From the sequence record PV636260.1: a DNA stretch of 48,147 bases; one strand, 5' to 3'. The position numbers were made by a program, and so were the translations under genes. The notes beneath the pieces are model-generated. The model was not told the DNA's origin. It saw only the letters and a list, made by a program, of their open reading frames with translations, and made no database searches. The DNA comes from a phage. Below are positions 1 through 48,147 of the stretch, piece after piece (positions within the stretch are counted from its first letter, which is position 1; the number at the start of each line of letters is the position of its first letter).

Positions 1-127
1 ACGACTGGTCTATTTATAAAAATGTAGACTCTGAGCCGCCAAGCGGTTCCGATTCTTCAGGCGGCAGGATTGATTCAAAATTCAAGGTTGGTGAAGTTGA
101 TAAGTACAGATCCTCTTTCGAATTGCA
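1..127. repeat. 127-bp terminal direct duplication (identical to 48021-48147); circular closure or assembly overlap
   Basis: Positions 1-127 match 48021-48147 base for base; an ORF reads continuously across the junction. Confidence 0.9.
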
Positions 128-899
128 GGGAGGTAATGAAATAGATATATGGACAAGGATAACAACAATCAATGACAGATATAAGCAGGGCGCGGCAACG
201 TGGGATTTCAAACTGGACGGAAAGTTGATTTTTAACAAGGGTCTAACACCAAATGCAACTGGATATGCTCCAGGTAATACCTATTTGACATTGGCTAACA
301 CATGGATGAGTTCTTCGTACAGCGGTTATATTGGTCTAGTTGGTGGCGGCGTTGGTTTATCCAACGGCGGTTGGAGGAATTTTATCTCTCTTGGTTCGCT
401 TATTTTTCCAGGTAGTTCTCACCCCGTGGCGGTAATATCTCAGGTGTACGATTATGATATAGCTTCAGGTAATCAGCCAAACGGTGACATTGTAAGGAAT
501 ACATCGTTCAACGCTGAGAGTTACGACATAACGTTTGGGAATAACTCAGGTACTGTCAACTATATATTTTCCAAGTCTCCAGTGTCAGATGAGAGACTTA
601 AAAGCGACATAAAGGATATTGAAACAAGATTGGCGCTTGACAATTTGATGAAAATGAAATACCGATCATTCACATACAATTATGACAAGGAGAAAACTGT
701 AAGGAGAGGGTTCATAGCTCAACAACTTATGAGCATAGATAGTCAGTACGTTAGAAAGTACGGAAATATGAATGGAGAAGATTACACGCTATCACTGGAT
801 GAGAATGTTCTTTTGCTTGACGCTATAGCTGCGATACAGGAGCTTTCAAAGCAAGTATCTTCTCTAAAAGAAGAAATAAAATCACTTAAACAATCATAA
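1..899 (+). CDS. tail fiber protein, C-terminal part (intramolecular chaperone / peptidase S74-like domain); 5' part is 47072..48147
   Basis: In frame with 47072.. across the junction; C-terminus SDERLKSDIKDIE...AIAAIQELSKQVSSLKEEIKSLKQ resembles the autoproteolytic chaperone domain of phage tail fibers/endosialidases. Confidence 0.8.
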   Translation, partial: DWSIYKNVDSEPPSGSDSSGGRIDSKFKVGEVDKYRSSFELQGGNEIDIWTRITTINDRYKQGAATWDFKLDGKLIFNKGLTPNATGYAPGNTYLTLANTWMSSSYSGYIGLVGGGVGLSNGGWRNFISLGSLIFPGSSHPVAVISQVYDYDIASGNQPNGDIVRNTSFNAESYDITFGNNSGTVNYIFSKSPVSDERLKSDIKDIETRLALDNLMKMKYRSFTYNYDKEKTVRRGFIAQQLMSIDSQYVRKYGNMNGEDYTLSLDENVLLLDAIAAIQELSKQVSSLKEEIKSLKQS

Positions 900-902
900 A
901 GA

Positions 903-928
903 AAAGCCCCGCAATGCGGGGCTTTCTT
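903..928. terminator. bidirectional intrinsic terminator between converging tail fiber and ssb genes
   Basis: Hairpin AGCCCCGC-AAT-GCGGGGCT flanked by A-run and T-run. Confidence 0.7.
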
Positions 929-929
929 A

Positions 930-1346
930 TCAGAATGGGATATCATCGTCAAATGTTGACTGAGGGTTCGGTTGTGGTTGTTGTTGAGTTCGCTGTTGTT
1001 GCTGAGGCGATCGCTGTTGTTGATTGCTTTGTCCTCGTTGACTGAATACCAGCTTAGGAAAATCAGCGGCCTGCAATGAATTGTAAACCGTTCCGTTGTG
1101 CTCACGGGATGAGATCTTCAACGTTTCGCATGATACAGATATAACTCGACCAACTTGGAACGCTTCACGATACCAGTCAGCAAGGCCAGGCTTTCCACCA
1201 TCACTAAAAAAGAATGTGTAGTTGGTGTATTCTCGATCGCCATCACGAGGTTTATAGCTCTCTGCCAGTTCGATGATATAAGTATTGCCGCCGTTACGCT
1301 CCAGAATCTTAGGTTCTTTGCGGATCTCGCCAGTGATAATATGCAT
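930..1346 (-). CDS. ssb: single-stranded DNA-binding protein
   Basis: RBS AGGAGAG before ATG; Q/P-rich linker and C-terminal acidic tail DDDIPF typical of SSB. Confidence 0.85.
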   Translation of the reverse strand: MHIITGEIRKEPKILERNGGNTYIIELAESYKPRDGDREYTNYTFFFSDGGKPGLADWYREAFQVGRVISVSCETLKISSREHNGTVYNSLQAADFPKLVFSQRGQSNQQQRSPQQQQRTQQQPQPNPQSTFDDDIPF

Positions 1347-1392
1347 GTTTTTCTCTCCTAAAATTTATGGGCGACCGAAGCCGCCCTGATGA

Positions 1393-2040
1393 TTATTCGA
1401 AGTTGGTGATTGATTGAGATTGTACAGGCTTCGCGCTCGTTGCTTCAACCTGTTTTTTCTGTTCCGGTTGTGCCGGGCGAATACCGCGAGCTTTACCGAT
1501 CTCAAACTTAGCCTTAAGTGCGTTGTAGTGATCCTGAATGATTGACTTGCTTGCCGTGTCCGTCTGTCGGTAAGCGTTAGCCCATACCTCTTTCAGTGAT
1601 TCGATATCTTCACACGCATCAAGTTCTTTCTTCCAGTCCTTGACAGATTTTACTGCAAGCTGAGCATCGTCATCACTCTGGCTAATCCCCAGCGCTGCGG
1701 CTAATGAGTAACGTCGAGCATACGTCATTGCGGAACCTACGCCTTGCGGATCGCGCTTTGCAATCGGCATCATCATGAAGAATTTGGCCCACTGCCCGGA
1801 TTTGTGAATAAGCATCGTTTCAAGATGGAAAGTTGTTTCAGTGCTGGTATCCAGCATTGATTGCAGGATCATAATATCGTTATCTGTTAGTGCTGGGCTT
1901 ACTGCCGCCATCATTGCATCAAGAGTTGCATATGAGTTTTTCAGGTGATTGTTTTTAGCGTCCTTCTTTGCTTTCGCGAATTTGTTGCGAGCATTGAACA
2001 GTGCAGGAAGGATTTCGTTTGTTTCTGGTGATAATTGCAT
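1393..2040 (-). CDS. erf: Erf-like single-strand annealing recombination protein
   Basis: Start moved to internal ATG at 2040 with RBS CAGGAGAAG; sequence character of ERF-family annealing proteins; sits between ssb and exonuclease. Confidence 0.7.
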   Translation of the reverse strand: MQLSPETNEILPALFNARNKFAKAKKDAKNNHLKNSYATLDAMMAAVSPALTDNDIMILQSMLDTSTETTFHLETMLIHKSGQWAKFFMMMPIAKRDPQGVGSAMTYARRYSLAAALGISQSDDDAQLAVKSVKDWKKELDACEDIESLKEVWANAYRQTDTASKSIIQDHYNALKAKFEIGKARGIRPAQPEQKKQVEATSAKPVQSQSITNFE

Positions 2041-2114
2041 ATTAACTTCTCCTGATTGGTGTATGAGGTGCATTATAACACCTCATTAATTATTTGTTTA
2101 GCTATTTGTGCCGT

Positions 2115-3179
2115 TTACTTATTTTGGTAACGCACCCATGATGGCGTTTCAAGTTCGATCTCGCTTGCGTCGCCAGCGTACCCAGGCCAAATATCCATTT
2201 CAGAGCAAGCCTTGTAAGTGTGGACTACGCTAATGTACTGGTTACGACCGATCCTGATTTGCTCCATAGTCATACGGTAAGCCAGTGCGATATAAGGCTC
2301 TTTTTTCTCCTGCGCAAGCAATCTAACTACGATCGGGATATCTTCAGGGAAGTTGCCTTCAAAAGCGCCAGCCTGGATTGCGCGTCGTAGCAGATCATGC
2401 TGCAAGGCCATTTTCAGATAATACCCGTGATTATATGCAAGGCGCGGGAACTCCAACGGATTTGCGCTCATCGTTGTTTTGAAGTCGGTGATAATCAGTG
2501 CTTCCGGGAAAATAACGTCTTCGAATACCGGATCTCCATTCTCATCATAACCAGTCAGCACACGACCTGGTACATTCTCTTTGTAGTCCAGATGGTCAAG
2601 TCTAACCTTAACCTTTACGCCGGATATCTCACCGAAGATTGAGATCTCACGCTGCGCAGTTTCGCTATTGATGCACGCTTCATGATCGGGATTTTGCTCA
2701 AGAATGGCCCTCATCTTCATACAGGCATCATATTTATCAGCGTCAACCAGTTGCTTTCCTTCAGCGCGCGCCTCAGCTTCAGCAATCAGTTCAATAAGAT
2801 ATTGAACATTGAGATCTTCACCGCAATCAACCATCATTTTGATGAGGTCAGGGTACTGCTTACCGGATGTACCTTTCAGGCCAAAAGATTTTAATTTTGC
2901 TGCCAGTGCCGTTTGCGAAGTAATAAGATCTTTAAACTCTGACGGAGCAGGACAACGCGCATACGTTGCAGTAAACAGATCTCGACTCTCAAAGTTAGTG
3001 TGCGACTGAGTACCGAACTCCAGCGCTTTCGTTGTCTCATTCTTCTTGAATCGCCAGTTAGCTGGGCAAGTTTGATAAATTTCTGCAAGGCTCGATCCGC
3101 TTACATACTCTGCCGCCCAACCTTCGTTGCTATGATACTCGTCATTAGAAAGCTGACTTGATGTGAATACCTGGAACAT
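2115..3179 (-). CDS. recombination exonuclease, PD-(D/E)XK (YqaJ/lambda-Exo-like)
   Basis: RBS AAGGAG; motif ITDFKTT and surrounding acidic residues typical of YqaJ-type nucleases; adjacent to erf and ssb. Confidence 0.7.
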   Translation of the reverse strand: MFQVFTSSQLSNDEYHSNEGWAAEYVSGSSLAEIYQTCPANWRFKKNETTKALEFGTQSHTNFESRDLFTATYARCPAPSEFKDLITSQTALAAKLKSFGLKGTSGKQYPDLIKMMVDCGEDLNVQYLIELIAEAEARAEGKQLVDADKYDACMKMRAILEQNPDHEACINSETAQREISIFGEISGVKVKVRLDHLDYKENVPGRVLTGYDENGDPVFEDVIFPEALIITDFKTTMSANPLEFPRLAYNHGYYLKMALQHDLLRRAIQAGAFEGNFPEDIPIVVRLLAQEKKEPYIALAYRMTMEQIRIGRNQYISVVHTYKACSEMDIWPGYAGDASEIELETPSWVRYQNK

Positions 3180-3210
3180 TGCGCTTATCTCCTTCGTTTA
3201 CGATGAATCC

Positions 3211-3238
3211 ATTATAGCCATTAACAGCGTTTAGTCAA
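3211..3238 (-). promoter_or_regulatory. sigma70-type promoter for the exo-erf-ssb operon
   Basis: On minus strand TTGACT - 16 bp - TATAAT, about 30 nt upstream of the exonuclease RBS. Confidence 0.65.
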
Positions 3239-3647
3239 TCGGATACATGTAATTGGTGTGTAATAGCGTGTCTATATCGCTCAAGTTACAATCAGCATCA
3301 ACAGAATCAATGGCTTAATCCTGTTTTTATGTGGTGTCTATTTCGTAATACTTGTAACCGCTTTTTCTTAGAAATACACAGATATCCATGAATAGAATCA
3401 AGATTGATTATATTTTGAACAAATATGATAGAAATTTGACGAATCAATCAAATCACCTGTTACACGATATACAACTGTTACACAACAATAATTATATATA
3501 TAAAGCTAAAATTAAATATTATCTATCTATATATATTATATAGAGTTTTTATCATATCTCCCTGCGGTCGAATGAGGTCGATTTTGTAACACACCTCCCG
3601 GTTACAAAAATAGACACCTGTTACACGAAAAAATTGTAATCGAACTA

Positions 3648-3676
3648 TTGCAATAAAAGTAAATGCGACATACAAT
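3648..3676 (+). promoter_or_regulatory. sigma70-type promoter for the cor-like/RBP genes
   Basis: TTGCAA - 17 bp - TACAAT, about 30 nt upstream of ATG 3706. Confidence 0.6.
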
Positions 3677-3705
3677 GCAATCACACTAAAGACGAGGACA
3701 CACGA

Positions 3706-3936
3706 ATGAAAAAGTTAATCACCATTATCGCCGCCGCGTTCATCCTGACTGGTTGCGCTCAGAATCTTAAGAATGGCGACTGTGTTACTTACGCTTACGG
3801 ATCTTGCATGATGCGATTCGTTGACGGTCAGAAAGTGCCTGCTGGCGAAATCGATATGCGATTCAAGGGTCTGTCATCCGACGACGATCAGGGCAACTTT
3901 AGCGGCAAGGTGTCAATCAAAACTAAAGAGTGGTAA
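3706..3936 (+). CDS. small outer-membrane lipoprotein, Cor/Llp-like superinfection exclusion candidate
   Basis: Signal peptide with lipobox LTGC (MKKLITIIAAAFILTGC); 76 aa; sits next to receptor-binding locus downstream of J. Confidence 0.65.
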   Translation: MKKLITIIAAAFILTGCAQNLKNGDCVTYAYGSCMMRFVDGQKVPAGEIDMRFKGLSSDDDQGNFSGKVSIKTKEW

Positions 3937-3938
3937 TT

Positions 3939-4895
3939 ATGGGACAAGGAATATATATAAACCTAAACGACGGTCGCCCGGCAATGGAGATAACTTCGGG
4001 TCTTCGCGCACCGTCATGGTGCGGACCCATACAGGCTGACGGGGTTGATTCATCTGGATCGGTGTTTGATTTTGGTTTGCAAATGAGTCCAGGGTCTACT
4101 GCTTTTTGCCTTCCATCTCAGGCTATCTACATAGACGATATGGATTACATCCCGGAGGTGTATTATTTGACTAGTTTTCAGAAGGTAAATGATTCAACCG
4201 GACGAATAACGGTAGGTAATTTTAACGGGCACGGTGGAAGGAGGATGAGATTTTATGGAAACTGCTACGAAATCCTCCCCGCTCAAGCTGGAAATCAGGG
4301 GATACTTGTTAACGATTCAACGAACTTCGCAGCTATACCGAATAACGCCAGATTGATGAGCGCTGCATTTGTTGGGGGGATTCAGGTTAACGGTCAGGCT
4401 CAGTTGCCAGTACAGGGCGTTCCTTTCGGTATGTGGGATAATCCAAACGTAACACTTGAATCTGACGGCAATACAATATGGTGCAGGGATGCAAACTATA
4501 ACGGGATTGATGACGTTGGCGCTAGCGTATACGTGCAACTCGTAATATTTAATAACACTCCACCACCTCCTGGGCTAGGAATAACTATGAGTAACCCTGC
4601 TGGTCAGATCGTTTTCTCAAGCGTTAGACGCCCATTCGTTCTTGGCGGGACTATGGCGATAAATGATGGTTGGCAGTGGTGCGGTGGATTTTTCCCAATA
4701 CTGAGAACAGGTACGATATGCAGAGTTACGGGTGGATATAATAACATTCGATACAAGGGAGTTTGCATGAGCGGCGGTAACGTGAGAAGCGCACCCGGAA
4801 CAAGGGTGGGTAACTATTCTACTCAGAGCGGCGCTCAATTTCCCTTCAATATAAACATTTCAATGCCAATTCCTTTCACTCCAAACATGTATTAA
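3939..4895 (+). CDS. putative receptor-binding protein (distal tail protein)
   Basis: ATG 3939 after RBS AAAGAG; 318 aa, Gly/Asn-rich with PPPP linker; position between cor-like gene and J, converging on J. Confidence 0.5.
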   Translation: MGQGIYINLNDGRPAMEITSGLRAPSWCGPIQADGVDSSGSVFDFGLQMSPGSTAFCLPSQAIYIDDMDYIPEVYYLTSFQKVNDSTGRITVGNFNGHGGRRMRFYGNCYEILPAQAGNQGILVNDSTNFAAIPNNARLMSAAFVGGIQVNGQAQLPVQGVPFGMWDNPNVTLESDGNTIWCRDANYNGIDDVGASVYVQLVIFNNTPPPPGLGITMSNPAGQIVFSSVRRPFVLGGTMAINDGWQWCGGFFPILRTGTICRVTGGYNNIRYKGVCMSGGNVRSAPGTRVGNYSTQSGAQFPFNINISMPIPFTPNMY

Positions 4896-4920
4896 AAAAA
4901 GGGGCCAATCGGCCCCTTTC
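4896..4920. terminator. bidirectional intrinsic terminator between RBP and J
   Basis: A7-GGGGCCAATCGGCCCC-TTTCT. Confidence 0.7.
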
Positions 4921-4922
4921 TG

Positions 4923-7900
4923 TTACCAGACACCAACAACCACTCGGCCCCCGTTAGGTAGGTTAACCGTGATCCCGTTATTGTTTATCTGAACCGTATT
5001 GTTTGTCCCGTTGAATGCAAACGATCCGTTATTTGCATACAAAGCACCCCTTACGGTTGCGTTCATGAAGTAAGCTGCACCATTCTTGTTAATATGCCAC
5101 CCTTGATTTCCATCCCAATTGTTAGACTGAATCGCGTTACCAATCATGGCGTTAGTAATAAATCCATCCTTGATGATCGCGCTACTTAGAATGACCTGGC
5201 CATTCTCAACAACGAATGGGTACTGAGTCTGACCATTCATTCCTGTCATGATGGCAAATCGTGATGCCTCAAACAAAATCTGCGCCTTAGCCGCAGCTCC
5301 GGAACCAATCAGAGACATAGCCATGCCTGCACTGTATTCCTGGCCGTTATACTTCAGACCGAGCTTGACGCCGTACATTGCACCAGTCGAATCCGCATTG
5401 CTCCACGAATCAAGTTTTTGAGAAAGAGCTGCCTCATTATCCCCAAGCCTCGCGCTTAACGACAAGTCAGCTTGCGTTCTCGCCTCAGTCTCGTTTGCTA
5501 TAGCCTCTCTGATATCAGTCAAACTTGCCTGGATATCATCACCAATCTCTGCCCTGAGTTGATCGATTTCACGCGATAGCGCTCCAGTCTCAGTTGCGAT
5601 AACTTCACGCAATTCGCTGTTGCTAGCGCTAATCTGATCGCCAAAACTTGCCTTCAATTGCTCGATCGCCGTCACTCGTGCCTGCGTCTCATCAGCAATA
5701 AGTTTCAGTGATTTCGTGTACTCGGCTTTTCGTTTTCCGTTCTCCTTCTTCATGTAGATCGCGTCTTTGTCATTGGCGAGCGCGTTTTCTATTGCCGCCT
5801 CTGCGTTAGCTGCGTTCTGCGCCGCGTTGTCGGTTGCGTTGTCAACAAGCCACTTGTAACCCGGCGAGTTTTCGATATCGACAGAAATCTCTCCGATGAT
5901 ATCGTCAACGTTTGTTGATGCCATACCTCTGACAAAATCAGTCCACTGAGACACGTTACCGATCCTGTCAACCGTCCTTACCCGATACCACACAATATTC
6001 CCTCCAGGCATCGGTGAGTGATAATACTCATGCTGCGGATACGGAATCAAAGAAAGCAAACTTGCGTTATCCACTGTTCCATCCGGTGACTGTTGCAACT
6101 CTGTATAGGCCGTATCTCCAGAACCATCAGAGAACCCCCATTTTGTACGGATACCAAAAACAACATCATCCGTAGCTGTAAGGTTAATCGGTCTGCCCGG
6201 TTCACCCTGTTTACCCGTCAACGTTGCCGCGACGATATTTGACCAGCCTGAAGTCGTGCCCGAACCAGCGACTGAGCGCACGCGAACCTGATAGTTTCCA
6301 GCGTAAATCCCTTCAACATAAACCTCTTTGTTTGCTGTCTGCGGAACGTTTTGCCAGTTGCCGTCATCCTTTCTCCACTGTACGTCATAGAAAACTGCGT
6401 ACGGCACTTTATCCCAGCTAACAATCATAGTTTCTACGCTCATCCCTTGGACGATTCTCGACTCTGAGGACACTTGCACGTTTTCCGGTCTAGGGATCTG
6501 ATCTGGTTCAACGATGCTTGTCGGTCGGTCGTCGATGTTAACTCCGTAATCAATCTCATCGTACTTGTTAGGATCGTACTCAACCGCAGTAATCTTGTAG
6601 GTAAATTCCTCATCGTCATCACCCTTATCGATTTTTGTCACGACGTACTGCTGTAACGCAATGTCTGTGCGGTCGATAGCGAATACCGTGTTAGGCTTCA
6701 CAGGAAAGCCAAAGCCAATGTTAACCTCTATAGTCTTACCATCCGCACTAACACTTGAGATTGTGCGCTTCACGGGCTTGCCATCTGGCTTATTTACGAT
6801 AATAAAGTCACCCGCGCGTGCATCAACCCGGAACGGCAAGAAAATCTGACTTCCAGACACTTCGAGCAAGCGCCCTGATAGGTTCATCGTCAAGTTACTT
6901 GACCAGAAGTTATCAGCTATTGCCACAACATCTCCGATTGTCGGGATCATACCCTCAAGACCGGTAGCGAAGTTTACCGTAGTGCTGCGGAGGTTGGTTT
7001 TCAGAATCCATCTCCCGCGTCGGTTAGCCTCGCTTCGACGTGTGCAACCGATCGCTGTAATGCTGGTTACGTTATTACCGAACCGCAGAGTCGCCTCACG
7101 ATCGAATACTGGCTCAACGTCCTGTTGATACATGTTTTGCTCGTCGTCAAACATCACGTTACACGTCGTGTACATACTCTTTTCGCTTGCGAACGTATAG
7201 GAGAAGTCACCATTAACAACGTTGTCGTTAGTGAAGATGTACGCAGGCTCACGCGGTCTGTCGATGATTACCGAGATGCTTTCGCCATTCCAGAAGCTCA
7301 TACCACGGAAGATTGAGCAAATATCTCGAATCACCTTATACGCATCAGTCTGTGACTGAATTATCACGTCGCAAAGGTAGCGAGGCTCCGTGCCGCCTTT
7401 CCCGTCAGGAACCATCTGGTCGCAATATTGCGCCGCCTCATATAGCGCCCATTTATCTACAGATATTCCAAGCTCTTTCTGATCCAGTCCGTAACGCTGA
7501 TTAATCATCAAGTCATAAAGAACCCAAGCCGGATTATTAGTCCACGCCTTCTTAAAAGTGCCATCCCAATTTCCGTTATAAGTTCGTGATTCCGGATCGT
7601 AGTTTGACGGAACGTTTACAATCTTCCAGCGCTTACGAATTGAGATCGTAGGTAACTGGTTTGGGAACATCTTCGAGTCGAACTCTACGAAAAGAAGACC
7701 TGTCAGAGGATAACGGAACTTGGCATCGATAACCTCAGCATAGCTTTTTACCTGAATTGCATCGACAACGTTTGAGTTATCAGAGTCTGGAGTCTTTCTA
7801 ACAATCCTGAATATCACCTGGTTGTTGAAGTTTGGTAAGTTTATTCGACGACTTCGATCGTAACCAGACATTGTTTTGCCTTCGATTACGTCAGTGAGAA

Positions 7901-8372
7901 CAGTCTCAAACGAACCACCATCAACCGCTTGCTGCACTTCGTACTCAACGCGAACTCCGTTTTTATCACCGTTGCTTTCAATTCGTACTCCGCGTGGCAT
8001 AAACATTTTTATACGTATTGCCGATAGCGTTTTATTGGTTACTGATATTGAGTAAGGATTATTGGTAGTAATCTCACGGTTTACAGTTACCTCGCTTGAG
8101 CTATCTTCCATTCCTTTTATGTATTCCTGAGTCTGAGTTCCCGATCTGAACTCTGCTGTTACTCCTTCAAAGTTGAATGATCCGTCCTCGTTCTGCACTG
8201 GTACAGAGTTGAACATCAACTGCCTAAGGTCGAATTTATCGTCAATCTCACCATCAGATATTGCTAACAGGATCTTAATCTTGTTGATTGAGATCAGGTT
8301 ATCTTCCATTTCTTGAGGTTTGTGAGGTTTTGGTGAACCACCTTTCGATCCGCTTATCACTTTTTGAATCAT
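4923..8372 (-). CDS. central tail fiber / tail tip protein, lambda J-like
   Basis: 1149 aa; size, position after gpI, and C-terminal region typical of J-like host specificity proteins. Confidence 0.85.
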   Translation of the reverse strand: MIQKVISGSKGGSPKPHKPQEMEDNLISINKIKILLAISDGEIDDKFDLRQLMFNSVPVQNEDGSFNFEGVTAEFRSGTQTQEYIKGMEDSSSEVTVNREITTNNPYSISVTNKTLSAIRIKMFMPRGVRIESNGDKNGVRVEYEVQQAVDGGSFETVLTDVIEGKTMSGYDRSRRINLPNFNNQVIFRIVRKTPDSDNSNVVDAIQVKSYAEVIDAKFRYPLTGLLFVEFDSKMFPNQLPTISIRKRWKIVNVPSNYDPESRTYNGNWDGTFKKAWTNNPAWVLYDLMINQRYGLDQKELGISVDKWALYEAAQYCDQMVPDGKGGTEPRYLCDVIIQSQTDAYKVIRDICSIFRGMSFWNGESISVIIDRPREPAYIFTNDNVVNGDFSYTFASEKSMYTTCNVMFDDEQNMYQQDVEPVFDREATLRFGNNVTSITAIGCTRRSEANRRGRWILKTNLRSTTVNFATGLEGMIPTIGDVVAIADNFWSSNLTMNLSGRLLEVSGSQIFLPFRVDARAGDFIIVNKPDGKPVKRTISSVSADGKTIEVNIGFGFPVKPNTVFAIDRTDIALQQYVVTKIDKGDDDEEFTYKITAVEYDPNKYDEIDYGVNIDDRPTSIVEPDQIPRPENVQVSSESRIVQGMSVETMIVSWDKVPYAVFYDVQWRKDDGNWQNVPQTANKEVYVEGIYAGNYQVRVRSVAGSGTTSGWSNIVAATLTGKQGEPGRPINLTATDDVVFGIRTKWGFSDGSGDTAYTELQQSPDGTVDNASLLSLIPYPQHEYYHSPMPGGNIVWYRVRTVDRIGNVSQWTDFVRGMASTNVDDIIGEISVDIENSPGYKWLVDNATDNAAQNAANAEAAIENALANDKDAIYMKKENGKRKAEYTKSLKLIADETQARVTAIEQLKASFGDQISASNSELREVIATETGALSREIDQLRAEIGDDIQASLTDIREAIANETEARTQADLSLSARLGDNEAALSQKLDSWSNADSTGAMYGVKLGLKYNGQEYSAGMAMSLIGSGAAAKAQILFEASRFAIMTGMNGQTQYPFVVENGQVILSSAIIKDGFITNAMIGNAIQSNNWDGNQGWHINKNGAAYFMNATVRGALYANNGSFAFNGTNNTVQINNNGITVNLPNGGRVVVGVW

Positions 8373-8420
8373 GATGTTTACCTTTTTGTGCTATTTATCG
8401 GTGAACTCATTATACAGGCG

Positions 8421-8445
8421 AAAAAAAACCCGCGCAAGGCGGGTT
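8421..8445 (-). terminator. intrinsic terminator between gene I and gene J
   Basis: Minus strand AACCCGCCTTGCGCGGGTT followed by T8. Confidence 0.7.
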
Positions 8446-8449
8446 GATT

Positions 8450-9049
8450 TTAACTCATATCCTCAGCGTAAGAACCTGCTGAGAATGTTGCTCCACCTCC
8501 GGCTCGATACCCGTATGGTATAGGGAGAGGATATCCCGCCGCCGTCGTATTGACAGCACCACCGAACGCGTACGAAGGTTTATTCTTGCTTGACTGAACC
8601 TCAAAATTTGCGCCACCTGGCTGAGGTGAAATCATCTGCATCACGCCACCCAGCACCATAGCGCCACCCATCATGAATATAGATGAGGACATTGTACCCA
8701 TTAACGCCAGAGATGCGCCGCCAGTATAGAATGCGGCAACCATTATTGCCGCGCCCAATACAACCTGGAATAGACCGCCGGACTTAGAACCAGTTGGGAT
8801 AGGTACGATTCTTATCTCTTTAGCACACTTGAATTTTTCCTCTTCATGTTGCCCTACGTTAATGCCATCCACGAATATTGCAAACTTGCTACGTGATCCG
8901 ACCTCACTTTGCATATATTCTTTGAATCCATCCACCTGACTGGATAGCGCCCGGATAGCTTCCGGGTAAGAGTCAACGGCGAATTTGTGAAAGACGCCGA
9001 AGCGCCTTCCAAGTGAACCGGATAATTTGATTACTTTTACATCATTCAT
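8450..9049 (-). CDS. tail assembly protein, lambda gpI-like
   Basis: Size, position, Gly/Ala-rich hydrophobic C-terminal half. Confidence 0.7.
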   Translation of the reverse strand: MNDVKVIKLSGSLGRRFGVFHKFAVDSYPEAIRALSSQVDGFKEYMQSEVGSRSKFAIFVDGINVGQHEEEKFKCAKEIRIVPIPTGSKSGGLFQVVLGAAIMVAAFYTGGASLALMGTMSSSIFMMGGAMVLGGVMQMISPQPGGANFEVQSSKNKPSYAFGGAVNTTAAGYPLPIPYGYRAGGGATFSAGSYAEDMS

Positions 9050-9780
9050 AATTTAAGATCCTTATGGCGAACAATTAAAACAGTATGATCCTGATACCAT
9101 CCGGAATAGATATCACGTCGCGAAAGTTTGCCAAAGGCGTGATGCAAGATCTGATTATCACCCAGGTAAATCCCTGCGTGGTTCCATACCGGAACATTTT
9201 GCCCTATCTGCATGATTACCATATCCCCGAATGATGGGTTATTCTGATCTGGAATCTCAACGAATCCATCTTGCTTGTAATAATCCTGATAGAGATTAAT
9301 TCCGTACTCAGGTTTCCACCATTCAAAATTCAATCGGCGATCGCGTAACTCTACGCCGTGCTCTTTGTGCCACGCCATTACTAGCCCGTAACAGTCAAAT
9401 GAGCCTAACGACCACGGTCTACCAATCAGAGGTAATTTCTCAGGCTTAACAAATCGCATATCTCCTTCCGGTACGCTAACAATAATCCAGGTAACTTCCA
9501 TCTCGTTGCACATGCATGTGTCGTGCGCACTGGGAAGAGTTGTAGCCCCGTCTCCTGTGTGGCTGTGAACGATCGCAATCGTGGTTGAGTCTGCGTCATC
9601 CTCAATACATGCGTATTGCACTGCGTCCATCATGAAATGATTCTCAGGATCGCGATGCACGTTATCAATGCGATGGTATTTTTGCACGCGTCCTTTTTGG
9701 GTAACTACCCCGCAGCATTCTCGGGGGTATTCTTCTTGAGCGTGAGTCATGATTTCAAGTTTAATTTTTGCATTAATCAT
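9046..9780 (-). CDS. tail assembly protein, lambda gpK-like (JAB/MPN + NlpC/P60 domains)
   Basis: Start at internal ATG 9780 overlapping the upstream stop (ATGA); HSHT motif and Cys/His residues consistent with MPN and NlpC/P60. Confidence 0.75.
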   Translation of the reverse strand: MINAKIKLEIMTHAQEEYPRECCGVVTQKGRVQKYHRIDNVHRDPENHFMMDAVQYACIEDDADSTTIAIVHSHTGDGATTLPSAHDTCMCNEMEVTWIIVSVPEGDMRFVKPEKLPLIGRPWSLGSFDCYGLVMAWHKEHGVELRDRRLNFEWWKPEYGINLYQDYYKQDGFVEIPDQNNPSFGDMVIMQIGQNVPVWNHAGIYLGDNQILHHAFGKLSRRDIYSGWYQDHTVLIVRHKDLKL

Positions 9781-10559
9781 TGATTTTTCCTCTGTAGTGA
9801 AGCGACAGCACAACCGCCAAAATCCAATTCATTATTTGCACCAAATCTAAGTCGGCACGCAGTTACCGTTCCGGGGCAGAAGTCTAGGGATGGATCGCCT
9901 ACCTTGTTGTTGTCTTTGTCAAAATAACCGTTTTGCCCGTTGTATCCGCAGCCTTTCCCGGTTTTATACCATCCCCGCTGCGCCCAATAGCAAACGCTTT
10001 GCGTTAGTCGAGACGGGATCATGATGCCATCCATATCATACGGCGACGTGAGATCGAATCGGGCGACGCTCTTATCGACATAGCTCGGGCGTTCGATATA
10101 GTATACCAGTTTGCGGTAAGCGCCGTCAGCTATTGAGCCGTCAGGTTGAATTAAGTCCTTTTGAGTGATCCAGATTGTCACCTTAGCTTGCATCAATCCG
10201 TTATATGATCGAATCATTGCAGATACTCTGCTATCAATGTTCGCCACCGTCAACTGTGGTTTTGTTGCCTTGCCGGAACTATCAAACGAGATCCCGGATA
10301 TGCCGAACGGGCGCGCTCCATATTGCTCCCCACGGAATGTAATTTCTTTCGGCGGCAGCGTTCCAGTTTGCTGGGCCTGCATGATTTCCTCTGGAGTGTA
10401 CTGGATGTTCTCTCCGTGGAATCGATACACCTGAGCGCCGAACTTGCTACCATCAACTTCAATAAGGGTGATTATCTCCCCTGGATACAGTGACTGAAGG
10501 CAGTTATGAAACAGGCTCCTTCCGCTTTCTTCATCATAAAGTTTTTTGTTTTCGCTCAT
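9777..10559 (-). CDS. minor tail protein, lambda gpL-like
   Basis: Start at ATG 10559 after RBS AGGAAAAG; C-terminal cysteine cluster. Confidence 0.75.
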   Translation of the reverse strand: MSENKKLYDEESGRSLFHNCLQSLYPGEIITLIEVDGSKFGAQVYRFHGENIQYTPEEIMQAQQTGTLPPKEITFRGEQYGARPFGISGISFDSSGKATKPQLTVANIDSRVSAMIRSYNGLMQAKVTIWITQKDLIQPDGSIADGAYRKLVYYIERPSYVDKSVARFDLTSPYDMDGIMIPSRLTQSVCYWAQRGWYKTGKGCGYNGQNGYFDKDNNKVGDPSLDFCPGTVTACRLRFGANNELDFGGCAVASLQRKNQ

Positions 10560-10597
10560 TTTCTTTTCCTCTTGTTTAGTTGCAACCATTCTACAGC

Positions 10598-10622
10598 TAC
10601 AAAAAAACCCGCGCAAGGCGGG
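10598..10622 (-). terminator. intrinsic terminator between M and L
   Basis: Hairpin CCCGCCTTGCGCGGG + T7 on minus strand; 22 bp identical to the terminator at 8421-8445. Confidence 0.65.
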
Positions 10623-10638
10623 CTTTTGTCATGAAGTG

Positions 10639-10992
10639 CTATTCCATAGATGTAAACTGCTCCATAAACGTTACATTAATTTCCATCACGTCACGTGATA
10701 CTGGTTTCGCTCCCAAACTATTTGGCTTAACTACCCATATCCCGATCTTCCCGTCTGGAGGCGTCCATGCGAACGGCTTGATGCGGTGAGAATCGCAGAA
10801 GTCGTAAACAGCCATGAAATCTTCCCCAGCATAGACAACTGAATACTCGCGCCGAGTGGTGTTAAATCCAGAAGATGCAAGCTGCATGTATCCGTTACCA
10901 AACTGTATGGATCTGTCATTGTTGGTAGTGGTAAGGGAGCCACCGCCCCCTTGAACCTGCGTACACCAACTGAAAGTGTCAAGTGTCGCCAT
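10639..10992 (-). CDS. minor tail protein, lambda gpM-like
   Basis: RBS CAGGAGG; 117 aa; position between tape measure and L. Confidence 0.75.
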   Translation of the reverse strand: MATLDTFSWCTQVQGGGGSLTTTNNDRSIQFGNGYMQLASSGFNTTRREYSVVYAGEDFMAVYDFCDSHRIKPFAWTPPDGKIGIWVVKPNSLGAKPVSRDVMEINVTFMEQFTSME

Positions 10993-10994
10993 TA

Positions 10995-13868
10995 TTAGCC
11001 TCCTGTTTTTTCCTGAATGTAATTGTAAACCTCACCGCCCTGTGAACAAGACTCTCGAATCATTTTTTTGAACATCATTTCTACGCCCTGAGAAATTCCT
11101 CTCGGATCTGAACCGTTGTCAACTTTAACCTCCATGCCCCTAACATCAACGACCGTCCCGCCTGCTGATTGGTTCACTGCCTTCGGTGCGGATTTAGATG
11201 CGTTAAATCCAGATGTTGCAACACTACCAGCAGCGGCAGCAAGCGAGGTAACGGCGGCTCCTGAAGATAAAGACCTAAAACCAGAGGCGGCAGGCGTAGG
11301 GGTTGCCTGTGATGCCGCAGAAGCACCAGACGACGCCACTCCAGCAAAGCTCCACGTCTTACCGCCCATCATGCCTGAGATCGTATTGAATATTACCATC
11401 TGAGCAATCATCTTGATAATCATGCTAATGATGTTTTTCGCAAAGTCCTCAAAGTTTGCCTTACCTGTAGTAAGGAATTGGGTCATCATATCACTCATTC
11501 CGTTAAGTGAACTTGACGCGATATCATACACGTTGCCGTACATATCCATTGCAGAATCGCCGTAATCTGCAAATGCGCTTTCAGCACCAGCTAACCAGTC
11601 AGCGCGCTTGGCATCTTCCGCAGCATAGTAATCATTTTGTGCCTTGATCATGTTCTGGAGTTTTTCATCTCCTTCGCTGCCACCTGCATTAATATAGTCA
11701 GTGGTGATCTTAGCCAGCTCCGCTTGTCGTTCCATTTCTCGGGTGCTCATCCCGCGAGACGCGTTTAGCTGCTCTGTAGCTGCCGTCAAATCATTGACAA
11801 ATTTCAGTGATTTATCGGTAAGGGCGTTCAACTGCTGCTGCTTAACAATCTGATCGCCAATCTCAGCCTTTTGTTTCGCAAGCTCTAAAACCTTCTCTTG
11901 GTTTGCAAGTAGTGCTTTTTCTTCCGCAGATAACTGACGCTTAGAACTAGCTTCTCGAAGAACAGCAATCGTCGCCTCGGTCGTAAACAGTGCTTTTCTC
12001 TGTGCGGAAAGTTTTTGCCCAATCTCCTTGTGCTCTTGCAATACCTTAAGTTGAGCCTTGAGTGAAATTAACTCCTTGTCGAATTGCTCTGTCGGTGAGC
12101 GTACAATTTTCGACTGCTTATTTCTTTCTCGGTTTCGCTTCTCGATCTCTTCTGCTTCTTTCCTTATTGCCTCCTTAGTTTCCTCACTGTACTGCTTTTC
12201 AAGAGTTCGACGCTGCTTCATCGCTTCAATGTATCCCATCTCGCCTTTTTCTACGCGAGCGTTAATAGCATCAAGCTCTGAAGCCAACTGGTCGTAGTTG
12301 TCGCGAGAACTTTTTACGATGTTCTCCTGCTCCTTCAGTACATCAGCGCCGAAATCACTCATTCCAGGCAGTGACTGAGTTGCCTTTATGGCTGAGGCGA
12401 TAAAGTTTGAGATGTACTCATCACCCTTCGCTAGAATCATTTTGACCTGAATCACTGTACCCTGAACAACGTCGATAATCAGGTTTAGCGCCCCGAGTGT
12501 ATGATCACCAACCCATCCCCACGCGTCCGAAGCCCATTGTTTAATATCGCTCCACATCTTTTCCAGAGGGGTAGCGTTATCCGCGATCGACTTCATTCGC
12601 TTTTCCATTACGTCTGCGAATAGTTTGGTAGCCTCTGATACAGCCTCAGTTTCTCCTTTCGTCCGGCTTAATGTATCGATATAGGTAAGCTGCCCTTTTT
12701 CAAGGAAATTATATTGCTCGTTTAACTTCTTCAGACCTTTTACCGGATCGCTTGCGATTTTGTCGAACTCAGAAATAATTTGACTTGCTGACTTTCCTGT
12801 TGACGCTGACCACTCTGCGGTAGCCTTAGTGATGTTCTGGATCTGCTCGCGGGTGTACTTACCAGAACTTGCCAACTCCGTCACAATCTCGCGAATACTC
12901 CCAATGATTGAGTTGCTTGTCTGAGCCACCTTTTTAGCAACAGAATCAAGTTCTTCAGCCGTGACTCCTGCATAACCTCCAGTCTCAACAAGAGCCTTCT
13001 GCATATCAGTTATTGACTTGTAAGAGTCATAACCGGCTTTCGCAAGAAGGCCTAAAGAGCCGACAAGAACACCAACACCAACTGTGACCGGATTAATATA
13101 GCTGAGCAATACCTTAAATGTATTCCCGATCCCGCCGAACGAGTCCTTGATTTGACCGCCTTGCTGGATGGCAACCATCCAAACTGGCATACCGGACGCA
13201 AGAGATGTAACGACGTCGGTAATCTGCGCGGGAAGCATTCGCATTGCCTGCCTATATTGCCCAGCGCTAATACCTGCGGCATTCATAGCTCGACCCTGCT
13301 CTTTCAGTTTTGCGATCAGTGGCGCTGCTTCATTTGATAGTCCAAGCTGAGCCGCTTTCAGTTCCATTAACTCTGCGTGAGTTTTGCCAATAGCGTTAAC
13401 CTGACTGTTCAGGGAATCCATGAACGCTTTGTTTTTCGCTGCTGCCTGCTCTTTTGCTTTCGCTTCCTGCAATGCTGCCTGACCCTCTTCAGTAAGCATG
13501 GCTCGGCTACGAGCAAGTTTTGCATTTTGCATGTCCAGCATTTCACCCAAACGGAAAAATGTTTCATCTGGAACAACGCCCTTTTGCCAGAGTTTATCAA
13601 GCTGCTGAGATGCAATCTTCAGCCTTTCCATTTTTGATACTGTAGGATCGATTGCCTTTTCTACAGCCTCGTACTCTTTGCGCTGGCGCTTAAGTTGCTC
13701 AGCGTGTTCTTTAGCCTTCTGTTTTGCAACCTCGGCCTCATTGATTAAAGACCCCATAGAGTCAGCGGCTTGGTCGTTAGCTTTTGAAAACTCCTTCAAT
13801 GACTTGACGGCGCGCTGTACTGTCGACACATCAACGTCAAGCGATAGACCTGCTACCTTATCAACCAT
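10995..13868 (-). CDS. tail tape measure protein
   Basis: 957 aa, long coiled-coil Ala/Lys/Glu-rich regions, hydrophobic Gly-rich segment, position after G/GT. Confidence 0.9.
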
Positions 13869-13885
13869 ATAACCCCCTTATATAC

Positions 13886-13910
13886 AAAAAAACCGCCAAA
13901 CGGCGGCTTA
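13886..13910 (-). terminator. intrinsic terminator-like hairpin upstream of the tape measure gene
   Basis: CCGCCGTTTGGCGG + T7 on minus strand. Confidence 0.5.
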
Positions 13911-14542
13911 GTTATTCTGCTTAGCAATCATTTCAAGCGCTTTCGCTTCCATGATCCTAACGTCCTGCAATGCCAGTTCTTCATCTTCTATTTTATAGAT
14001 TTTAAACAACATAGGCAAAACATTATAGTCAAGACCATAAGCGCCAGCGCCTGAACTTCTCCACTGAGTGAGCATTGATGTAAAAACATTCCAAGCCTTC
14101 ACCATTTCAGCGTCGCCAATTATCGTTTCAGGTTCCTCGTCTTCATAGTCTGAAAGACTTAAACCAACCGATCGCAATTGTTCCTCTGTTGGCGGCTTCT
14201 GATATAACAGATAGACCGCCTTTTTTAGTTTTTTGCGCGGTGTCCGGCAAGAGCCTTGATGTAAGTCGCTGTCAGGTTGTACGCTGCTGAAGGATAATAC
14301 TGAACCAGTTTTCGCGCATTTTCTTCGTTAAATTCTTCTTCAAGGTTCCATCCTGACGCGATCTTGGTAATGAACTCGCTGTCGTTCATTTCTCCCTGGT
14401 TGGCATACATATCCTGAACTTCTTTACTGGAAAGGTGGCGTACAGTGAAAATGATCGTTGCATCTTCACCGTTAGGCATGGTGAAGGTAACTGGAAGTTT
14501 GAAGTCTGGAAGTTGACCAAGAATAAAATTAAATTTAGCCAT
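13908..14542 (-). CDS. tail assembly chaperone -1 frameshift fusion product (gpGT-like)
   Basis: Slippery heptamer A_AAA_AAC (complement of 14228-14234) at the last codons of G; the -1 frame is open into ORF 13908..14177. Confidence 0.7.
14225..14542 (-). CDS. tail assembly chaperone (gpG-like)
   Basis: RBS CAGGAGAAA; 105 aa; immediately upstream of tape measure with slippery site at its 3' end. Confidence 0.8.
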   Translation of the reverse strand: MAKFNFILGQLPDFKLPVTFTMPNGEDATIIFTVRHLSSKEVQDMYANQGEMNDSEFITKIASGWNLEEEFNEENARKLVQYYPSAAYNLTATYIKALAGHRAKN

Positions 14543-14564
14543 GATATTTCTCCTGATTGGTTAA

Positions 14565-14583
14565 TGGCACTTTTTGTTAAAAG
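14565..14583 (+). promoter_or_regulatory. copy of the ATAGCAC...TAAAAC element (TGGCACTTTTTGTTAAAAG), plus-oriented within the minus-strand tail module
   Basis: 17/19 match to the repeated element; TACGAT 18 bp downstream. Confidence 0.4.
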
Positions 14584-14626
14584 AGAATAGTGCAAACTTG
14601 ATACGATGATTTTACAGAAATGAATA

Positions 14627-14647
14627 AGGGGGCGCAAGCCCCCTTGT
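14627..14647. terminator. hairpin terminator downstream of the major tail gene
   Basis: GGGGGCGCAAGCCCCC followed by T-rich tract on minus strand. Confidence 0.6.
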
Positions 14648-14656
14648 AGATATGAT

Positions 14657-15325
14657 TTAGGCACCAGGTGATGCCAGAGCGGATGAAACGAAAGTGAAAT
14701 CACCCTTCAGGGATACGGCGAGTTGTACCGTTTCCATTTCGTTTACTTGCGTAGATGGAATGTCGTTAAAAGACAAGATACCAGCCCACATGCGCATCTC
14801 GTTCGCTTTTGGAACATACATCCGAACCGCAGTTACCTGACCAGAAGAATCCAGCTTACGCAGAATAGGGTAGATCGGGTTATCAAATTCGTGCGCGAAT
14901 GTGTAAGTTAGCGAGATCGCAGATTTAAACGTTGGGATCTGCTGTTCTTTATCGTCGGACAAGCACTGATAAGTATAATACTGCTGCTCGCCGCCGTCCT
15001 GACCAATCTCCTGTACACAAGGAATCTCAGTCCAGCCAGTAATTTTTGCAAAGCTCATCGTACCGCCAGCCGGGAAAACAAGAGTATCAGAGGTGTCAAT
15101 CCCAGCGAGAGTGATGCTTGTTTCCTGGGCGTCAGTAACAATTAGCACTCGACTAACCATCTTGGCCCAGGTTGACTGAGTTACAATAACGTAATCACCT
15201 TTTGCCAAGTCGCCCTTAGATGCAACTGTAGCAACAGGATTTTTTGCGTTAGTGACAGCGGTCGCCTCGATCTCTTCTCCGCGAGAGGTTTCCACGAAAA
15301 TTTGCGCGCCATTTGGTAAGTGCAT
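14657..15325 (-). CDS. major tail protein (gpV-like)
   Basis: RBS AAAGGAGA; 222 aa; position upstream of G/GT. Confidence 0.8.
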   Translation of the reverse strand: MHLPNGAQIFVETSRGEEIEATAVTNAKNPVATVASKGDLAKGDYVIVTQSTWAKMVSRVLIVTDAQETSITLAGIDTSDTLVFPAGGTMSFAKITGWTEIPCVQEIGQDGGEQQYYTYQCLSDDKEQQIPTFKSAISLTYTFAHEFDNPIYPILRKLDSSGQVTAVRMYVPKANEMRMWAGILSFNDIPSTQVNEMETVQLAVSLKGDFTFVSSALASPGA

Positions 15326-15326
15326 A

Positions 15327-15725
15327 TTAAGTCTCCTTTGTGTCTACTCGTACTGTAAAGCGAACCGGAATCATCCATCCGCTTTCGTGTTTAACAATTT
15401 GATGCACGATTGCACCTTCGAAAATATAACCAACGTTAAGCATTTTACCATCTTTGAAAAAATCAGCAATCTCTTTTGCTTTCAATCTTGCCTCATCAAC
15501 GCCGGAACCAGGAGGGAACACAACTCCGATCTGAACTATTGCGATGTAAGATTTACACTTTCGGTCAATTGATAGATAAAGCGTATCACCTTCAATGTAG
15601 TTGAACCTTAGCCACATGCCGCCATCCTTCGGAGGTGTAAAGTTCCTGTTTTCCATGTAGTGAGGAAAGTCTCTATACTTCGACAGAAAGGCGGCGCGCG
15701 CCGCCGCTGATAACTCATAGTGCAT
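15327..15725 (-). CDS. tail terminator protein (gpU-like), putative
   Basis: RBS AAGGAGA; position directly upstream of the major tail gene in lambda-like order. Confidence 0.55.
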   Translation of the reverse strand: MHYELSAAARAAFLSKYRDFPHYMENRNFTPPKDGGMWLRFNYIEGDTLYLSIDRKCKSYIAIVQIGVVFPPGSGVDEARLKAKEIADFFKDGKMLNVGYIFEGAIVHQIVKHESGWMIPVRFTVRVDTKET

Positions 15726-16158
15726 TTTGTTGTCTCCTTGCTTGCTTTATTGCGTCTGCCATATACGATCGCAATCTCAATGCAACCAGTCCGACGACTC
15801 CGTTTGGTGCTTGTTGTGAATGACCGTACTCAAGAGAGTTTGCATAAATCAACATGTTTGAGAAGTGAACTGATGTTATCGCACCTCCACGGCTGAACAT
15901 GCCATAAGTTTTTGCTTGCTCCTCACTACGGACGACGCTGCCAGTTTTATCGTATCGATTTAATGCGTAGTTAGGGATTTCGTTAAAAGTTATCTGCCAG
16001 TTACCCTTAAAGCGCCCAGTGTCGACGGGAGAACGGCTAACGAGCGCGTCGTGAACATCCCTTACAAATATCTCAATGGAATGTTCTAACGTGCTTTCAG
16101 CGGCCTTAATCCACGCATCAATCTCACCTTGAAATCTACGAATCTGATAATTAGCCAC
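15715..16158 (-). CDS. tail completion protein (gpZ / HK97 gp10-like), putative
   Basis: GTG start after GGAGGG; synteny. Confidence 0.5.
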   Translation of the reverse strand: MANYQIRRFQGEIDAWIKAAESTLEHSIEIFVRDVHDALVSRSPVDTGRFKGNWQITFNEIPNYALNRYDKTGSVVRSEEQAKTYGMFSRGGAITSVHFSNMLIYANSLEYGHSQQAPNGVVGLVALRLRSYMADAIKQARRQQNAL

Positions 16159-16522
16159 CTACTGATACCCTCCGCAATACTGGGCGATAGGCGACTGGTT
16201 TCAGTGACGCCTGAACCGGGCGAGCATCAACGACAACATGACGAACGCCGTCAATCTCTATATGGTCACCTTCGTTTATTTCATGGTCGTTATTGAAGAT
16301 CCCCAAAAGGTCTGAGGTGCGGATAGTCTCCCCGTCAATCTCACGCGCGTTCGGTCTTCGCGTCGCGCCGGATATTGGAATAATCTGTTCCATCGGTGGG
16401 ATCTCGAATCCGTTTTCATCATATCCGTATTCACCTTGCTTTATCAGGTTCATAGGTCTTGATGCATCGGTGAAGAAATCCACGCCTTTGCGAGCCATCC
16501 TTTCGATCTGTGAGTAGTTCAT
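16151..16522 (-). CDS. head closure / head-tail joining protein, putative
   Basis: Start at ATG 16522 after GGAGG; synteny. Confidence 0.5.
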   Translation of the reverse strand: MNYSQIERMARKGVDFFTDASRPMNLIKQGEYGYDENGFEIPPMEQIIPISGATRRPNAREIDGETIRTSDLLGIFNNDHEINEGDHIEIDGVRHVVVDARPVQASLKPVAYRPVLRRVSVGG

Positions 16523-16932
16523 TGGTGGCATCCTCCACGGAGTCCTGTTATTAATGCGAATCGACCACGGCGTCGCGCTTTAAGCTGTTCGAACATCTTA
16601 CCCCACGGCGTCGAAAGCATCATGTTCTCTGACTGGTTCTTCGTCACCTCTCCAAAAGTCTGGCTAAATTCACCGCTCAGGGAGAATGACGTAACGCGTC
16701 GTGAGTACGATTCAAGATCCTCATCTTCACCTTTTAGCGCCCCATCAAGGAAAGCAAGGTGCAATGCATAAAGAGCAAGCGCCTTGACGTATGCATCTTT
16801 AAAGGTCTTCTGGCATACAAATAGCTCAGCCATTTCTACCCATGCATAAAGCGTTTCGTCTGGAACCTTGCGAAGTGCCGGAACCAGCTTTCTCATTTGC
16901 TCGACCACTTTGTTTAATGTTTCTTGATCCAT
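16519..16932 (-). CDS. head-tail connector (adaptor) protein, putative
   Basis: Start at ATG 16932 after AGGTGG; synteny. Confidence 0.5.
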   Translation of the reverse strand: MDQETLNKVVEQMRKLVPALRKVPDETLYAWVEMAELFVCQKTFKDAYVKALALYALHLAFLDGALKGEDEDLESYSRRVTSFSLSGEFSQTFGEVTKNQSENMMLSTPWGKMFEQLKARRRGRFALITGLRGGCHQ

Positions 16933-16944
16933 AATTTCCACCTA

Positions 16945-16972
16945 TAAAAAAAGGCGCATTAAGCGCCTTGTT
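16945..16972 (-). terminator. intrinsic terminator
   Basis: AAGGCGCTTAATGCGCCTT + T7 on minus strand. Confidence 0.65.
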
Positions 16973-16974
16973 GA

Positions 16975-17265
16975 TTAATAGTATTCGCCGCCGTCTTCAA
17001 GCTCTTTTACGCTCATCTTATCCCACGGATCAGGTTTTTTAAGTTTAGCCATCTCTGCGCGGATTTCCCGGTTGGTGGCACTGTCGTCTTTTACTTCGAT
17101 TTCTTCGCGAGCAATCAAGAAACGCAGCCCGGGCAATTCAAGTGCGGATGCTGGGAGTGTCACCTCTTCATCCGGGAGAACCTTTGCGAATGAGCCATCT
17201 TCAAGACGGAACATCTGAAGCGCTACACCAACGTTTACGATAACAACAGTTTTTTCTTTAGCCAT
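16975..17265 (-). CDS. hypothetical structural protein
   Basis: RBS GGAGAAA; 96 aa between capsid and connector genes. Confidence 0.55.
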   Translation of the reverse strand: MAKEKTVVIVNVGVALQMFRLEDGSFAKVLPDEEVTLPASALELPGLRFLIAREEIEVKDDSATNREIRAEMAKLKKPDPWDKMSVKELEDGGEYY

Positions 17266-17280
17266 TTTGATTTCTCCAAT

Positions 17281-17310
17281 AAAAAAGGGACCAACTAAGT
17301 TAGTCCCTAT
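17281..17310 (-). terminator. intrinsic terminator downstream of the major capsid gene
   Basis: GGGACTAACTTAGTTGGTCCC + T6 on minus strand. Confidence 0.65.
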
Positions 17311-17314
17311 AATA

Positions 17315-18274
17315 TTACACGCCAGTGATTAAGACAATAGTCATCGGACGATAAATTGTAAGGCCAGTACACTTGGAGGTGCAAGGCACTTTAAAGTGAA
17401 GGTCTTTCGGCTGCGCTGGCAGCATGTTAAATGCTTCCGGGATTTCGATGGACATATTCATCGGATTTTTTTCGTACACCAGTACGCCTTTAGTCCCCGC
17501 ACCGTCGATATCTTCAAGCTCTGCGATAGAGTCGATTTCGATACCAGCATTCTGAGACTTGAAATAGTCCAGGTAAGACATGGTAGTTTCAGGCATACGG
17601 ATCGCCAGAACCTTACGCATGGACGGCGGGATCAGAATGTTGGTTGCACGATGCTGACCGCGAGTAATCGTCTCGATGGTTTCGATTGCCTGAGTCAATT
17701 CAGCTTCTGCCGTTTCCGGTTTCTGAGTTGCGCCATCCATCCACTTACCGGAGGTAATTTTGGTGATGTTCGGATGATTGAACACGGACACGATCTTGTG
17801 CGGCGCGGAACCTTTGAACACCAGACGGTTAACCAGTTGGTCATGCGCTAACTGACATGCACTTGCCTTACGAGTTGACAGTGGGCGACCAGTTGCCTGA
17901 CCCGCTTTGATTTCGTCGATTGAGATCAGATACGCGTTACCCAAACGGAACACTTTACCGAACTCAGAAGTACCCAGGGCATCAACAAGCGGCAGGTCGT
18001 CGGTGTAGTCCGCGATAATCTGAGCCGTGCCAACCTTATCAAAGGTCATGTATTCGAACGTCTTATCAGTCGGAGAAAGATCGGTTGTAACCGGGAATAC
18101 GCGTAGAGCGGAGCCGACCGGGTAGTCTTCTTCATAGGACTGGCTTTTAATGCGGTGTAGTTCCTGAGCGGTCCAGATACCCATTGTTGCGGCTGCATCC
18201 TGTTTTACGCCAGCCTGGATCAGATACATTTCAACATTGCTTTTATCTGCTTCATCAAATTTTTTAGTAGTCAT
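17315..18274 (-). CDS. major capsid protein
   Basis: RBS GGAGAAG; 319 aa; flanked by strong terminators; position after scaffold/decoration genes. Confidence 0.8.
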   Translation of the reverse strand: MTTKKFDEADKSNVEMYLIQAGVKQDAAATMGIWTAQELHRIKSQSYEEDYPVGSALRVFPVTTDLSPTDKTFEYMTFDKVGTAQIIADYTDDLPLVDALGTSEFGKVFRLGNAYLISIDEIKAGQATGRPLSTRKASACQLAHDQLVNRLVFKGSAPHKIVSVFNHPNITKITSGKWMDGATQKPETAEAELTQAIETIETITRGQHRATNILIPPSMRKVLAIRMPETTMSYLDYFKSQNAGIEIDSIAELEDIDGAGTKGVLVYEKNPMNMSIEIPEAFNMLPAQPKDLHFKVPCTSKCTGLTIYRPMTIVLITGV

Positions 18275-18295
18275 GATTACTTCTCCGTAGTTAAT

Positions 18296-18325
18296 AAAAA
18301 AGCCGTGATTATGTTCACGGCTTCA
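18296..18325 (-). terminator. intrinsic terminator immediately upstream of the major capsid gene
   Basis: AGCCGTGAACATAATCACGGCT + T6 on minus strand. Confidence 0.65.
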
Positions 18326-18328
18326 ATA

Positions 18329-18348
18329 ATAGCACTTTTTGTTAAAGC
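18329..18348 (+). promoter_or_regulatory. copy of the repeated element (ATAGCACTTTTTGTTAAAGC), plus-oriented
   Basis: Sequence match; lies between decoration gene stop and capsid terminator. Confidence 0.4.
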
Positions 18349-18365
18349 GTCAAAGTGTTTTTATG

Positions 18366-19133
18366 TTATGCATCAACCTCTGGCTCTGGCACTGCTTCTA
18401 CGCGATAAGCAATGGTTGCCGTCGTCTTGCTGGCATCGTTAGCCGTCCATGTGATATTGAAATCACCGACCGATTCTCCACCAGCAGGAGTTACAAGACC
18501 TGAGTCAGGATCGATAGTAGCGATGTTGGTGGCGTCAATTGACCACTTGCCAGTTTTATCATCAGCGTTCACAGGAAGAACATTAGCTACGCACTGAATC
18601 GTAACATTGTTCGGCTGAGGACTTTCCTTGTCGGTAGTGATCGTAGCTGATTCAACAAGAACAACTGGAGGTGGTGGCGGTGGGACGATGAAAGCATTTT
18701 GTTTCACCTGAACCTCAATGATGTAGCCGTCTTCATGCTTAACAAATCCACCAGCGAAGGTCCAACCTGCGGAACCAGATCCACCAGTAACAACGCCACC
18801 AGATCCAAATTGCAACTTTGAGAATAAGTCGGGAGCCTCATCAAGAGAAGTAAGCGTCCACATGCGACCGTGAGAAACTACGTTGCACACTTCGCCGTCT
18901 AAGATTTTACCGCTCAGGTGTTCATATTGAGAACGGAAAGCGATACCGTAAGGAGTCCCGCCATCAGAAAGTACTTTGACGACTTTCACACCATCAACGA
19001 TGCCGACAACCTGAACCGCCGCGCCGAACTCAATGTCACCTTGAGCCACACAAGCGCCATCAATATTGTAGGTTGAAGTATCAGAAAGATTTCCCGGACA
19101 CGCCGGGCGCAACATTAAATTTTCGTAAGCCAT
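18366..19133 (-). CDS. head decoration-like protein with C-terminal Ig-like (Big_2-type) domain
   Basis: N-terminal 150 aa paralogous to 19196..19672 (DTSxYNIDGACV...GAAVQVV...); PPPPPP linker then beta-rich domain. Confidence 0.65.
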   Translation of the reverse strand: MAYENLMLRPACPGNLSDTSTYNIDGACVAQGDIEFGAAVQVVGIVDGVKVVKVLSDGGTPYGIAFRSQYEHLSGKILDGEVCNVVSHGRMWTLTSLDEAPDLFSKLQFGSGGVVTGGSGSAGWTFAGGFVKHEDGYIIEVQVKQNAFIVPPPPPPVVLVESATITTDKESPQPNNVTIQCVANVLPVNADDKTGKWSIDATNIATIDPDSGLVTPAGGESVGDFNITWTANDASKTTATIAYRVEAVPEPEVDA

Positions 19134-19148
19134 AATGATTTCTCCATA

Positions 19149-19182
19149 AAAAAAGGACTATCCAAAAAAAGGATAGTCCCCA
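19149..19182 (-). terminator. intrinsic terminator between the two decoration paralogs
   Basis: AGGACTATCC-T7-GGATAGTCCT + T7. Confidence 0.6.
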
Positions 19183-19195
19183 TATTAAACGCTAA

Positions 19196-19672
19196 TTACA
19201 GTTGATGCAACTGAACCTCAACAAGCTGAATATCTTTGTATTTAGTCCAACCGCCAGCGTAGGTCCAGGTTGTTTCGATCGTGCCATCAGATTTTTCCTG
19301 ACCATCAACATCAAGTTTAACGGCAGAGCCGAAAGTTGGTGCTTCGGTGGATTTGGAAAGCATCCATACTCGACCTGAAGTCATCACGTTGATAGCGCCG
19401 CCATCTTCGTAAATCATCTGATTTTGAGCGTTAACAGTCTGCCAGTGAGAACGGATTGCCACGCCGTAAGGAGTGGTTCCGGTAGTAAGAGCCTTAACCA
19501 ACTTATGACCATCAACCGCCTGAGCTTGAACAACTTGTACGGCAGCGCCAACAAGAACATCACCTTCATTAACGACACAAGCGCCGTCAATATTGTACTT
19601 TGAAGTATCCGCAACCATACCCGGAAGCGCAATCGCCATATCTCGCTGATAAGATGCATTAATTTGTGCCAT
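19196..19672 (-). CDS. head decoration-like protein
   Basis: RBS AGGGGAAA; paralog of the N-terminal domain of 18366..19133. Confidence 0.65.
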   Translation of the reverse strand: MAQINASYQRDMAIALPGMVADTSKYNIDGACVVNEGDVLVGAAVQVVQAQAVDGHKLVKALTTGTTPYGVAIRSHWQTVNAQNQMIYEDGGAINVMTSGRVWMLSKSTEAPTFGSAVKLDVDGQEKSDGTIETTWTYAGGWTKYKDIQLVEVQLHQL

Positions 19673-19683
19673 GATATTTCCCC

Positions 19684-20796
19684 TTACATTACTTTGCTTA
19701 AACGTGAATTTGGCGTAACAGGCGCGGCGTCGTTTTTCTCTTCCGGCTTACCGCCTTCGATAGAGTCGCCTTTTACTGCTTTACGCTGAATAGCCATGAT
19801 ATCAGAATCTTTAGCAACATCAAACATAGCGTCGATATATGCGTCTGATTTTTCACTAACATCTTTATCAAGCATGGCTTTAACTACGGCAATCTTGACG
19901 TCTTTGATATCAAGACCATCATGTTTGACGCCTGCGGTTTCTGCTACTGCGGTAACTTCTGCGCGTGCGGCGGCATCAGCTTTTTGCTTCTCTACTTCAG
20001 CCTTCACAAGTTCCGGCAGAGAGTCAACCTTAACCTTCAGCGCATCGCGCTCAGCTTCGAAGCCATCAGCTTTCCCCTGAATGGTTGCAATCTGCGCGGT
20101 TAATTTTTCGATATGGTTCGCAACGTCTTCGGTTACTTCCACATCAACTGAGTCGATCTTAATTTTTTTCATTTGCTTGTCCTCGTTAGTTAATTGAACG
20201 TTATTATCATACGGGAACTCCTGTTCGGCATCAAGATTTAATTTAGCAATTCCCGCGCGACCTTTGAAAACAAGTGCGATATGGTTGACCTTGATATTAG
20301 TCTGTACCGCGTCAAATTTCACCCAGCCTTCAGGTGGCGCTTCGTCCTGTTTCATATCCTCTTCGAAGATATATTCTCCAGTCTCATTTGAACCCCATCC
20401 CGGTTTATCAATATCTACTGACGTGTAGCCAACAGATAATTCACCAGCTTCTTTTGCTTTAGCCTTGCTGATCGCGTAGTCGCTGTAAATGCTTAAAGGG
20501 ACTTCAACTCCAACACCTGAAGCAATACCAGCGCCAGCGCACGAACCTACAACAACGTCCTTAGCATTTTGGGGAGTCACCGTTACGTGACCGACTGTGA
20601 TCGGCTTGCCTGCAAAACTTTGCAAGGAATCTTGCTTGAAAACTTCGGACGCCGGACGGAACTCAACTCGATCGCCGTGCGGCGTTTTGTAAACCTGAGC
20701 GCCGATTCGCGCCACTATTGGGCGGTCAACTAAAAAACCGTTATCATCAAAGTGCGCCTTGATTTTTACTGAATCGAATCTTTGCTTTGCCTTCAT
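19684..20796 (-). CDS. scaffolding protein (possibly with N-terminal prohead protease-like domain)
   Basis: Start at ATG 20796 after CAGGAGA; Ala/Lys/Glu-rich coiled-coil C-terminal half; position. Confidence 0.6.
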   Translation of the reverse strand: MKAKQRFDSVKIKAHFDDNGFLVDRPIVARIGAQVYKTPHGDRVEFRPASEVFKQDSLQSFAGKPITVGHVTVTPQNAKDVVVGSCAGAGIASGVGVEVPLSIYSDYAISKAKAKEAGELSVGYTSVDIDKPGWGSNETGEYIFEEDMKQDEAPPEGWVKFDAVQTNIKVNHIALVFKGRAGIAKLNLDAEQEFPYDNNVQLTNEDKQMKKIKIDSVDVEVTEDVANHIEKLTAQIATIQGKADGFEAERDALKVKVDSLPELVKAEVEKQKADAAARAEVTAVAETAGVKHDGLDIKDVKIAVVKAMLDKDVSEKSDAYIDAMFDVAKDSDIMAIQRKAVKGDSIEGGKPEEKNDAAPVTPNSRLSKVM

Positions 20797-20798
20797 TT

Positions 20799-21560
20799 TT
20801 AATCTCCTGTAGAAAAGTCTGGAACAGCCCAACAGCGGCAATTGTATTCCTCACCCGGGAATACGTGATCGGAATCTACCGCTATGCGCTTACCTTCCCA
20901 TCTTACATGTTTTTCACGTTCACGTAAATCCATCACCCCACGCCAGAAATAGTAAGAGACTCCAGCGTCTTTTATGCGCTGACGCATTAGTCTACTGTTC
21001 CAGGTTCCAACAATTCCCGACGCTCTATTTTTGGCCCAATTCCGGTAAACACCAAATCGCTCATTAGCAAGTTCAACAACAAAATCCTTGCTTTTACCCT
21101 GACCGGATGCAGCACGAAGTTTATCAGTGAAATCAGTAACCATGTTGGCAGCAAATTTCCTGATAGAAGTAGTCACCTGCGATCGCCACAGATTATATTG
21201 TCCTGAGTACCAGCTTTCGGCAGCGGCAGGACCAATCAGGGCAAGTAGCATTACGGCTTGATTCTTCTTACCTCCAGCATTTCGAGCTATTCGCAACCAC
21301 TGCTTAGAGTTGAATTTATATATAGTTAGCGCAACGGATGATAGAGAACCAATAATCGGAGCGATGAGTGATTCAACGTAATCAAGCAATGACCTTTCTG
21401 TCTGATCTATCTCTTCGTCGGTAGCATCAAATTTCATCGGCTTTAATTCGTCACGCATTTTTTCAGTTAGTTTGGCTGCAACATCCTGTAGGGAGCGCGA
21501 CATTGCGCGCTCGCTCATTTCAGGATAGCGCCACTGTGTTGCAACGCCATTAATTTTCAT
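20799..21560 (-). CDS. head morphogenesis protein (Mu F / SPP1 gp7-like)
   Basis: RBS GGGGAGAAG; position after portal. Confidence 0.6.
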   Translation of the reverse strand: MKINGVATQWRYPEMSERAMSRSLQDVAAKLTEKMRDELKPMKFDATDEEIDQTERSLLDYVESLIAPIIGSLSSVALTIYKFNSKQWLRIARNAGGKKNQAVMLLALIGPAAAESWYSGQYNLWRSQVTTSIRKFAANMVTDFTDKLRAASGQGKSKDFVVELANERFGVYRNWAKNRASGIVGTWNSRLMRQRIKDAGVSYYFWRGVMDLREREKHVRWEGKRIAVDSDHVFPGEEYNCRCWAVPDFSTGD

Positions 21561-22833
21561 CTTCTAACTTCTCCCCTAATCCCGGTTCCGGTTCGGTTGT
21601 TTCTTCCTGTTCGCGAATGTTGATGTTATTACCATCCTTGAGTTTGAACTCAGGGGCAATGGATCGCAACGTGTCTCGAGCTTCTTCCAGATCGATGATT
21701 TGCTCAGTGATAGCTTTCGTGACTGACTCAACGTTATTCTTCGTGATCTCTGATTCCTCTTTCTTACTCGGAACAGACAAAGGCTCAAACTCGATCGACC
21801 ACTCTTGCTCGTCAACAATGAACGGCAGCAAGAACTCAAGAAGAGGCCTGTAATCTTCCTCACGCTTACGATCTACCAGCTTATAGAAAGTCTCAAGCGC
21901 TGTGTTTTGGCTCGCTGATACGCCGCCTACGTTCTTATTTTTGATGATAATCTCATGAATCCCTGAAAGGGAAACAATACGATCCATCTTGCTCGATAAG
22001 AACTCAGGCACTCCGCTGATATCAGAGTTTAGAACATCGTATTCTTCCGTCTCAGCATCGATACCGATCGCACGGCCTACTCCGGAGTTGTCATCAACCT
22101 GAGCAAGTCGCAGGCGCGCAGCATACTGAGCATCGTCATCATCGCACATTTCGGCAAGACCTTTGACCTTCCATACCGCCTGTTGCTTACGCCGCAGGAT
22201 CTGAGTCGCAAGTGATTCGCAATAGTCGTAGTCGCAGATTGCATCAATCAGTGACTTATTCAAAACTGAAGCACCCCACCCCTGATTCTGCTTGCGAATC
22301 TGAGGGGTTACTCGCTCACCATCAGCAATAAAAATTCTTGTGTGGTGGATTAAGTAAGGTTGAAGATTATCGCCAGGAGATACCTTGTATATCTCAGGCT
22401 CACCATAGCGAGGCGATCGAGCGTTGGTTACTCTCTTTTCAACGGTGATTGCAAATCGATCGTAAACACGCACGCCCTCAAGTTTAGCGCCAGGTTTAAC
22501 GGGGCTGGTTAGCATTCTGTTGTCTTTGATGATTGCCACAATAGCAGCCCCACCGTATAGTCTCGCCCAGCAAAGAACGTCAACCAAGCTAGAATCAATT
22601 TTGTAACTATCCCACAGAGACTTGAACTCTTTTTCATCCTTGACGCCTGACATTTTAAATCCAGCCGTCACCATCTCTTCCGGGATAACATCCACAATTC
22701 GCTTCGCGGTTGCGTTGTCGTTGTAGAAAGATCCTACGTGATATGATGCATCAGACATAAAGAATGGCTTAGGCGATCCGTCTGCACCGCCGTTAAAGAT
22801 ATCGTTATATCCATCATGCTTAACAATTTTCAT
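21550..22833 (-). CDS. portal protein
   Basis: Start at ATG 22833 after GGAGGAAAC; 427 aa, acidic C-terminus; position after TerL. Confidence 0.8.
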   Translation of the reverse strand: MKIVKHDGYNDIFNGGADGSPKPFFMSDASYHVGSFYNDNATAKRIVDVIPEEMVTAGFKMSGVKDEKEFKSLWDSYKIDSSLVDVLCWARLYGGAAIVAIIKDNRMLTSPVKPGAKLEGVRVYDRFAITVEKRVTNARSPRYGEPEIYKVSPGDNLQPYLIHHTRIFIADGERVTPQIRKQNQGWGASVLNKSLIDAICDYDYCESLATQILRRKQQAVWKVKGLAEMCDDDDAQYAARLRLAQVDDNSGVGRAIGIDAETEEYDVLNSDISGVPEFLSSKMDRIVSLSGIHEIIIKNKNVGGVSASQNTALETFYKLVDRKREEDYRPLLEFLLPFIVDEQEWSIEFEPLSVPSKKEESEITKNNVESVTKAITEQIIDLEEARDTLRSIAPEFKLKDGNNINIREQEETTEPEPGLGEKLEDEN

Positions 22834-22844
22834 GTTTCCTCCAA

Positions 22845-22875
22845 TAAAAAAGGCCGTCAATTGACAGCCTTGATT
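22845..22875 (-). terminator. terminator-like hairpin between TerL and portal
   Basis: AAGGCTGTCAATTGACGGCCTT + T6. Confidence 0.5.
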
Positions 22876-22887
22876 ATATCTCATTTA

Positions 22888-24456
22888 TTACCGCTTAACC
22901 ATCCCGGCGAGCCGCTTCATTCTCTCGATAGGATCATCAATGGTCAGCAATTCGATGTTCGCCGCATCCATGAAGTTATCGACGATATCATCATGCGGAT
23001 GGGTGTCATCGTAAGTGAAGGCGCTGTGTTCAGCGATAATTTCAGCAAGCATGGGGTGCTCTTCTGGCAGAACCACACGCCCGGCTTTAATAACTGGCTG
23101 AGCATCCATAGCGCGGGTAACTTTGTCTTTGTTACGCTGCAACGGAGTGATAGAGATCGGAGTCTTTTTCCTGAGGTTCTGTATAAGGCCCGTACCGCTC
23201 GCTTTATCTTCCACGTAGATTTTTCGAAGCACGCCCATTGATTTATTGTGTCTCCATGCCTGATTAACGAAAGCGGTAAATTGTTTCTCCATATCCGGCG
23301 CTTCCCACTTACCGCGAATGCCGTCAATAAAGTAAACCTTATCGTTCTTCTTACCCCACAAGCAAAAGACTGTGTAGTCGTTTAGCTCGCCTGTCTTCTG
23401 AGCGGTATCGGCAGTGATGAAACGGTAGTCGTACTTACCCGGATCTGGTTCGTCAGCGTCAAGGCTGCTGCCGTAATAAGTCCACCATTCCGAGTTAAAC
23501 ACGGAGCCACCAAGCGCGATCGGCTTCTGCTGATACTGAGAGTCAAAGGTGTACTGGTCAGCTTCGCGAAGCGCTAACAGGTCATGTACACTTTCCTTAC
23601 TGGGCCAGAACGAGTAATGCTTGACGCCATCAAGTTCGACATACTCAGACGATAAAACGTCGCGCTCGAAGTAAGGTTGTAACCAGTCAGGAAGCGTCTT
23701 TCCGTATTCTTCCGTGACCAGCGCCGGGATCGAGATCTGGTCAAACTCAATACCCATACCTCCATTCATCATAAACCAAGTTGAATCCTGCGCGTGCAGT
23801 CGCTGCTGGATTGCGATAATCGGCGTCTCGTTGTGCATACGACGGGATCGTATGGTGTTCTTCAATAGCATGTGAGTACGCTCACGCTTAACCTTTGAGA
23901 ACATATCGTCAGGCTTGTCTATATCGTCGAGCATTACCATCCCGGAGAATCCCGGCATCATATAGCCACCACGCGAACCTGTGATTCGACCTCCGGCTGC
24001 TGCGGATATTAGCTCGAACCAGACCTTGCCATCTTCGTTAAGAACTTGCATCTCTTCATCTTTCGATGTGCCGAACTTACAGGGCCACAACTCTTGGAAC
24101 TCTTTGCTGCTGATAATCTCACGAACTCGCTTACTGTTACGCTTTACAAGGCTATCTGCAAATGAAACGTTAAGGTTTCGTACCTTCTTGCACTTGAGCA
24201 TTGCGTAAACAGGAAGGTGAATTGAGAACACCTCGGTTTTACCCGAACCTGGCGTGACGTTAAAGATAGTGTTCCCGCGTCGACCTGCAATTATTTCCTC
24301 CACTTCGTGACATAGGTAAAGGTGATGCCAGTTAGGCTGGAACTGCTGCGCCTGCATAAGCTGGAACCAGATCCGAATCATTTTTTCGAAATTGGCCTCG
24401 CTCATTTTCTTGATCGCTAACTTCTGCGTTGCGTTAAGGTCTTCCCATTGAATCAT
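22888..24456 (-). CDS. terminase large subunit
   Basis: Start at ATG 24456 after GGGAGAC; Walker A-like TPGSGKT; 522 aa. Confidence 0.85.
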   Translation of the reverse strand: MIQWEDLNATQKLAIKKMSEANFEKMIRIWFQLMQAQQFQPNWHHLYLCHEVEEIIAGRRGNTIFNVTPGSGKTEVFSIHLPVYAMLKCKKVRNLNVSFADSLVKRNSKRVREIISSKEFQELWPCKFGTSKDEEMQVLNEDGKVWFELISAAAGGRITGSRGGYMMPGFSGMVMLDDIDKPDDMFSKVKRERTHMLLKNTIRSRRMHNETPIIAIQQRLHAQDSTWFMMNGGMGIEFDQISIPALVTEEYGKTLPDWLQPYFERDVLSSEYVELDGVKHYSFWPSKESVHDLLALREADQYTFDSQYQQKPIALGGSVFNSEWWTYYGSSLDADEPDPGKYDYRFITADTAQKTGELNDYTVFCLWGKKNDKVYFIDGIRGKWEAPDMEKQFTAFVNQAWRHNKSMGVLRKIYVEDKASGTGLIQNLRKKTPISITPLQRNKDKVTRAMDAQPVIKAGRVVLPEEHPMLAEIIAEHSAFTYDDTHPHDDIVDNFMDAANIELLTIDDPIERMKRLAGMVKR

Positions 24457-24495
24457 GATTAAGTCTCCCATGTGGGCGCTAGCGCGCCCGTAACG

Positions 24496-25020
24496 TTAAA
24501 GCATGTCAAGAATGCTATTTACTGCCTCTTTCATTGCATCCTCAGTAGTGGCGACTACTGTCGATGCGGAAGCTGACGAGTTTTCGATATTGATTGAGGC
24601 TGGCTTATCGATTCCGAGATCCTTACCGATAAAGGAGGCATTAATAACACCGTTGGCGGCAAGCTGGAATTTTTGCTCGTTGATTACCGATTCCACAAAC
24701 TCCATAACCTCACTGTATTCTTCCTCTCGCTTCCACTTAATGATTGCGGCCTCGCTTGCACCGATGAATAGTCGGTATCCGGTCCAGGTGAAGACTCGCG
24801 GCTTATGAACTAGCGATTCATAAACGCCACCCTGAAAGCTGGCTGATTCTGACGCCTTGATTGCGTTGTCCTCAGCCCATTCGAAATACTTAACTGACAG
24901 ATCGAATAGTTGCTCAGGCGTCATTGCCCGGTTTTTAGCAAGAACAGTGCCGAACTTTTTCTTGTATAGCTCTTTGAAATTACCTCCCTGGACTACGGGG
25001 GCGTTCTTAGGTTCACTCAT
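24496..25020 (-). CDS. terminase small subunit
   Basis: RBS AGAGGA; 174 aa directly upstream of TerL. Confidence 0.65.
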   Translation of the reverse strand: MSEPKNAPVVQGGNFKELYKKKFGTVLAKNRAMTPEQLFDLSVKYFEWAEDNAIKASESASFQGGVYESLVHKPRVFTWTGYRLFIGASEAAIIKWKREEEYSEVMEFVESVINEQKFQLAANGVINASFIGKDLGIDKPASINIENSSASASTVVATTEDAMKEAVNSILDML

Positions 25021-25035
25021 AAATCAATCCTCTTT

Positions 25036-25057
25036 GTTTAACATTTAGTGCTATTTT
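25036..25057 (-). promoter_or_regulatory. copy of the repeated element upstream of TerS
   Basis: Minus strand ATAGCACTAAATGTTAAAC directly upstream of the RBS. Confidence 0.45.
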
Positions 25058-25073
25058 ACCATATTGCAGGCAT

Positions 25074-25096
25074 AAAAAAACCCGCCGAAGCGGGTT
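25074..25096 (-). terminator. intrinsic terminator ending the leftward early operon
   Basis: AACCCGCTTCGGCGGGTT + T7 on minus strand. Confidence 0.7.
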
Positions 25097-25104
25097 AGTA
25101 TTTA

Positions 25105-25332
25105 TCACGATAATCGTCGTTTAATGCCTTTAGGGTGGGTCTGAGCTTTAGAGTAGCAGTGAGCAAGGTCGCCAGTCATTTCCCATTGATCCTTCTTAGG
25201 CGAGTAGGTCAGCCATACGCCAGTTTTATCTTTTGCTTCCGTAGCCATCATGAACGCTACAAGAACGAAGCCAGAAAATAAACCAGCACCAAAAATAACG
25301 ATACAAGCGATAATCCATAAAAAAATTTCCAT
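25105..25332 (-). CDS. small membrane protein
   Basis: RBS AAGGAGA; one strong TM helix (IFLWIIACIVIFGAGLFSGFVLVAFMM). Confidence 0.6.
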   Translation of the reverse strand: MEIFLWIIACIVIFGAGLFSGFVLVAFMMATEAKDKTGVWLTYSPKKDQWEMTGDLAHCYSKAQTHPKGIKRRLS

Positions 25333-25333
25333 G

Positions 25334-25519
25334 TTAAATCTCCTTAATTAATTCAATGTTTATTTTGTGAGTGTCAAGGTTTGCGCCGGAAAGTTTTTTG
25401 GCTTTCGTGATGGCTTCTGCCTGACTGGTTGCTGATAATTCAGTCTCGAAAGATTGTTTGCATGATTGGCAAAACATCCCCATCTTTCGAATGATTAATT
25501 TAACTTTGAATCGCTTCAT
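25334..25519 (-). CDS. hypothetical protein
   Basis: ORF in operon context. Confidence 0.5.
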   Translation of the reverse strand: MKRFKVKLIIRKMGMFCQSCKQSFETELSATSQAEAITKAKKLSGANLDTHKINIELIKEI

Positions 25520-25661
25520 CTTCTTGCGCCTTAATCATAACGCCATCGATGCGACCAATAACGGCCTCTCCAGGATTTAATCGCTTTTTATAACGAGTCG
25601 TTTTGCCGTTGCGAGTTACTTTAATTTCGATTTTGACTGATTCGTCTTTGATATTTTGCAT
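25500..25661 (-). CDS. hypothetical small basic protein (53 aa, not in ORF track)
   Basis: ATG 25661 with RBS GAGGA 8 nt upstream; MQNIKDESVKIEIKV... Confidence 0.45.
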   Translation of the reverse strand: MQNIKDESVKIEIKVTRNGKTTRYKKRLNPGEAVIGRIDGVMIKAQEDEAIQS

Positions 25662-25825
25662 TATGCAATCCTCTGGAATTGTTGCCGCTTACGGGTCTGC
25701 GGCGTTGCTTAACCACTATGCAACCGAGCTTGTTAGCTGGGAGTGTGAGAATCGTCTCACGCGTTGCGCTTCTTTGCGCCTCGTCTGTCTACGGGGTTAA
25801 TACTATCACCGCTAAGCGATTCAGG

Positions 25826-26029
25826 TCAATCATTAATTTCGAATTGTCCCTTAGTCATATCCTGCGGGTAATCAATCTCATGCAAGTTTCCATCGTCGCC
25901 GTACACATATATGAGTCTCTTTGCTTTACTAACCTTTTCCACATCGTAAGAGCATCCCGCTGAGAAAGCATCACTATTGCGTGATGTAATGCATCGAACC
26001 TGATCGCCTTTCTTCGGTAAGTTAGCCAT
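25826..26029 (-). CDS. hypothetical protein
   Basis: ORF, TAATG coupling with upstream gene. Confidence 0.5.
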   Translation of the reverse strand: MANLPKKGDQVRCITSRNSDAFSAGCSYDVEKVSKAKRLIYVYGDDGNLHEIDYPQDMTKGQFEIND

Positions 26030-26259
26030 TATTCGTAATCCCCCTCTTTGTTACCTACACGCCCTGCGATATACCCGGCAGTCCAGACAAACTTGTATCG
26101 ATCAATGAGTAGCTCAACCTTTTTGTGATGAGTTGAGATCACATCAATCATAATCTTTTCGTTTTTGCGATCTTCTTTCTTCATTCCGCTAACGAATTTA
26201 TTCAATTCCTTCGCTGCGCGCTTTACTACGTTCCATTCCGCTTCACTTAAACCGAACAT
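26029..26259 (-). CDS. hypothetical protein
   Basis: ORF, translationally coupled. Confidence 0.5.
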   Translation of the reverse strand: MFGLSEAEWNVVKRAAKELNKFVSGMKKEDRKNEKIMIDVISTHHKKVELLIDRYKFVWTAGYIAGRVGNKEGDYE

Positions 26260-26603
26260 TATTTACCTCTCCCAAATGAAAAATTAACACCTAAAACCTG
26301 ATTGCAAACTGATTCCATGTATCGCAACTGATATTGAGCAACCTTTGAAGGGCTTAATTCATCAGTAAATAAGTCATCAACATTGATTTCTTTTTTATGC
26401 TTGCGCTTCCATGCCTTGATGATATTGGGCAGGATTCGCTCGCTTTTCCAGGCTGCAAACTCAGCTTGATTCGTTGAAACAGGAGTAAGTTGTTTTTCGA
26501 TCTGGTTTAGCAACTCGGCGGCCGCTCCTTTTATATGCAACTGGTCGCCGATCGCATCAAGGATTTCACGAGCTTGCTTCTCTGACAGGTTAATCGTAAT
26601 CAT
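26259..26603 (-). CDS. hypothetical protein
   Basis: ORF, translationally coupled. Confidence 0.5.
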   Translation of the reverse strand: MITINLSEKQAREILDAIGDQLHIKGAAAELLNQIEKQLTPVSTNQAEFAAWKSERILPNIIKAWKRKHKKEINVDDLFTDELSPSKVAQYQLRYMESVCNQVLGVNFSFGRGK

Positions 26604-26809
26604 GCCTCTTCTCCCTCATCTTCGATCGGTGTAAAAAACTGAGTGTTCACTGCCGGGTTGTAATAAACCCCGTCATCATAGTCGCTTTCTTTCACTTCAA
26701 TGAAAACGTCGCAACCGTCATGCATGAAATCACCGTTATCAGTATGAACGAGTTCGAATACTTCAGAAGTTTTATTGCAAGTGAAAAACTTATCAGTTGA
26801 CACCATCAT
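26600..26809 (-). CDS. hypothetical small acidic protein
   Basis: ORF with upstream element and hairpin; Asp/Glu-rich. Confidence 0.5.
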   Translation of the reverse strand: MMVSTDKFFTCNKTSEVFELVHTDNGDFMHDGCDVFIEVKESDYDDGVYYNPAVNTQFFTPIEDEGEEA

Positions 26810-26837
26810 TTCTATTTTCTCTCTTCGTTGTCGATGA

Positions 26838-26887
26838 GGTGACTATATCAAATCACCCCACCGACGTTTTAGCAATTAGTGCTATTT
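26838..26887 (-). promoter_or_regulatory. repeated element (ATAGCACTAATTGCTAAAAC) plus hairpin with -10-like TATAGT
   Basis: Stop codon TAG of the kinase gene lies inside the element; hairpin GGTGA-N10-TCACC. Confidence 0.55.
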
Positions 26888-27454
26888 GTTGATGAACGTA
26901 GCGGCTATGTGCTGAGCGGTAATTTCAGGATGACCCTCAACAGAGAAGAAATCACATTCCTGATAACCGTTAACCCCGATCATATCGTCCAGGTAGATAT
27001 AATCGCGACTGTCGTTATCGAAGTTGCAACCGTTGCGATGTATGCGGCATAGCTTGACCTTGATATCGCCTTCAATCATTTGCAAGATCTCGTCTTTGAA
27101 TCCCCCGTCAGTAAATACCGAAAGTGAGTGCGACTCTTTCACCTTGCTTTCCGCTCGCATACCGAAGAATCGATTTCCGAACTGCGGCTTGATGACTTCC
27201 TCGCTAATCCAGATCATAAACTGGCGCGGGCTTTTACCGTTCAGGATTGACGCTGGCTCTTCTTTGTAACGACGGTCCTCATACAAGAACATGAAATACT
27301 CGTAGTTAGTTTCACCCAGGATTGCCCGAGCAATCTCAAACATTGGTGCTTTGAAGCTGCGCAAAGCTACATGATCGTAAGTGTCAGCCAGGATGCATCC
27401 GATAGTGTCCTTGCCTGCTCCAGGAGCGCCGTTTAAAATGATAGCTGTTTTCAT
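26882..27454 (-). CDS. P-loop nucleotide kinase (dNMP kinase / PNK kinase-like)
   Basis: N-terminal Walker A ILNGAPGAGKDT. Confidence 0.65.
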   Translation of the reverse strand: MKTAIILNGAPGAGKDTIGCILADTYDHVALRSFKAPMFEIARAILGETNYEYFMFLYEDRRYKEEPASILNGKSPRQFMIWISEEVIKPQFGNRFFGMRAESKVKESHSLSVFTDGGFKDEILQMIEGDIKVKLCRIHRNGCNFDNDSRDYIYLDDMIGVNGYQECDFFSVEGHPEITAQHIAATFINK

Positions 27455-27455
27455 A

Positions 27456-27566
27456 TCAGTATCTCCCTAAAAATAATTTTGCCATATTGATAATAGTGTG
27501 ATTGATGATTAGCAGGATGATAACCGTCAATACCGGATGTGCTGCAATAAATTCGTATAGGTTCAT
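27456..27566 (-). CDS. 36-aa hydrophobic peptide between phosphatase and kinase (not in ORF track)
   Basis: ATGA overlap with phosphatase stop, TGA then 1 nt before the kinase ATG; RBS GGGGTAGAG; MNLYEFIAAHPVLTVIILLIINHTIINMAKLFLGRY. Confidence 0.4.
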   Translation of the reverse strand: MNLYEFIAAHPVLTVIILLIINHTIINMAKLFLGRY

Positions 27567-28096
27567 TTCTCTACCCCGTGCGATTTTAAATGATCGTGAA
27601 CGTTATCGCCATAGTCAACTACAGCATATGTGGTTATTCCAAGCGACCGGAATAATGGAATAATTTGCGGTGAATCATCCCAAGCCGCGAGGATGTTTTC
27701 AATACCGATAGCTCGCACCGCTTCCTCTTTCATCACTGTGTCTTTCCGGTTGTCGGTGTGCGGTCGCATGACTAAGTAATCATATCGCGCACCGTGATGC
27801 TTAAGCCATAACTCAGATGCGTAACGAACCTCATCACTTCGCCCGGTTAAAACTATTACGTGATACCCAGCGGCAAACATAGAGTTCATCACCTCAATCG
27901 TGCTCTGGATGGGGTTATCAAATATTGCGGCTCGATTAAACTCAGACCAGCTTTCAGTCAAGTGCAAATCCTTTTTTGGCAACAGGTGAATGCGCTTTGA
28001 TCCGTCACTCAGTGTTCCGTCAAAGTCAAAGATTGCGACGCGGCGCGGACCGAGAAACAGGTTGATAGTTTGACCCCAAATTGTAATTTTATCCAT
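27563..28096 (-). CDS. HAD-superfamily phosphatase (PNK 3'-phosphatase-like)
   Basis: Motif I FDFDGTL near N-terminus; later VLTGR and Asp-rich motifs. Confidence 0.7.
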   Translation of the reverse strand: MDKITIWGQTINLFLGPRRVAIFDFDGTLSDGSKRIHLLPKKDLHLTESWSEFNRAAIFDNPIQSTIEVMNSMFAAGYHVIVLTGRSDEVRYASELWLKHHGARYDYLVMRPHTDNRKDTVMKEEAVRAIGIENILAAWDDSPQIIPLFRSLGITTYAVVDYGDNVHDHLKSHGVEK

Positions 28097-28132
28097 GATT
28101 TATTCCTCTGATCGGTTGTTTAACTCAACGAA

Positions 28133-28181
28133 GGGCACTATATCAAATGCCCTTGAGCAAGTTTTAGCAATTCGTGCTATT
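28133..28181 (-). promoter_or_regulatory. repeated element (ATAGCACGAATTGCTAAAAC) plus hairpin with TATAGT
   Basis: Hairpin GGGCA-N10-TGCCC; element abuts the stop codon of 28180..28626. Confidence 0.55.
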
Positions 28182-28626
28182 ACCAGTAATCTAACTCGCG
28201 TCCAACCCAGGCGTCAAAGTCACTTTGGCAGAATGTGCCGCTATAATTTTCCATCATTTCATCGATCAGGAAGTTGGCTGGCTCTCCGATGCTATAGAAG
28301 TATAAATCAGCAGCGTTACGCGCCCAGCGCCCGGCATCTTTCTTGCTCATCTTCCAGTATTTAATTGCAATCTTCTTGAATGCGCGAACTACGCGCTTGC
28401 GGATCTTGATATGCTTGTATACCGCATTGCAGCCGTAAGCCATATATTCATTGTTGCCAAGATTCTGCATGATGTACGGATTAACGTCTTTTGACGTAAT
28501 CATCAGTTCGCCATCTCCGCGACGCGCATAATAAATGCTTGCTGTCATGTAGTGACCTTTGAACATTCCAATGCCGTACAGGGTATGTTCATCGTTAGGT
28601 GTATCAATGCAAATCAAATGTTTCAT
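28180..28626 (-). CDS. hypothetical protein
   Basis: Start moved to ATG 28626 with RBS GAGGGAA. Confidence 0.5.
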   Translation of the reverse strand: MKHLICIDTPNDEHTLYGIGMFKGHYMTASIYYARRGDGELMITSKDVNPYIMQNLGNNEYMAYGCNAVYKHIKIRKRVVRAFKKIAIKYWKMSKKDAGRWARNAADLYFYSIGEPANFLIDEMMENYSGTFCQSDFDAWVGRELDYW

Positions 28627-28651
28627 GAGTGTTCCCTCGTTCGTTGGTGTG

Positions 28652-28700
28652 GGGGAATCATAGCGCATTCCCCTTGATAGGTTTTAGCAATTCGTGCTAT
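28652..28700 (-). promoter_or_regulatory. repeated element plus hairpin with TATGAT
   Basis: ATAGCACGAATTGCTAAAAC; hairpin GGGGAAT-N8-ATTCCCC. Confidence 0.55.
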
Positions 28701-28902
28701 TCGTTTTAATAGTGATGCAAAAATAATTTTTTAAGCACGTCACCACGCGCGCTGAATCGACTTGTGGGAGCATTAAAATTTCGTGGACCAATTGCACTGC
28801 CGACACCTCAGATTTGTAGTAGTGTGCGATTCTGGAGGTATTTGGGCGCATTCCTTCCACTGCGTCACGCGCTGCATCTTCTGCTGTCATGATAGTAGCC
28901 AT
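28684..28902 (-). CDS. hypothetical protein (uncertain; 3' end reads through the repeated element)
   Basis: ORF track only; weak RBS. Confidence 0.3.
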   Translation of the reverse strand: MATIMTAEDAARDAVEGMRPNTSRIAHYYKSEVSAVQLVHEILMLPQVDSARVVTCLKNYFCITIKTNSTNC

Positions 28903-29010
28903 AAAACACCCTTAAGAGATAATGTCAGGACCAGGAGGCAGAATAGCAACTCCTGAAATGATGGCGGCTCGTTATTCCAGTTAGAAAAGTCTGGCATAGT
29001 GTTTTCTCCA

Positions 29011-29040
29011 AAAGAAAGGGGAACCGCTCAGAGTCGATTC
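29011..29040 (-). terminator. terminator-like hairpin downstream of 29051..29689
   Basis: GGGGAATCGACTCTGAGCGGTTCCCC then TTTCTTTT on minus strand. Confidence 0.5.
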
Positions 29041-29050
29041 CCCGTTAAAA

Positions 29051-29689
29051 TTACATGATGAACAATAGCGAAATCGAAGCGACCAAGAGAACAATCGCAA
29101 TAGCCAGGCCAGACAAGTCTGCTTTCTCTTCAAACTTCAGTGCTGGCTTGCGGTCAGCATTAATAGGCTTGACGTTGCTAATCTTGCTGGTGTTGATCTT
29201 GCCGTTGGCGCGGAAGGTGCGCTTGCGCTTCTTGCCGAACGTTGCAAACTTAGTGCCGCCGCTATTCCAGCGAAGACCCTCTCCGTTGTGCGTTACGGTT
29301 GCAATGCGGTTGCGGCCCGTGTCGTCGGTAATTACAGCCGTGTGCTTAGCGTGCTCAGAGGGAACGTCGTAAATTTTGCCAACAGTAAATTTTTTGGTGT
29401 TATCGCTGATACATTCGAATTTCATAAATTTTACCTCTTTATTATGCAGTTGGTTGATTGCTTCGATTACGTCGTTAAATTTAACACCATCCACGATTCG
29501 ATGGAAGATATATTTTGAACTGCCGCCATACGGAAGGAAGATCTCCTGATATTCGTGACGCCGTACAACGTTTACGTTACTACCGTACTCATCAACTATA
29601 ACGAAGCTGTCGTCATTGACGCGAGCGCCTTCGTAGATTTTGCCGTACTTAAAACCAGATCCTATACTTGATACGCATTCAAATTTCAT
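29051..29689 (-). CDS. tail-anchored membrane protein with tandem duplicated domain
   Basis: Two repeats starting MKFEC(V/I)S...GKIY; basic linker; C-terminal TM helix LSGLAIAIVLLVASISLLFIM. Confidence 0.55.
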   Translation of the reverse strand: MKFECVSSIGSGFKYGKIYEGARVNDDSFVIVDEYGSNVNVVRRHEYQEIFLPYGGSSKYIFHRIVDGVKFNDVIEAINQLHNKEVKFMKFECISDNTKKFTVGKIYDVPSEHAKHTAVITDDTGRNRIATVTHNGEGLRWNSGGTKFATFGKKRKRTFRANGKINTSKISNVKPINADRKPALKFEEKADLSGLAIAIVLLVASISLLFIM

Positions 29690-29973
29690 GGTCTAACCTT
29701 CCTGTAAGGCTTGATTGATAACATCACGTATTGCGTGAAGTCGCATTCTTGCTCGTCATACCCGCGATTGATGTATGGCGTCACATCGGTAACATCGGAT
29801 ACCCTGGCGTGAACTTCCCACCCGGTAAACTCACCGCGATCGAACTCGCGTAGCTCCAGAATATCGCCAGGCCGGAAGTTTCGATCATTGACGCGGAACT
29901 CTGCCGTTTTGGTGCCGTTCATTACTCCAATAAAATGTACCGTGTTGATCTTAAGTTTGTGAATATTGCTCAT
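29686..29973 (-). CDS. ASCH-domain protein
   Basis: GxKxxExR signature (NGTKTAEFR) near N-terminus. Confidence 0.55.
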   Translation of the reverse strand: MSNIHKLKINTVHFIGVMNGTKTAEFRVNDRNFRPGDILELREFDRGEFTGWEVHARVSDVTDVTPYINRGYDEQECDFTQYVMLSIKPYRKVRP

Positions 29974-30163
29974 CTTCCTTCACCTCGAATGTTACGTTCC
30001 AAAATTTATTGCCGCAAGAATGATAGGTTACGTCATGCGGAGTTAGTTCGTGCAATGCATGACCGATGATTTCCATGCGATCGTTCGGTGCCAGGCATCG
30101 AAGTGATTCACGAAGGCGTGAAGCCTTGTCGTAAATCTGCCACTGCGTGAGTCGTGTAGCCAT
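29951..30163 (-). CDS. hypothetical protein (start revised to ATG 30163)
   Basis: Strong RBS AAGGAA before internal ATG; the track start is a TTG. Confidence 0.45.
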   Translation of the reverse strand: MATRLTQWQIYDKASRLRESLRCLAPNDRMEIIGHALHELTPHDVTYHSCGNKFWNVTFEVKEDEQYSQT

Positions 30164-30173
30164 AGCTAATTCC

Positions 30174-30251
30174 TTATTTGCAAAATGGGCAGGTTGATTT
30201 ATTTCCGCTGCCACCATGATTAGGGCAGCACAATTTCTCAATTGGCGTCAT
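30174..30251 (-). CDS. 25-aa Cys-rich mini-protein (not in ORF track)
   Basis: RBS GAGGAA 7 nt before ATG; MTPIEKLCCPNHGGSGNKSTCPFCK; stop TAA overlaps the next RBS. Confidence 0.35.
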   Translation of the reverse strand: MTPIEKLCCPNHGGSGNKSTCPFCK

Positions 30252-30285
30252 AACTGATTCCTCTGATTGGTTGCCATGCTTCAAT

Positions 30286-30335
30286 AAGGCCACTATATCA
30301 AATGGCCTTGCGGAAGGTTTAGCAATTCGTGCTAT
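30286..30335 (-). promoter_or_regulatory. repeated element plus hairpin with TATAGT
   Basis: ATAGCACGAATTGCTAAAC; hairpin AAGGCCA-N10-TGGCCTT. Confidence 0.55.
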
Positions 30336-30481
30336 CGTTTAACACACATTGTTTTTACTTCGTATCCGAACGGCTTGTTTTCTGCAATTACTTCACGAGC
30401 TTTGTTACATGATTGCTGACTCTCCATGTATACGTGATCCGGCCCGGTGCTCATCAGTATAATCAATACCCATGCAGCCAT
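30332..30481 (-). CDS. 49-aa hypothetical protein with hydrophobic N-terminus (not in ORF track)
   Basis: TAATG coupling to upstream gene, RBS GGTGA; stop TAG is the TAG of the repeated element. Confidence 0.4.
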   Translation of the reverse strand: MAAWVLIILMSTGPDHVYMESQQSCNKAREVIAENKPFGYEVKTMCVKR

Positions 30482-30987
30482 TATTTCACCTCGTAGCGTA
30501 CAAGCGTTCCGCGCTTAATGCTGATTTCACCTGATACCGTATTGTTCTTGAAGCTGCCGTGATGCAATAGAAGCGTGATGATATCGTCGTGCACCTCAAT
30601 AGTTTTTGGTATCGCGGTAATCTCAACCCAAGAATCGCTGCTAATCTGGACACCTTTTAGCTTTGCGCTAAGTGGCATGTTCTCGATCTGAGAGCACTGT
30701 ATAGACGGCTTGATTTCTGGCTTTGCAGCTTTGAATATCGAGCCTTCAATCTTCCAGCTATAATACAAGCTGTAAGCATTATGACCGTCACTCATAATGT
30801 AGTGGTAGTCCTTATTTGGTGAGTTTTCTTTATTCACTTCATTATGTCTGGCAATAAACCACTCCAGATTAAGCTGCGACACCTTATCAGTGGCCCATGT
30901 ACCCTTATCTTTATCGGTGAACGTAATTTCACCACATCCCATGCTGATAAATTTGATCGGGAATTTAACGTCTTCTAATTTCAACAT
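30481..30987 (-). CDS. hypothetical protein
   Basis: ORF preceded by element, hairpin and RBS AAGAGGAAA. Confidence 0.55.
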   Translation of the reverse strand: MLKLEDVKFPIKFISMGCGEITFTDKDKGTWATDKVSQLNLEWFIARHNEVNKENSPNKDYHYIMSDGHNAYSLYYSWKIEGSIFKAAKPEIKPSIQCSQIENMPLSAKLKGVQISSDSWVEITAIPKTIEVHDDIITLLLHHGSFKNNTVSGEISIKRGTLVRYEVK

Positions 30988-31013
30988 AATGATTTCCTCT
31001 TAGTGGTTGATGT

Positions 31014-31061
31014 GGGATTGTACCAGTCAGGACGAATCCCCTTTTAACAATTCGTGCTTAG
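31014..31061 (-). promoter_or_regulatory. repeated element (AGCACGAATTGTTAAAAG) plus hairpin with TACAAT
   Basis: Sequence match and position. Confidence 0.5.
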
Positions 31062-31552
31062 TAGACTAGCTCGCACTCAATAGAGAACGGTTCGGAGTCG
31101 CGATGGAAGAAGCAAAGTGACTCTTTATTCATCCCACCCCAAAAACCTACAGCATTGAGTTGTTCATTGCCAACGTAAGCTAGGGTGCTGGTAATTTCCT
31201 CAAAGTCAACAATAACCGGGAACGTGCGATTCTCATAACCAGGGCGCATAGGATACCCGCCATTGTTGAGAAGTCGAACCTTGCGCGGCTTGATGTTTGC
31301 CTGGACTTCCCATTTAAAAAAGAACATCGTTCCGTCCTTCTCGTTGAAGTCAGCCGGGCCAAATGCCGGACTAACCGATAGGCCGTAATCAAGATCGTAC
31401 ACGCCAGCTTTAACCAGGTCATCGACCTTTACGCGGTAGCCACCGCCGCCCAAGCTATCATCGCACTTCACCGCGTCAACGATAATCGGGTCTGATTCCA
31501 GGTCGCGAGTAAAGCCTTTGTAACCGCCAGTGCACAGTAATTTAATTTTCAT
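31058..31552 (-). CDS. hypothetical protein (start revised to ATG 31552)
   Basis: RBS GAGGACGAGAG; the longer track ORF would run through the regulatory element. Confidence 0.5.
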   Translation of the reverse strand: MKIKLLCTGGYKGFTRDLESDPIIVDAVKCDDSLGGGGYRVKVDDLVKAGVYDLDYGLSVSPAFGPADFNEKDGTMFFFKWEVQANIKPRKVRLLNNGGYPMRPGYENRTFPVIVDFEEITSTLAYVGNEQLNAVGFWGGMNKESLCFFHRDSEPFSIECELVY

Positions 31553-31577
31553 GCTCTCGTCCTCATTCGTTGTCGAT

Positions 31578-31629
31578 GTGGTTACTATATCGCAACCACA
31601 TGATCGCGTTTTAACAAAAAGTGCTATTT
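31578..31629 (-). promoter_or_regulatory. repeated element (ATAGCACTTTTTGTTAAAAC) plus hairpin with TATAGT
   Basis: Hairpin GTGGTT-N10-AACCAC. Confidence 0.55.
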
Positions 31630-31863
31630 CATCAGAGTGAAGCAACGAATCTCGTTTGGCTTAAAGATGAATGTCTGTATGCCATTGATAAGACCTGCGT
31701 GAATAACTTCGAACCCAAACTCTTTCTTTACATACCTTACAAATTCGAAGGTTGTACGATAATCACCATTGAATCCAAACGTCTCGGGGTTAAGCTGGAA
31801 TGCTTCGCCTGGGTTTAGTCGCATCAAGATACCTTTCAGGGCGTCATGCTTAATTTTGCTCAT
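31624..31863 (-). CDS. hypothetical protein
   Basis: ORF in operon. Confidence 0.5.
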   Translation of the reverse strand: MSKIKHDALKGILMRLNPGEAFQLNPETFGFNGDYRTTFEFVRYVKKEFGFEVIHAGLINGIQTFIFKPNEIRCFTLMK

Positions 31864-31865
31864 GA

Positions 31866-32441
31866 TTACTTCTCCTCATCCAGTAAATGCGAGCGGAATT
31901 GCTCGACCAGCTTGTTGAGATCGGATACCGAGATATTGCTGCCTTCAAAATCCCTCAAATCGATTCTGAACGCTTCAACCTTCGCATTGAACACGTCGGC
32001 TATGCTCTTTCGCTTCCGACCTCTCTTGCCCTGTTTAGCTTCGCATATGACCTTCTTCGCTTCCTCACCTTCTAGTTCGGTTATGAATATCGTCACCCCG
32101 TCAACCTGATCGCGGTTGATTCGCACAGATACGGCCTTATTGTGCACCTTGAGCATGTGGCGCTTGATGATATTGGACACATACGACGCGGTGAGTCGTT
32201 CTAGCAACCAGGCTGATCGAGATGTGTACTCGTTAACGACTGCCTCATCAATCTGGTCATCGTTAAGTTCCACGCCATGAGTAGCCTTTACAATCTCGGC
32301 CTGCTCATTGACGTACACTTCAACCATTTGCTTTCCGGTGATTGAGAACTCATTCCCTGATTGGTTGATTTCAATCGCCTTTCGAATATAGTCCGGCAGG
32401 TTGAGTTCAAATTCTGTCACTTCTTTAAGCTGAGTTTTCAC
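31866..32441 (-). CDS. hypothetical protein, first gene of the leftward early operon
   Basis: GTG start after GAGGT; 191 aa. Confidence 0.5.
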   Translation of the reverse strand: MKTQLKEVTEFELNLPDYIRKAIEINQSGNEFSITGKQMVEVYVNEQAEIVKATHGVELNDDQIDEAVVNEYTSRSAWLLERLTASYVSNIIKRHMLKVHNKAVSVRINRDQVDGVTIFITELEGEEAKKVICEAKQGKRGRKRKSIADVFNAKVEAFRIDLRDFEGSNISVSDLNKLVEQFRSHLLDEEK

Positions 32442-32489
32442 TTGTCTATACCTCGTTGTCTATGGTTGTAACTTTCAACTTCGAAAAAC

Positions 32490-32519
32490 ATGTTACAGCT
32501 ACAACGTCAGATGCGTCAA
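32490..32519 (-). promoter_or_regulatory. candidate sigma70-like leftward early promoter
   Basis: Minus strand TTGACG - 18 bp - TAACAT, about 50 nt upstream of the first gene. Confidence 0.35.
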
Positions 32520-32851
32520 TGTCTATAGCTGCATTTTTTATTTTTGTAACCAGTGCAACCGATGCAACCGACTTTTTCTATAAAAGTAAGAACATCTATT
32601 TATGCGCGCGGAATAGTATGTTTTTTATACTATGCATCACGAAATATATGCCACCCTCAAAAAATGCGGTTGCACCTATTACGCCGATTACATACCAATA
32701 TATAATATAATAAATAAATAAATATATATTATCTATCTTATTATTATATATAGATATTTTATTATCTATAGGCCTATCGATTCTCTGGCCATTTTGTAAC
32801 ACCCCTGATGGTATACAACTATTACGACAATTACAACTAACGCATAGACGA

Positions 32852-32871
32852 ATAGCACGTTTTGCTAAAAA
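32852..32871 (+). promoter_or_regulatory. copy of the repeated element within the large intergenic region (no obvious -10 at the usual spacing)
   Basis: ATAGCACGTTTTGCTAAAAA. Confidence 0.4.
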
Positions 32872-33221
32872 TGGAGATGACCACCAGGCGAACTGGGTAA
32901 CACTAAATCCCCCCTCTCACAATCATTGCAATCTAAGCAACAAATCAACCAACTGTTGCACACCATGCAACAATCACATTTCATCATTCGAGATCAATCA
33001 TGATCGTAATTATTCCAGATATTCCAGTATTGATGGAATAATGAGCAATTATTGGAATAGCATTTTTTGCCACACATCAGCCCTGCCGATCGGGTATGAT
33101 TCATCTCATCAACCAATCAGAGGAGATTTGCAGTGAAATTAATCTGGTCGCTATTCGACGGTTCCGGCCTTGCAGGTCATGAACTTAACTTTGCGCGATG
33201 TCTTCCGTTTTGAGGTGATGA

Positions 33222-33749
33222 ATGATTTGGCACGATTACTTTACATACAATCCGAAAACTGGAAAGCTGTTCTGGAAAGAAAGAAAAGATATACACAAAT
33301 CAAGAGTTAAACAATGGAATGCTCGCAATGCTGGTAATGAGGTTGGCTCTTTGGGTAGTGGTGGCAGATATTTAGAAACTACACTTACTGTAAACGGAAA
33401 ACGTTATAACCTGAAAGTTCATAGAATATGCTATGAAATGCACTATGGCCCAATACCTGAAGGAAAGGCGGTTGATCACGTAAATCACATCACGACTGAT
33501 AACAGAGCAATAAACTTTGAGTTAAAAGATCATAAAGGAAATATGCGAAACACATCAAAACAGAAAAACAATACAAGTGGCATACCAGGTGTGCATAAAA
33601 ATAAACATGGCAAATGGGTTGTAAGGATTGGAGGGGGAAAGCGAGGGAGGAGGATTTACATAGGGTGCTTCTCAAGTTTTGATGATGCGATTTCCGCAAA
33701 GAAAGCAGCTGAATATGAACATGGATACCATGAAAACCACGGCAAATAG
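33222..33749 (+). CDS. HNH endonuclease with C-terminal AP2 DNA-binding domain
   Basis: HNH core VDHVNHITTDNRAINFEL; AP2-like SGIPGVHKNKHGKWVVRI...IGCFSSFDDAISAKKAAEYEHG; RBS GAGGTGA. Confidence 0.7.
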   Translation: MIWHDYFTYNPKTGKLFWKERKDIHKSRVKQWNARNAGNEVGSLGSGGRYLETTLTVNGKRYNLKVHRICYEMHYGPIPEGKAVDHVNHITTDNRAINFELKDHKGNMRNTSKQKNNTSGIPGVHKNKHGKWVVRIGGGKRGRRIYIGCFSSFDDAISAKKAAEYEHGYHENHGK

Positions 33750-33765
33750 CACTTTTTGTTAAAAC
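33746..33765 (+). promoter_or_regulatory. repeated element (ATAGCACTTTTTGTTAAAAC) abutting the HNH stop codon
   Basis: The TAG of ATAGCAC is the HNH stop codon; -10-like TAATTA about 20 bp downstream. Confidence 0.5.
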
Positions 33766-33822
33766 TCGATCGGTGCGATTTGGCATAATTACCTCATCGA
33801 AACGAGATTGAGGAAAAACAAA

Positions 33823-34008
33823 ATGGCACGTCGCATCACTAAAGAACTTAAAGTTCTGAACAAAGAAAACGTAGTTAAAATCCTGGTTATTTGGGGATAC
33901 AGCGAAGAGTCAGCAAAGCAGAAGGTAGAAGCAGGTTACGACCTGGCTATCAAGGCAATGCCTAACGACGACGCAAAAGGCATTGCAAACTATGTAGCGT
34001 TCTTTTAA
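33823..34008 (+). CDS. hypothetical protein
   Basis: ATG 33823 after GAGGAAAAA. Confidence 0.5.
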   Translation: MARRITKELKVLNKENVVKILVIWGYSEESAKQKVEAGYDLAIKAMPNDDAKGIANYVAFF

Positions 34009-34023
34009 TTAACAGGCTAACAA

Positions 34024-34209
34024 ATGAAAACGAAATTAGTGCATAAATCAGAAATCAAGATCGGCGATACTGTGATTCACAACGGAGAGCTTAAAACTGT
34101 TGGCAAGGAGTCAATAACCAAAGATGAATTTATGGGGTTATTGTTGTTCGGGGACTCCTATCGACTTGGTTACAAAATGGTTGAGCTTGTTGAAGATGTA
34201 AAATTCTAA
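34024..34209 (+). CDS. hypothetical protein
   Basis: ORF; stop followed directly by the repeated element. Confidence 0.5.
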   Translation: MKTKLVHKSEIKIGDTVIHNGELKTVGKESITKDEFMGLLLFGDSYRLGYKMVELVEDVKF

Positions 34210-34259
34210 ATAGCACTTTTTGCTAAACGAAAATGCGGGAGGGCTGCTATAGTTCTCCC
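34210..34259 (+). promoter_or_regulatory. repeated element (ATAGCACTTTTTGCTAAAC) plus hairpin with TATAGT
   Basis: Hairpin GGGAG-N13-CTCCC with TATAGT in the loop, then RBS GAGGTAA. Confidence 0.55.
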
Positions 34260-34284
34260 ATCAACAGAAAACGAGGTAATCACC

Positions 34285-34656
34285 ATGTTTAAACAATTCG
34301 TAGACCTGGACTTCTCAGCAAGCACAGCAATCCAGACTGACGAGAAAGAGAACGTAGCGATCGAGAACATTGCGCGAAAGATTTACAACAAGCAAGAGAA
34401 GGCAGTGAGAGCCGCTCTAAGCGCTTATTACGGCGTAAGTGATGCAATGGAGTGCGTGAACCGAGTAACCCGCGCAGTGGACCATTTAGGCGTGTCTCGC
34501 TTCATTGATAATGATACTGGAGAGACAATAATCCAGCTTAACAACCCATCAATGCGGACCGAGCTTGGCAATATTGCATTATGGGGCGTGGCTAACTACT
34601 CAATCACTGTAAACTCCTGCATTGCGGATCGTGTTAAGGAGGCATTGTATGAGTGA
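34285..34656 (+). CDS. hypothetical protein
   Basis: ORF with RBS. Confidence 0.55.
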   Translation: MFKQFVDLDFSASTAIQTDEKENVAIENIARKIYNKQEKAVRAALSAYYGVSDAMECVNRVTRAVDHLGVSRFIDNDTGETIIQLNNPSMRTELGNIALWGVANYSITVNSCIADRVKEALYE

Positions 34657-34849
34657 TAATATCTACCGCGTGGTTGCGATCTCACGCAAGACGCAAAAGA
34701 GAGTAGTTGCCTACATGGGAAATAGCGCAATTGAAGCTACGGATGCCTTCGAACTATTGAAGAACAACGAGGGATTTATGAACACGTTCCGCGTTCGACT
34801 TGAGCGCCTCGAACCTGTTATCATTGATGAAGCGCGAAAGCTATCCTGA
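34651..34849 (+). CDS. hypothetical protein
   Basis: ATG 34651 overlapping the upstream stop (ATGAGTGA). Confidence 0.5.
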
Positions 34850-34866
34850 CTGGTTAAGGGGGAGTA

Positions 34867-35187
34867 ATGAACCACACTTACAAAATCACAACGAAGTCAC
34901 CGAAGATTAACGGAAGCACGGTTGCGGCACTGAATAACGCGGCGGCAATTCACGAAAAAAATATCATGGAGCGCGTGAAGGCGGCGGTAGGTAGATTCTA
35001 CGGGATCAATGCCGACATTGCCGACAGCAAGCGACTGTTCAAATACGTTCCAGGTCATCCATATGGCAGGATGATTGATATCAAGCATGAAAAAGAATTG
35101 GTTCGAATCGGATCGCTAAGCATTGATGAGTTCGATCATAGCATCAACCTGGTGACGGCGTATCAAACTTGGGACGGTAAAAAATGA
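34867..35187 (+). CDS. hypothetical protein
   Basis: RBS AAGGGGGAG. Confidence 0.55.
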   Translation: MNHTYKITTKSPKINGSTVAALNNAAAIHEKNIMERVKAAVGRFYGINADIADSKRLFKYVPGHPYGRMIDIKHEKELVRIGSLSIDEFDHSINLVTAYQTWDGKK

Positions 35188-35327
35188 TTTATATTCACAC
35201 TTTCTATACTGGCAAATTTAACAACGTAAAAAATGTTCGCGTTTACGATAGCCACCAAAAAGCAATGATGCAGAAAGTAGTTCTAGGCGGCACAACCAAA
35301 GAGTGCAAAGTAATTTCTGAGTACTGA
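35184..35327 (+). CDS. 47-aa hypothetical protein (not in ORF track)
   Basis: ATGA coupling with upstream stop; stop TGA immediately before the repeated element. Confidence 0.4.
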   Translation: MIYIHTFYTGKFNNVKNVRVYDSHQKAMMQKVVLGGTTKECKVISEY

Positions 35328-35378
35328 TAGCACGAATAGCTAAAGACAATCAGCAAGGGAGTAAGGTATATTACTCCC
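35327..35378 (+). promoter_or_regulatory. repeated element (ATAGCACGAATAGCTAAAG) plus hairpin with TATATT
   Basis: Hairpin GGGAGTA-N8-TACTCCC. Confidence 0.5.
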
Positions 35379-35404
35379 ACACCAAACAAACAAAGGAATT
35401 AAAA

Positions 35405-35629
35405 ATGAGCATTAAAGTTGAGAATATCATCAAGCACCTGAACGCGAAAGGCCGTGTAGTTATCAAAATGGATAAGTCTTCCGGTTTTATTTCAATGACG
35501 GTAACTAAGACTCGTAACGGTAATAACGTTATCGGCAGCACGCCAGGCTCTCGCTTAGTAAATGCAACAGATGCTGATGTGCGCGCTACGCTTGAGGCTA
35601 ACTCAATTTACATTAATTCATGGAGTTAA
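35405..35629 (+). CDS. hypothetical protein
   Basis: RBS AAAGGAA. Confidence 0.55.
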   Translation: MSIKVENIIKHLNAKGRVVIKMDKSSGFISMTVTKTRNGNNVIGSTPGSRLVNATDADVRATLEANSIYINSWS

Positions 35630-35632
35630 TTG

Positions 35633-35842
35633 ATGGAACGGGATAATTTCTGGACTCGTTATTTTGCCGCTCTTGATGCCGGGCTTAGTGCGGAATGGTG
35701 TATCAAGGTTGCATATAAGGAAATCACACTTGAGGACGCGCTAGGAAATATGGATATGGACGCAGAAAGCGAATATAATCCAAACTTCGAGTTACCTGGC
35801 GATGATATTGATGAGGACGACGACGATTATATTCCCTGGTAA
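35633..35842 (+). CDS. small highly acidic protein
   Basis: C-terminus PGDDIDEDDDDYIPW; 69 aa. Confidence 0.5.
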   Translation: MERDNFWTRYFAALDAGLSAEWCIKVAYKEITLEDALGNMDMDAESEYNPNFELPGDDIDEDDDDYIPW

Positions 35843-35892
35843 ATAGCACGATTTGTTAATATTGCCGTAAGGTCATTTGATAAAGTGACCTT
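35843..35892 (+). promoter_or_regulatory. repeated element (ATAGCACGATTTGTTAATA) plus hairpin with TAAAGT
   Basis: Hairpin AAGGTCA-N10-TGACCTT. Confidence 0.5.
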
Positions 35893-35922
35893 ATTCAAGA
35901 TAACCAATCAGGAGTTAATGCG

Positions 35923-36339
35923 ATGAAATCAATCAAACTGAAATGTACTTACGCCGATAAAATCACAGGATTTGAAATTAACAACCTATACAAAGGTCGA
36001 GAGCGTTTCGATGGCACTCGCGAAGTAAAATTAAAATGCGGCAAGTATTTAAAACTTGAAAAGCATGATGAATTACAGATTCACGGATCTGATGAAATCT
36101 TCTTCGCGAAGTTCACTGAGTTGAAAACAAAGACGCTCAAGTGCACCGGGCTTGACCATCGCAACCCAATGAAAAAATCATTCAAAGTTGGCAAGCGTTA
36201 CCAGGTTGAAAGCGGTCGCGCTCTCGGTGGAGTAGCTGGTTACATCTTTGATGAAGATGGTTGTCGCTGGACCTTATTTCGCGAAGAGGTTGGTTTTAGT
36301 ATCGCAGACGGCACAAACTTTGAGGCCAAATACTTATAA
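35923..36339 (+). CDS. hypothetical protein
   Basis: RBS CAGGAG. Confidence 0.55.
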   Translation: MKSIKLKCTYADKITGFEINNLYKGRERFDGTREVKLKCGKYLKLEKHDELQIHGSDEIFFAKFTELKTKTLKCTGLDHRNPMKKSFKVGKRYQVESGRALGGVAGYIFDEDGCRWTLFREEVGFSIADGTNFEAKYL

Positions 36340-36342
36340 CCA

Positions 36343-36394
36343 ATAGCACTTTTTGCAAAACGCGTGTACCATTGGCGGTGTATCATTCACACCG
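36343..36394 (+). promoter_or_regulatory. repeated element (ATAGCACTTTTTGCAAAAC) plus hairpin with TATCAT
   Basis: Followed by RBS AAAGGAG and start at 36416. Confidence 0.5.
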
Positions 36395-36415
36395 TCAACA
36401 AAGGAGTTTATTGTG

Positions 36416-37984
36416 ATGTTTAATATTAAGCCAAAACTGAATTACCAACAGATTATTGAGATCGCAAATAGCACTGGAGTTAATCCGGTGGCGATCGCAA
36501 TTCGTGAAAACAGCTATGGGGATTCAGTTTCGTTTTGGCAAGATCCGATCGATATAAACAGTGGAAACGATAAGTTCCCGCTGATTTCGTTAGGTGGCGA
36601 TAACCTGGTATTCGAATATGCAAAGGCAAAGGCTGAGTCTGTACAGTTCCCTGTTTCGTCTGCGTACGCTCATTTCATTGGGTGCATCTCAGCCGCGATG
36701 CTCGGGAAGTTTTGGGTGCAATATCACGGAGAAGAGCAACCGACAGCTCTTTACATGGTGATTAGCCAGCCACCTTCAACGGGTAAATCCGCGATTAACT
36801 CAGCGGCAATTACACCTATGCGTGCAGAGATTCAGCGACTGAATGAAGAGCGAAAAAAGGAACGTATCCGCTTAACCAGTCAGCTACGTCAGGTCGAGAA
36901 GGAAATTAAAAACGACCCGAAGGGTAACACGACGGCGGCGCTGTACGAGGACAAAGAAAAACTGGAAGAGAAGATCAAGAAGATGGCTGATATTGTTTTC
37001 GCGGTATCAGATCCTACACCTGAAGGTCTAGCGAAGGTAGCTGCTGTTCAAGGTCATTTCTCCGTAATCTCTGATGAGGCGACAGCAATCAATACATTGC
37101 TCGGCCTGACTTATGGTGGTTCAGACAAGAAATCAAATAGTGAGCTTATCCTTAAGGCGTGGGATAAAAACCATATGGAGGTGGCGCGTTCCAACCAGGA
37201 TAACAACTTGTCCCTTTGCCCGGTCGGTTCCATCTGCGTTATTGCGCAAGATGAAACAATCAAGGGCATCATGGACGCAGGCCAACGAGGCATCGGCGTA
37301 TCTGAGCGTTTCCTTTTAGTTCGTGAGGAACCGCTTTTAGGTACTCGTATTCTTTGTGATGAAAATGGTGATGCGCTGTATAAGGAAGTCGATCGAGGAT
37401 TGGTGAGTAAATATTATCGACTCGTGCACAACATCATGAAAGAGGATAACGTTGTTCTCTATGTAAGCCGTAATGCTATGCGTGAATTAAACCTTGCGCG
37501 TCAGGCGATGGAACCGGATTTCGCCGCAGGTGGGAAATACTCTCACTCAATGCTACGCGGTCATCTCGGCAAGTTCGATAAGCACGCCTTGCGTATTGCT
37601 TCAGTTCTCCACACGATCAAGAATTGGGAGGGTGAATCACCGAACCGTTCCAACCGTGAGATTGACCTTGAAACAATGCAAGAAGCGATCATGATTTTCA
37701 ATGAGCTTTCCAGGACTTATCTGTCGTCTGCCAGCGCTGCCGGGTATGCTGGTGATGAGGCTGAATCTCGTAAGCTGATTGATGTTATCACTGAGATCGC
37801 AAAGAAGAATAAAGGGCGCGCTCCTATTCATAGCATCGTTGCAAAGTGCCGGAACGTTACGCCGTTCAACGGTCAACAGAAAGTATCTGAGCGAATCGAC
37901 AGCCTGCTGATCACGCTCGAAGAGATGAACTACACTTGCCGCATTGATGATATTGTTTTCATCAATCCTAGACTGATGGGTTAA
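36416..37984 (+). CDS. putative ATPase with degenerate Walker A (QPPSTGKS)
   Basis: Start moved to ATG 36416 after AAAGGAG; the track start 36353 lies inside the regulatory element. Confidence 0.55.
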   Translation: MFNIKPKLNYQQIIEIANSTGVNPVAIAIRENSYGDSVSFWQDPIDINSGNDKFPLISLGGDNLVFEYAKAKAESVQFPVSSAYAHFIGCISAAMLGKFWVQYHGEEQPTALYMVISQPPSTGKSAINSAAITPMRAEIQRLNEERKKERIRLTSQLRQVEKEIKNDPKGNTTAALYEDKEKLEEKIKKMADIVFAVSDPTPEGLAKVAAVQGHFSVISDEATAINTLLGLTYGGSDKKSNSELILKAWDKNHMEVARSNQDNNLSLCPVGSICVIAQDETIKGIMDAGQRGIGVSERFLLVREEPLLGTRILCDENGDALYKEVDRGLVSKYYRLVHNIMKEDNVVLYVSRNAMRELNLARQAMEPDFAAGGKYSHSMLRGHLGKFDKHALRIASVLHTIKNWEGESPNRSNREIDLETMQEAIMIFNELSRTYLSSASAAGYAGDEAESRKLIDVITEIAKKNKGRAPIHSIVAKCRNVTPFNGQQKVSERIDSLLITLEEMNYTCRIDDIVFINPRLMG

Positions 37985-37988
37985 TGAT

Positions 37989-38396
37989 ATGCTGCTTCTT
38001 TTAGATCTGTTCAGGTTCTGCGAAGGTTACGACAAATACACTCGACAGCACATAGCGAAATTTATATACGCCCACAAGGAAAGTGAGCGATTTGCTAAGG
38101 CCGCAGGAATGACTCGTCGTGAATTTACAAGCGCGCTATCTAAGGAGTTTTGCTCACGCTGTGTAACTGAGGGTTATCTTGATTGCAGGGATGGGTTTTA
38201 CTGGTGCAAGGGAAAGATTAAGCGCCCGGTAATGATGAAGCTGATGTGTATTGATGGCTACAACAATCGGTATACGTGGGAAATGATGCACATTGGAGAG
38301 ATGAGTGATGAGGATTTGTTTGGCGAACGTAGAAACATTGATAGATCGGAACGTCGAATTGTGCGCAAGGCTCCAGCTTACGAAAGAAGAATTTGA
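37989..38396 (+). CDS. hypothetical Cys-rich protein
   Basis: CSRCVTEGYLDCRDGFYWCKGK cysteine cluster. Confidence 0.5.
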   Translation: MLLLLDLFRFCEGYDKYTRQHIAKFIYAHKESERFAKAAGMTRREFTSALSKEFCSRCVTEGYLDCRDGFYWCKGKIKRPVMMKLMCIDGYNNRYTWEMMHIGEMSDEDLFGERRNIDRSERRIVRKAPAYERRI

Positions 38397-38508
38397 GCAA
38401 GGGTTGTTGAGTCTGTTGCTCACTTCAATGAGGGCCAGTAACGAAAGCGAGCATAATCTTTGCGACCAGGAGGGGGAGTTACTACTTAACGTAAAAAGGT
38501 ACAAATAA
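38308..38508 (+). CDS. hypothetical protein (uncertain, overlaps the 3' end of the previous gene out of frame)
   Basis: RBS GGAGAG before ATG; ends at the bidirectional terminator. Confidence 0.3.
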   Translation: MRICLANVETLIDRNVELCARLQLTKEEFEQGLLSLLLTSMRASNESEHNLCDQEGELLLNVKRYK

Positions 38509-38509
38509 C

Positions 38510-38535
38510 AAAGGAGGCTAAGCCTCCTTTTTTTC
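38510..38535. terminator. bidirectional intrinsic terminator closing the rightward block and the lysis cassette
   Basis: AGGAGGCTAAGCCTCCT + T7; hairpin spans the spanin stop codon. Confidence 0.75.
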
Positions 38536-38922
38536 GTCCTTACGAAGTGAAAAATAAACCAGCAATAGACCGATAAAAACGAGAATCCAGCCAACGATAG
38601 CATCGTACCAGTTTTCCGGTTTTGTTACTGTGATGCTTTCAGCGTTAACCGTGTTAGCCTTAATGGTTGACACTTCAATTGACTTCTTCAAGGAAGAGTC
38701 AATCTTTCCTACATTGGACTTCTCAACTTTAACATCTCGCTTATCTTCGGATTTTGCGGTTACTCCTGCTAATTGCTTTGTGTTCTCCTCTCCGATTTGT
38801 GCTGTAACTTCCGGTTTAGATCCGATTAAACCGCTCAGGGCAGATGCCGTCGAACAACCGGATAGGGAAATAACGCCAACAGCCACTGCAATCGCAATGC
38901 ACGTTTTCTTCAGTTTCATCAT
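38518..38922 (-). CDS. unimolecular spanin (u-spanin)
   Basis: N-terminal lipoprotein signal with lipobox LSGC and a C-terminal TM helix ([16 protein letters not shown]); the topology described for T1 gp11. Confidence 0.75.
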
Positions 38923-39407
38923 AATTCCTTAACGCAATACGCGTATTCTTCAGCGCGTCGGTTCTTTAGTCCTCTAGACACTTCGCGCTTTTTGGTTTTT
39001 GGGTTGTAGTAGTATACCCATCGCCATAACTGATTGCACGCTTCCTTGTGCTTACTCTGATTTATTAGCTTAAGCATTGTAGAAGATCCGAACGCGCCAG
39101 TACCGACGTTGAAAGTGAAACTGTACAGTGACGCGCGCATCGTTACCGGAATATCAACATTCACCTTTTTGTCAACGTATCGCTGAGCGACTACGATATG
39201 TTTTATCAGCAATGCATCGCATTCTCGCTTAGTGTATTTCTTGCCAGGTATGACGTCCGGCCCGGTTATTCCGCTGCATACTGTAGGGACTCCGGCTATA
39301 TCGTAATACACCTCGTATTCTATCCCTTCGATTCGTTCCAGTAGTGTAGGTGTCAACGTCAAAGCGGCCCCGATCGATGCGCCTATAACGTTATTTTTTA
39401 AGCTCAT
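38919..39407 (-). CDS. SAR-type endolysin, glycoside hydrolase family 24 lysozyme
   Basis: N-terminal weakly hydrophobic Gly/Ala-rich segment; catalytic motif E-G-x(5)-Y-x-D-x(2)-G-x(2)-T-x(3)-G. Confidence 0.75.
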
Positions 39408-39622
39408 TATCTCCCCCTGATCTTAAGCGCCTTATTTAGATCGCCATCGTTTAACGCTTCCTGAATCGCCTTACTATCACGATACTTCCAGTATGCTCCC
39501 CAAGCGCCAAAAAGCAGAAAGCAAATGAATGTAGCGCCAGCAATGTAAAGTTGCCCGGTAGCGGCCCCGACTAATGAAGCGCCGCCAGTGCTGGACGTCG
39601 CAGCTGTTAAAAATTCTTTCAT
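39407..39622 (-). CDS. holin (71 aa, probably pinholin type)
   Basis: Start at ATG 39622 after GGTGAG; two hydrophobic segments and a charged C-terminus; 1-nt overlap with endolysin. Confidence 0.65.
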
Positions 39623-39656
39623 AATCTCACCATATATTTTTTGAACAAGTGAGTCG

Positions 39657-39685
39657 ATTTTAACCTTCAAATTTATTTGATACAA
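39657..39685 (-). promoter_or_regulatory. sigma70-type promoter for the lysis cassette
   Basis: Minus strand TTGTAT - 17 bp - TAAAAT, about 35 nt upstream of the holin ATG. Confidence 0.5.
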
Positions 39686-39694
39686 CGCAAAAAG

Positions 39695-39725
39695 GCCAGC
39701 ATGTAAATCATGCCAGCCTGTAAGG
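39695..39725 (-). terminator. terminator-like imperfect hairpin + T5 between the small gene and holin
   Basis: GGCTGGCATG-N5-CATGCTGGCC then TTTTTG. Confidence 0.4.
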
Positions 39726-39740
39726 TGATGAATGATATTG

Positions 39741-39917
39741 TTAATCTATCGCAATAAATTCCAGGTAGTGACCGTTCAGAGGCGCTTGGATTGCTGAACC
39801 TCGCCCGTCGTAAATCTCAAATAATCCCCCACAGAAATCATAACCAACACTATAGATCTGATTTACACGGAATGGAAGTGTCTTGGAGTCATTTCGGATG
39901 CACTTAACTAGCTTCAT
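39741..39917 (-). CDS. 58-aa hypothetical protein (not in ORF track)
   Basis: RBS AAAGAGG before ATG 39917; preceded by repeated element and hairpin. Confidence 0.45.
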   Translation of the reverse strand: MKLVKCIRNDSKTLPFRVNQIYSVGYDFCGGLFEIYDGRGSAIQAPLNGHYLEFIAID

Positions 39918-39950
39918 GATATAGCCTCTTTGTTTCGATGTGGTTACTAT

Positions 39951-39990
39951 GCCCGAATCCCTTCGGGCGTTTTTATCAATTAGTGCGATC
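39951..39990 (-). promoter_or_regulatory. variant repeated element (GCACTAATTGATAAAAAC) plus hairpin
   Basis: Hairpin GCCCGAA-N4-TTCGGGC followed by TAGTAA. Confidence 0.45.
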
Positions 39991-41131
39991 CTGTCATTTC
40001 TGGACGATAGATGAAGCGACCTATTTCCCCAAACTGCTTATCGTAAACAATTACAGCCGCTTGGCGATATGAGCGCCACCCTCCGCGTGCTGCGTATGCA
40101 TCTTTCGCGCCTAACTGACCGTGCACTTCATCAATACCAAGCGAGTGCTCAGTGATTGTCTGGTGATGCCAGTGACCACTATGAGTATACACATACTTGC
40201 TCTCGCCGAAGTCTGATCGGAAATCTGCGGCCATTGCTGCAAGTCGCGTGTCTGCCTTTTTCATAGTGTGCCCGTGAGTGTATCCCAACAAGGTATTTCC
40301 CCAACGAGTCTTATGCAGAATCATAGGACTAACGTCAACGAATACTCGCGGCTCGTCTTCATAATATGCCGACATTGCAGCGCGTAGCCAAATCATCCCT
40401 GCCTGGTCGTGGTTCCCTTCGATAACCTGGACTTCGACTTCCTTGTGTTTCAGTAGCATTTTGTCGATAGCGCGACGAACAGATCTAATAGCTACATGCA
40501 CCAATTTTGCATATCGTGAATCCTGATCCAGAACGTGACCACTTGCCGGGGTAACAGCATCAAGACCGTCCGAGTGAAGGAAGTCACCGCCGATTAAAAG
40601 AACGGCCTTCTCTGCGTTCGGAGCAATATCGATCGCGTAATTAAAGAAGTCGCTAAGCACTTTTTCCGCTACGTCGGTAGAGTAGTTCTCTCCACATTCA
40701 TGCTTATGAGCAAGCGCGCCAATGTGAAGATCGAATACCGGGTAGAGTGCCAGCTTGCCAATAGCGGTTGTAAGACCTTGCGATGTGAGTAGCTCAGTTG
40801 GCTTTGCTCGCGGCAAGTCTTCACAAAATGCAATGCGTGCAGCTTCCATCATAGCGGCAATCTTCTCACGGTCCTGATCGGTCTTAACCCATCGCACGAC
40901 CTCAGTCCCATCACCGCGAATCATTGTTGATGTGCCTTTTACCATGAAGCCTTCAGGAACGTTTTTAGCAACATGCTCATTGCCGTGAAAGTGGCCTTCT
41001 TTTGCCAATTTTGCGTGTCGAGCCTCAACAGTGCGAATATGCATACCGTACTTTTCCGCGATCTCGCGAAGTGTAAGTCCGTTCATACGTTCTTCGATAA
41101 GTTGCTCGGTAGTGATTTTAGCTTGTGACAT
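39980..41131 (-). CDS. calcineurin-like metallophosphoesterase with N-terminal HTH domain
   Basis: HTH-like LTLREIAEKYGMHIRTVEARHAKL; phosphoesterase motifs GGDFLH and GNHD. Confidence 0.7.
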   Translation of the reverse strand: MSQAKITTEQLIEERMNGLTLREIAEKYGMHIRTVEARHAKLAKEGHFHGNEHVAKNVPEGFMVKGTSTMIRGDGTEVVRWVKTDQDREKIAAMMEAARIAFCEDLPRAKPTELLTSQGLTTAIGKLALYPVFDLHIGALAHKHECGENYSTDVAEKVLSDFFNYAIDIAPNAEKAVLLIGGDFLHSDGLDAVTPASGHVLDQDSRYAKLVHVAIRSVRRAIDKMLLKHKEVEVQVIEGNHDQAGMIWLRAAMSAYYEDEPRVFVDVSPMILHKTRWGNTLLGYTHGHTMKKADTRLAAMAADFRSDFGESKYVYTHSGHWHHQTITEHSLGIDEVHGQLGAKDAYAARGGWRSYRQAAVIVYDKQFGEIGRFIYRPEMTGSH

Positions 41132-41209
41132 ATTTTAATCCTTACATGATAATGAAATACATTACTGAAAATGAAATTAGCGGTGTTAATACTACAGCAA
41201 AATAAAGTC

Positions 41210-41611
41210 TCATGCCACAGCCTTTAACCAGAATCCTAGATCTGAAGATTTAAACTCAACTAGTTTTCCATCAACCTCAAGCATCATACTGTTTCTACCT
41301 GGTGAGTAATAACCTATATGCAACTCTTGCTCGATCCCAATAGTGCAAAGCACGTTAACGAAGTCAGGAGGCAACCAATCAGAGAAAGGGATTTGCTTAA
41401 CCTGCTTCTTTCCGATCCATATAGTCTGGTAATCTTCTTCGTTAATGTTTAAGCCTGGAAGACTTGTTGTTCTTTGATGTTTTTCGTTCTCGCTCAATTC
41501 TCTTTCCCTCTTCACGATAAAACTCAAGTGACGGAGTTGCTGGCACTCTATGCATTTTTCTCGGCATATCCTCCATAAATGAAATCTTGCCATTTGAGAT
41601 AATGCTAACAT
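41210..41611 (-). CDS. hypothetical protein (frame B; overlaps 41442..41714 out of frame)
   Basis: ORF track; start unclear. Confidence 0.35.
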   Translation of the reverse strand: MLALSQMARFHLWRICREKCIECQQLRHLSFIVKRERELSENEKHQRTTSLPGLNINEEDYQTIWIGKKQVKQIPFSDWLPPDFVNVLCTIGIEQELHIGYYSPGRNSMMLEVDGKLVEFKSSDLGFWLKAVA

Positions 41612-41714
41612 CCTTTATATCGAAATATTTCGCTATTAGTGCTATATCGTCTGAGATTCCGCACTCCTTCGCGTGCTCCCAAACCTCTCGTTTACCTTGT
41701 TTTTTTATCAGCAT
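41442..41714 (-). CDS. hypothetical protein (frame A)
   Basis: RBS GGAGAA before ATG 41714; the C-terminal third is low-complexity basic. Confidence 0.4.
   Translation of the reverse strand: MLIKKQGKREVWEHAKECGISDDIALIAKYFDIKDVSIISNGKISFMEDMPRKMHRVPATPSLEFYREEGKRIERERKTSKNNKSSRLKH
41627..41646 (-). promoter_or_regulatory. intragenic copy of the repeated element (ATAGCACTAATAGCGAAAT)
   Basis: Sequence match inside frame A, just upstream of the frame B start. Confidence 0.35.
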
Positions 41715-41901
41715 TGGTTAGTTTCTCCACGCTTTCAATAAAACACTCAACATCTTTGACTGAGCAGAGGTAATAAGCCATTTTAAGGAAGTTCATAGCA
41801 ATATCCCAATCAAAGTTACCGCCTTTCTTGTCAGTGATATGAACAGCCATTTTTGCGGACTGTTGAGCGATATTGAAAAAGTTTGCGTTAATGCGTGCCA
41901 T
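41692..41901 (-). CDS. hypothetical protein (start revised to ATG 41901)
   Basis: RBS GAGGAATCAGAAG. Confidence 0.5.
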   Translation of the reverse strand: MARINANFFNIAQQSAKMAVHITDKKGGNFDWDIAMNFLKMAYYLCSVKDVECFIESVEKLTNADKKTR

Positions 41902-41938
41902 CTTCTGATTCCTCATTTCGTTTCTATGAAATAACTAT

Positions 41939-41977
41939 ACCCGACTTTCGCCGGGTATTTTTAGCAATTAGTGCTGT
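41939..41977 (-). promoter_or_regulatory. repeated element (AGCACTAATTGCTAAAAAT) plus hairpin, TATAGT after the hairpin
   Basis: Hairpin ACCCG-N8-CGGGT. Confidence 0.5.
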
Positions 41978-42219
41978 ACGATTGTATCAGCTTTAAGTTC
42001 TTCCACGTCTTTCTGTATGATTGAAGGCCAATTCTCTATGTATTCATTTTTTATCTCATCGAAAGACATATCAAGAGAACTAGTGAACTCCCACAGATCG
42101 CAACCAATAACATCCTGAGTCAATCCGTTTCGCTCCATAATTTCGCAGCAGGTAGCTCGATAAAGCAGCCATAAACCTTGATCAGTTAACTTAACCGGAA
42201 TCATTTTCTCGTTAATCAT
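41968..42219 (-). CDS. hypothetical protein
   Basis: ATGA coupling with the dam stop; RBS GAGGAAAG. Confidence 0.5.
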   Translation of the reverse strand: MINEKMIPVKLTDQGLWLLYRATCCEIMERNGLTQDVIGCDLWEFTSSLDMSFDEIKNEYIENWPSIIQKDVEELKADTIVQH

Positions 42220-42929
42220 ACTTTCCTCACTTTTGCGCGATTGTTTTTCACCGAAGGGCAAATGCTTGTGATTGGGATATAGTGAGTTTGCTGCGTCTCA
42301 CCCTCTTTAAGTTCGCGCATAATGAAAATTACCGAACCTTTGTTGTTACCGTCAACCGCCTTTCCTGTTTCACCGGATATGAACGCCAGGCGACCTGATC
42401 GTGCATATTCATTGCCGTCAATATCCTCAGTCAAGTCAGCTTCAATCCAGATGATTTCAGCCGCGTGCTGTCGAGCCTCAGTAAACCACGCCGTCGAGTT
42501 ATCGGCAGGTAAAAGAATATCGATCTGGTTGTTGTGCTCCATTTGCTCAATCGCTTTCTTGACGAATATATCAGGTCGACTGTAAGGAGGATTTAACCAT
42601 ACGTGCTTATTTTTACCCCACCAACGTTTTAAGCAGTTTGTTTCCTGGGAATAAAACTTCTCGCAAACTTTATTTTCTTCGCTTGCCGCAGCGTCGAGAT
42701 CATATTTTTCGTAGCGACCCTCAAGGTATGCGATAACCTCGCGTGGGGTTGACCATAAATCACGAACGGCGTCAGGTGTATTGGTTCCCTTGTATCTACG
42801 GCCTGAAATCTCTTTGCAGGTCGGCGTTTTCAGTGCCTGATAATAACAGCCTGATGCTATTGCTTCACGAGTGAATGAGCACCCAGTATCTGCAAAGTCT
42901 ATGGTTTCGATATCATTAAAGTCTTTCAT
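42216..42929 (-). CDS. dam: DNA N6-adenine methyltransferase (Dam-like)
   Basis: Catalytic motif NPPY (WLNPPYS); RBS GAGAGGAA. Confidence 0.8.
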   Translation of the reverse strand: MKDFNDIETIDFADTGCSFTREAIASGCYYQALKTPTCKEISGRRYKGTNTPDAVRDLWSTPREVIAYLEGRYEKYDLDAAASEENKVCEKFYSQETNCLKRWWGKNKHVWLNPPYSRPDIFVKKAIEQMEHNNQIDILLPADNSTAWFTEARQHAAEIIWIEADLTEDIDGNEYARSGRLAFISGETGKAVDGNNKGSVIFIMRELKEGETQQTHYIPITSICPSVKNNRAKVRKV

Positions 42930-42961
42930 TTTTATTCCTCTCGTTTTGGTGAGGTAATAAT

Positions 42962-43002
42962 GCCAGATTCCATTCCGGCATGTTTAGCAAAAAGTGCTAT
43001 TT
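42962..43002 (-). promoter_or_regulatory. repeated element (ATAGCACTTTTTGCTAAAC) plus hairpin upstream of dam
   Basis: TAG stop of the VRR-NUC gene lies within the element. Confidence 0.5.
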
Positions 43003-43413
43003 CATCATTTCGTATATTGCGATCTTGAATTGCTCAAATCCGTATGCAACGGCAGAGAATCCACCGCGATCCCGAACCTTTTTGAGAAACTCCCTTTGCT
43101 TATCGCTGACTGGTGACGCCTTTCCCTTGCCGGACTTATTAACCCGTTTGAGTTCGATAGCTGCGAACGGGTAACGTGAGTTTACACCAATCAGGATAAC
43201 GAAATCTGAAACACCTTTAAGTAATCCAGCCTGCTCATCCCTGAGTGCTGAAGTGATTGTTTTTTCACCTTCATTTACAGTGTGCCAAAATAGAAGGTGT
43301 GGAAAGTTGTATTTCAGCCAGGAAACGCAATCTACCTGATGAGCGTCCTCCTTTCTAGTGTCGCTAGGATCTCGATCGTAAAACTCTAAGTAATCGCCTT
43401 TATCTGTAATCAT
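42997..43413 (-). CDS. VRR-NUC domain nuclease
   Basis: Motifs VSDFVIL and AIELKR typical of VRR-NUC; ATGA coupling with helicase. Confidence 0.65.
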   Translation of the reverse strand: MITDKGDYLEFYDRDPSDTRKEDAHQVDCVSWLKYNFPHLLFWHTVNEGEKTITSALRDEQAGLLKGVSDFVILIGVNSRYPFAAIELKRVNKSGKGKASPVSDKQREFLKKVRDRGGFSAVAYGFEQFKIAIYEMMK

Positions 43414-45422
43414 TCCGGGATATCCTCCATACCGAAGTCTTTGCGTGAGATAATATCTTCTTTCTTCTGGTTGCGACGATGAGTTACGCGTACCGGGTGA
43501 GCGATATGATGTGCGTACTGCACGATCTTGATGGCGTTCTTCATTCCGATAAAGTAGCGACGCATTTTAGGATCTGACACATGAGGAAGTACACCTTTAG
43601 TTTTCCATAGCGTACCGCAAATCTTAGAGTCAGACTCGGGGAAGAATTTTTCATACGCCTTGAACTCATCACCATCGTCGTTAATCAGCATGTATTTGTA
43701 TATTATGCCTTTCTGGTTTTTGGTTAGCGTAACTTCAAAATTCTTTACCTCGTACCAGTCATTCTTAGTGTACGCCTTACCGGACAACTTCAGGTTCGGA
43801 TCGACAAGTGAGACATCACAACAACGACAGACTCGGGCCACAACGTCATTCTCTGCACCGCATCCTTTAACAAGGATTTTTCCGGTGCGCTCGTCAACCT
43901 GGTCCTCACAAATCTGAGAAGTCCAGAAATGATCGCAACGTTCACCATCAATGACATTAACGCATCGTCGAGCATAGAAGCTATTTACGCAACCGCATTT
44001 CGGACATTTTTTCGGATCTTTGCCATTTTCAAAACGCTTTTGGAATTGCGCCTGCTCAAGTATAGGATCGAAATAAAGCTGCCCCAACTCATCCATCGTG
44101 CCTGCGAAATCCCATACAAGATGATCTTGCTTAACCATTCCTTCAGCAACCTGCCAGGATTTAAGAAGTCGCATACCCCTACCCAAAAGCTGAATCAGCA
44201 AGGTAAGAGATCCTATCTTGCGAAGTATTACACTAAAATCCCAATTTGGAACGTTAACGCCAGTAGTTAGCGCCATGACTTGAAAGGTGTATTTAATTTT
44301 CCCGGCCCTCACATCATCAAGAATCTTCTTGCGCGTTTTAGTGTCTGTGTCGCCAGTAATAATTGCATATGTGCTTCCTGGTGGTAGTGCCGCCGCCGCC
44401 TCTTTGCAGTGACGCACACCAGCGCATGTAATCAGAACTGCGTTACGCTCTTCAGCCTTTTTGGCAACCATTTGCATGATTCGCTGAGTAAGAGATTTAT
44501 CATGAAGGATCTCATCTTCCATTGCCTTCATATCTTTCTCTGTAAAGTCCTGTACACCATCCTCGCTTGATGCCTTAAATTTATCAAGATCGTAGTGAAC
44601 TCCGTCCGTAGAACCGAATATAGTCGGAACGACTGAGCCAAACTCAATAAGGTAGTTGGTGTCTATATCAGTAACGCGCTCACGCCAGAATCCTAACGCC
44701 TTTGGATTCTCAACAAGAATAGGAACTACGCCCCTAAATTCAGATCCGGTCATACCAAATATTCTAAGGTCGTGACCGTGAACCTGTTTACAGCGTCGCA
44801 TCATTTCCATGATTACGATCGTGTACTGACTGCGCTTAGTTCCAAGAAGAGGCTTTCCATCATTACCAATCAGAGGAGTATCACCGTCCATGATAATTTT
44901 CCCTTTCTCTCCCCGCATCTGTTCCATCGTTTCCTTGCCTTCGATAGCTTGCGCAAGGTCTTCCCAATCCACCTGGTGACATTCATCGATCCCGATTACG
45001 TGAGGGACAAAATCAGATAACTCATTATTTAGACCATTTGCAACAGTTCCCTCAGATCCAACCACGATAGGGAAGTAGCAAGACTTGATTCCAAGTGACG
45101 CTGAGAATATAGAGTTAGTCACCCCGAAATTGTCGATCTCTTCACTATCCTGATCGACAATCTCACCCTGGCGTGCCAGAACAAGCATTTTCAAGCCCAT
45201 TTTTTGACACTGCTTTGCAACCATAGCAAAAATGATGGTCTTACCCGCAGATACTGACGCTTTAACAAAGAATGGATGCTCGTAATTTGACAGGCGTTTC
45301 GCGATCTCGGCATAAGCAACAACCTGGTACGGATAAGGAACAACCTCACCAACAGTAAATCGCTCCTGAGTTCGCTTTATGTAGTCCTCGCCAAGTAATG
45401 CAATCTGTTTTTTAATGTTCAT
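43410..45422 (-). CDS. SF2 DNA helicase (DEAD/DEAH-like) with C-terminal Cys-rich zinc-binding region
   Basis: Walker A VSAGKT, DEAH-like GIDECHQ, C-terminal CPKCGC...C...C cluster; start ATG 45422 (GTG 45428 possible). Confidence 0.8.
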   Translation of the reverse strand: MNIKKQIALLGEDYIKRTQERFTVGEVVPYPYQVVAYAEIAKRLSNYEHPFFVKASVSAGKTIIFAMVAKQCQKMGLKMLVLARQGEIVDQDSEEIDNFGVTNSIFSASLGIKSCYFPIVVGSEGTVANGLNNELSDFVPHVIGIDECHQVDWEDLAQAIEGKETMEQMRGEKGKIIMDGDTPLIGNDGKPLLGTKRSQYTIVIMEMMRRCKQVHGHDLRIFGMTGSEFRGVVPILVENPKALGFWRERVTDIDTNYLIEFGSVVPTIFGSTDGVHYDLDKFKASSEDGVQDFTEKDMKAMEDEILHDKSLTQRIMQMVAKKAEERNAVLITCAGVRHCKEAAAALPPGSTYAIITGDTDTKTRKKILDDVRAGKIKYTFQVMALTTGVNVPNWDFSVILRKIGSLTLLIQLLGRGMRLLKSWQVAEGMVKQDHLVWDFAGTMDELGQLYFDPILEQAQFQKRFENGKDPKKCPKCGCVNSFYARRCVNVIDGERCDHFWTSQICEDQVDERTGKILVKGCGAENDVVARVCRCCDVSLVDPNLKLSGKAYTKNDWYEVKNFEVTLTKNQKGIIYKYMLINDDGDEFKAYEKFFPESDSKICGTLWKTKGVLPHVSDPKMRRYFIGMKNAIKIVQYAHHIAHPVRVTHRRNQKKEDIISRKDFGMEDIPE

Positions 45423-45441
45423 TGTCACGGCTATTAATCCT

Positions 45442-45470
45442 TTGAATCGTTGTAACGTTTACGCTATAAT
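45442..45470 (+). promoter_or_regulatory. sigma70-type promoter for the HTH regulator gene
   Basis: TTGAAT - 17 bp - TATAAT; flanked by inverted repeat AACGTTTAC / GTAAACGTT. Confidence 0.6.
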
Positions 45471-45488
45471 ACACGGCATAAAGTAAAC

Positions 45489-45510
45489 GTTTTTAGCAAA
45501 AAGTGCTATA
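45489..45510 (-). promoter_or_regulatory. repeated element (ATAGCACTTTTTGCTAAAAAC) upstream of the helicase
   Basis: Its -10-like TATTAT is the complement of the plus-strand TATAAT region. Confidence 0.5.
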
Positions 45511-45521
45511 GGAGAATCAAG

Positions 45522-45974
45522 ATGAGTATTCAACGTATCGCAGAGTCAACTGGTGAAATCGATAAACGTCACATCAATGGTAACAACGGAACACGGCGCG
45601 GTAAAGATAAAAAGCCTCGACAGCGTTGCGGGTTCTATATTCATAAAGAAGAAACACGCGCCGGACTGCGAGCGCGACTTGATGCTCTTATCGAATATTA
45701 CGGCGGCCCTGCGGCCTGCGCAAAGGCTCTAAAAGTTAGCAATCAGACGGTGCAAGGCTGGAAAGATCGAAATATGATTTCATGGCAAGGCGCTGAAGCT
45801 GCGCATCGCGCTTACCGCCGACAGGGGTGCAAAGGATTTCGTGCCGCATGGTTGCGATTCGACCTGAAGTTTGACGGTAACGGCAAGTGCCTTGAGAAGC
45901 GATGCAAGAACAAGAAATTTATGCGCGTCGTGAAGAAGGAAGATATCGGAACTACCAATAGCATTTTTAGTTAA
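45522..45974 (+). CDS. putative DNA-binding regulator (Cro/YdaS-like HTH)
   Basis: RBS AGGAGA; HTH-like AACAKALKVSNQTVQGWKDRNMIS; Cys/His and basic residues. Confidence 0.5.
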   Translation: MSIQRIAESTGEIDKRHINGNNGTRRGKDKKPRQRCGFYIHKEETRAGLRARLDALIEYYGGPAACAKALKVSNQTVQGWKDRNMISWQGAEAAHRAYRRQGCKGFRAAWLRFDLKFDGNGKCLEKRCKNKKFMRVVKKEDIGTTNSIFS

Positions 45975-45977
45975 AAC
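45958..45977 (+). promoter_or_regulatory. variant repeated element (ATAGCATTTTTAGTTAAAAC) overlapping the regulator stop
   Basis: Sequence match. Confidence 0.4.
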
Positions 45978-45982
45978 AAACG

Positions 45983-46019
45983 ACGCGTAGCGGGTTAACA
46001 TCCTTATACGCGTTTTTTA
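45983..46019 (+). terminator. terminator/attenuator-like hairpin upstream of primase
   Basis: ACGCGTA-N17-TACGCGT followed by TTTTTTATTTT. Confidence 0.45.
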
Positions 46020-46035
46020 TTTTGGAGATCTGGAA

Positions 46036-46971
46036 GTGAACGAAGAATTTATGATGTTTCAGAAAGAGGACGTTTTGCCGTACATGAAGGGGTTATGGCG
46101 CGAGGCTTTCCAATCAATCTGCGGATTGCCGAATGATGTTTTTAATAAGAAGCACCAACCTTGCCCCAACTGCGGCGGTAAAGACCGCTTTCGCTGGACC
46201 GATAACTTAAACACTCCTGGCGACGGCGGCGCGATCTGCAACTCATGCGGGAACGACTCCGGGATCGGGTGGCTAATGAAATTAACTGGTATGCCGTACA
46301 GTGAATGTATAAACATCCTGGGGAGATTTCTCGGCAAGGTTCCGCAGGAATACATTGTTAAGGCAAACAAGAAAGCACGCAGGACTCCGGTATCTGGTGT
46401 CAATGTCATGATGGCAGATCATGAAGCGGTGATGAAAGTCATGGAGCGTACAGAGAAGCGCGTAAACACACCTCTAAGCATGTTTGAATCTCTACCTACT
46501 GAATCATTCGACGTTGGCGTAAAACGTCGCGAGGATGGCGGCGAGAGCGTATTTCACACCATACCATGTCAACTTGTACACGAGGACGGTCTTGATGATG
46601 AGTTTTGTAATATTTTGATTATTGATGAGGAGGGTAGGGAGTCATTTTACGCTAAGAAATACACAAGTTGCTCGGTTGCCGTGACTGGTAAAACAGAAAA
46701 AGCGATCTACTTATGCCTTAATTGGATTGATGCTCAGCATATTGCATTTCACACAAAGCAAGAGGTATGGGCCTGCTTCACTCCTGAGAATCTGGAAATG
46801 GTTGCATACAGATATAAAGGGGATCGAGAAGTAAGGGTTGCGTGCGAACCTTCAGACAAGGAGACTTTATACATGGCAGACGACCGACAATTAAAAATAA
46901 TCATCCCAAATCCTGGAGGATACCGCTCAGGAATGCAAGCCAAGTTATTCTCAGCAAGTGACCTACTCTGA
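46036..46971 (+). CDS. DNA primase with N-terminal zinc-binding domain
   Basis: CPNCGG...CNSCGN zinc ribbon; acidic IIDEEG motif; next to the helicase. Confidence 0.7.
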   Translation: MNEEFMMFQKEDVLPYMKGLWREAFQSICGLPNDVFNKKHQPCPNCGGKDRFRWTDNLNTPGDGGAICNSCGNDSGIGWLMKLTGMPYSECINILGRFLGKVPQEYIVKANKKARRTPVSGVNVMMADHEAVMKVMERTEKRVNTPLSMFESLPTESFDVGVKRREDGGESVFHTIPCQLVHEDGLDDEFCNILIIDEEGRESFYAKKYTSCSVAVTGKTEKAIYLCLNWIDAQHIAFHTKQEVWACFTPENLEMVAYRYKGDREVRVACEPSDKETLYMADDRQLKIIIPNPGGYRSGMQAKLFSASDLL

Positions 46972-46993
46972 CCGCCTTCTGGCGGTTTTTTAT
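46971..46993 (+). terminator. intrinsic terminator after primase
   Basis: ACCGCCTTCTGGCGGT + T6. Confidence 0.75.
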
Positions 46994-47010
46994 TGTCCAT
47001 TGCAAGTCGG

Positions 47011-47053
47011 ATAGCACAATGATAAAATCAGCGTTTAGCAATTCGTGCTATTT
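47011..47053. promoter_or_regulatory. head-to-head pair of repeated elements upstream of the tail fiber gene
   Basis: ATAGCACAATGATAAAATC (plus) and the complement of ATAGCACGAATTGCTAAAC; then RBS AAGGAG and ATG 47072. Confidence 0.5.
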
Positions 47054-47071
47054 ACTTAAGGAGTTTATACT

Positions 47072-48147
47072 ATGGCTTTATATAGACGCGGTACAGCATC
47101 AATGGATGCAGATGGAACGGTTCGCGGAACCGACACAAAATGGAAGGATCAGCTTGCTCTGATTCGAGTAGGTGCAACTATCGTATTCCTGGAGCAACCA
47201 ATTAAGCTGGCTGTAATCAGCGATATCGTGAGCGACACTGAGTTAAAGGCTATCTCTACGGATGGTCAGACTGCCGCTGACGGTAAGTATGTGATCCTGC
47301 TTAACGATTCACTGACTGTAAACGGCTTAGCTCAAAACGTTGCTGAAACGCTGCGATACTACCAGAGCAAAGAAACTGAGATTGCTGCGGCTCTTGATAT
47401 CATCAATCAGCTTGATATGGATAAACTTGAGCAAATAGTTACTGAGGTGAATAAGGCGAAATCTGATTCTCAAGCTGCGCAAAATCAGGCTGAATTAGCG
47501 CGTGACGCAGCCAACGCTGCACGAGATGAAACTAACTCAATCAAGAACCAGACTCAACAAATTGTTGACGGTGCTGTAGGTAGTATTAATGCAGCAAAGG
47601 ATCAGGCCATTACTGATATAGGATCTAAGGAATCATCTGTCATCACTCACATTGACACTGAAGAGGCGGCAGCGATTCAGGCCATTAATGACGCGAAAGG
47701 TGATTTATCTGGTTACGTTAATGACGCTCAAACGGCAGCACAAACTGCGACCTCTGCAAAAAATGACGCTCAGGTAGCGCGTGACAATGCGGTAAGCGCA
47801 AAAGATGCGGCGGCGGTAAGTGCTCAGGAAGCGAAAGACGCAGCAAATAGCGTTAATGCTGAAAACCTTTTAACTAAGGACGGTAATTTAGCTGGTCTTG
47901 TGGATAAATTAGAATCATGGAAAAACTTGAGGCCAGACGCCCCATTAGAGTTACTTAAAGATCCTGAAGGCAACATGGACGCAACTACTAAGGGTTGGGT
48001 TGAGAAAGGCCTAAAAGTAAACGACTGGTCTATTTATAAAAATGTAGACTCTGAGCCGCCAAGCGGTTCCGATTCTTCAGGCGGCAGGATTGATTCAAAA
48101 TTCAAGGTTGGTGAAGTTGATAAGTACAGATCCTCTTTCGAATTGCA
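47072..48147 (+). CDS. tail fiber protein, N-terminal part (continues through the terminal duplicate into ..899; about 615 aa in total)
   Basis: RBS AAGGAG; Ala/Gln/Asp-rich coiled-coil shaft; reading frame continuous with the ORF ending at 899. Confidence 0.8.
   Translation, partial: MALYRRGTASMDADGTVRGTDTKWKDQLALIRVGATIVFLEQPIKLAVISDIVSDTELKAISTDGQTAADGKYVILLNDSLTVNGLAQNVAETLRYYQSKETEIAAALDIINQLDMDKLEQIVTEVNKAKSDSQAAQNQAELARDAANAARDETNSIKNQTQQIVDGAVGSINAAKDQAITDIGSKESSVITHIDTEEAAAIQAINDAKGDLSGYVNDAQTAAQTATSAKNDAQVARDNAVSAKDAAAVSAQEAKDAANSVNAENLLTKDGNLAGLVDKLESWKNLRPDAPLELLKDPEGNMDATTKGWVEKGLKVNDWSIYKNVDSEPPSGSDSSGGRIDSKFKVGEVDKYRSSFEL

Follow-up and report, generated by a model that had tools for sequence, protein, structure and literature searches.

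What does a long non-coding gap between two divergently oriented genes do in a T1-like phage? The window that we analyzed (the whole 48,147-nucleotide stretch of DNA) is the 48-kb genome of a T1-like phage (Tunavirus). Its open reading frame (ORF) list leaves a non-coding gap of 526 bp (3180..3705, termed e1) between a recE-like exonuclease gene (exo, 2115..3179, minus strand) on the left and the cor lipoprotein gene (3706..3936, plus strand) on the right. The erf and ssb genes follow further downstream on the same minus strand as exo, in an exo-erf-ssb operon. The gap is 91-97% identical in 65 phage records, all of them Tunavirus (the T1 copy lies at 29853-30377), and it is without any annotation in most of these. 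One record (OL960579) annotates two promoters in it, and the CLB_P3 record annotates hypothetical proteins. An earlier note, made from the letters of the window, had proposed an origin-like or factor-binding architecture rather than a simple spacer.

Work on T1 goes back to the 1940s, and the coliphages and Klebsiella phages of its family are both used in therapy and feared as laboratory contaminants. We found no literature on T1 origin mapping or on marker-frequency or plasmid-rescue data for T1, and none on transcript-start mapping in Drexlerviridae. Two recent genome papers on T1 relatives located no origin (PMC11447400, PMC7718038), and the TLS paper describes iteron-like repeats as absent from the entire TLS genome.

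Repeats and predicted promoters around an AT-rich core

The GC content drops to 0.27-0.28 over 3300-3600, compared with ~0.45 for the genome, in agreement with the AT-rich stretch described earlier. Its center is a ~75-bp core of ~90% A+T (3484..3557), which we propose as a DNA unwinding element. The 80-nt window starting at 3478 contains 70/80 A/T, which ranks second in the genome after a window at 32692 (73/80), while the third contains 62. Short words recur on both sides of this core, as had been claimed. GTTACA/TGTAAC is found seven times in e1 versus 0.44 expected (maximum of three in 1000 shuffles). In dinucleotide shuffles, the three copies of ATAGACA compare with 0.15 expected, and the three copies of CTGTTACAC with 0.00 expected; the latter, at 3457, 3475, and 3618, have no further exact copy anywhere in the 48-kb window. 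The repeat listing of e1 also includes two copies of CACCTGTTACACGA and one of CAACTGTTACACAA. Altogether, e1 holds 9-10 sites spread over ~400 bp, consisting of GTTACA-type sites in inverted and direct orientation plus ATAGACA sites. The GTTACA-type sites form inverted pairs around the core, the inner ones ~100 bp apart and the outer ones ~240-265 bp apart.

From left to right, the sites begin with a composite unit ATAGACAC-G-CTATTACAC (3258..3277, minus strand), located at about -72 to -54 relative to the start of the exo promoter. The repeat CACCTGTTACACGA (3454..3467, plus strand), with an invariant GTTACAC core, is followed by a composite unit ATATACAACTGTTACAC (ATAGACAACTGTTACAC in most relatives; 3467..3483, plus strand), which is the left arm of an inner bracket. 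The right arm is TTTTGTAACAC (3582..3592, minus strand), so that GTTACAC (3477-3483) and TGTAACA (3585-3591) face each other 102 nt apart around the AT core. Next come a composite unit ATAGACACCTGTTACAC(GA) (3610..3628, plus strand), located at about -74 to -54 relative to the start of the cor promoter, and a variant site CGATTACAAT (3633..3642, minus strand) beside the -35 box of the cor promoter. Since position 3470 is a G in most relatives, the repeated unit is really ATAGACAnCTGTTACAC, of which e1 has three to four versions.

The earlier note also described a long-range inverted repeat, placed at 3331-3360 and 3598-3618. The repeats are present, but these coordinates are 1-2 nt off: the left arm (3333..3360) consists of GGTGTCTATTT, 8 nt, and TTGTAACCG, and the right arm (3599..3618) is CGGTTACAAAAATAGACACC. 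In the 11-nt half, GGTGTCTATTT (3333-3343) is complementary to AAATAGACACC (3608-3618) at 11/11 positions, and in the 9-nt half, TTGTAACCG (3352-3360) is complementary to CGGTTACAA (3599-3607) at 9/9. The 8-nt insert between the halves is found in the left arm only, and the spacing of the two halves is 238 and 264 nt. A perfect 11-nt inverted repeat with at least three G/C was found in 18/500 dinucleotide shuffles (p ~0.04), and the 11-nt half alone is therefore only weakly significant.

The divergent promoters said to bracket the region are well matched by two sigma-70 predictions, at 3238->3211 and 3648-3676, both pointing outward from e1. The first (3211..3238, minus strand, TTGACT-16-TATAAT, 11/12) would serve exo-erf-ssb. 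Its boxes are invariant in 12 Tunavirus sequences, a promoter is annotated at the same place in OL960579, and an identical box, which also served as the search pattern, is present in KLB26 and tonnikala. The second (3648..3676, plus strand, TTGCAA-17-TACAAT) would serve cor and is conserved in the Tunavirus alignment; the rightward promoter annotated in OL960579 lies ~37 nt further upstream. None of the e1 sites overlaps the -35 or -10 boxes of these two predicted promoters, the nearest being upstream of the -35 box.

Conservation, a second element, and counterparts across the family

We compared 12 distinct Tunavirus sequences (the window phage and 11 relatives). An ultra-conserved block in this alignment (3424..3557), comprising two direct GTTACAC sites and the AT core, is variable at only 8/134 columns (6%), compared with 22-26% in the flanks; in the first 40 nt of cor, 27% of the columns vary. 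Outside the core, 5/82 motif positions are variable versus 80/286 non-motif positions (Fisher p = 1e-5). This pattern of substitution indicates purifying selection on the e1 motifs and on the AT core. Conservation is distributed unevenly over the inverted repeats. The 11-nt arm is perfect in the window phage only (7-10/11 in the 11 relatives, 7/11 in T1), the 9-nt arm is perfect in 8/11 relatives, and the inner GTTACAC/TGTAACA bracket is invariant in 11/12 sequences. The 11-nt arm, which the earlier note had stressed, is thus the least conserved part, while the GTTACA cores, the 9-nt arm, and the inner bracket are conserved. In IME347, whose helix-turn-helix (HTH) protein (see below) is 80% identical, two sites in inverted orientation have both changed from GTTACA to GTGACA: the site homologous to 3454..3467 now reads GTGAC, as does its inverted partner.

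A dot plot of e1 against 32.4-33.2 kb had been suggested, and self-comparison of the window indeed gives a paralogue at 32.4-33.0 kb. This second element (e2, 32442..32990) lies at the point from which the two early gene blocks diverge. An alignment of its core (32688-32818) to 3478-3607 has a Smith-Waterman score of 71 versus 24.6 ± 2.7 in shuffles. e2 also contains the genome's most AT-rich 80-mer (73/80), ahead of that in the e1 core (70/80). The two elements, which make up ~2% of the genome, have TGTAACA and ATAGACA/TGTCTAT in common, and together contain 6/7 genomic copies of TGTAACA and 6/9 of ATAGACA. The right arm of the e1 inner bracket, TTTTGTAACAC, has a counterpart in e2, ATTTTGTAACAC. 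A second element is likewise found at the early-gene divergence of DTL, tonnikala, P817, and Sanco. In the window, DTL, and Sanco, e1 and e2 clearly have clade-specific words in common; this overlap is weak in T1 and P817, and tonnikala shows none. The T1 e2, only 58% identical to that of the window, has other words (ATTACG, and CGATTAACAC three times).

How widespread is this architecture in Drexlerviridae? The loci that we took were those around exonuclease homologues, plus 80 around the gene of the HTH protein. An AT core is found upstream of the exo operon in 65/65 loci with an exo gene (62-72 A/T per 80 nt), and in 55/65 it lies 304-360 nt from exo, whatever the upstream neighbor. Neither TLS-like phages nor Webervirus have the element at a divergent junction; the Webervirus copy comes immediately after the HTH-primase genes and ahead of exo-erf-ssb. 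The words flanking the core are specific to each clade. They are GTTACA and ATAGACA in Tunavirus (inner-bracket gap of 102 and 120 nt, TGTTACA), GTTAC(G/A) and TATACAC in Braunvirinae/Nouzillyvirus (66-68 nt, GTTACAT), about ten copies of GTAAGAT in Webervirus (103-106 nt, ATCTTAC), and GTTC(C)AC-type repeats in Tempevirinae, where an inner bracket was not consistently detected. Long-range inverted repeats are also found in YSP2 (20-nt arms, 70% complementary) and Sanco (39-nt arms, 90% complementary). Their arms are 221-222 nt apart, which matches the 238/264-nt outer spacing in the window.

Taken together, these comparisons indicate that e1 is a strongly conserved non-coding element of putative protein-binding architecture, which the whole family has and of which each genome contains two copies. 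As an observation, the region is real and far from a chance finding. The earlier view of a factor-binding region rather than a spacer is thus well supported by motif enrichment, purifying selection, a paralogue, and a family-wide layout; the repeats looked for in related genomes are there as an architecture kept across the family, with words that change from clade to clade.

Candidate binders and competing explanations

Which protein might recognize these sites? The best-placed genes encode a Cro-like HTH protein (45522..45974, plus strand), which we consider a candidate repeat binder, and a DUF3987 helicase (SF6, MCM-related; 36353..37984, plus strand; Pfam 4.5e-42). The HTH protein, labeled a transcriptional regulator in databases and matching phrog_2856, resembles P22_Cro with E = 5e-5 and 23 bits, below Pfam's 30-bit cut-off, and shows weak matches to Cro structures in the PDB (E = 0.004-0.02). 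Homologue searches found it confined to the T1-type phage family. DUF3987 proteins have been described as MCM-related SF6 proteins with a C-terminal winged helix and proposed as replicative helicases (PMC4889955), and for one member, 5'-3' helicase activity and binding to its primase have been demonstrated (PMC11724360). The DUF3987 protein of the window is thus a candidate replicative helicase and, through its predicted C-terminal winged helix, a second candidate binder. The primase (46036..46971, plus strand) has a zinc ribbon of the T7 gp4/P4 alpha type.

Mosaic genomes offer a way to ask which proteins travel with the repeats. The repeats of P817 are of the Braunvirinae type, even though the majority of its proteins resemble those of Tempevirinae and Tunavirus more closely. 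Its 160-aa HTH protein, encoded between helicase and primase, is 89% identical to that of DTL versus 54% for tonnikala and 53% for the window; its DUF3987 protein is 92% identical to that of DTL, 71% to that of tonnikala, and 56% to that of the window. For the small terminase subunit, the values are 57, 60, and 56%, respectively, and this protein was rejected as a repeat binder since it does not co-vary with repeat class. Among eight genomes with Braunvirinae-type repeats, the HTH protein (86-96%) and DUF3987 (89-100%) remain highly identical, while the primase (44-96%, without co-variation with repeat class), SF2 helicase (51-98%), and exonuclease (51-98%) have been reshuffled. Genomes of one repeat class agree in the predicted recognition helix of the HTH protein, and those of different classes differ in it. 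The repeats therefore appear to be co-inherited with the HTH protein and DUF3987, and not with the primase, SF2 helicase, or exonuclease. This link is suggestive rather than strict, since T1 combines a divergent e2 with HTH and DUF3987 proteins that share 99% identity with their window counterparts. A one-to-one correspondence between these proteins and the repeat words is weakened by that case and by the weak e1/e2 word sharing in T1, P817, and (where it is absent) tonnikala. Moreover, DUF3987 lies 3.4 kb from e2, and co-variation may therefore partly reflect shared ancestry or linkage. A plasmid-database search with the HTH protein gave one match (~51% identity) on a 49.6-kb record, which we presume to be a phage genome, and the hint of an autonomous replicon was dropped.

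The main alternative to an origin is transcriptional control. The GTTACA and ATAGACA words would be operators or activator sites through which a Cro-like regulator controls the divergent exo-erf-ssb and cor promoters, and at e2 such a regulator would switch the two early operons. The AT core would then be only bent or easily melted upstream DNA, or an insulator. We regard this as possible, though well short of probable. Lambda Cro and CI act at both OL and OR, and two paralogous control regions with type-specific sites, as e1 and e2 would be, recall lambdoid immunity regions. Both elements lie in promoter-bearing gaps, and the candidate binder is itself Cro-like, with a database label to match. 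In addition, a unit of the form ATAGACAC(N0-1)CTRTTACAC occupies about -72 to -54 of both flanking promoters, a typical upstream-activator position. Since the composite units are equidistant from both promoters and the core keeps a near-constant distance from the exo operon, the sites could be regulator sites. However, the -35 and -10 boxes of both predicted promoters are free of sites, and 9-10 sites over ~400 bp (ten copies in Webervirus) far exceed what a promoter switch needs. The most conserved part, the AT core with the inner bracket, is ~250 nt from the exo promoter, the element of TLS-like phages and Webervirus lies away from divergent junctions, and co-inheritance with a helicase of replicative type is unexpected for a pure regulator. 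Comparison with lambdoid OL/OR gives the same mixed picture. Two paralogous early-promoter regions, type-specific short sites, and a (here only weakly) Cro-like protein are alike, but the e1 sites lie off the promoter boxes, lack the form of 17-bp palindromes, exceed the lambdoid sites in number, and are arranged around a long AT core; palindromic operators covering the -35/-10 boxes, the mark of the lambdoid arrangement, are not found in e1.

Other explanations fare less well. Sites for host nucleoid proteins (IHF, Fis, or H-NS), or a plain curved AT-rich spacer, would need no phage-specific factor and would suit a region this AT-rich, in which there is one match to the IHF consensus, at 3305. 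That match falls within a variable stretch, while the motifs are under selection, two IME347 sites have changed in concert, and the G/C-containing repeat words are clade-specific despite a shared host (phages of several repeat classes infect one host species), all of which makes this reading quite unlikely. We consider it very improbable that e1 is a pac-like element, meaning a terminase-recognition or secondary pac site. In favor of packaging, the first nucleotide of the T1 record, where the annotation has a 2.8-kb terminal repeat begin, maps to ~32971, adjoining e2 and ~150-280 bp from its core, Rtp-like phage records open inside their e2, and five ATATA repeats are reported to have been suggested as a pac motif of T1 (PMC8421802). 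We know of no second packaging series from T1. e1, which is 29 kb from the T1-type terminal-repeat end, is not at the start of the packaging series, its constant place beside recombination and replication genes would be unexpected for a pac site, and the small terminase subunit is independent of repeat class. A hidden gene for a small protein or RNA is extremely improbable. ORFs of 46-53 aa exist on both strands of the gap, where CLB_P3 has its hypothetical proteins, the largest being 3388..3543 (51 aa). This ORF has a variable start region and is broken by a 2-nt indel in two relatives, and a Pfam search with the small ORFs of the gap gave no match; because of this indel and the lack of family matches, the small ORFs were rejected. 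An Rfam search of 3100-3800 returned one chance-level match to a microRNA model (21 bits versus a 70-bit cut-off). Single-strand folding of the core was no better than in shuffles (z = -0.01), and on this ground a structured RNA or hairpin-type origin was discarded.

A candidate replication origin and its parallels

We consider the chances about even that e1 is an origin-type nucleoprotein site, or an origin-like initiator-binding site, and one of two paralogues. Origin function is the best-supported mechanism, and e1 is at present the leading candidate for the replication origin of T1-type phages. This plausible and preferred reading rests on anatomy, selection, and co-inheritance. The anatomy includes a cluster of short repeats in non-coding DNA (9-10 GTTACA-type sites), an adjacent AT-rich segment that could unwind (70/80 A/T), and an association with replication genes, since e1 precedes exo-erf-ssb and the Webervirus element follows the HTH-primase genes. 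The features of an oriC-like, DnaA-dependent origin are missing. DnaA boxes (TTWTNCACA) were found in neither e1 nor e2, and e1 has no GATC (2.7 expected) and no GATC clusters. Any origin here would therefore be phage-specific, and it is only an oriC-like origin that these absences exclude.

For protein binding, unwinding, and initiation at e1, we infer the following sequence of events. A phage-encoded, sequence-specific protein would occupy the sites on both sides of the AT core, the best candidates being the Cro-like HTH protein and/or the winged-helix end of DUF3987. Binding would bend or loop the DNA and destabilize the AT core. The DUF3987 helicase would then be loaded, the phage primase would prime, and host DNA polymerase III would elongate. 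The element at 32.4-33.0 kb (e2) might be a second origin or a partner site, comparable to SPP1 oriL/oriR or P4 ori/crr. A bolder version, which we hold only tentatively and think rather doubtful, is that Drexlerviridae have two paralogous origins of archaeal/herpesvirus-like layout, at which a Cro-like specificity factor would load the DUF3987 SF6 helicase, with e1 perhaps being the site of a handover from theta replication to recombination-dependent concatemer synthesis. If true, this would be an uncharacterized type of initiation in bacterial viruses, with specificity classes that are interchangeable across the family. Replication and transcriptional roles coexist at many phage origins, and they may do so at e1.

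Two regions of 100-500 bp and two proteins are now singled out for the question of the T1-type origin. If confirmed, the origin reading would give the cis element that has been missing for this large family of coliphages and Klebsiella phages, as well as the first initiation model for DUF3987 helicases. If transcriptional control is right, e1 would instead contain the control sites of early/recombination genes and be the target of the only recognizable regulator in the family.

How does e1 compare with known systems if it is an origin? Archaeal origins have inverted ORB elements around an AT-rich unwinding element and load MCM. The likeness to e1 would be one of layout only, with inverted elements bracketing an AT core and a helicase distantly related to MCM (PMC4889955); no Orc1/Cdc6 homologue was found, and the e1 sites (6-9 bp) are not ORB-like. 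The closest described case is the Bacillus phage SPP1, in which oriL and oriR have shared repeats and an AT-rich unwinding element and are both bound by the phage initiator gp38, and in which oriR has been proposed to stall forks, with the phage exonuclease, annealase, and SSB switching replication to concatemer synthesis (PMC6316719). Likewise, a single lytic siphovirus genome, that of the window, would have two origin-type elements separated by kilobases, with short repeats beside an AT-rich segment and one element in a long intergenic region; e1 is directly upstream of exo-erf-ssb. The differences are that SPP1 uses a DnaB-type helicase and a loader, in contrast to an MCM-related DUF3987 protein and a separate primase here, that the e1 repeats occur in both inverted and direct orientation on either side of the AT core, and that no sequence or protein homology to gp38 was found in the window phage.

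A second parallel is the satellite phage P4. Ziegelin et al. and Yeo et al. reportedly described P4 ori and crr as two separated cis regions with the same short repeats, both bound by the alpha primase-helicase. Recognition there is by a winged-helix domain at the C terminus of the replicative helicase (PMC4889955). The zinc ribbons in the primases of P4 and of the window phage belong to one Pfam family. P4 combines primase, SF3 helicase, and origin binding in one protein, whereas the window phage has a separate primase, SF6 helicase, and HTH protein; the repeat sequences also differ, and binding in the window phage is presumed.

Finally, TLS/T1-type phages have 21-nt direct repeats, aaATAGCACnnnTTGnTAAAA (PMC11447400), and we asked whether the e1 units belong to them. 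With up to three mismatches, the TLS/T1 21-nt repeat ATAGCACnnnTTGnTAAAA has 24 matches in the window and 0 in 3180-3705, and the e1 units were therefore rejected as members of this family-wide set. The e1 arrangement also differs in its distance from the -10 box (~60 nt versus ~39 nt) and has no small inverted repeat around that box. What likeness there is concerns the unit near cor, where ATAGACAC-CTG-TTACAC-GAAAA is similar to the 21-nt repeat if one base is inserted and lies ~80-100 nt upstream of the cor start codon, oriented along transcription.

A 21-nt repeat with the geometry of candidate promoters

The family-wide 21-nt repeat ATAGCACnnnTTGnTAAAA occurs in 24 copies in the window, whereas only 2.2 would be expected, with examples on the minus strand at 26867-26885, 28162-28180, 31609-31627 and 45491-45509 and on the plus strand at 33746-33764. 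Every copy is followed, about 28 nt downstream, by a TAnnnT box, which is often preceded by TG. The repeats thus cover approximately positions -50 to -32, and in many copies the -10-like box is flanked by an inverted repeat of 4-8 bp. These repeats were listed without explanation in the TLS paper (PMC11447400). Their geometry suggests activator-dependent promoters lacking a -35 box.

The 93-bp gap (45429-45521) between the SF2 helicase gene and the gene for the Cro-like HTH protein contains one TGTAAC/GTTACA site, at 45451, compared with an expectation of about 0.06. This site lies directly downstream of the helicase promoter-like repeat, and it may be either autoregulatory or a chance occurrence.

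The second AT-rich element and a palindrome

A second AT-rich element (32442-32990), paralogous to the one between exo and cor, is found where the two early gene blocks diverge and includes the 80-mer with the highest A+T content in the genome. When T1 is compared with the window, this second element is far more divergent, with 58% identity and other repeat words, than the first (92%). It harbors three copies of the CGGTTGCA/TGCAACCG motif (32553-32570 and 32667-32674), two of them arranged in tandem as GCAACCGATGCAACCG and the third in inverted orientation. There are four further copies elsewhere in the window, but none in the first element.

A palindrome with a 12-bp stem, CAACTGTTGCACACCATGCAACAATCA, lies at 32950-32976. 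The T1 record and several others start or end at its position, which in T1 corresponds to the annotated start of the 2.8-kb terminal repeat, and the first packaging cut may therefore fall there.

Mosaicism and inverted repeats in related phages

Moving rightward from the second element, the first gene encountered encodes an HNH endonuclease (33222-33749, plus strand; Pfam HNH_3). Homing endonuclease genes are found in DTL, tonnikala and P817, at locations that vary between relatives, and may contribute to mosaicism around both elements. In P817, not only the HTH and DUF3987 proteins but also SSB and the Cor-like lipoprotein resemble those of DTL more than those of the other clades. Its SSB is 60% identical to that of DTL, compared with 44-45% for the other clades, and its Cor-like lipoprotein is 81% identical to that of DTL.

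In Klebsiella phage Sanco, the AT core upstream of exo is bracketed by a 39-nt inverted repeat composed of GTAAGAT units, whose arms (2087-2125 and 2347-2385) are 90% complementary and separated by 221 nt. YSP2 has an inverted repeat of 20 nt, 70% complementary, with arms 222 nt apart.

What the first reader, a model, noticed from the sequence alone, without database searches (positions are those of the whole stretch)
3706..4895. Receptor-binding locus: Cor-like lipoprotein plus candidate RBP converging on J
A 76-aa lipoprotein (lipobox LTGC) with its own strong promoter lies directly upstream of a 318-aa Gly/Asn-rich protein, and the pair converges on the J gene. In T1/T5-type phages such pairs encode the receptor-binding protein and a lipoprotein that blocks the same receptor after infection. 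This locus should determine host receptor choice (FhuA, BtuB, TolC, LptD, YncD-type alternatives are known in the group) and superinfection exclusion.
Basis: partly seen in the sequence, partly recalled or inferred. Interest (0 to 1): 0.6.

Follow-up and report, generated by a model that had tools for sequence, protein, structure and literature searches.

The report
LptD-targeting receptor protein and exclusion lipoprotein
This T1-like phage carries a well-known two-gene host-recognition cassette: a tail-tip protein predicted to dock onto the essential outer-membrane protein LptD, and a small lipoprotein predicted to jam LptD from inside so that infected cells cannot be attacked again. It is ordinary for this phage group and was structurally explained in 2025.

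Summary
Window 3706-3936 (+) encodes a 76-aa lipoprotein with lipobox LTGC. Window 3939-4895 (+) encodes a 318-aa Gly/Asn-rich protein. Both converge on J (4923-8372, -) across a two-way terminator hairpin.

The 318-aa protein is a full-length DUF6453 member. It matches the solved Oekolampad receptor-binding protein bound to LptDE (PDB 9RPT_C, E 9.6e-67). My AlphaFold model hits only that structure (TM 0.90). It is 68% identical to the protein of the LptD-dependent phage Msk/OzMSK and 98% identical to the SH6 protein already predicted to bind LptD.

The lipoprotein belongs to the Rtp45 family (PF24052; PDB 9RPS_D, E 1.1e-9), with the disulfide cysteines kept. It is "Cor-like" only in its signal peptide, which is identical to T1 Cor. 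Homology to T1 ends exactly at the lipobox cysteine codon and resumes 64 codons before the end of J. The swapped cassette is therefore 3757-5118.

The "strong promoter" is unproven: it is a 9/12 consensus match. Receptor use and exclusion are inferred, not tested.

Verdict: already known, low interest.

The parts
3648..3676 (+). Sigma-70-like promoter candidate (TTGCAA-17 nt-TACAAT) for the lipoprotein-RBP operon. The same element lies upstream of cor in T1.
   Evidence: 9/12 match, not above the shuffle expectation; invariant in window, T1, Chapo and ISF001.
3694..3698 (+). Shine-Dalgarno GAGGA, 7 nt before the ATG of the lipoprotein gene.
   Evidence: Sequence read directly. Conserved in relatives: GAGG invariant, fifth base varies in Chapo.
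3706..3756 (+). Lipoprotein signal peptide with lipobox (MKKLITIIAAAFILTGC). It is identical to the signal peptide of T1 Cor. Homology to T1 ends at the Cys17 codon, 3754-3756.
3757..3936 (+). Mature Rtp45-type superinfection-exclusion lipoprotein (59 aa plus stop). Cys26 and Cys34 align with the Rtp45 disulfide Cys30-Cys38. The VPAGE(I/V)DxR(F/Y)xG motif and the KEW motif at or next to the C-terminus are conserved.
   Evidence: PF24052 at 87 bits against a cut-off of 27. PDB 9RPS_D at E 1.1e-9. phrog_4281 at 1.5e-28 for the mature part alone. Alignments.
3939..4895 (+). Receptor-binding protein of the DUF6453 / LptD-targeting family, 318 aa. The N-terminal ~26 residues are nearly invariant across the family and are the presumed tail-docking end.
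   Evidence: PF20051 at 1.6e-125. PDB 9RPT_C at E 9.6e-67, full length. AF2 model pLDDT 86. Foldseek finds only 9rpt_C, TM 0.90. 68% identity to the Msk/OzMSK protein. 99.7/99.1/98.4% identity to Sfin-1/pSf-2/SH6.
4898..4919 (.). Two-way intrinsic terminator hairpin (stem AGGGGCC/GGCCCCT within a 9-pair helix) between the convergent RBP and J genes.
   Evidence: Equivalent hairpins occur in Rtp and Rogue1 and are annotated in Chapo and Rogue1.
4926..5118 (-). Last 64 codons of J, the tail-tip end that travels with the cassette. It is shared with LptD-type phages and differs from T1. It is the presumed docking site for the RBP.
4923..8372 (-). J-like central tail fibre / tail tip protein, 1149 aa.
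   Evidence: phrog_31, PF09327, PF24801, PF13550.

Best explanation
Window 3706-4895 is the LptD-type host-recognition cassette of a Tunavirus (T1-like siphovirus). The 318-aa protein is the terminal receptor-binding protein. It is inferred to sit non-covalently on the C-terminal tip of J, through its conserved N-terminal end and the cassette-linked last ~45-64 residues of J. Its distal loops are inferred to insert into the lumen of an open state of the outer-membrane LPS translocon LptDE, committing the phage to DNA ejection. The 76-aa product is an outer-membrane lipoprotein: Sec export, lipidation at Cys17, and Ala at +2 so it is not retained in the inner membrane. By homology with Rtp45, it binds the periplasmic side of LptD between LptE and LptM. 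It pushes a hairpin up the barrel and displaces extracellular loop 4. The RBP of the same or related phages can then no longer bind, giving superinfection exclusion and protecting progeny from adsorbing to debris. The two genes are probably co-transcribed from a promoter that T1 uses for cor. What is shown here: the ORFs, family membership, homology to the solved complexes, the predicted fold, and the cassette boundaries. What is inferred: LptD binding by this allele, the exclusion phenotype, virion location, J docking, and promoter activity.
For: RBP family and fold: PF20051/DUF6453 at 418.7 bits. Full-length match to 9RPT_C, the Oekolampad RBP on S. flexneri LptDE, at E 9.6e-67. AF2 model pLDDT 86.3, pTM 0.85. 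Its only significant PDB fold match is 9rpt_C, with E 1.4e-19, TM 0.90 and rmsd 2.2 A. RBP identities: 43% to Oekolampad, 40% to Rtp44, 69% to Rogue1, and 68% to Msk. The near-identical isolate OzMSK fails to infect lptD mutants (PMC13035648). SH6, whose protein is 98.4% identical to ours, is already listed there as a predicted LptD binder. The >30% identity and near-full-coverage rule for the LptD family is met. Lipoprotein: PF24052 at 87 bits. 9RPS_D, Rtp45 on LptDE, at E 1.1e-9. The lipid Cys and both disulfide Cys are aligned (and SI Fig. S5). 70% identity to the Oekolampad exclusion protein. Mechanism of the homologs: PMC12685063. Architecture: identical to rtp45-rtp44 converging on rtp43, and to Oekolampad, Rogue1 and Chapo. 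Cassette exchange: T1 has J-ST32-ST31-cor at this site. Homology between window and T1 stops at 3756 and resumes at 5119. The J tip is shared with Rtp, Msk, Rogue1, Chapo, Oekolampad and AugustePiccard, but not with T1.
Against: No experiment exists for this allele. The closest structurally characterised RBP is only 43% identical. The most divergent stretches (about residues 27-110, 236-262 and 296-310) may include receptor-contacting loops. I could not check contact residues because the published tables are images. For Sfin-1, whose RBP is 99.7% identical, adsorption was periodate-sensitive and proteinase-K-insensitive, and its authors named LPS O-antigen as the receptor. Its LC-MS/MS list of 22 proteins does not include the RBP homolog. 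Both points are weak. O-antigen is the expected primary receptor of the lateral fibres, barrel proteins resist proteinase K, the list includes non-structural enzymes, and the RBP is a low-copy protein. The promoter is only a 9/12 match.
Confidence: 0.9

Rival explanations
1. The 318-aa protein is a receptor-binding protein, but this diverged allele recognises a different outer-membrane protein (FhuA, BtuB, YncD or another) rather than LptD.
For: It is only 40-43% identical to the alleles with direct biochemical or structural data. The variable regions could be the contact loops. Receptor switching at this locus is common.
Against: The FhuA, BtuB, YncD and LptD specificities map to four unrelated protein families. 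Members of the DUF6453 family with an experimentally determined receptor in the papers read use LptD: AugustePiccard/JeanPiccard, OzMSK and Oekolampad. Ours is 68% identical to the Msk/OzMSK protein. The partner lipoprotein is of the LptD-blocking Rtp45 type. The FhuA cassette of T1 and JLBYU37 has a different gene content.
Confidence: 0.05
2. The lipoprotein is a Cor protein that blocks FhuA, as in T1, so the pair is not matched to one receptor.
For: The signal peptide is identical to T1 Cor, and the gene has the same position, orientation and upstream region as cor. There is a weak phrog_1119 hit at 5.5e-6.
Against: The Cor hit covers residues 1-33 only. The mature part alone hits only phrog_4281, the Rtp45 family. 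Mature-against-mature BLASTP shows no similarity. T1 Cor scores 17.7 bits on PF24052, below the cut-off of 27, while ours scores 87.
Confidence: 0.02
3. The database labels are right: the 318-aa protein is a host-takeover 'membrane protein' or moron, and the lipoprotein is a lysis protein (annotated 'u-spanin' in Chapo). On this reading neither is involved in adsorption.
For: RefSeq calls the homologs 'membrane protein'. PHROG 1265 is filed under 'moron, auxiliary metabolic gene and host takeover'. Chapo annotates the lipoprotein as u-spanin. The RBP homolog was not listed in the Sfin-1 virion proteome.
Against: The RBP has no hydrophobic segment (maximum Kyte-Doolittle 19-residue mean 0.99). 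The model is all-beta. [quoted passage not shown] The lipoprotein lacks the C-terminal membrane helix a u-spanin needs. T1's spanin lies in the lysis cassette elsewhere.
Confidence: 0.02

Closest known systems
Oekolampad (Bas18) RBP bas18_0025 and exclusion lipoprotein bas18_0026; PDB 9RPT, 9RPW, 9RQI (PMC12685063)
   Same: Same two families, same gene order and same convergence on J. The RBP matches full length at E 9.6e-67 with the same predicted fold. The lipoprotein is 70% identical overall.
   Different: The RBP is only 43% identical. Oekolampad is a Dhillonvirus with a lateral fibre gene upstream, rather than the exonuclease/Erf/SSB block found here. The signal peptides differ.
Phage Rtp: Rtp44 (RBP) and Rtp45 (exclusion lipoprotein, PDB 9RPS)
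   Same: Same operon and the same flanking synteny: exonuclease VIII, Erf, SSB, lateral fibre. The J tip is shared. The Rtp45 disulfide cysteines and core motifs are conserved.
   Different: The RBP is 40% and the lipoprotein 36-39% identical. Ours carries the T1 Cor signal peptide and the T1-type upstream region.
Tunavirus relatives SH6, Sfin-1, pSf-2, ISF002, Shfl1, phi2457T
   Same: Essentially the same genes. The RBP is 98.4-99.7% identical to SH6, pSf-2 and Sfin-1, and the lipoprotein is 100% identical to Sfin-1, S2_02 and phi2457T and 98.7% to SH6. SH6 is already modelled as an LptD binder.
   Different: The backbone is about 93% identical at DNA level. None of these phages has a genetically proven receptor in the papers I could read.
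T1 FhuA cassette (ST32, ST31, cor)
   Same: Same site between J and exonuclease VIII. Same upstream region, promoter candidate and lipoprotein signal peptide.
   Different: The gene content and orientation are unrelated: two genes co-oriented with J, plus cor. The Cor mature domain is different and the J tip is different.
T5 pb5 (RBP) and Llp (lipoprotein) acting on FhuA
   Same: Same logic: a dedicated RBP held non-covalently at the tail tip, plus a periplasm-facing lipoprotein that remodels the receptor.
   Different: No sequence or fold relationship was detected. Llp acts by long-range allostery in a TonB-dependent transporter, whereas Rtp45-type proteins displace a loop physically.

Membership tests
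LptD-targeting siphovirus RBP (DUF6453, PF20051; Oekolampad RBP / Rtp44) | Full-length match to the family profile above the curated cut-off | tested here: met
   418.7 bits against a cut-off of 25, residues 4-295 on profile 1-291. phrog_1265 at 1.1e-125.
LptD-targeting siphovirus RBP (DUF6453, PF20051; Oekolampad RBP / Rtp44) | Homology and shared fold with the solved LptDE-bound RBP | tested here: met
   9RPT_C at E 9.6e-67, residues 1-318 against 1-321. The AF2 model's only significant PDB hit is 9rpt_C, TM 0.90, rmsd 2.2 A.
LptD-targeting siphovirus RBP (DUF6453, PF20051; Oekolampad RBP / Rtp44) | More than 30% identity at near-full coverage to RBPs of phages with LptD as proven receptor (criterion of the 2026 preprint) | tested here: met
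   43% to Oekolampad, 40% to Rtp44 (96% identical to AugustePiccard), 68% to Msk/OzMSK. All are full length.
LptD-targeting siphovirus RBP (DUF6453, PF20051; Oekolampad RBP / Rtp44) | Encoded next to gpJ, paired with a small lipoprotein gene | tested here: met
LptD-targeting siphovirus RBP (DUF6453, PF20051; Oekolampad RBP / Rtp44) | Infection depends on LptD and the protein binds LptDE | not testable with these tools
   Needs plating on lptD mutants or binding assays. Contact-residue conservation could not be checked because the published tables are images.
LptD-targeting siphovirus RBP (DUF6453, PF20051; Oekolampad RBP / Rtp44) | Component of the virion tail tip | not testable with these tools
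   Only indirect support: the J C-terminal tip co-varies with the cassette. The Sfin-1 LC-MS/MS list lacks the homolog.
Rtp45-type superinfection-exclusion lipoprotein (PF24052, phrog_4281) | Profile match above the curated cut-off | tested here: met
   87 bits against 27. For comparison, Rtp45 scores 128 and the Oekolampad protein 76. The mature part alone hits phrog_4281 at 1.5e-28.
Rtp45-type superinfection-exclusion lipoprotein (PF24052, phrog_4281) | Signal peptide with lipobox, and a +2 residue compatible with outer-membrane sorting | tested here: met
   MKKLITIIAAAFILTG-C17-A18. The sorting rule is from established Lol-pathway knowledge.
Rtp45-type superinfection-exclusion lipoprotein (PF24052, phrog_4281) | Intramolecular disulfide pair (Rtp45 Cys30-Cys38) and the core beta-hairpin motif | tested here: met
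   Cys26 and Cys34 fall in the same columns, and VPAGE(I/V)DxR(F/Y)xG is conserved (SI Fig. S5).
Rtp45-type superinfection-exclusion lipoprotein (PF24052, phrog_4281) | Expression blocks adsorption of LptD-dependent phages | not testable with these tools
   Needs expression in trans and plating assays.
Cor superinfection-exclusion lipoprotein (phrog_1119; T1, phi80, N15) | Homology of the mature domain to Cor | tested here: not met
   The Cor profile hit covers residues 1-33 only and disappears when the signal peptide is removed. BLASTP of the mature parts shows nothing.
Cor superinfection-exclusion lipoprotein (phrog_1119; T1, phi80, N15) | Accompanied by the two FhuA-cassette genes (T1 ST32 and ST31 type) | tested here: not met
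   They are absent between the lipoprotein gene and J. They are present in T1 and JLBYU37.
T5 pb5 / Llp | Sequence or fold homology to pb5 or Llp | tested here: not met
   Neither appears among the PDB sequence hits or the 50 fold matches listed.

The most novel reading that the evidence does not exclude
The cassette boundaries are functional joints that nature reuses. In this reading, the backbone keeps the promoter and the lipoprotein export signal. The three receptor-specific parts move together as one unit: the mature exclusion domain, the RBP, and the last ~64 residues of J. The left joint falls exactly at the lipobox codons GGT TGC, which are also present in T1 cor, Rtp45 and the Oekolampad gene (Msk has the synonymous GGT TGT) and could act as a recombination microhomology. 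A second, nested joint after about RBP residue 28 lets RBP bodies swap under an unchanged lipoprotein, as in Chapo. If so, coordinates 3757-5118 define a ready-made module for retargeting T1-like phages from FhuA to LptD.
Probability: 0.4. Interest if true: 0.4.

Novelty: already known. Interest (0 to 1): 0.2.

Why it matters
The locus predicts that this phage uses the essential LPS translocon LptD as its terminal receptor. That matters in practice for phage therapy and for contamination control. fhuA ('T1-resistant') strains should not protect against it. Resistance would have to arise through subtle lptD loop changes. The biology itself is already published: the locus concept in 2021, the LptD prediction for the near-identical SH6 protein in 2025, and cryo-EM of homologous RBP-LptDE and Rtp45-LptDE complexes in 2025. 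The only added value here is the base-pair definition of the swapped module relative to T1. That module comprises the mature lipoprotein, the RBP, the terminator and the J tip, with the Cor signal peptide retained.

Tried and rejected
(1) Conservation of LptD-contact residues. The paper's interaction tables (SI Figs S7 and S16) are held only as images, so this could not be tested.

(2) Promoter support from distant relatives. Scans of the Rtp, Oekolampad and Rogue1 loci gave no consistent promoter just upstream of their lipoprotein genes. This is inconclusive.

(3) Virion proteomics. Only the Sfin-1 list was found. It lacks the RBP but is of doubtful specificity. A search for Rogue1 or Rtp proteomes found nothing useful.

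(4) Wietzorrek et al. 2006, the original Rtp45 work, is not held. My recollection that cloned rtp45 conferred resistance to Rtp is from memory only.

(5) Rfam scan of 3100-5200: nothing near any gathering score. The hairpin at 3582-3609 is not unusually stable as RNA.

(6) Antisense ORFs inside the RBP gene (4317-4538, 4604-4768 and 4617-4838, minus strand) were dismissed. They lie opposite a frame supported at E 1e-125 and were not examined further.

(7) The GTG 3930 start for the RBP was rejected in favour of ATG 3939, based on the N-termini of homologs.

(8) A DNA-level comparison with Chapo by script failed because that locus was not copied to the script machine. The boundary was taken from the megablast result instead.

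Full report
**What is there.** The window is a T1-like phage of the genus Tunavirus. Its first 25 kb match Shigella phages pSf-2, ISF002, Sfin-4/5/6, phi2457T and SH6 at about 93% DNA identity.

At the reported coordinates there are two co-oriented genes:
- 3706-3936 (+) encodes 76 aa, MKKLITIIAAAFILTGCAQN..., with a classical lipobox and Cys17.
- 3939-4895 (+) encodes 318 aa.

They are separated by 2 nt. Both run toward the 3' end of the J-like tail tip gene (4923-8372, minus strand; phrog_31, PF09327, PF24801).

Between the two stop codons lies a GC-rich hairpin at 4898-4919. It folds well on both strands, at -17.7 and -19.5 kcal/mol with z -4.7 and -4.2, and has a U-run on either side. It is a two-way terminator. 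Equivalent hairpins occur in Rtp and Rogue1.

The 318-aa protein has 13.2% Gly and 8.8% Asn and no hydrophobic segment.

Upstream there is a TTGCAA-17-TACAAT site at 3648-3676 and a GAGGA Shine-Dalgarno at 3694-3698. The promoter match is 9/12, and such matches are no more frequent here than in shuffled sequence. The site is invariant in T1, Chapo and ISF001.

**What the proteins are.** The 318-aa protein is a full-length member of DUF6453 (PF20051, 1.6e-125; phrog_1265).
- Against all PDB sequences it has one match: chain C of 9RPT/9RPW/9RQI, at E 9.6e-67, residues 1-318 on 1-321. This is the receptor-binding protein of phage Oekolampad bound to Shigella flexneri LptDE (PMC12685063).
- An AlphaFold2 model built on 48 family members is confident (pLDDT 86.3, pTM 0.85) and all-beta.
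- In a Foldseek search of the PDB the model has a single significant hit, 9rpt_C (E 1.4e-19, TM 0.90 on the target, rmsd 2.2 A).

The 76-aa protein belongs to PF24052 "Phage lipoprotein" (87 bits, cut-off 27).
- It matches PDB 9RPS chain D at E 1.1e-9. That chain is Rtp45, the exclusion lipoprotein of phage Rtp solved on LptDE.
- Cys26 and Cys34 align with the Rtp45 disulfide Cys30-Cys38.
- The lipid-anchor Cys, the VPAGE(I/V)DxR(F/Y)xG stretch and the KEW motif at or next to the C-terminus are conserved (SI Fig. S5 of the paper).

**Which receptor.** The concept of a variable "RBP locus" next to gpJ that sets terminal-receptor choice in Drexlerviridae and related small siphoviruses comes from Maffei et al. 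2021 (PMC8594841). A 2026 preprint with 1,050 genetic screens confirmed it. It states that four unrelated protein families in this locus go with FhuA, BtuB, LptD and YncD, each family defined by more than 30% identity at near-full coverage.

Our protein is in the LptD family:

| Compared protein | Identity | Evidence for LptD use |
|---|---|---|
| Oekolampad RBP | 43% | cryo-EM on LptDE; lptD resistance mutants |
| Rtp44 | 40% | 96% identical to the AugustePiccard RBP, an LptD phage |
| Rogue1 homolog | 69% | predicted only |
| Msk RBP | 68% | near-identical isolate OzMSK cannot infect two lptD mutants |
| SH6 homolog | 98.4% | already modelled as a predicted LptD binder |

The partner lipoprotein is also of the LptD-blocking type. 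FhuA-dependent relatives carry a different cassette at this site: two genes co-oriented with J, plus an oppositely oriented cor or exclusion gene. This is seen in T1 and in JLBYU37 (PMC13164509).

**How it most likely works.** By homology with the solved complexes:
- The RBP's distal end inserts deeply into the LptD lumen and binds an open state of the translocon.
- After export and lipidation, the lipoprotein sits in the inner leaflet of the outer membrane and binds LptD near strands 5-8, between LptE and LptM.
- It sends a hairpin up the barrel that displaces extracellular loop 4 by up to 20 A. This gives a conformation that cannot accept the RBP.

This is inference for the present allele. 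No binding, plating or virion data exist for it.

**Cassette boundaries, my own result.** BLASTN of the window against T1 gives continuous homology (92.5%) from 902 to 3756. There is nothing from 3757 to 5118, and then homology again from 5119 onward.
- Position 3756 is the third base of the lipobox Cys codon. The signal peptide MKKLITIIAAAFILTGC is identical to that of T1 Cor, but the mature parts are unrelated.
- This explains the weak Cor profile hit, which covers residues 1-33 only. It vanishes when the signal peptide is removed.
- The codons GGT TGC at the junction are shared by T1 cor, Rtp45 and the Oekolampad gene; Msk has the synonymous GGT TGT.
- Position 5119 corresponds to J codon 1085 of 1149.
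- The last ~45 residues of J (...TVRGALYANNGSFAFNGTNNTVQINNNGITVNLPNGGRVVVGVW) are shared with the LptD-type phages Rtp, Rogue1, Msk, Chapo and, more loosely, Oekolampad. T1 diverges there although it is about 90% identical upstream.
- A tblastn search with the J tip found 36 records. All named ones are DUF6453-carrying phages, including AugustePiccard and Rtp. None is T1-type.

So the unit exchanged relative to T1 is 3757-5118: mature lipoprotein, RBP, terminator and J tip. This agrees with the preprint's remark that the J C-terminal tip is specificity-associated.

There is also a nested joint. The Tunavirus Chapo shares the lipoprotein (93% protein identity) and DNA up to window position 4023, which is about RBP residue 28. 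Its RBP body, however, is of the Dhillonvirus type and only 42% identical. The RBP N-terminus (residues 1-26) is nearly invariant across 48-52 family members. This fits a tail-docking role.

**Caveats.** For Sfin-1 (RBP 99.7% identical), adsorption was sensitive to periodate but not to proteinase K, and its authors named O-antigen as the receptor. This is compatible with the two-step model, in which lateral fibres bind O-antigen and the tip RBP binds a protease-resistant barrel. It is not evidence for LptD. The Sfin-1 LC-MS/MS table does not list the RBP homolog. That table includes helicase, primase and holin, so its specificity is doubtful. The RBP is also expected in very few copies per virion.

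**Comparison and verdict.** The pair is a member of the Oekolampad/Rtp-type LptD recognition and exclusion system. It works like T5 pb5/Llp and T1 Cor in logic, but it is not related to them. The proteins are identical or nearly so to proteins already in public phage genomes. The receptor prediction for this very allele group is published, and the mechanism of the family is solved. The finding is correct and useful for annotation, since RefSeq's "membrane protein" and Chapo's "u-spanin" labels are wrong, but it is not new. Interest 0.2; confidence in the explanation 0.9.

Noticed in passing
window 3458-3625 (intergenic region 3180-3705): Four of the seven TGTTACA heptamers in the whole 48-kb window lie within 170 bp just upstream of the lipoprotein promoter candidate. 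They form three copies of CACCTGTTACACGA-like repeats and a perfect 9-bp inverted repeat, TTTTGTAAC-N10-GTTACAAAA, at 3582-3609. The arms of the inverted repeat are invariant in T1, Chapo and ISF001 while the spacer varies. This looks like operator sites for a regulator of the divergent exonuclease and lipoprotein transcription units. As RNA the hairpin is not unusually stable.
   Followed up: partly
L011:2441-2722 (phiEco32, NC_010324.1 66050-66331): Podoviruses of the phiEco32 group (Gordonclarkvirinae, including Bas89, Bas90, Bas93, SU7 and NJ01) encode a clear Rtp45-family lipoprotein. It scores 124 bits on PF24052, with lipobox LTGC, both disulfide cysteines and C-terminal KEW. The gene lies among small, mostly hypothetical genes next to a tRNA-Arg, and no podovirus-sized genome appeared among the DUF6453 tblastn rows shown. 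The BASEL paper describes O-antigen and LPS core as their receptors and does not mention LptD for them. They may block LptD to exclude competing siphoviruses, or they may use LptD themselves.
   Followed up: partly
L008:4268-4498 (Shigella phage ISF001, MG049919.1): The deposited ISF001 lipoprotein gene has TTT (Phe) in place of the lipobox TGC (Cys), reading LTGF. It also carries several other substitutions. If this is not a sequencing error, the exclusion protein could not be lipidated. The annotated J of ISF001 also ends early.
   Followed up: no
window 1-901 (ORF 123-899 +): This is the distal end of the lateral tail fibre gene. Its C-terminal region looks like an intramolecular chaperone domain, judged by eye only. 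It does not match T1 or any of the closest genomes: all alignments start at 897-932. It is a second hypervariable host-range locus, presumably setting O-antigen specificity.
   Followed up: no
proteins P0025-P0064 and others: DUF6453 homologs at 40-47% identity are common in chromosomes of Citrobacter, Salmonella and E. coli, on contigs up to 4.9 Mb, and one is on an E. coli plasmid (P0060). The LptD-type RBP is therefore also widespread in prophages, such as the SPN3UB-like Salmonella phages.
   Followed up: no
hits H85, H118 and H201-H207 (Campylobacter phages A118-A134, MG0656xx): Seven records labelled as Campylobacter jejuni phages carry this enterobacterial T1-like cassette: RBP 37.8%, lipoprotein 56.6% and J tip 87% identical. 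The host label looks doubtful.
   Followed up: no
H1, H18, H21, H27, H29 (OR8446xx and OR8452xx, 'UNVERIFIED_ORG' fragments of 1.5-3.6 kb): Several short unannotated contigs from wastewater phage enrichments match this locus at 92-99% identity, four of the five at 98.6-99.4% somewhere. This is consistent with assemblies breaking at a locus that is polymorphic in mixed phage populations.
   Followed up: no
annotations of homologs: Public labels for these genes are misleading. RefSeq calls the RBP 'membrane protein'. PHROG 1265 is filed as 'moron, auxiliary metabolic gene and host takeover'. Chapo labels the lipoprotein 'u-spanin'.
   Followed up: yes

What the first reader, a model, noticed from the sequence alone, without database searches (positions are those of the whole stretch)
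8421..25096. Intrinsic terminators placed directly upstream of most major structural genes
Strong hairpin plus T-run terminators precede J, L, tape measure, the connector gene, the 96-aa gene, major capsid, the Ig-decoration gene, portal and TerS, usually within 10-40 nt of the next RBS and with no promoter in between. Late transcription must therefore read through them, implying antitermination or deliberate attenuation that sets subunit ratios. Two of them (8422-8443 and 10601-10622) are identical over 22 bp.
Basis: seen in the sequence. Interest (0 to 1): 0.6.

Follow-up and report, generated by a model that had tools for sequence, protein, structure and literature searches.

The report
Terminator–promoter cassettes between T1-like late genes
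The hairpin terminators between the structural genes of this T1-like phage are real and conserved but already annotated in phage T1, and most overlap a conserved promoter, so the late genes probably form many short transcription units and need no antitermination.

Summary
The window is a T1-like siphophage (94% identical to Shigella phage Sfin-3). Its structural genes are on the minus strand.

There are two more, one before the tail chaperone gene and one after J. My strict scan finds 12 on the coding strand of the late region, against 0.44 ± 0.66 in shuffles. Eleven of them lie in the 4% of that region that is intergenic. The 22-bp identity is exact.

The same junctions carry a terminator in 85-100% of up to 60 relatives, with 11-20 different hairpin sequences per well-sampled junction. 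All other gene junctions carry almost none. The T1, SA30RD and TLS records already list these terminators, and the T1 authors called the units "transcriptons".

The claim "no promoter" fails. At G, L and J the hairpin loop holds a conserved TTGCGC, and a conserved TAnAAT follows exactly 17 nt later, after the T-run. At portal, gp48, capsid and gp46 a conserved −10 box abuts the hairpin, so the start site falls inside the stem. Four more promoter-like motifs sit inside coding regions under synonymous-site constraint.

Only the terminators before gp45 and before the tape measure gene have no downstream promoter before the next gene, so they must be read through. I found no antiterminator homologue and no transcript data.

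The parts
25074..25096 (-). Terminator before TerS: hairpin 25096-25079 (AACCCGCTTCGGCGGGTT) plus T-run 25078-25074. It closes the upstream same-strand early gene block.
   Evidence: present in 16 of 17 relatives that have both flanking genes
25053..25089 (-). Candidate TerS promoter. The cassette is paralogous to the J and L modules: TTCGGC 25089-25084, 17 nt, CAATAT 25066-25061. An alternative extended -10, TGGTAAAAT, lies at 25061-25053. This is the weakest of the modules because the loop has no TTG.
   Evidence: (0 of 7 distinct sequences have TTG in the loop)
25036..25054 (-). Copy of the family direct repeat ATAGCACnnnnnGnTAAAC in the TerS leader, just before the RBS
   Evidence: the repeat is described for TLS in PMC11447400
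22846..22871 (-). Terminator before portal: hairpin 22871-22850 plus TTTT 22849-22846, then GGAGG RBS
   Evidence: 51 of 60 relatives, 16 distinct hairpins, compensatory changes at 3 of 8 pairs
22873..22901 (-). Promoter-like pair abutting the portal hairpin: TGGTTA 22901-22896, 17 nt, TATAAT 22878-22873 (1 nt before the stem)
   Evidence: TAtAAT is near-invariant in an unbiased MAFFT alignment; 19 of 20 distinct sequences at offset 0-1
19148..19180 (-). Terminator before gp48 (cement plus Ig-like decoration protein): hairpin 19180-19154 plus T-run 19153-19148
   Evidence: 27 of 27 relatives, 13 distinct hairpins; Pfam Phage_cement and Big_2
19182..19210 (-). Promoter-like pair abutting the gp48 hairpin: TTGCAT 19210-19205, 17 nt, TAATAT 19187-19182
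   Evidence: 12 of 17 distinct sequences, mostly offset 0-2. The -35 lies in the last codons of gp49, so its conservation is ambiguous.
18296..18324 (-). Terminator-type hairpin before the major capsid gene: 18324-18299, T-run to 18296
   Evidence: 23 of 27 relatives
18326..18353 (-). Capsid promoter TTGACG 18353-18348, 16 nt, (TGC)TATTAT 18331-18326, 1 nt before the hairpin. It overlaps a reverse-oriented direct repeat (18329-18346 on the + strand).
   Evidence: 10 of 12 match, TG present; annotated as promoter in SA30RD; conserved in all 13 distinct sequences
17281..17308 (-). Terminator after the capsid gene and before the 96-aa gp46: hairpin 17308-17286 plus T-run 17285-17281
   Evidence: 48 of 49 relatives, 16 distinct hairpins, compensatory changes at 3 of 7 pairs
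17309..17337 (-). Promoter-like pair abutting the gp46 hairpin: TTGTCT 17337-17332, 17 nt, TATTAT 17314-17309 (0 nt before the stem)
   Evidence: (9 of 12); 21 of 21 distinct sequences carry a -10-like box, mostly at offset 0-3
16946..16969 (-). Promoter-less terminator (attenuator) before connector gp45: hairpin 16969-16951 plus T-run 16950-16946, then RBS
   Evidence: 45 of 52 relatives, 17 distinct hairpins; no -10 enrichment on either side, no conserved box beyond coding
15442..15469 (-). Embedded promoter-like motif inside the tail-terminator gene gp42, about 117 nt upstream of the major tail protein start: TTGCTG, 16 nt, (TGG)TAAAAT
   Evidence: about 90% of distinct loci; Gly GGT 55/55 (baseline 35%), Asp GAT 46/46, Lys AAA 49/49
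14609..14645 (-). Terminator-promoter cassette before the tail chaperone G: hairpin 14645-14626, loop -35 TTGCGC 14637-14632, 17 nt, -10 TAAAAT 14614-14609
   Evidence: terminator in 60 of 60 relatives; spacer 17 nt in 25 of 30 distinct sequences
13886..13909 (-). Promoter-less terminator (attenuator) between the chaperone G/T genes and the tape measure gene: hairpin 13909-13890 plus T-run 13889-13886, then RBS
   Evidence: 57 of 59 relatives, 13 distinct hairpins; no promoter box
10588..10625 (-). Terminator-promoter cassette before L: hairpin 10625-10605, loop -35 TTGCGC 10616-10611, 17 nt (includes the T-run), -10 TAGAAT 10593-10588
   Evidence: terminator in 56 of 56 relatives; 22 of 24 distinct sequences carry a -10 at offset 9-13
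8409..8445 (-). Terminator-promoter cassette before J: hairpin 8445-8427, loop -35 TTGCGC 8437-8432, 17 nt (includes T-run 8426-8421), -10 TATAAT 8414-8409
   Evidence: terminator in 53 of 54 relatives; -10 in 28 of 28 distinct sequences; spacer 17 nt in 17 of 19
8376..8394 (-). Direct-repeat copy ATAGCACAAAAAGGTAAAC in the J leader, overlapping the RBS region; conserved in relatives
4894..4919 (.). Bidirectional terminator between J and the convergent plus-strand ORF 3930-4895
   Evidence: (-15.9 kcal/mol on minus, -12.5 on plus); T1 and SA30RD annotate the equivalent site

Best explanation
The hairpin-plus-T-run elements are genuine intrinsic terminators. They cut the late region of this T1-like phage into about ten short transcription units. 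Most are built as one compact cassette with a sigma-70-type promoter, so a cassette stops RNA polymerase arriving from upstream and starts a new transcript for the next gene block. Two designs occur. In the first (before G, L and J, and probably TerS) the -35 hexamer TTGCGC sits in the hairpin loop and the -10 hexamer follows the T-run exactly 17 nt later, so the new transcript starts downstream of the terminator. In the second (before portal, gp48, major capsid and gp46) the -10 hexamer lies 0-2 nt before the hairpin. The predicted start site then falls inside the 5' arm, the new RNA lacks a complete stem, and it is not terminated. Two terminators have no promoter downstream of them before the next gene (before gp45 and before the tape measure gene). 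They must be read through and probably act as attenuators that keep the low-copy genes directly behind them low (connector, tail completion and tail terminator proteins; tape measure and M). The high-copy tail tube gene further down the gp45 block regains a promoter embedded in the preceding gene. What is shown: existence, excess, positional conservation and covariation of the hairpins; conservation and fixed geometry of the hexamers. What is inferred: that the hexamers fire, where transcripts start, how efficient each terminator is, and what confines these promoters to late times.
For: Terminators: 12 on the coding strand against 0.44 +/- 0.66 in shuffles, 11 of them in the 4% of sequence that is intergenic. 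The same ten junctions carry a terminator in 85-100% of relatives whose capsid protein is 57-100% identical, while the other twelve junctions carry 0-2. There are 11-20 distinct hairpin sequences at eight junctions (7 at capsid, 4 at TerS), with compensatory changes. An in-gene hairpin (15705-15690) used as a control is not conserved. Independent predictions by WebGeSTer and TransTermHP are deposited for a 96% identical phage, and terminators are annotated in T1. Promoters of the first design: the loop keeps TTG although stems differ. The TTG-to--10 spacer is 17 nt in 25/30, 9/14 and 17/19 distinct sequences, while right-arm length (5-11) and hairpin-to--10 distance (9-13) vary in compensation. 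The -10 is found in 35/35, 22/24 and 28/28 distinct sequences and stands out in unbiased MAFFT alignments. Promoters of the second design: the -10 box sits at offset 0-2 in 19/20 (portal), 7/7 (capsid), 17/21 (gp46) and 10/17 (gp48) distinct sequences, and the TAtAAT block is near-invariant. Transcripts starting 6-8 nt after the box keep only -3 to -6 kcal/mol of a -14 to -16.5 kcal/mol hairpin. Embedded promoters: four motifs in coding DNA with invariant synonymous sites, for example Gly GGT 55/55 against 35%, Leu CTT 59/59 against 26%, Ser TCT 54/54 against 17% and Ile ATA 33/35 against 8%. Literature: the T1 late region is described as 'transcriptons' flanked by terminators and containing RpoD promoters (PMC11447400).
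Against: I found no transcript 5'- or 3'-end data for any T1-like phage. Several -35 hexamers are weak (TTGCGC, TGGTTA and TTGCAT each match 3 of 6). A plain consensus scan shows no promoter excess (34 against 29.5 +/- 5.1). The TLS authors, using strict criteria, accepted only three sigma-70 promoters and said they could not confirm transcriptons. Some -35 boxes lie in the last codons of the upstream gene, so their conservation is ambiguous. The conserved loop TTG could partly reflect cassette duplication or gene conversion. If these promoters were plain sigma-70 promoters the late genes would fire early, so a timing control is missing from the model. The TerS module lacks the loop TTG.
Confidence: 0.6

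Rival explanations
1. Processive antitermination. One or a few late promoters load an antitermination factor (protein or RNA, as with lambda Q/N or HK022 put), and the modified polymerase reads through all the terminators. The terminators would only silence late genes before the factor appears.
For: Strong terminators lie in series on the coding strand, 16-24 nt from the next start codon at six junctions. More than half of the 40 non-structural ORFs scanned have no recognised family and could hide a factor. Direct-repeat copies sit in the initial transcribed region of the TerS and J units and could in principle be a loading site.
Against: No Q, N, sigma or RNA polymerase homologue in 40 non-structural ORFs. 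No Rfam element. boxA-like motif found once against 1.8 expected. This model does not explain why -35/-10 pairs with fixed 17-nt geometry are conserved at eight junctions and at four in-gene sites.
Confidence: 0.12
2. Pure leaky-terminator cascade. There are no functional local promoters, and every hairpin is a partial terminator. Transcript abundance then steps down along the operon and sets the subunit ratios.
For: It is logically required at the gp45 and tape measure junctions. A terminator lies directly after high-copy genes (capsid, gp48, tail tube, chaperone G).
Against: Ten such terminators in series would leave very little RNA for distal genes. The high-copy tail tube gene lies downstream of five terminators yet must be abundant. 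Conserved promoter geometry and synonymous-site constraint argue for local initiation.
Confidence: 0.15
3. The hairpins mainly act on RNA fate, not on polymerase. They would be 3'-end protective stem-loops or processing sites that give each gene block its own mRNA half-life, with termination secondary.
For: Stable GC-rich stems lie at the 3' end of each gene block, and the structure is conserved with sequence turnover. This is compatible with the other models.
Against: Every hairpin keeps an immediately adjacent T-run in nearly all relatives, which is the defining feature of intrinsic termination and is not needed for 3' protection alone. The stems are too short (6-10 bp) for RNase III.
Confidence: 0.08

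Closest known systems
Phage T1 'transcriptons' (Roberts, Martin and Kropinski 2004, as summarised in PMC11447400), with terminators annotated in NC_005833 (T1), OL960579 (SA30RD) and TLS Supplementary Table S1
   Same: Homologous genes and the same junctions. T1 annotates rho-independent terminators before TerS, portal, gp48, gp46, gp45, G, the tape measure gene, L and J, and after J. SA30RD adds the capsid hairpin and its promoter. TLS lists T28-T50 at the same places. The late region is described as modules flanked by terminators that contain RpoD promoters.
   Different: No real difference in the elements themselves. My analysis adds the fixed overlap geometry (loop -35, or -10 abutting the stem), its conservation in 63 loci, and the in-gene promoter-like motifs. 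The TLS authors could not confirm promoters with strict consensus criteria. I could not read the 2004 paper, so some of this may already be in it.
T7 T-phi terminator after the major capsid gene 10 (from my own knowledge)
   Same: An intrinsic terminator lies directly after the most abundant structural gene, and partial read-through supplies the lower-copy genes behind it. This matches the promoter-less terminators before gp45 and the tape measure gene.
   Different: T7 uses its own RNA polymerase and has one such late terminator. Here there are ten, most paired with host-type promoters.
Lambda late operon: pR', tR' and Q antitermination (from my own knowledge)
   Same: Late structural genes lie behind intrinsic terminators on the coding strand.
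   Different: Lambda has a single late promoter and a Q protein that makes polymerase terminator-resistant. Here I found no Q homologue and there are many conserved local promoters.
Filamentous phage f1/M13 transcription cascade (from my own knowledge)
   Same: Several host-type promoters are combined with intrinsic terminators to grade the expression of structural genes.
   Different: f1 has many promoters sharing few terminators, which gives nested transcripts. Here promoter and terminator are fused one-to-one.

Membership tests
Intrinsic (Rho-independent) terminator | GC-rich stem-loop of about 5-11 bp with a short loop | tested here: met
   11 intergenic hairpins, -10.4 to -15.9 kcal/mol, stems of 6-10 pairs
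Intrinsic (Rho-independent) terminator | T-run immediately 3' of the stem on the transcribed strand | tested here: met
   At least 4 T in the first 5 nt at 10 of 11 sites. The G-junction site has a poor tail in this window (TTATTCAT) but a canonical one in most relatives.
Intrinsic (Rho-independent) terminator | More frequent than chance, and placed at gene ends on the coding strand | tested here: met
   12 against 0.44 +/- 0.66; 11 of 12 in the 4.1% intergenic fraction; 3 on the opposite strand
Intrinsic (Rho-independent) terminator | Structure kept by selection (conserved position, compensatory changes) | tested here: met
   85-100% occupancy at ten junctions and 0-2 hits elsewhere; both-sides changes at 3 of 7 and 3 of 8 pairs
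Intrinsic (Rho-independent) terminator | RNA 3' ends form at the T-run in vivo or in vitro | not testable with these tools
   No Term-seq or in vitro data found for T1-like phages
Sigma-70-type promoter | -10 hexamer TAnnnT with A at position 2 and T at position 6 | tested here: met
   TATAAT (J, portal), TAGAAT (L), TAAAAT (G), TATTAT (capsid, gp46), TAATAT (gp48); conserved in unbiased alignments
Sigma-70-type promoter | -35 hexamer TTGnnn 16-18 nt upstream of the -10 | tested here: met
   Spacer is 17 nt at seven sites and 16 nt at the capsid site in the window. 17 nt in 25/30, 9/14 and 17/19 distinct relatives. The hexamers are weak (3-5 of 6), and the portal -35 TGGTTA and TerS TTCGGC lack the TTG.
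Sigma-70-type promoter | Mapped transcription start or demonstrated activity | not testable with these tools
   No data found; only predicted promoters exist in the deposited records
Lambda-type processive antitermination (Q or N) | Encoded antiterminator protein homologue | tested here: not met
   Pfam scan of 40 non-structural ORFs: none. Only a weak Cro-like helix-turn-helix in 45522-45974. Many ORFs remain without a family, so a novel factor is not excluded.
Lambda-type processive antitermination (Q or N) | nut/boxA or put-type RNA site | tested here: not met
   boxA-like YGCTCTTWA found once against 1.8 expected; no Rfam match
Lambda-type processive antitermination (Q or N) | A single late promoter feeding the whole late operon | tested here: not met
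   Conserved promoter-like pairs at eight junctions and four in-gene sites
T1 transcripton architecture | Late gene blocks flanked by rho-independent terminators at the T1 junctions | tested here: met
   One-to-one correspondence with terminators annotated in NC_005833 and OL960579

The most novel reading that the evidence does not exclude
Promoters of T1-family phages are systematically nested in hairpins, so that each hairpin acts only on RNA arriving from upstream and never on the promoter's own transcript. Three forms occur: -35 in the loop (G, L, J); -10 abutting the 5' arm with the start site inside the arm (portal, gp48, capsid, gp46); and -10 inside the loop of T-run-less hairpins at the roughly 15 early promoters, which carry the ATAGCAC...TAAAA repeat at a fixed 17-nt distance. 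This would be a genome-wide 'self-insulating promoter' design, with the 21-nt repeat as a fixed-geometry upstream element read by an unidentified host or phage factor that also sets timing.
Probability: 0.35. Interest if true: 0.55.

Novelty: already known. Interest (0 to 1): 0.3.

Why it matters
For the finding as written, it matters little. Intergenic terminators in the T1 late region have been in the public T1 record since 2004 and are routinely annotated in relatives.

What is worth keeping is the resolution of a small open point. The T1 authors proposed terminator-flanked 'transcriptons' with promoters. The 2024 TLS re-annotation could not confirm the promoters. The comparison of 63 loci here shows that weak-looking hexamers are conserved at fixed geometry, overlapping the hairpins and even inside coding DNA.

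If these promoters are real, T1-like phages tune capsid and tail subunit ratios with compact terminator-promoter cassettes. Such cassettes are directly reusable as insulated expression parts. They also give a clear set of coordinates for a 5'/3'-end mapping experiment.

Tried and rejected
1. My first energy-only terminator scan was too permissive (66 and 69 hits on the two strands). I replaced it with a strict one.

2. Plain consensus promoter scanning gives no excess over shuffles, so I did not use it as evidence. I used conservation and geometry instead.

3. A first promoter profile anchored on the best hexamer was circular, because A2 and T6 were required. I repeated it with MAFFT alignments anchored on nothing.

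4. Literature searches for transcript mapping in T1-like phages found nothing. The one RNA-seq paper that mentions Drexlerviridae sequenced a T5-like phage. A search for the bare motif ATAGCAC was useless. The 2004 T1 paper is not held.

5. Rfam and tRNA scans found nothing.

6. I considered the in-gene hairpin 15705-15690 as a twelfth terminator. I rejected it because it is confined to close T1 relatives and follows from the codons for AAARAAF.

7. I tried to read the early-region repeat as a -35 element. TTGCTA lies 22 nt and ATAGCAC 31 nt from the -10, so neither fits the sigma-70 spacing. Its role stays open.

8. A column-wise pairing count over 13 early hairpins was only partly informative because the stems are not all in one register.

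9. Locus L052 lacks several T-runs, but it also shows frameshifted translations, so I discounted it as an error-prone sequence.


Full report
WHAT THE WINDOW IS

The 18 kb around the finding is 92-94% identical over its full length to Shigella and Escherichia phages of the T1 group (Sfin-3, ISF002, pSf-2, ADB-2, JMPW2). The structural genes are on the minus strand and run from TerS (25020-24496) to J (8372-4923). I fixed the start codons by homology with T1 and by their ribosome binding sites.
- gp48 is a cement protein with an Ig-like Big_2 domain.
- 17315-18274 is the major capsid protein.
- gp46 is a 96-aa DUF7444 protein.
- gp45 is DUF4054, a connector-type protein.
- 14657-15325 is the tail tube protein.
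- 14225-14542 is a tail assembly chaperone.

Yes. The consensus scan finds 34 terminator-like sites against 18.4 ± 4.4 in shuffles, and the strongest are on the minus strand in the gaps between genes.

I then used a stricter definition: a single hairpin of at least 5 pairs, loop of at most 8, energy of at most −9 kcal/mol, and at least 4 T in the next 5 nt. With it, the coding strand of 4880-25120 has 12 sites. In 200 dinucleotide shuffles the mean is 0.44 ± 0.66 and the maximum is 3. The opposite strand has 3. Eleven of the 12 fall in the 821 nt (4.1%) that are intergenic.

The other two intergenic sites are one before the chaperone gene G (14645-14626) and a bidirectional one after J (4919-4898). 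The hairpin ends 16-24 nt before the start codon at portal, gp48, capsid, gp46, gp45 and tape measure, and 45-58 nt before it at L, J and TerS.

Window 8422-8443 and 10601-10622 are identical over exactly 22 bp. They belong to a 45-nt cassette present three times, before J, L and TerS (family D1).

IS IT ALREADY KNOWN?

Yes.
- The T1 RefSeq record annotates rho-independent terminators before TerS, portal, gp48, gp46, gp45, G, tape measure, L and J, and after J.
- The 96% identical phage SA30RD carries the same set, predicted by WebGeSTer and TransTermHP, plus a promoter directly before the capsid hairpin.
- The 2024 re-annotation of TLS lists the homologous terminators T28 to T50.
[quoted passage not shown] It adds that for TLS, under stricter promoter criteria, this could not be confirmed.

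I found no transcript mapping for any T1-like phage.

CONSERVATION

I fetched 63 loci around homologues of the capsid gene (capsid identity 57-100%). I mapped all 23 late genes onto them by tblastn. I then asked at every gene junction whether a terminator is present.

Loci with a terminator, out of those with both flanking genes adjacent:

| Junction (upstream of) | With terminator |
|---|---|
| TerS | 16/17 |
| portal | 51/60 |
| gp48 | 27/27 |
| capsid | 23/27 |
| gp46 | 48/49 |
| gp45 | 45/52 |
| G | 60/60 |
| tape measure | 57/59 |
| L | 56/56 |
| J | 53/54 |

The other twelve junctions have 0-2. Eight of the ten junctions carry 11-20 different hairpin sequences; capsid has 7 and TerS has 4. 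Alignments of the gp46 and portal hairpins show pairs kept through changes on both sides at 3 of 7 and 3 of 8 positions. As a negative control, the only in-gene site (15705-15690, inside gp42) is confined to the close T1 group and follows from the codons for AAARAAF. The intergenic hairpins are therefore under selection for structure and for position.

THE 'NO PROMOTER' CLAIM

First design: cassettes before G, L and J.
- The hairpin loop reads TTGCGC.
- Exactly 17 nt further on, after the T-run, lies TAAAAT (G, 14614-14609), TAGAAT (L, 10593-10588) or TATAAT (J, 8414-8409).
- Across relatives the stems change but the loop keeps TTG.
- The spacer from TTG to the −10 box is 17 nt in 25/30 (G), 9/14 (L) and 17/19 (J) distinct sequences. 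Meanwhile the right-arm length (5-11 nt) and the distance from hairpin to −10 (9-13 nt) vary in a compensating way.
- The −10 box is present in 35/35, 22/24 and 28/28 distinct sequences.
- It stands out from variable flanks in MAFFT alignments made without reference to it.
- The TerS cassette is a paralogue, but its loop is TTCG and its boxes are poorer, so I rate it as uncertain.

Second design: before portal, gp48, capsid and gp46.
- A −10-like box lies 0-2 nt before the first base of the stem: TATAAT 22878-22873, TAATAT 19187-19182, TATTAT 18331-18326 and TATTAT 17314-17309.
- Each has a TTG-type or TGG-type hexamer 16-17 nt upstream.
- The box is at offset 0-2 in 19/20 (portal), 7/7 (capsid), 17/21 (gp46) and 10/17 (gp48) distinct sequences.
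- It is the best conserved block in the portal alignment.
- A transcript that starts the usual 6-8 nt after such a box begins inside the 5' arm. The hairpin then drops from −14 to −16.5 kcal/mol to −3 to −6 kcal/mol, and what remains no longer abuts the U-run.
- Both designs give the same logic: the hairpin stops polymerase coming from upstream but is not seen by the cassette's own transcript.

TERMINATORS WITHOUT A PROMOTER, AND PROMOTERS WITHOUT A TERMINATOR

Before gp45 (16969-16951) and before the tape measure gene (13909-13890) the T-run runs into the RBS. No conserved box is found on either side beyond what the coding sequence explains. These two must be read through. The genes directly behind them encode low-copy proteins (connector, tail completion, tail terminator; tape measure and M).

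The high-copy tail tube gene also lies behind the gp45 terminator, which looked inconsistent. A scan for TTGnnn-N16-18-TAnnnT conserved by position inside the late genes resolved this. About 90% of distinct loci carry TTGCTG-16-(TGG)TAAAAT inside gp42 (window 15469-15442), about 117 nt before the tail tube start. Its synonymous sites are frozen: Gly GGT 55/55 against a 35% baseline, Asp GAT 46/46, Lys AAA 49/49.

Three more in-gene motifs behave the same way:
- In gp50 at 20234-20206: Leu CTT 59/59 against 26% and Tyr TAT 59/59. The next codon is GAT, CAT or AGT, which always keeps TAnnnT.
- In the 3' end of gp50 at 19823-19796, before the cement gene gp49: Ser TCT 54/54 against 17%.
- In the T part of the chaperone gene at 14018-13990: Ile ATA 33/35 against 8%.

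TESTS FOR ANTITERMINATION

- Pfam scans of 40 non-structural ORFs found no Q or N antiterminator, no sigma factor and no RNA polymerase. They found only a weak Cro-like helix-turn-helix in the homologue of T1 gp23.
- Rfam found nothing.
- A boxA-like motif occurs once against 1.8 expected.
- More than half of these ORFs have no family, so a novel factor cannot be excluded. Nothing positive supports one.

MOST LIKELY MECHANISM

The late region is a chain of short units:

| Unit | Genes | Promoter |
|---|---|---|
| 1 | TerS-TerL | own (uncertain) |
| 2 | portal to gp49 | own, plus two embedded in gp50 |
| 3 | gp48 | own |
| 4 | capsid | own |
| 5 | gp46 | own |
| 6 | gp45 to gp42 | none; read-through only |
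| 7 | tail tube | embedded in gp42 |
| 8 | G/GT | own |
| 9 | tape measure, M | none; read-through only |
| 10 | L-K-I | own |
| 11 | J | own |

Abundant proteins (decoration, capsid, tail tube, chaperone) get their own promoter and an immediate terminator. The low-copy connector, tail completion, tail terminator, tape measure and M genes sit behind a terminator with no promoter.

The following are shown: the elements, their excess, their conservation and their geometry. The following are inferred: that the hexamers fire, where transcripts start, the efficiency of each terminator, and the late timing. The 21-nt direct repeat in the TerS, J, G and capsid leaders or promoters may bear on timing. 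I put 0.6 on this reading.

RIVALS

- Processive antitermination: 0.12.
- A pure leaky-terminator cascade without local promoters: 0.15.
- Hairpins acting mainly on RNA stability: 0.08.

The first two do not explain the conserved promoter geometry. The third does not explain the universally retained T-runs.

VERDICT

Attenuation holds at two sites, 'no promoter' is wrong, and antitermination is unsupported.
- The feature is already known for this phage family.
- The extra value here is comparative evidence that settles in favour of the 'transcripton' idea and defines how promoter and terminator overlap.

Noticed in passing
window 26885, 28180, 28700, 30335, 31060, 31627, 41977, 43000, 45509 (minus strand) and 33746, 34210, 35843, 45958 (plus strand); variants at 2114 and 35327: The 21-nt family repeat ATAGCACnnnTTGnTAAAAnn (ATAGCAC occurs 21 times against 5.1 expected) is followed at a fixed 17 nt by a -10-like hexamer (TATAGT, TATGAT, TACAAT, CATAAT and others), often with TGn before it. 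In many copies that hexamer sits in the loop of a hairpin whose arms differ between copies but stay complementary; the register varies between copies. No T-run follows, except at 45958, where the hairpin is a true terminator. It reads as a composite early promoter nested in a hairpin. The TLS paper lists the repeat but not this geometry (PMC11447400).
   Followed up: partly
window 15442-15469, 19796-19823, 20206-20234, 13990-14018 (all minus strand): Four sigma-70-like hexamer pairs lie inside coding regions (gp42, gp50 twice, chaperone T). They are conserved in 82-100% of distinct relatives with frozen synonymous sites. The ones in gp42 and in the gp50 3' end sit about 115-125 nt before the tail tube and cement genes. 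The one in mid-gp50 could drive a nested scaffold product.
   Followed up: partly
window 8376-8394 and 25036-25054 (minus); 14564-14582 and 18329-18346 (plus): Late-region copies of the repeat do not lie upstream of promoters. They are in the leaders of J and TerS just before the RBS, and in reverse orientation in the G leader and across the capsid promoter, where GTGCTAT supplies the TGn and the start of the -10. They may be operator sites linked to late timing (family D17).
   Followed up: no
relatives L024, L034, L037, L038, L047, L048, L051 and others, portal junction: In many relatives the portal junction carries a full repeat with ATAGCAC exactly 17 nt upstream of the TATAAT that abuts the terminator hairpin. 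That is 14 nt closer than at the early promoters. The T1 group, including this window, has lost the repeat there but kept the TATAAT.
   Followed up: no
window 17268-17288, 19136-19156, 22833-22853: A T-run plus RBS cassette (CCTTTTTTATTGGAGAAATCA on the minus strand) is repeated three times, before gp46, gp48 and portal. The gp46 and gp48 copies extend into the first codons (families D5 and D7).
   Followed up: no
window 19048-19103 and 19575-19630; genes 18366-19133 and 19196-19672: gp48 and gp49 are paralogues. Both match the Phage_cement family and share an 80% identical 56-nt stretch. gp48 has an added Ig-like domain, and a terminator-promoter cassette separates the two genes (family D3).
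   Followed up: no
window 15690-15705 (minus): GGCGGCGCGCGCCGCC plus TTTCTG inside gp42 scores as a terminator. It is confined to close T1 relatives and follows from the codons for AAARAAF, so it is probably a by-product.
   Followed up: yes
locus L040, junction between M and L: One relative has an insertion of several hundred bases carrying an ORF with its own RBS directly after the L-junction terminator, in place of the usual promoter box.
   Followed up: no
locus L052 (IMGVR_UViG_2974611450): This relative lacks the T-run or the hairpin at the TerS, gp46 and J junctions. It also gives frameshifted translations in gp42 and gp50, so it looks like an indel-prone sequence and not a biological loss.
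   Followed up: no

What the first reader, a model, noticed from the sequence alone, without database searches (positions are those of the whole stretch)
14225..14240. Programmed -1 frameshift site for the G/GT tail chaperone
The last sense codons of the G-like gene read GCA AAA AAC TAA, giving the slippery heptamer A_AAA_AAC. The -1 frame is open from there through to 13908 and joins the downstream ORF. This reproduces the conserved G/GT arrangement of lambda-like tail assembly chaperones.
Basis: partly seen in the sequence, partly recalled or inferred. Interest (0 to 1): 0.5.

Follow-up and report, generated by a model that had tools for sequence, protein, structure and literature searches.

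The report
Tail chaperone frameshift site, T1-like phage

Summary
The window is a T1-like phage (Tunavirus, Drexlerviridae), 99.6% identical to Shigella phage ISF002 across this region.

On the minus strand a 105-aa chaperone gene (Pfam Phage_TAC_4) lies between the tail tube gene and the tape measure gene. It ends GCA AAA AAC TAA. The -1 frame runs without a stop from the heptamer A_AAA_AAC (14234-14228) to 13908 and encodes a DUF1799 domain.

The comparative evidence is strong:
- The two-frame layout occurs in 1131 phage records.
- The slip-prone motif sits at the same place in all 69 distinct junctions examined.
- The base before the Lys codon is always A, although that codon's amino acid varies (Ala, Val, Glu).
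- The 3-base pattern of variability switches from the G frame to the -1 frame at the site.
- The TTG "start" of the downstream ORF is a conserved Leu codon that reads TTA or CTT in T1 and most other genera.
- In EP23 a -1-frame stop lies directly 5' of the heptamer, so the shift can only happen there.

GenBank records of phages Stevie and Skenny already annotate the joined product, and their genome papers describe it. There is no sequence homology to lambda G or T, so this is an analogue. A downstream hairpin is plausible but not universally conserved. No experimental proof was found for this clade.

The parts
14225..14542 (-). G-like tail assembly chaperone gene (105 aa plus TAA). It has an AGGAG Shine-Dalgarno at 14554-14550, 7 nt before the ATG.
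   Evidence: ORF list and translation. Pfam PF08748 Phage_TAC_4, E 1.8e-36, full length. PHROG 569 and 17368. The SD was read directly.
14228..14234 (-). Slippery heptamer A_AAA_AAC, in phase (GCA AAA AAC). These are the last two sense codons of G.
   Evidence: Sequence. It is the only in-phase heptamer in the 100-nt overlap. It is conserved at this position in 46 of 69 distinct junctions, and the other 23 keep the tetramer A_AAA or A_AAG at the same position. The first A is invariant, although that codon encodes Ala, Val or Glu.
14225..14227 (-). G stop codon TAA, immediately 3' of the heptamer. It may act as a pause element.
   Evidence: A stop (TAA, or TGA in 2 junctions) directly follows the heptamer in every relative that has the heptamer. 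A stimulatory role is inferred, not tested.
13908..14234 (-). -1 frame read after the shift (T-like extension, 108 codons plus TAA). Predicted GT product is 211 aa: G residues 1-103 followed by K(N/K)LKKAVYLLYQKPPTEEQL...
   Evidence: Open frame. Pfam PF08809 DUF1799, E 1.3e-11, at residues 130-206 of the fusion. PHROG 17368 (213 positions) matches G at positions 1-107 and this peptide at 107-212. Third-position variability follows this frame from the G stop onward.
14191..14220 (-). Candidate stimulatory hairpin 7 nt 3' of the heptamer: GGCGGU...(UCUG-UUAUAU-CAGA)...GCCGCC.
   Evidence: MFE -18.3 kcal/mol over 78 nt, z -2.0. -15.5 kcal/mol, z -2.9 over 55 nt. The GGCGG/CCGCC arms are present in about 25 of 39 distinct relatives and, in a longer version, in EP23. 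The hairpin is absent in Rtp-like phages, L084, L086 and L098. The covariation score is matched by the structure slid by one column. Status: plausible, not established.
14175..14177 (-). TTG that opens the mechanically listed downstream ORF (14177..13908, 89 aa), with a GAGG 5 nt upstream (14186-14183). It is most likely just an internal Leu codon of GT.
   Evidence: ORF list and sequence. The same codon is TTA in T1 and three close relatives (L056-L059) and CTT or TTA in most other genera. The first start codon in the T frame is otherwise at +122, +149 in Webervirus and +221 in EP23.
14220..14226 (-). Second heptamer A_AAA_AAG, in phase with the T (-1) frame (CTA AAA AAG). It is specific to this sub-lineage.
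   Evidence: Read. Most relatives have AGG or CGG (Arg) instead of AAG here. Function unknown and not tested.
14657..15325 (-). Major tail (tube) protein gene, immediately upstream.
   Evidence: Pfam PF08813 Phage_tail_3, E 3.7e-70.
10995..13868 (-). Tape measure protein gene, immediately downstream.
   Evidence: Pfam PF06791 TMP_2, E 1.9e-73, and PF09718 Tape_meas_lam_C, E 7e-25.
14626..14645 (-). Terminator-like hairpin between the tube gene and G.
   Evidence: Terminators are annotated at the equivalent place in T1 and Stevie.
13890..13909 (-). Terminator-like hairpin overlapping the T stop codon, before the tape measure gene.
   Evidence: Terminators are annotated at the equivalent place in T1 and Stevie.

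Best explanation
This is a programmed -1 ribosomal frameshift site in the tail assembly chaperone gene of a T1-like siphophage.

Most ribosomes translate the 105-aa G-like chaperone and stop at TAA (14227-14225). A small fraction slip back one base on A_AAA_AAC (14234-14228). In that slip tRNA-Lys re-pairs from AAA to the overlapping AAA and tRNA-Asn re-pairs from AAC to AAA. Alternatively tRNA-Lys slips alone. The ribosome then reads the -1 frame to 13908 and makes a 211-aa GT-like fusion of Phage_TAC_4 and DUF1799.

Shown here:
- the sequence, the open -1 frame and the domain content;
- in-phase conservation of the slip site;
- selection on the -1 frame starting at the site;
- the absence of a conserved independent start codon.

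Inferred by analogy with lambda G/GT (Levin 1993; Xu 2004, 2013, 2014, as summarised in PMC5009743):
- the shared G part binds the tape measure protein;
- the T part recruits the tube protein;
- the low shift rate sets a high G:GT ratio;
- neither protein ends up in the virion.

The adjacent stop codon and the hairpin 7 nt downstream may raise the otherwise low efficiency of this motif in E. coli. That step is inferred and only weakly supported.
For: - Sequence and frames.
- Gene order and families: tube, Phage_TAC_4, DUF1799, tape measure. PHROG 17368 spans both halves and joins them at the heptamer.
- The G-then-T layout in two frames occurs in 1131 phage records.
- Slip-site conservation over 125 loci and 69 distinct junctions: [GC/GT/GA]A AAA AAC T[AG]A in 46; GCA AAA GTT/GTC/GCC TAA in 18 (Webervirus); GCA AAG GTC TAA in 5 (Rtp-like). 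All lie at the same position.
- Four more distant relatives: phiES15 has A_AAA_AAC, a Ralstonia phage has G_GGA_AAC, and Pappous and VLCpiS8c have A_AAG. All sit at the extreme 3' end of G.
- The third base of the codon before Lys has zero entropy, while neighbouring third positions carry 1.6-1.9 bits and the encoded residue varies among A, V and E.
- Variability by codon position switches from the G frame (0.77/0.52/1.60) to the -1 frame (0.72/0.66/1.40) at the site. This holds in the 48 nt before the TTG as well (0.54/0.57/1.26).
- The T-frame peptide K[KSG]L[KR][KR]AVYL is conserved from the first codon after the shift.
- In EP23 the -1 frame is open for only 7 nt before the G stop, because TGA lies directly 5' of AAAAAAC. 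The shift must therefore occur on the heptamer.
- Several relatives have no callable T gene at all, leaving a gap of about 350 nt in the annotation. T1 RefSeq has only a truncated 56-aa ST39.
- Joined CDSs are annotated in Stevie and Skenny and described in their papers.
- A_AAA_AAC is a proven natural -1 site in E. coli (IS1), with more than 0.1% shifting without stimulators.
- The lambda positive control behaved as expected in the same script.
Against: - No direct protein or reporter evidence for any T1-like phage was found in the literature searches.
- A_AAA_AAC is rated a low-efficiency motif in E. coli.
- The hairpin is not conserved in all lineages that keep the site, and it lacks convincing covariation.
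- No Shine-Dalgarno-like sequence of 4 nt or more lies 6-17 nt upstream of the motif (read).
- In this particular lineage a TTG with a GAGG 5 nt upstream could allow some independent initiation of a T-only protein.
Confidence: 0.88

Rival explanations
1. There is no recoding. The downstream ORF is a separate gene, translated from its own TTG at 14177 with the GAGG at 14186-14183 as ribosome binding site, giving an 89-aa T-only protein.
For: The ORF 14177..13908 is listed with a TTG start. GAGG lies 5 nt upstream. Close relatives in GenBank annotate two separate genes in this way.
Against: - The TTG is a conserved Leu codon. It reads TTA in T1 and three close relatives and CTT or TTA in most genera. 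The first T-frame start is otherwise at +122, +149 or +221, inside the conserved domain.
- The 16 codons between the G stop and the TTG are conserved as protein in the -1 frame and show third-position variability.
- Gene callers find no T gene in grams, haarsle, NPat, PWKp14 and EP23.
- Independent initiation could still add a minor product in this lineage.
Confidence: 0.05
2. The fusion arises from transcriptional slippage. RNA polymerase adds one extra A in the A6 run, and normal translation of that mRNA yields the same GT protein, with Lys at the junction.
For: An A6 run is present. One inserted A puts the T frame in register. One related contig (L072) carries A5 instead of A6, which shows the run is length-unstable at least in sequencing.
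Against: - Relatives keep the arrangement with runs of only A4 (Webervirus), A3 (Rtp-like) or with GGGAAAC (Ralstonia phage).
- What is conserved is the codon phase of the motif, including the invariant third-position A of the preceding codon. That matters for tRNA re-pairing and not for polymerase slippage.
- From general knowledge, efficient slippage by E. coli RNA polymerase needs longer runs, roughly 8-9 or more. This was not tested here.
Confidence: 0.04
3. It is a chance motif next to a decaying or non-functional downstream ORF.
For: AAAAAAC is not enriched in the window: 19 found against 15 expected.
Against: - The -1 frame is open for 108 codons and carries a Pfam domain.
- The arrangement is found in 1131 records.
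- The -1 frame is under purifying selection and the motif is conserved in phase.
Confidence: 0.01

Closest known systems
Phage lambda G/GT programmed -1 frameshift (Levin, Hendrix and Casjens 1993; Xu, Hendrix and Duda 2004, 2013, 2014; summarised in PMC5009743)
   Same: - Two ORFs lie between the major tail gene and the tape measure gene.
- The second ORF is in the -1 frame and has no start of its own.
[quoted passage not shown]
- The product is a G-plus-extension fusion.
- Low efficiency is expected.
   Different: - The heptamer differs: A_AAA_AAC here, G_GGA_AAG in lambda.
- Here the site is formed by the last two sense codons and abuts the stop. In lambda it lies 7 codons before the G stop.
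- The proteins belong to different Pfam families: Phage_TAC_4 and DUF1799 here, Phage_TAC_2 and Phage_tail_T in lambda. No homology was detectable (blastp E 0.9; hhalign probability 1.4% or less).
- Lambda's frameshift is proven experimentally; this one is not.
Annotated tape measure chaperone frameshift of T1-like phages Stevie (KM236241) and Skenny (MK931444)
   Same: - They belong to the same virus family (Drexlerviridae) and have homologous G and T proteins.
- Stevie has the identical site, GTA AAA AAC TAA, at the same position.
- Both have a joined CDS in GenBank, and the frameshift is stated in their genome announcements.
   Different: - Records of this window's closest relatives (ISF002, DELF2, LHE71, T1) annotate two separate genes, or a truncated second gene, and no join.
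- Skenny and other Webervirus phages have only the tetramer A_AAA (GCA AAA GTT TAA), not the heptamer.
IS1 insA/insAB' -1 frameshift at A_AAA_AAC
   Same: It uses the same heptamer in the same host, with low efficiency and no established stimulator, and it yields a fusion protein that is needed in small amounts.
   Different: The proteins and the biology are unrelated (a transposase). Here a stop codon directly follows the motif, and a candidate hairpin lies 7 nt downstream.
E. coli dnaX A_AAA_AAG frameshift
   Same: Both involve a -1 slip of tRNA-Lys on an A-rich heptamer in E. coli, with a downstream hairpin.
   Different: - dnaX uses the highly efficient AAG form together with an upstream SD-like stimulator and a strong stem-loop, and it yields a shorter product.
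- Here there is no upstream SD-like element, the motif is weaker and the product is longer.

Membership tests
Conserved tail-assembly-chaperone -1 frameshift of long-tailed dsDNA phages (G/GT arrangement, Xu et al. 2004) | Two ORFs located between the major tail protein gene and the tape measure gene | tested here: met
   Order on the minus strand is Phage_tail_3 (15325-14657), G (14542-14225), T ORF (to 13908), TMP (13868-10995).
Conserved tail-assembly-chaperone -1 frameshift of long-tailed dsDNA phages (G/GT arrangement, Xu et al. 2004) | The second ORF overlaps the first in the -1 frame and lacks a conserved start of its own | tested here: met
   The -1 frame is open from 100 nt upstream of the G stop to 13908. 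The TTG at 14177 is not conserved.
Conserved tail-assembly-chaperone -1 frameshift of long-tailed dsDNA phages (G/GT arrangement, Xu et al. 2004) | An in-phase slippery sequence within the overlap, conserved among relatives | tested here: met
   A_AAA_AAC at 14234-14228 is the only heptamer in the overlap. The motif or its A_AAR core is at the same position in 69 of 69 distinct junctions and in 4 more distant phages.
Conserved tail-assembly-chaperone -1 frameshift of long-tailed dsDNA phages (G/GT arrangement, Xu et al. 2004) | The fusion protein is actually made, at a low ratio to G, and is required for tail assembly | not testable with these tools
   No experimental report for T1-like phages was found. 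Mass spectrometry, a reporter assay or phage genetics is needed.
Lambda gpG (PF06894 Phage_TAC_2) and gpT (PF06223 Phage_tail_T) sequence families | Significant sequence or profile match to lambda G and T | tested here: not met
   The window proteins hit PF08748 and PF08809 only. Lambda G and T hit PF06894 and PF06223. Blastp of GT against GT gives a best E of 0.9. Hhalign probability is 1.4% or less.
Pfam Phage_TAC_4 (PF08748) plus DUF1799 (PF08809) chaperone pair | Scores above the Pfam gathering thresholds for both halves | tested here: met
   125.6 bits against a cut-off of 21.1, and 44.9 bits against a cut-off of 26.
Tail assembly chaperone fold | Predicted structure matches solved tail assembly chaperone structures | tested here: inconclusive
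   A single-sequence AlphaFold2 model of G had mean pLDDT 47.8 and pTM 0.29, too poor for a fold search. A sequence search of the PDB gave only chance-level hits.
Stimulated -1 PRF cassette (dnaX or IS3/IS911 type) | A downstream hairpin or pseudoknot 5-9 nt after the motif, supported by conservation or covariation | tested here: inconclusive
   A hairpin starts 7 nt after the motif (-15.5 to -18.3 kcal/mol, z -2.0 to -2.9). It is kept in about 25 of 39 distinct relatives and lost in others that keep the site. The covariation score of 0.154 is matched by the structure slid by one column (0.166).
Stimulated -1 PRF cassette (dnaX or IS3/IS911 type) | An upstream Shine-Dalgarno-like element 6-17 nt 5' of the motif | tested here: not met
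   The upstream sequence CTTGCCGGACACCGCGC contains no GGAG, GAGG or AGGA (read).

The most novel reading that the evidence does not exclude
Across this chaperone family the slip signal may not really be a heptamer. It may be a tRNA-Lys slip on A_AAR fixed at the extreme 3' end of G, within at most one codon of the stop, with termination-linked pausing as part of the signal. The A-site half of the motif turns over freely between lineages: AAC, GTT, GTC or GCC, and in Pappous the stop codon itself. In this window's sub-lineage a second, stronger heptamer (A_AAA_AAG, 14226-14220) lies in the T frame immediately after the first. It could divert some shifted ribosomes into a third frame and so tune the yield of GT.
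Probability: 0.1. Interest if true: 0.35.

Novelty: already known. Interest (0 to 1): 0.15.

Why it matters
The value is mainly practical.

- **Annotation.** The 211-aa GT product is missing from the GenBank and RefSeq records of the closest relatives (ISF002, DELF2, LHE71) and of T1 itself, where ST39 is a truncated 56-aa stub. Both chaperone ORFs are mislabelled 'tail length tape measure protein' in RefSeq.
- **Engineering.** Anyone recoding, codon-optimising or engineering these E. coli and Shigella therapeutic phages must keep the heptamer, its phase and probably the stop and hairpin context. Otherwise tail assembly should fail.
- **Host defence.** Tail assembly chaperones were recently reported as triggers of a bacterial Avs sensor that binds the N-terminal core shared by the short and long isoforms (bioRxiv 10.64898/2026.01.04.697583).

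Scientifically the site adds one more case to a well-established rule. The turnover between heptamer and tetramer at a fixed position is a small comparative point about which tRNA slip is essential.

Tried and rejected
- **Homologue search.** The search for homologous proteins with the GT fusion returned one T-only protein (P0001, 123 aa, DUF1799). It gave no material on natural in-frame fusions and no alignment for structure prediction.
- **Structure prediction.** G alone, without an alignment, gave pLDDT 47.8, so no fold search was run.
- **PDB sequence search.** Only chance-level proteasome hits, E about 0.02.
- **NCBIfam.** No family matched.
- **Homology to lambda G and T.** None by blastp or hhalign.
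- **Covariation for the hairpin.** The observed score exceeds the column shuffles but is matched by the structure slid by -1. The apparent compensatory GC-to-UA change in Webervirus sits beside broken pairs, so it was not accepted as support.
- **Crude gene set for the chance estimate.** The set displaced G with a spurious overlapping 105-aa ORF (14703..14386). The one long extension it reported (AAATTTA at 14536) is an artefact of that ORF.
- **Upstream SD stimulator.** Looked for by eye and not present.
- **Literature.** Searches for experimental proof in T1-like phages found only genome announcements.

Full report
**What the window is.** The 851 bases around the finding are 99.6% identical to Shigella phage vB_SsoS-ISF002 and 95-99% identical to many other Tunavirus phages (Drexlerviridae). 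Phage T1 itself belongs to this group (T1 is locus L056/L126). All the genes concerned lie on the minus strand.

**Checking the observation.** The G-like ORF starts at ATG 14542, preceded by AGGAG at 14554-14550. It ends ...CAC CGC GCA AAA AAC TAA, with the stop at 14227-14225.

- The heptamer A_AAA_AAC occupies 14234-14228. Its first A is the third base of the GCA codon, which is the phase a tandem -1 slip needs.
- Translation of the -1 frame from 14234 gives 108 codons without a stop, down to TAA at 13910-13908.
- That reading frame contains the mechanically listed ORF 14177..13908.
- The -1 frame is open for 100 nt upstream of the G stop, and A_AAA_AAC is the only in-phase X_XXY_YYZ heptamer in that overlap.

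**Is it more than chance?** The motif alone is not. AAAAAAC occurs 19 times in the window against 15.0 +/- 3.9 expected. In a crude gene set, in-phase heptameric motifs occur about once per 350 codons. Leaving out one heptamer that lies in a spurious ORF overlapping G, none of the 38 found has a -1 extension beyond 44 codons, against 108 here. That set missed G itself, because the same spurious 105-aa ORF displaced it. The weight of evidence lies in what the two frames encode and how they evolve.

**What the frames encode.**

| Gene or frame | Pfam match | E-value |
|---|---|---|
| G | Phage_TAC_4 (PF08748), full length | 1.8e-36 |
| -1 extension | DUF1799 (PF08809) | 1.3e-11 |
| Upstream gene | Phage_tail_3 (tail tube) | 3.7e-70 |
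| Downstream gene | TMP_2 plus Tape_meas_lam_C (tape measure) | 1.9e-73 and 7e-25 |

PHROG 17368 is a 213-position profile. It matches G at positions 1-107 and the -1 peptide at positions 107-212, so fused proteins joined exactly at this point are already in that collection.

**Comparative evidence.** A tblastn search with the inferred fusion finds 1131 phage records. The 60 records listed span the ranking from best to weakest, and in 59 of them the match falls in two pieces, that is, in two frames. I collected 125 loci, which gave 69 distinct 182-nt junction regions.

The last codons of G in those 69 junctions are as follows.

| Ending of G | Junctions | Group |
|---|---|---|
| GTA AAA AAC TAA | 28 | several genera |
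| GCA AAA AAC TAA | 15 | includes this window and T1 |
| GTA AAA AAC TGA | 2 | |
| GAA AAA AAC TAA | 1 | EP23 |
| GCA AAA GTT, GTC or GCC TAA | 18 | Webervirus |
| GCA AAG GTC TAA | 5 | Rtp-like |

The lineages without the heptamer have no in-phase heptamer anywhere in their overlap. They keep the tetramer A_AAA or A_AAG at exactly the same position.

Four more distant relatives follow the same rule:
- phiES15 has A_AAA_AAC followed by TAA.
- A Ralstonia phage has G_GGA_AAC followed by TGA.
- Pappous has A_AAG followed by TAA.
- VLCpiS8c has A_AAG, then CCT, then TAA.

Four further observations tie the shift to this spot.
1. The third base of the codon before Lys is invariant (0 bits). Neighbouring third positions carry 1.6-1.9 bits, and the encoded residue itself varies among Ala, Val and Glu. 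The nucleotide is therefore the constrained feature, not the amino acid.
2. Mean column entropy by codon position is 0.77/0.52/1.60 in the G frame upstream of the site. Downstream of the G stop it is 0.72/0.66/1.40 in the -1 frame. The same holds for the 48 nt before the TTG (0.54/0.57/1.26).
3. The -1-frame peptide K[KSG]L[KR][KR]AVYL is conserved from the first codon after the shift.
4. In EP23 a TGA in the -1 frame lies directly 5' of AAAAAAC, so the only place to enter that frame is the heptamer.

**The independent-start rival.** In this window the T ORF could in principle start at TTG 14177, with GAGG 5 nt upstream. That codon is a conserved Leu. It reads TTA in T1 and three close relatives and CTT or TTA in most genera. 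The first start codon in the T frame is otherwise at +122, at +149 in Webervirus and at +221 in EP23. All three positions are inside the conserved domain.

Gene callers accordingly leave the region unannotated in grams, haarsle, NPat, PWKp14 and EP23. T1 RefSeq carries only a 56-aa stub, ST39. Some T-only initiation in this lineage cannot be excluded, but it is not the conserved route.

**The transcriptional-slippage rival.** One extra A inserted in the A6 run would give the same protein. Two points argue against it as the conserved mechanism. Relatives keep the arrangement with A4, A3 or GGGAAAC. The conserved feature is the codon phase of the motif, which matters to tRNA re-pairing and not to RNA polymerase.

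**Mechanistic detail.** The common denominator across the family is a Lys codon (AAA or AAG) preceded by A. This is the tetramer class that Sharma et al. ranked as shift-prone in E. coli: A_AAG > U_UUY > C_CCY > A_AAA (PMC4066793).

The full heptamer A_AAA_AAC is classed as low efficiency in E. coli and much weaker than A_AAA_AAG (PMC5009743; PMC4066793). It still gives more than 0.1% shifting without stimulators, and it is the proven natural site of IS1. A low rate fits a G/GT system. In lambda the G:GT ratio is about 30:1 and the ratio matters for tail assembly (PMC5009743).

Three possible enhancers were considered.
- **The stop codon.** It abuts the heptamer in every relative that has the heptamer. 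A stimulatory role is inference only.
- **A hairpin at 14220-14191, starting 7 nt after the motif.** Its energy is -15.5 to -18.3 kcal/mol with z of -2.0 to -2.9. The GGCGG/CCGCC arms occur in about 25 of 39 distinct relatives, and EP23 has a longer version at the same offset. The hairpin is absent from Rtp-like phages, L084, L086 and L098, which keep the slip site. Both arms are also coding sequence (Ala-Val and Pro-Pro). The covariation score of 0.154 is matched by the structure slid by one column (0.166). I treat it as plausible and unproven.
- **An upstream SD-like element.** None is present.

**Predicted products.** G is 105 aa. GT is 211 aa, made of G residues 1-103 followed by K, then N or K, then LKKAVYLLYQKPPTEEQL... 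and ending ...AKQNN. Residue 105 is Asn if both tRNAs slip after AAC has been decoded. It is Lys if only tRNA-Lys slips, or if the mRNA carries an extra A.

**Comparison with what is known.** The arrangement is the one described for lambda G/GT and generalised by Xu, Hendrix and Duda (2004), cited. My script recovered lambda's G_GGA_AAG, in phase and 7 codons before the G stop, as a positive control.

The proteins are not detectably homologous to lambda's:
- Blastp gives a best E of 0.9.
- Hhalign probability is 1.4% or less.
- Lambda G and T belong to PF06894 and PF06223, against PF08748 and PF08809 here.

This is therefore an analogue of lambda G/GT and a member of the Phage_TAC_4 plus DUF1799 pair.

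Within Drexlerviridae the frameshift is already on record. [quoted passage not shown] The Skenny paper says the same (PMC6763657). Both GenBank records carry joined CDSs. Stevie's site is GTA AAA AAC TAA at the same position. I found no experimental demonstration for any T1-like phage.

**Verdict.** The feature is real and functional with high probability (0.88), but it is an expected, already described property of this phage family. Interest is low (0.15). The useful outputs are these:
- an annotation correction for this phage group;
- a clear list of what must be preserved when engineering these phages;
- the comparative point that the tRNA-Lys A_AAR slip at a fixed position next to the G stop is the conserved core of the signal.

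Noticed in passing
window 14220-14226 (- strand): A second heptamer, A_AAA_AAG, the most shift-prone motif in E. coli, lies in phase with the T (-1) frame right after the first site (CTA AAA AAG). Only this sub-lineage has it. Most relatives read AGG or CGG (Arg) there. A second slip would lead into a frame that stops after about 26 codons.
   Followed up: partly
window 14626-14645 and 13890-13909 (- strand): Terminator-like hairpins bracket the G-T pair, one after the tube gene and one overlapping the T stop before the tape measure gene. T1 and Stevie have terminators annotated at the same places. This suggests stepwise attenuation of transcription from tube to chaperones to tape measure.
   Followed up: partly
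L126 (NC_005833, phage T1) 1440-1607; L002 (NC_041995); L003 (NC_049825): RefSeq names both chaperone ORFs 'tail length tape measure protein'. T1's ST39 is annotated as a 56-aa stub that starts 150 nt after ST40 ends, which leaves the conserved N-terminal part of the T domain unannotated. No join is annotated.
   Followed up: yes
L072 (IMGVR_UViG_2974632794_000001) about 1205-1225: This relative has GTAAAAACTAA, with A5 instead of A6. That puts T in the +1 rather than the -1 frame relative to G. It is most likely a homopolymer sequencing or assembly error, but it could be a real variant.
   Followed up: partly
L045, L100-L125 (Webervirus); L085-L090 (Rtp-like); L129-L131: The slip motif turns over between lineages at a fixed position: A_AAA_AAC, A_AAA plus GTT, GTC or GCC, A_AAG plus GTC, G_GGA_AAC, and A_AAG directly before the stop. 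The Lys codon preceded by A is the element most widely kept; only the Ralstonia phage (G_GGA_AAC) lacks the preceding A.
   Followed up: yes
window 14386-14703 (- strand): A mechanical 105-aa GTG ORF overlaps the start of G and the intergenic terminator, in another frame of the same strand. It has the same length as G and displaced G in a greedy ORF picker. It is probably not a gene.
   Followed up: no
whole window: The window length (48147) equals the record length of Klebsiella phage VLCpiS8c (ON602734). That phage's G/T proteins are only about 34% identical to the window's, so the match appears to be a coincidence.
   Followed up: no

Follow-up and report, generated by a model that had tools for sequence, protein, structure and literature searches.

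Reversed copies of a Drexlerviridae intergenic repeat at two predicted late promoters of a T1-like phage

Two copies of a short intergenic repeat in the late region of a T1-like phage are oriented against the genes around them, which raises the question of what a directional element does when it faces the wrong way. The original prediction read these copies as promoters for short antisense RNAs or, alternatively, as orientation-independent binding sites for a shared factor that might link early and late expression. The window examined here is the whole stretch of DNA in record PV636260.1 (48,147 nt), which is a complete T1-like phage genome (Tunavirus, Drexlerviridae). Its 13.8-19.2 kb region has 91-96% identity to Escherichia phage T1, SA30RD, ISF002, and other Tunavirus members, and its first and last 127 bases are identical, the pattern to be expected when the assembly of a permuted genome overlaps itself. 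T1 belongs to the seven classic T phages, yet its transcription programme is essentially unmapped; for T1-like phages, searches of the literature retrieved neither mapped 5' ends nor measurements of expression or protein binding.

The repeat itself is already known, as it is the published Drexlerviridae 21-nt repeat aaATAGCACnnnTTGnTAAAA, the DR family of phage TLS. The 2024 re-annotation of TLS describes 18 intergenic copies of this repeat (DR1-DR18), oriented along transcription and located ~76 nt 5' of start codons, and reports the repeat also in T1, Rtp, and Rogue1 (PMC11447400). There the function of the repeat is left open, with stoperators, enhancer sites, and UP elements offered as analogies, and Table S1 places DR7 on the "neg" strand within the plus-strand late region, with no comment given (PMC11447400). 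A text search of the literature for the repeat motif retrieved the TLS paper alone. In the window, GCACNNNTTGNTAAAA has 17 matches at ≤1 mismatch, compared to 0.29 expected, and each of the two reversed copies has one mismatch to the consensus aaATAGCACnnnTTGnTAAAA.

The sequence confirms that two plus-oriented copies lie in the minus-strand morphogenesis block, at coordinates within 1 nt of those first proposed. The first copy (ATGGCACTTTTTGTTAAAA) is located at 14564..14582 on the plus strand, in the intergenic region between the major tail protein gene (14657..15325, minus strand) and the tape-measure chaperone gene (14225..14542, minus strand). It falls in the chaperone leader, with its 5' end 9 nt from the ribosome-binding site (RBS) of that gene. 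The second copy (ATAGCACTTTTTGTTAAAG) is located at 18329..18347 on the plus strand, between the Ig-like decoration protein gene (18366..19133, minus strand) and the major capsid gene (17315..18274, minus strand). Lying ahead of the capsid gene, it is homologous to TLS DR7. Both gaps are also intergenic by the T1 and SA30RD annotations, whose records were mapped onto the window. Both copies are opposite to the local genes and thus do not follow the direction of transcription described for the DR family. Neither appears to serve a plus-strand gene: no credible plus-strand ORF start was found downstream of the 18329 copy, and the 14564 copy is followed on that strand only by a 48-codon GTG ORF at +111, which is not credible. 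A small ORF after the 14564 copy was also considered and rejected, having 9 codons only, no RBS, and no conservation.

The orientation of these copies might seem meaningless, as the repeat holds a partial dyad, TAGCA-N5-TG(C/T)TA. However, when 137 unique canonical copies from relatives are turned into a weight matrix, the 14564 copy scores 23.7 bits forward and -25.8 bits in reverse, and the 18329 copy 25.6 and -22.1 bits, respectively (window background mean, -61). With forward and reverse scores ~48 bits apart, the possibility of a palindrome is rejected and the orientation is unambiguous despite the partial dyad. The only other matrix-scoring copy in the 25-kb late block is in sense orientation at the start of the block (25054, 24.1 bits), and two degenerate sense copies are also present (10642 and 8394).

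The canonical copies provide the key to reading the reversed ones. The replication regions of 79 relatives yielded 252 unique repeat contexts. In 87% of these, the hexamer at offset 38, counted from the first base of the repeat, has A at position 2 and T at position 6 (nAnnnT), and in 61% it fits the stricter TAnnnT; at all other offsets, the frequency of nAnnnT is ≤20% and typically ~3%. Offset 38 corresponds to exactly 19 nt between repeat and hexamer, and because a -10-like hexamer is found at this rigid distance in 87% of contexts, the repeat can be read as the upstream half of a promoter. The canonical copies in the window are followed after 19 nt by TATAGT, TATGAT, TACAAT, CATAAT, TAAAGT, TATCAT, CATAGT, CATTAT, and TATTAT, with an RBS and start codon 51-65 nt past the repeat. 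If the hexamer is taken as -12 to -7, the repeat occupies about -50 to -32 with its dyad centre near -42, and the normal -35 distance (17 nt) before the -10 holds the hexamer AAAACN, which is no usable -35. The TTG(C/T)TA of the repeat was rejected as a normal -35 for the same reason and because it lies 22 nt from the -10. The sigma54 consensus is TGGCAC-N5-TTGCW with fixed spacing, and a sigma54 (-24/-12) promoter was likewise rejected because the corresponding part of the repeat, T(A/G)GCAC-N3-TTG(C/T)T, is two bases too short, although the 14564 copy does carry TGGCAC. We therefore infer that a non-canonical class of promoter exists in which the repeat ATAGCACnnnTTGnTAAAA serves as the upstream recognition element in place of the -35. 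The repeat may also work with no factor dedicated to it. Most canonical copies carry, between repeat and start site, an inverted repeat of variable sequence (mean z of -2.8, with 69% below -2; n = 220), which is missing in the reversed copies (z of +1.4 at 14564 and -0.25 at 18329). The accessible portion of the TLS paper does not mention a fixed 19-nt link between the repeat and a -10 (PMC11447400). As far as the searchable literature shows, this link and the reversed use of the repeat against sense promoters are undescribed.

At 14.6 kb, the reversed copy keeps the spacing and hexamer of the canonical copies. A 19-nt spacer (14583..14601, plus strand), of fixed length and variable sequence among 26 unique sequences, separates it from the hexamer TACGAT at 14602..14607 on the plus strand. 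The original prediction had placed TACGAT 18 nt past the end of its element, and the hexamer is indeed there, 19 nt past the 19-mer as delimited here and at offset 38. A TG at 14599-14600 provides an extended -10, and the predicted start is an A at ~14614. In the 26 unique sequences from relatives, the repeat is invariant, the spacer length is constant, and TAnnnT is present in 26/26, in nine versions (TACGAT, TAGGAT, TAGAGT, TAGCAT, TATCAT, TATCTT, TAAGAT, TACAGT, and TATATT). The 14564 copy is thus probably a complete antisense promoter as judged by prediction, with the caveat that TACGAT is weak at its middle positions.

This predicted promoter faces another one. The ten bases after the antisense hexamer, GATTYTACAG, are invariant in the 26 unique sequences and read CTGTA(A/G/C)AATC on the sense strand, a -10 box. 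In the window, this box is TAAAAT at 14609..14614 on the minus strand, which together with a TTGCGC at 14632..14637 (minus strand, 17-nt spacer) forms a predicted sigma70-type promoter for the chaperone and tape-measure genes with a predicted start at ~14602. The elements match modestly (3/6 for TTGCGC and 5/6 for TAAAAT) and the site is under the threshold of the promoter scan. The -35 coincides with the loop and 3' arm of the intrinsic terminator of the major tail protein gene, a hairpin at 14626..14645 on the minus strand (GGGGGC-GCAA-GCCCCC). A sense promoter built from the reversed repeat itself was considered and rejected, as it would have no -35 and its T at -7 is not conserved. The antisense and sense -10 boxes are 1 bp apart on opposite strands, and each predicted start lies inside the -10 of the other promoter. 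Both open complexes would need the same DNA, so polymerase should bind only one of the two at a time.

The comparison of 48 unique tail-gene-to-chaperone intergenic regions from relatives separates the two promoters. The sense promoter is kept in 48/48, with a -10 hexamer in all and TTGYNY 16-18 nt away, whether or not the repeat is present. The antisense TAnnnT is in register in 29/29 regions with the reversed repeat and in 0/19 without it (Fisher 9e-14, taking no account of shared ancestry), a split that could stem from one cassette insertion or deletion instead of repeated selection. The architecture, its conservation, and this co-variation are direct observations, and because repeat-less regions never carry TAnnnT, the hexamer belongs with the repeat rather than the sense promoter. 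The idea that TAnnnT arises as a by-product of the sense start region was accordingly rejected, given its absence in repeat-less genomes and given that the bases imposed after the sense -10 (CA...TA) are unlike those at other late promoters.

The repeat-bearing regions resemble repeat-less ones into which a cassette of ~45 nt has been placed, with the sense -10 on one side and the conserved CAACCAATCAGGAG ribosome-site region on the other. Such a cassette, which looks like a single indel, could make the co-occurrence of repeat and hexamer historical, as would be expected if both reversed copies were only operators for a putative repeat factor, with no consequential antisense transcription and with TAnnnT simply carried along. 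Within the cassette, however, the spacer and the three middle positions of the hexamer have diverged freely, while T-12, A-11, T-7, and the spacing are invariant (26-29 unique sequences), and such invariance amid free divergence is the signature of selection on a -10 and not of hitch-hiking.

The fate of an RNA started at ~14614 depends on the hairpin that follows. The original prediction expected the transcript to reach a hairpin terminator within about 40 nt, and a stable hairpin is indeed found at 14626-14645, 12-31 nt past the predicted start (-19.2 kcal/mol as plus-strand RNA), but its terminator role holds only weakly. On the plus strand the hairpin is followed by UUGUAGAU, with no conserved U-tract, and the terminator scan flags the minus strand only; in close relatives, the tail in the antisense direction consists of sequences such as CUGUGGAU and is not conserved. 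The hairpin is therefore predicted to be a poor terminator in the antisense direction. Because it has no terminator-like tail on the plus strand, a discrete RNA of 30-40 nt is not the likeliest product, and the transcript would more probably run antisense into the tail gene. An antisense RNA from the 14564 copy thus need not be short. A known small RNA or riboswitch was rejected as an explanation: a search against Rfam 15 gave no match at or above the gathering score across the whole window, and only one chance-level match (E = 0.78) within 14300-15400.

At 18.3 kb, the arrangement is different. The reversed copy lies within the predicted sigma70-type promoter of the capsid gene, which consists of a -35 TTGACG at 18348..18353 and a -10 TATTAT at 18326..18331, both on the minus strand, with a predicted start at ~18319. 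No other site in 13.8-19.3 kb looks as much like a promoter as this one (TTGACG-16-TGnTATTAT; 10/12 with TG), and a promoter is annotated here in T1 (AY216660, 15062..15089) and in SA30RD. A conserved A-tract is located just upstream of the -35 (18358-18362; TTTTT on the plus strand). Among 52 unique sequences from relatives, the -35 is TTG(ACG/CAC/ACC/AAC) in 51 and TTGCTG in one, and the -10 is TAT(CAT/TAT/TCT/ATT) in all 52. Read on the minus strand, the reversed repeat makes up the 16-nt spacer and the TAT of the -10 (about -28 to -10), with the TGn supplied by its ATAGCA, and TTGTTAAA, one half of the copy, lies outside both the -35 and the -10. A promoter needs no particular 16-nt spacer sequence, which makes the retention of the repeat notable.

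In the antisense direction, the 18329 copy has at the canonical offset only TATGCA, a hexamer that falls on the final codons of the decoration gene, stop codon included. A T at -7 is found in 0/52 genuine unique sequences from relatives, and no plus-strand hairpin was found after this copy in the scan. By its sequence, the 18329 copy is no antisense promoter; it looks like an operator-like site inside the capsid promoter. The reading of both copies as promoters of short regulatory RNAs ending at nearby hairpins therefore applies, as far as a promoter is concerned, to the 14564 copy with its repeat-19 nt-TAnnnT arrangement and fails at 18329, and as an account of both copies we regard it as very improbable. 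The alternative of binding sites for a shared factor fits the 18329 copy, where the repeat forms the spacer and TGnTAT of the capsid promoter, and is compatible with the 14564 copy.

The terminator hairpin of the decoration-protein gene is located at 18299..18324 on the minus strand (-15.2 kcal/mol), directly downstream of the capsid -10, and in Tunavirus the predicted start at ~18319 falls in its 5' arm. Transcripts arriving from upstream would stop at this terminator, and those begun at ~18319 would miss half of the hairpin. In Webervirus, the terminator is located upstream of the capsid promoter instead.

The conservation of the two copies was assessed in relatives, including 63 loci around capsid-gene homologues from IMG/VR. 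The start codon of the capsid gene is preceded by the reversed copy, at a distance of 44-63 nt, in Tunavirinae, Tempevirinae, and Webervirus (57% capsid identity), and loci seemingly without it carry one-base indel variants. In Webervirus, the repeat is of the subtype CGAATTGC in place of CTTTTTGT, with position and orientation unchanged. That three subfamilies have kept the repeat entire, even where its subtype changed, argues that it is read by the usual reader of the repeat. The reversed orientation itself is conserved even after the subtype switch, and the "orientation-independent" part of the original prediction stays a conjecture. The tail-gene copy is found in reversed orientation in Tunavirus and many Tempevirinae, and a cassette of this type is absent in TLS-like phages and Webervirus. 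The Braunvirinae phage ACG-M12 has a canonical, sense-oriented repeat promoter at the tail-gene/chaperone junction and no repeat before the capsid gene, which suggests that repeat-type promoters can also drive late genes, and the Rogunavirus phiKP26 has plain TGnTATAAT promoters at both junctions with no repeat at either. The reversed layout is therefore a feature of the lineage and not a family-wide necessity.

Such patchiness could arise if the reversed copies were functionless, neutral relics of recombination between mosaic modules; the uneven distribution of the 14564 cassette, a Rogunavirus without either copy, and a Braunvirinae phage whose repeat at the tail/chaperone junction is sense-oriented would all agree with this. 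However, the 19 nt are near-invariant within intergenic DNA whose flanks and spacer are highly diverged, and the 18329 copy has been kept from Tunavirus to Webervirus while the subtype changed and the position and orientation did not. We consider relics hardly credible, and both copies appear to be genuine, selectively kept members of the repeat family.

Similar arrangements are present elsewhere in the genome. The combination of a terminator and a promoter recurs at the late terminators at 8.4, 10.6, and 25.1 kb (TTGCGC-17-TATAAT, TTGCGC-17-TAGAAT, and TTCGGC-17-CAATAT, respectively), in agreement with an older description of T1 "transcriptons" as quoted in the TLS paper (PMC11447400), and at 25.1 and 8.4 kb degenerate sense repeat-like sites lie at or just past the predicted starts of these late promoters. 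The terminase-portal junction of some Tempevirinae has a TATAAT overlapped by a perfect sense copy. At the junction of a Cro/C2-like regulator gene (45522..45974, plus strand) and the helicase gene (minus strand), two opposing promoters share one palindromic -10, one of the repeat type (-10 TATTAT) and one near consensus (TTGAAT-17-TATAAT). This pair, which is conserved across three subfamilies, corresponds to P57 and DR11 of TLS, as listed in the re-annotation (PMC11447400). Another reversed repeat, at 47033-47051, lies 4 nt past a TTGCAA-17-TAAAAT promoter found after the primase terminator; it covers the predicted start site of that promoter and adjoins the RBS of the next gene, and this arrangement is also conserved. 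At conventional promoters, the repeat thus tends to cover the core or the start site and may face either way, and at repeat-type promoters it occupies -50 to -32.

The proximity of reversed repeats to ribosome-binding sites allows another reading, in which the reversed repeat acts as RNA, its complement UUUUAACAAAAAGUGCCAU in the 5' leader altering the translation or stability of the late messages. The ATAGCAC end does adjoin an opposite-strand RBS at 14564 (chaperone), 47051, and 45509. However, the 18329 repeat is upstream of the predicted start, in the promoter spacer, the canonical copies are upstream of their own -10 and hence act as DNA, and the complement in the leader has no notable predicted structure. 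An RNA role is therefore improbable in our view. The reading in which both reversed copies are only operators gains from the overlap of the other late and primase-region copies with sigma70 cores or starts, in either orientation and without a -10 of their own, as well as from the missing antisense -10 at 18329. Set against the selection apparent on the hexamer at 14.6 kb, we regard it as rather unlikely.

The best explanation of the whole, to which we give about an even chance, is that the reversed repeats subordinate two late sigma70-type promoters to the machinery of the repeat; from architecture and conservation we infer that the promoters are active, that the paired ones exclude each other, that a factor binds the repeat, and in which direction regulation runs. 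The two spots in the late operon with a reversed repeat would be those where a sigma70-type sense promoter restarts transcription past a terminator. At 14.6 kb, antisense firing would occlude the chaperone/tape-measure promoter and would direct polymerase and its antisense transcript into the major tail gene from the 3' end. At 18.3 kb, the reader of the repeat would sit on the core of the capsid promoter like a repressor on its operator. The net effect would be to place late sigma70-type promoters under the machinery of the repeat-type promoters of non-structural genes, as a control of timing or dosage. The original prediction is thus partly supported. Repression of the late promoters by a putative repeat factor would need later relief, and no reliever is evident in the sequence.

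The Cro/C2-like protein encoded at 45522..45974 is a candidate for the repeat reader. It is annotated as C2-like in T1 and matches Pfam P22_Cro at 23.3 bits, below the cut-off of 30.2, and it has no sequence match in the PDB. Its own sigma70-type promoter faces a repeat-type promoter. In a further and more speculative version, which we consider unlikely, the repeat is the operator of this single Cro/C2-like protein and constitutes a replication-timed early-to-late switch in a virulent phage. The protein would be made immediately from its consensus sigma70 promoter and, bound at ~-42, would activate ~15 repeat-type promoters, while the copies at core and start sites and the face-to-face pairs would hold down its own, the capsid, the chaperone/tape-measure, and the terminase promoters. 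Late genes would be released once replicating genomes titrate the protein, so that a single site would act in two orientations.

The result bears on a question posed by the field, is easily tested, and suggests regulation of a conventional kind. The open question of repeat function becomes specific, as the repeat is predicted to be half of a promoter, tied to a -10 box by a rigid 19-nt link, with starts predicted to a few bases. The rare reversed copies are predicted meeting points of the repeat system and conventional late promoters, and single-base changes would separate the two overlapping promoters at 14.6 kb. If confirmed, the arrangement would explain the ordering of early and late transcription in a phage without its own RNA polymerase or sigma factor, and would provide compact, portable promoter/anti-promoter modules for phage engineering.

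Several known systems offer parallels. In coliphage 186 (pR/pL) and IS10 (pIN/pOUT), face-to-face overlapping promoters are subject to transcriptional interference. Opposed promoters are likewise predicted at 14.6 kb and at the regulator/helicase junction, where the activity of one would reduce that of the other. In contrast to 186 and IS10, the predicted starts at 14.6 kb are ~12 bp apart with adjacent -10s, which would imply exclusion at the binding step and not collision; moreover, one partner of the predicted pair is a non-canonical, repeat-type promoter without a gene of its own.

Lambda cI at OR2/PRM and P22 C2 illustrate how a repressor dimer near -42 activates one promoter and represses others. 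The dyad of the repeat is at ~-42 in the canonical promoters and at ~-19 in the capsid promoter, typical positions for activation and repression, respectively, and the T1-like phage encodes a Cro/C2-like helix-turn-helix protein (by T1 annotation and a weak P22_Cro match). Unlike lambda and P22, however, this phage is virulent, and the dyad is imperfect in an element that is strongly asymmetric and conserved in orientation. T4 middle promoters combine a MotA box (centred at -30) with a sigma70 -10 and have no -35. The repeat-type promoters resemble them in that a phage-specific upstream box replaces the -35 beside a sigma70-type -10, although the T1 repeat occupies about -50 to -32 instead.

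The TLS authors point to another analogy, the stoperators of the mycobacteriophage L5 (PMC11447400). These are similar in being many short, asymmetric, intergenic sites with an orientation bias relative to transcription. L5 is temperate, however, and elongation is halted where its immunity repressor binds these sites, whereas the fixed spacing between the T1 repeat and a -10 points to initiation. The closest comparison is with the DR family of TLS, to which the reversed copies belong by sequence (≤1 mismatch to the 19-nt core) and by intergenic location (PMC11447400). The reversed copies differ from those DRs in facing the local genes, in having no gene downstream, and in each overlapping a predicted sense promoter of the sigma70 type.

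In most canonical repeat promoters, where the 21-nt repeat of these phages is followed after 19 nt by a -10-like hexamer, the stretch from the repeat to the start site contains a stable inverted repeat. Among 220 unique canonical contexts from relatives, the mean folding z was -2.8, and 69% of contexts fell below -2. The sequence of the inverted repeat varies from copy to copy, and the -10 hexamer often lies in its loop or next to the loop. Examples in the window include 26825-26866, 28120-28160, 28640-28680, 30275-30315, 31567-31607, 34229-34260, 35346-35380, and 35862-35895, along with others. The inverted repeat is missing from three reversed copies of the 21-nt repeat (14564, 18329, and 47051). 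Where present, it may form a cruciform, act as an RNA hairpin in read-through transcripts, or serve as an opposite-strand terminator by means of the TTTTAGC of the repeat.

At three minus-strand repeat promoters (39929-39970, 41917-41958, and 42940-42981), the hairpin abuts the repeat and, read on the plus strand, is a good predicted intrinsic terminator, with the tail GTTTTTATC, ATTTTTAGC, or TGTTTAGC. Such predicted terminators might halt antisense transcripts that read through from the convergent plus-strand block, which ends near 38.4 kb.

The third reversed repeat (47033-47051, minus strand) follows the primase gene. Across 46975-47051, the primase terminator is succeeded by a predicted plus-strand promoter (TTGCAA-17-TAAAAT) and, 4 nt later, by the reversed repeat, which abuts the ribosome-binding site (RBS) of the next gene and lacks its own -10 hexamer (the sequence at that position is TATCCG). 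This arrangement is conserved in Tunavirinae and occurs in a variant form in Tempevirinae. At 45455-45521, one palindromic -10 region is common to two predicted promoters: the minus-strand repeat-type promoter of the helicase gene, with -10 TATTAT, and a plus-strand promoter of the Cro/C2-like regulator gene that is close to consensus (TTGAAT-17-TATAAT). The repeat here abuts the RBS of the regulator gene. The layout is kept in three subfamilies and corresponds to P57/DR11, the promoter and repeat copy named in the re-annotation of phage TLS.

In the late block, the loop and 3' arm of the minus-strand terminators at 8395-8445, 10585-10640, and 25050-25100 read TTGCGC or TTCGGC, and TATAAT, TAGAAT, or CAATAT follows 17 nt after this sequence, so that each is a putative terminator-plus-promoter module. 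Two sense-oriented repeat-like sites, 25054 (24 bits) and 8394 (6 bits), are located at or after the predicted starts, and the repeat-like site at 10.6 kb (10642, 11 bits) is just before the terminator.

Relatives have other layouts. In many Tempevirinae (L019 and L038-L043, among others), a perfect sense-oriented repeat located roughly 4.3-4.7 kb upstream of the capsid gene overlaps the stop codon of the terminase large-subunit gene; TATAAT comes only 5 nt later, and a terminator then precedes the portal gene. In the window, the TATAAT and hairpin are retained (22860-22960), but this position has no repeat. The tail-gene/chaperone junction of phage ACG-M12 (Braunvirinae; L067, 8612-8680) has a sense-oriented canonical repeat promoter, in which the repeat is followed after 19 nt by TATAGT and then by a leader and ATG, and no separate sigma70-type promoter.

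The first and last 127 bases of the window (1-127 and 48021-48147) are identical, which is most simply explained by overlapping ends in the assembly of a genome that is circularly permuted and has a true length of 48,020 bp.

The repeat resembles the sigma54 -24/-12 promoter (TGGCAC-N5-TTGCW), although its spacer is shorter by two bases. An exact TGGCAC is present in the 14564 copy of the window (14565-14570) and in that of a few relatives.
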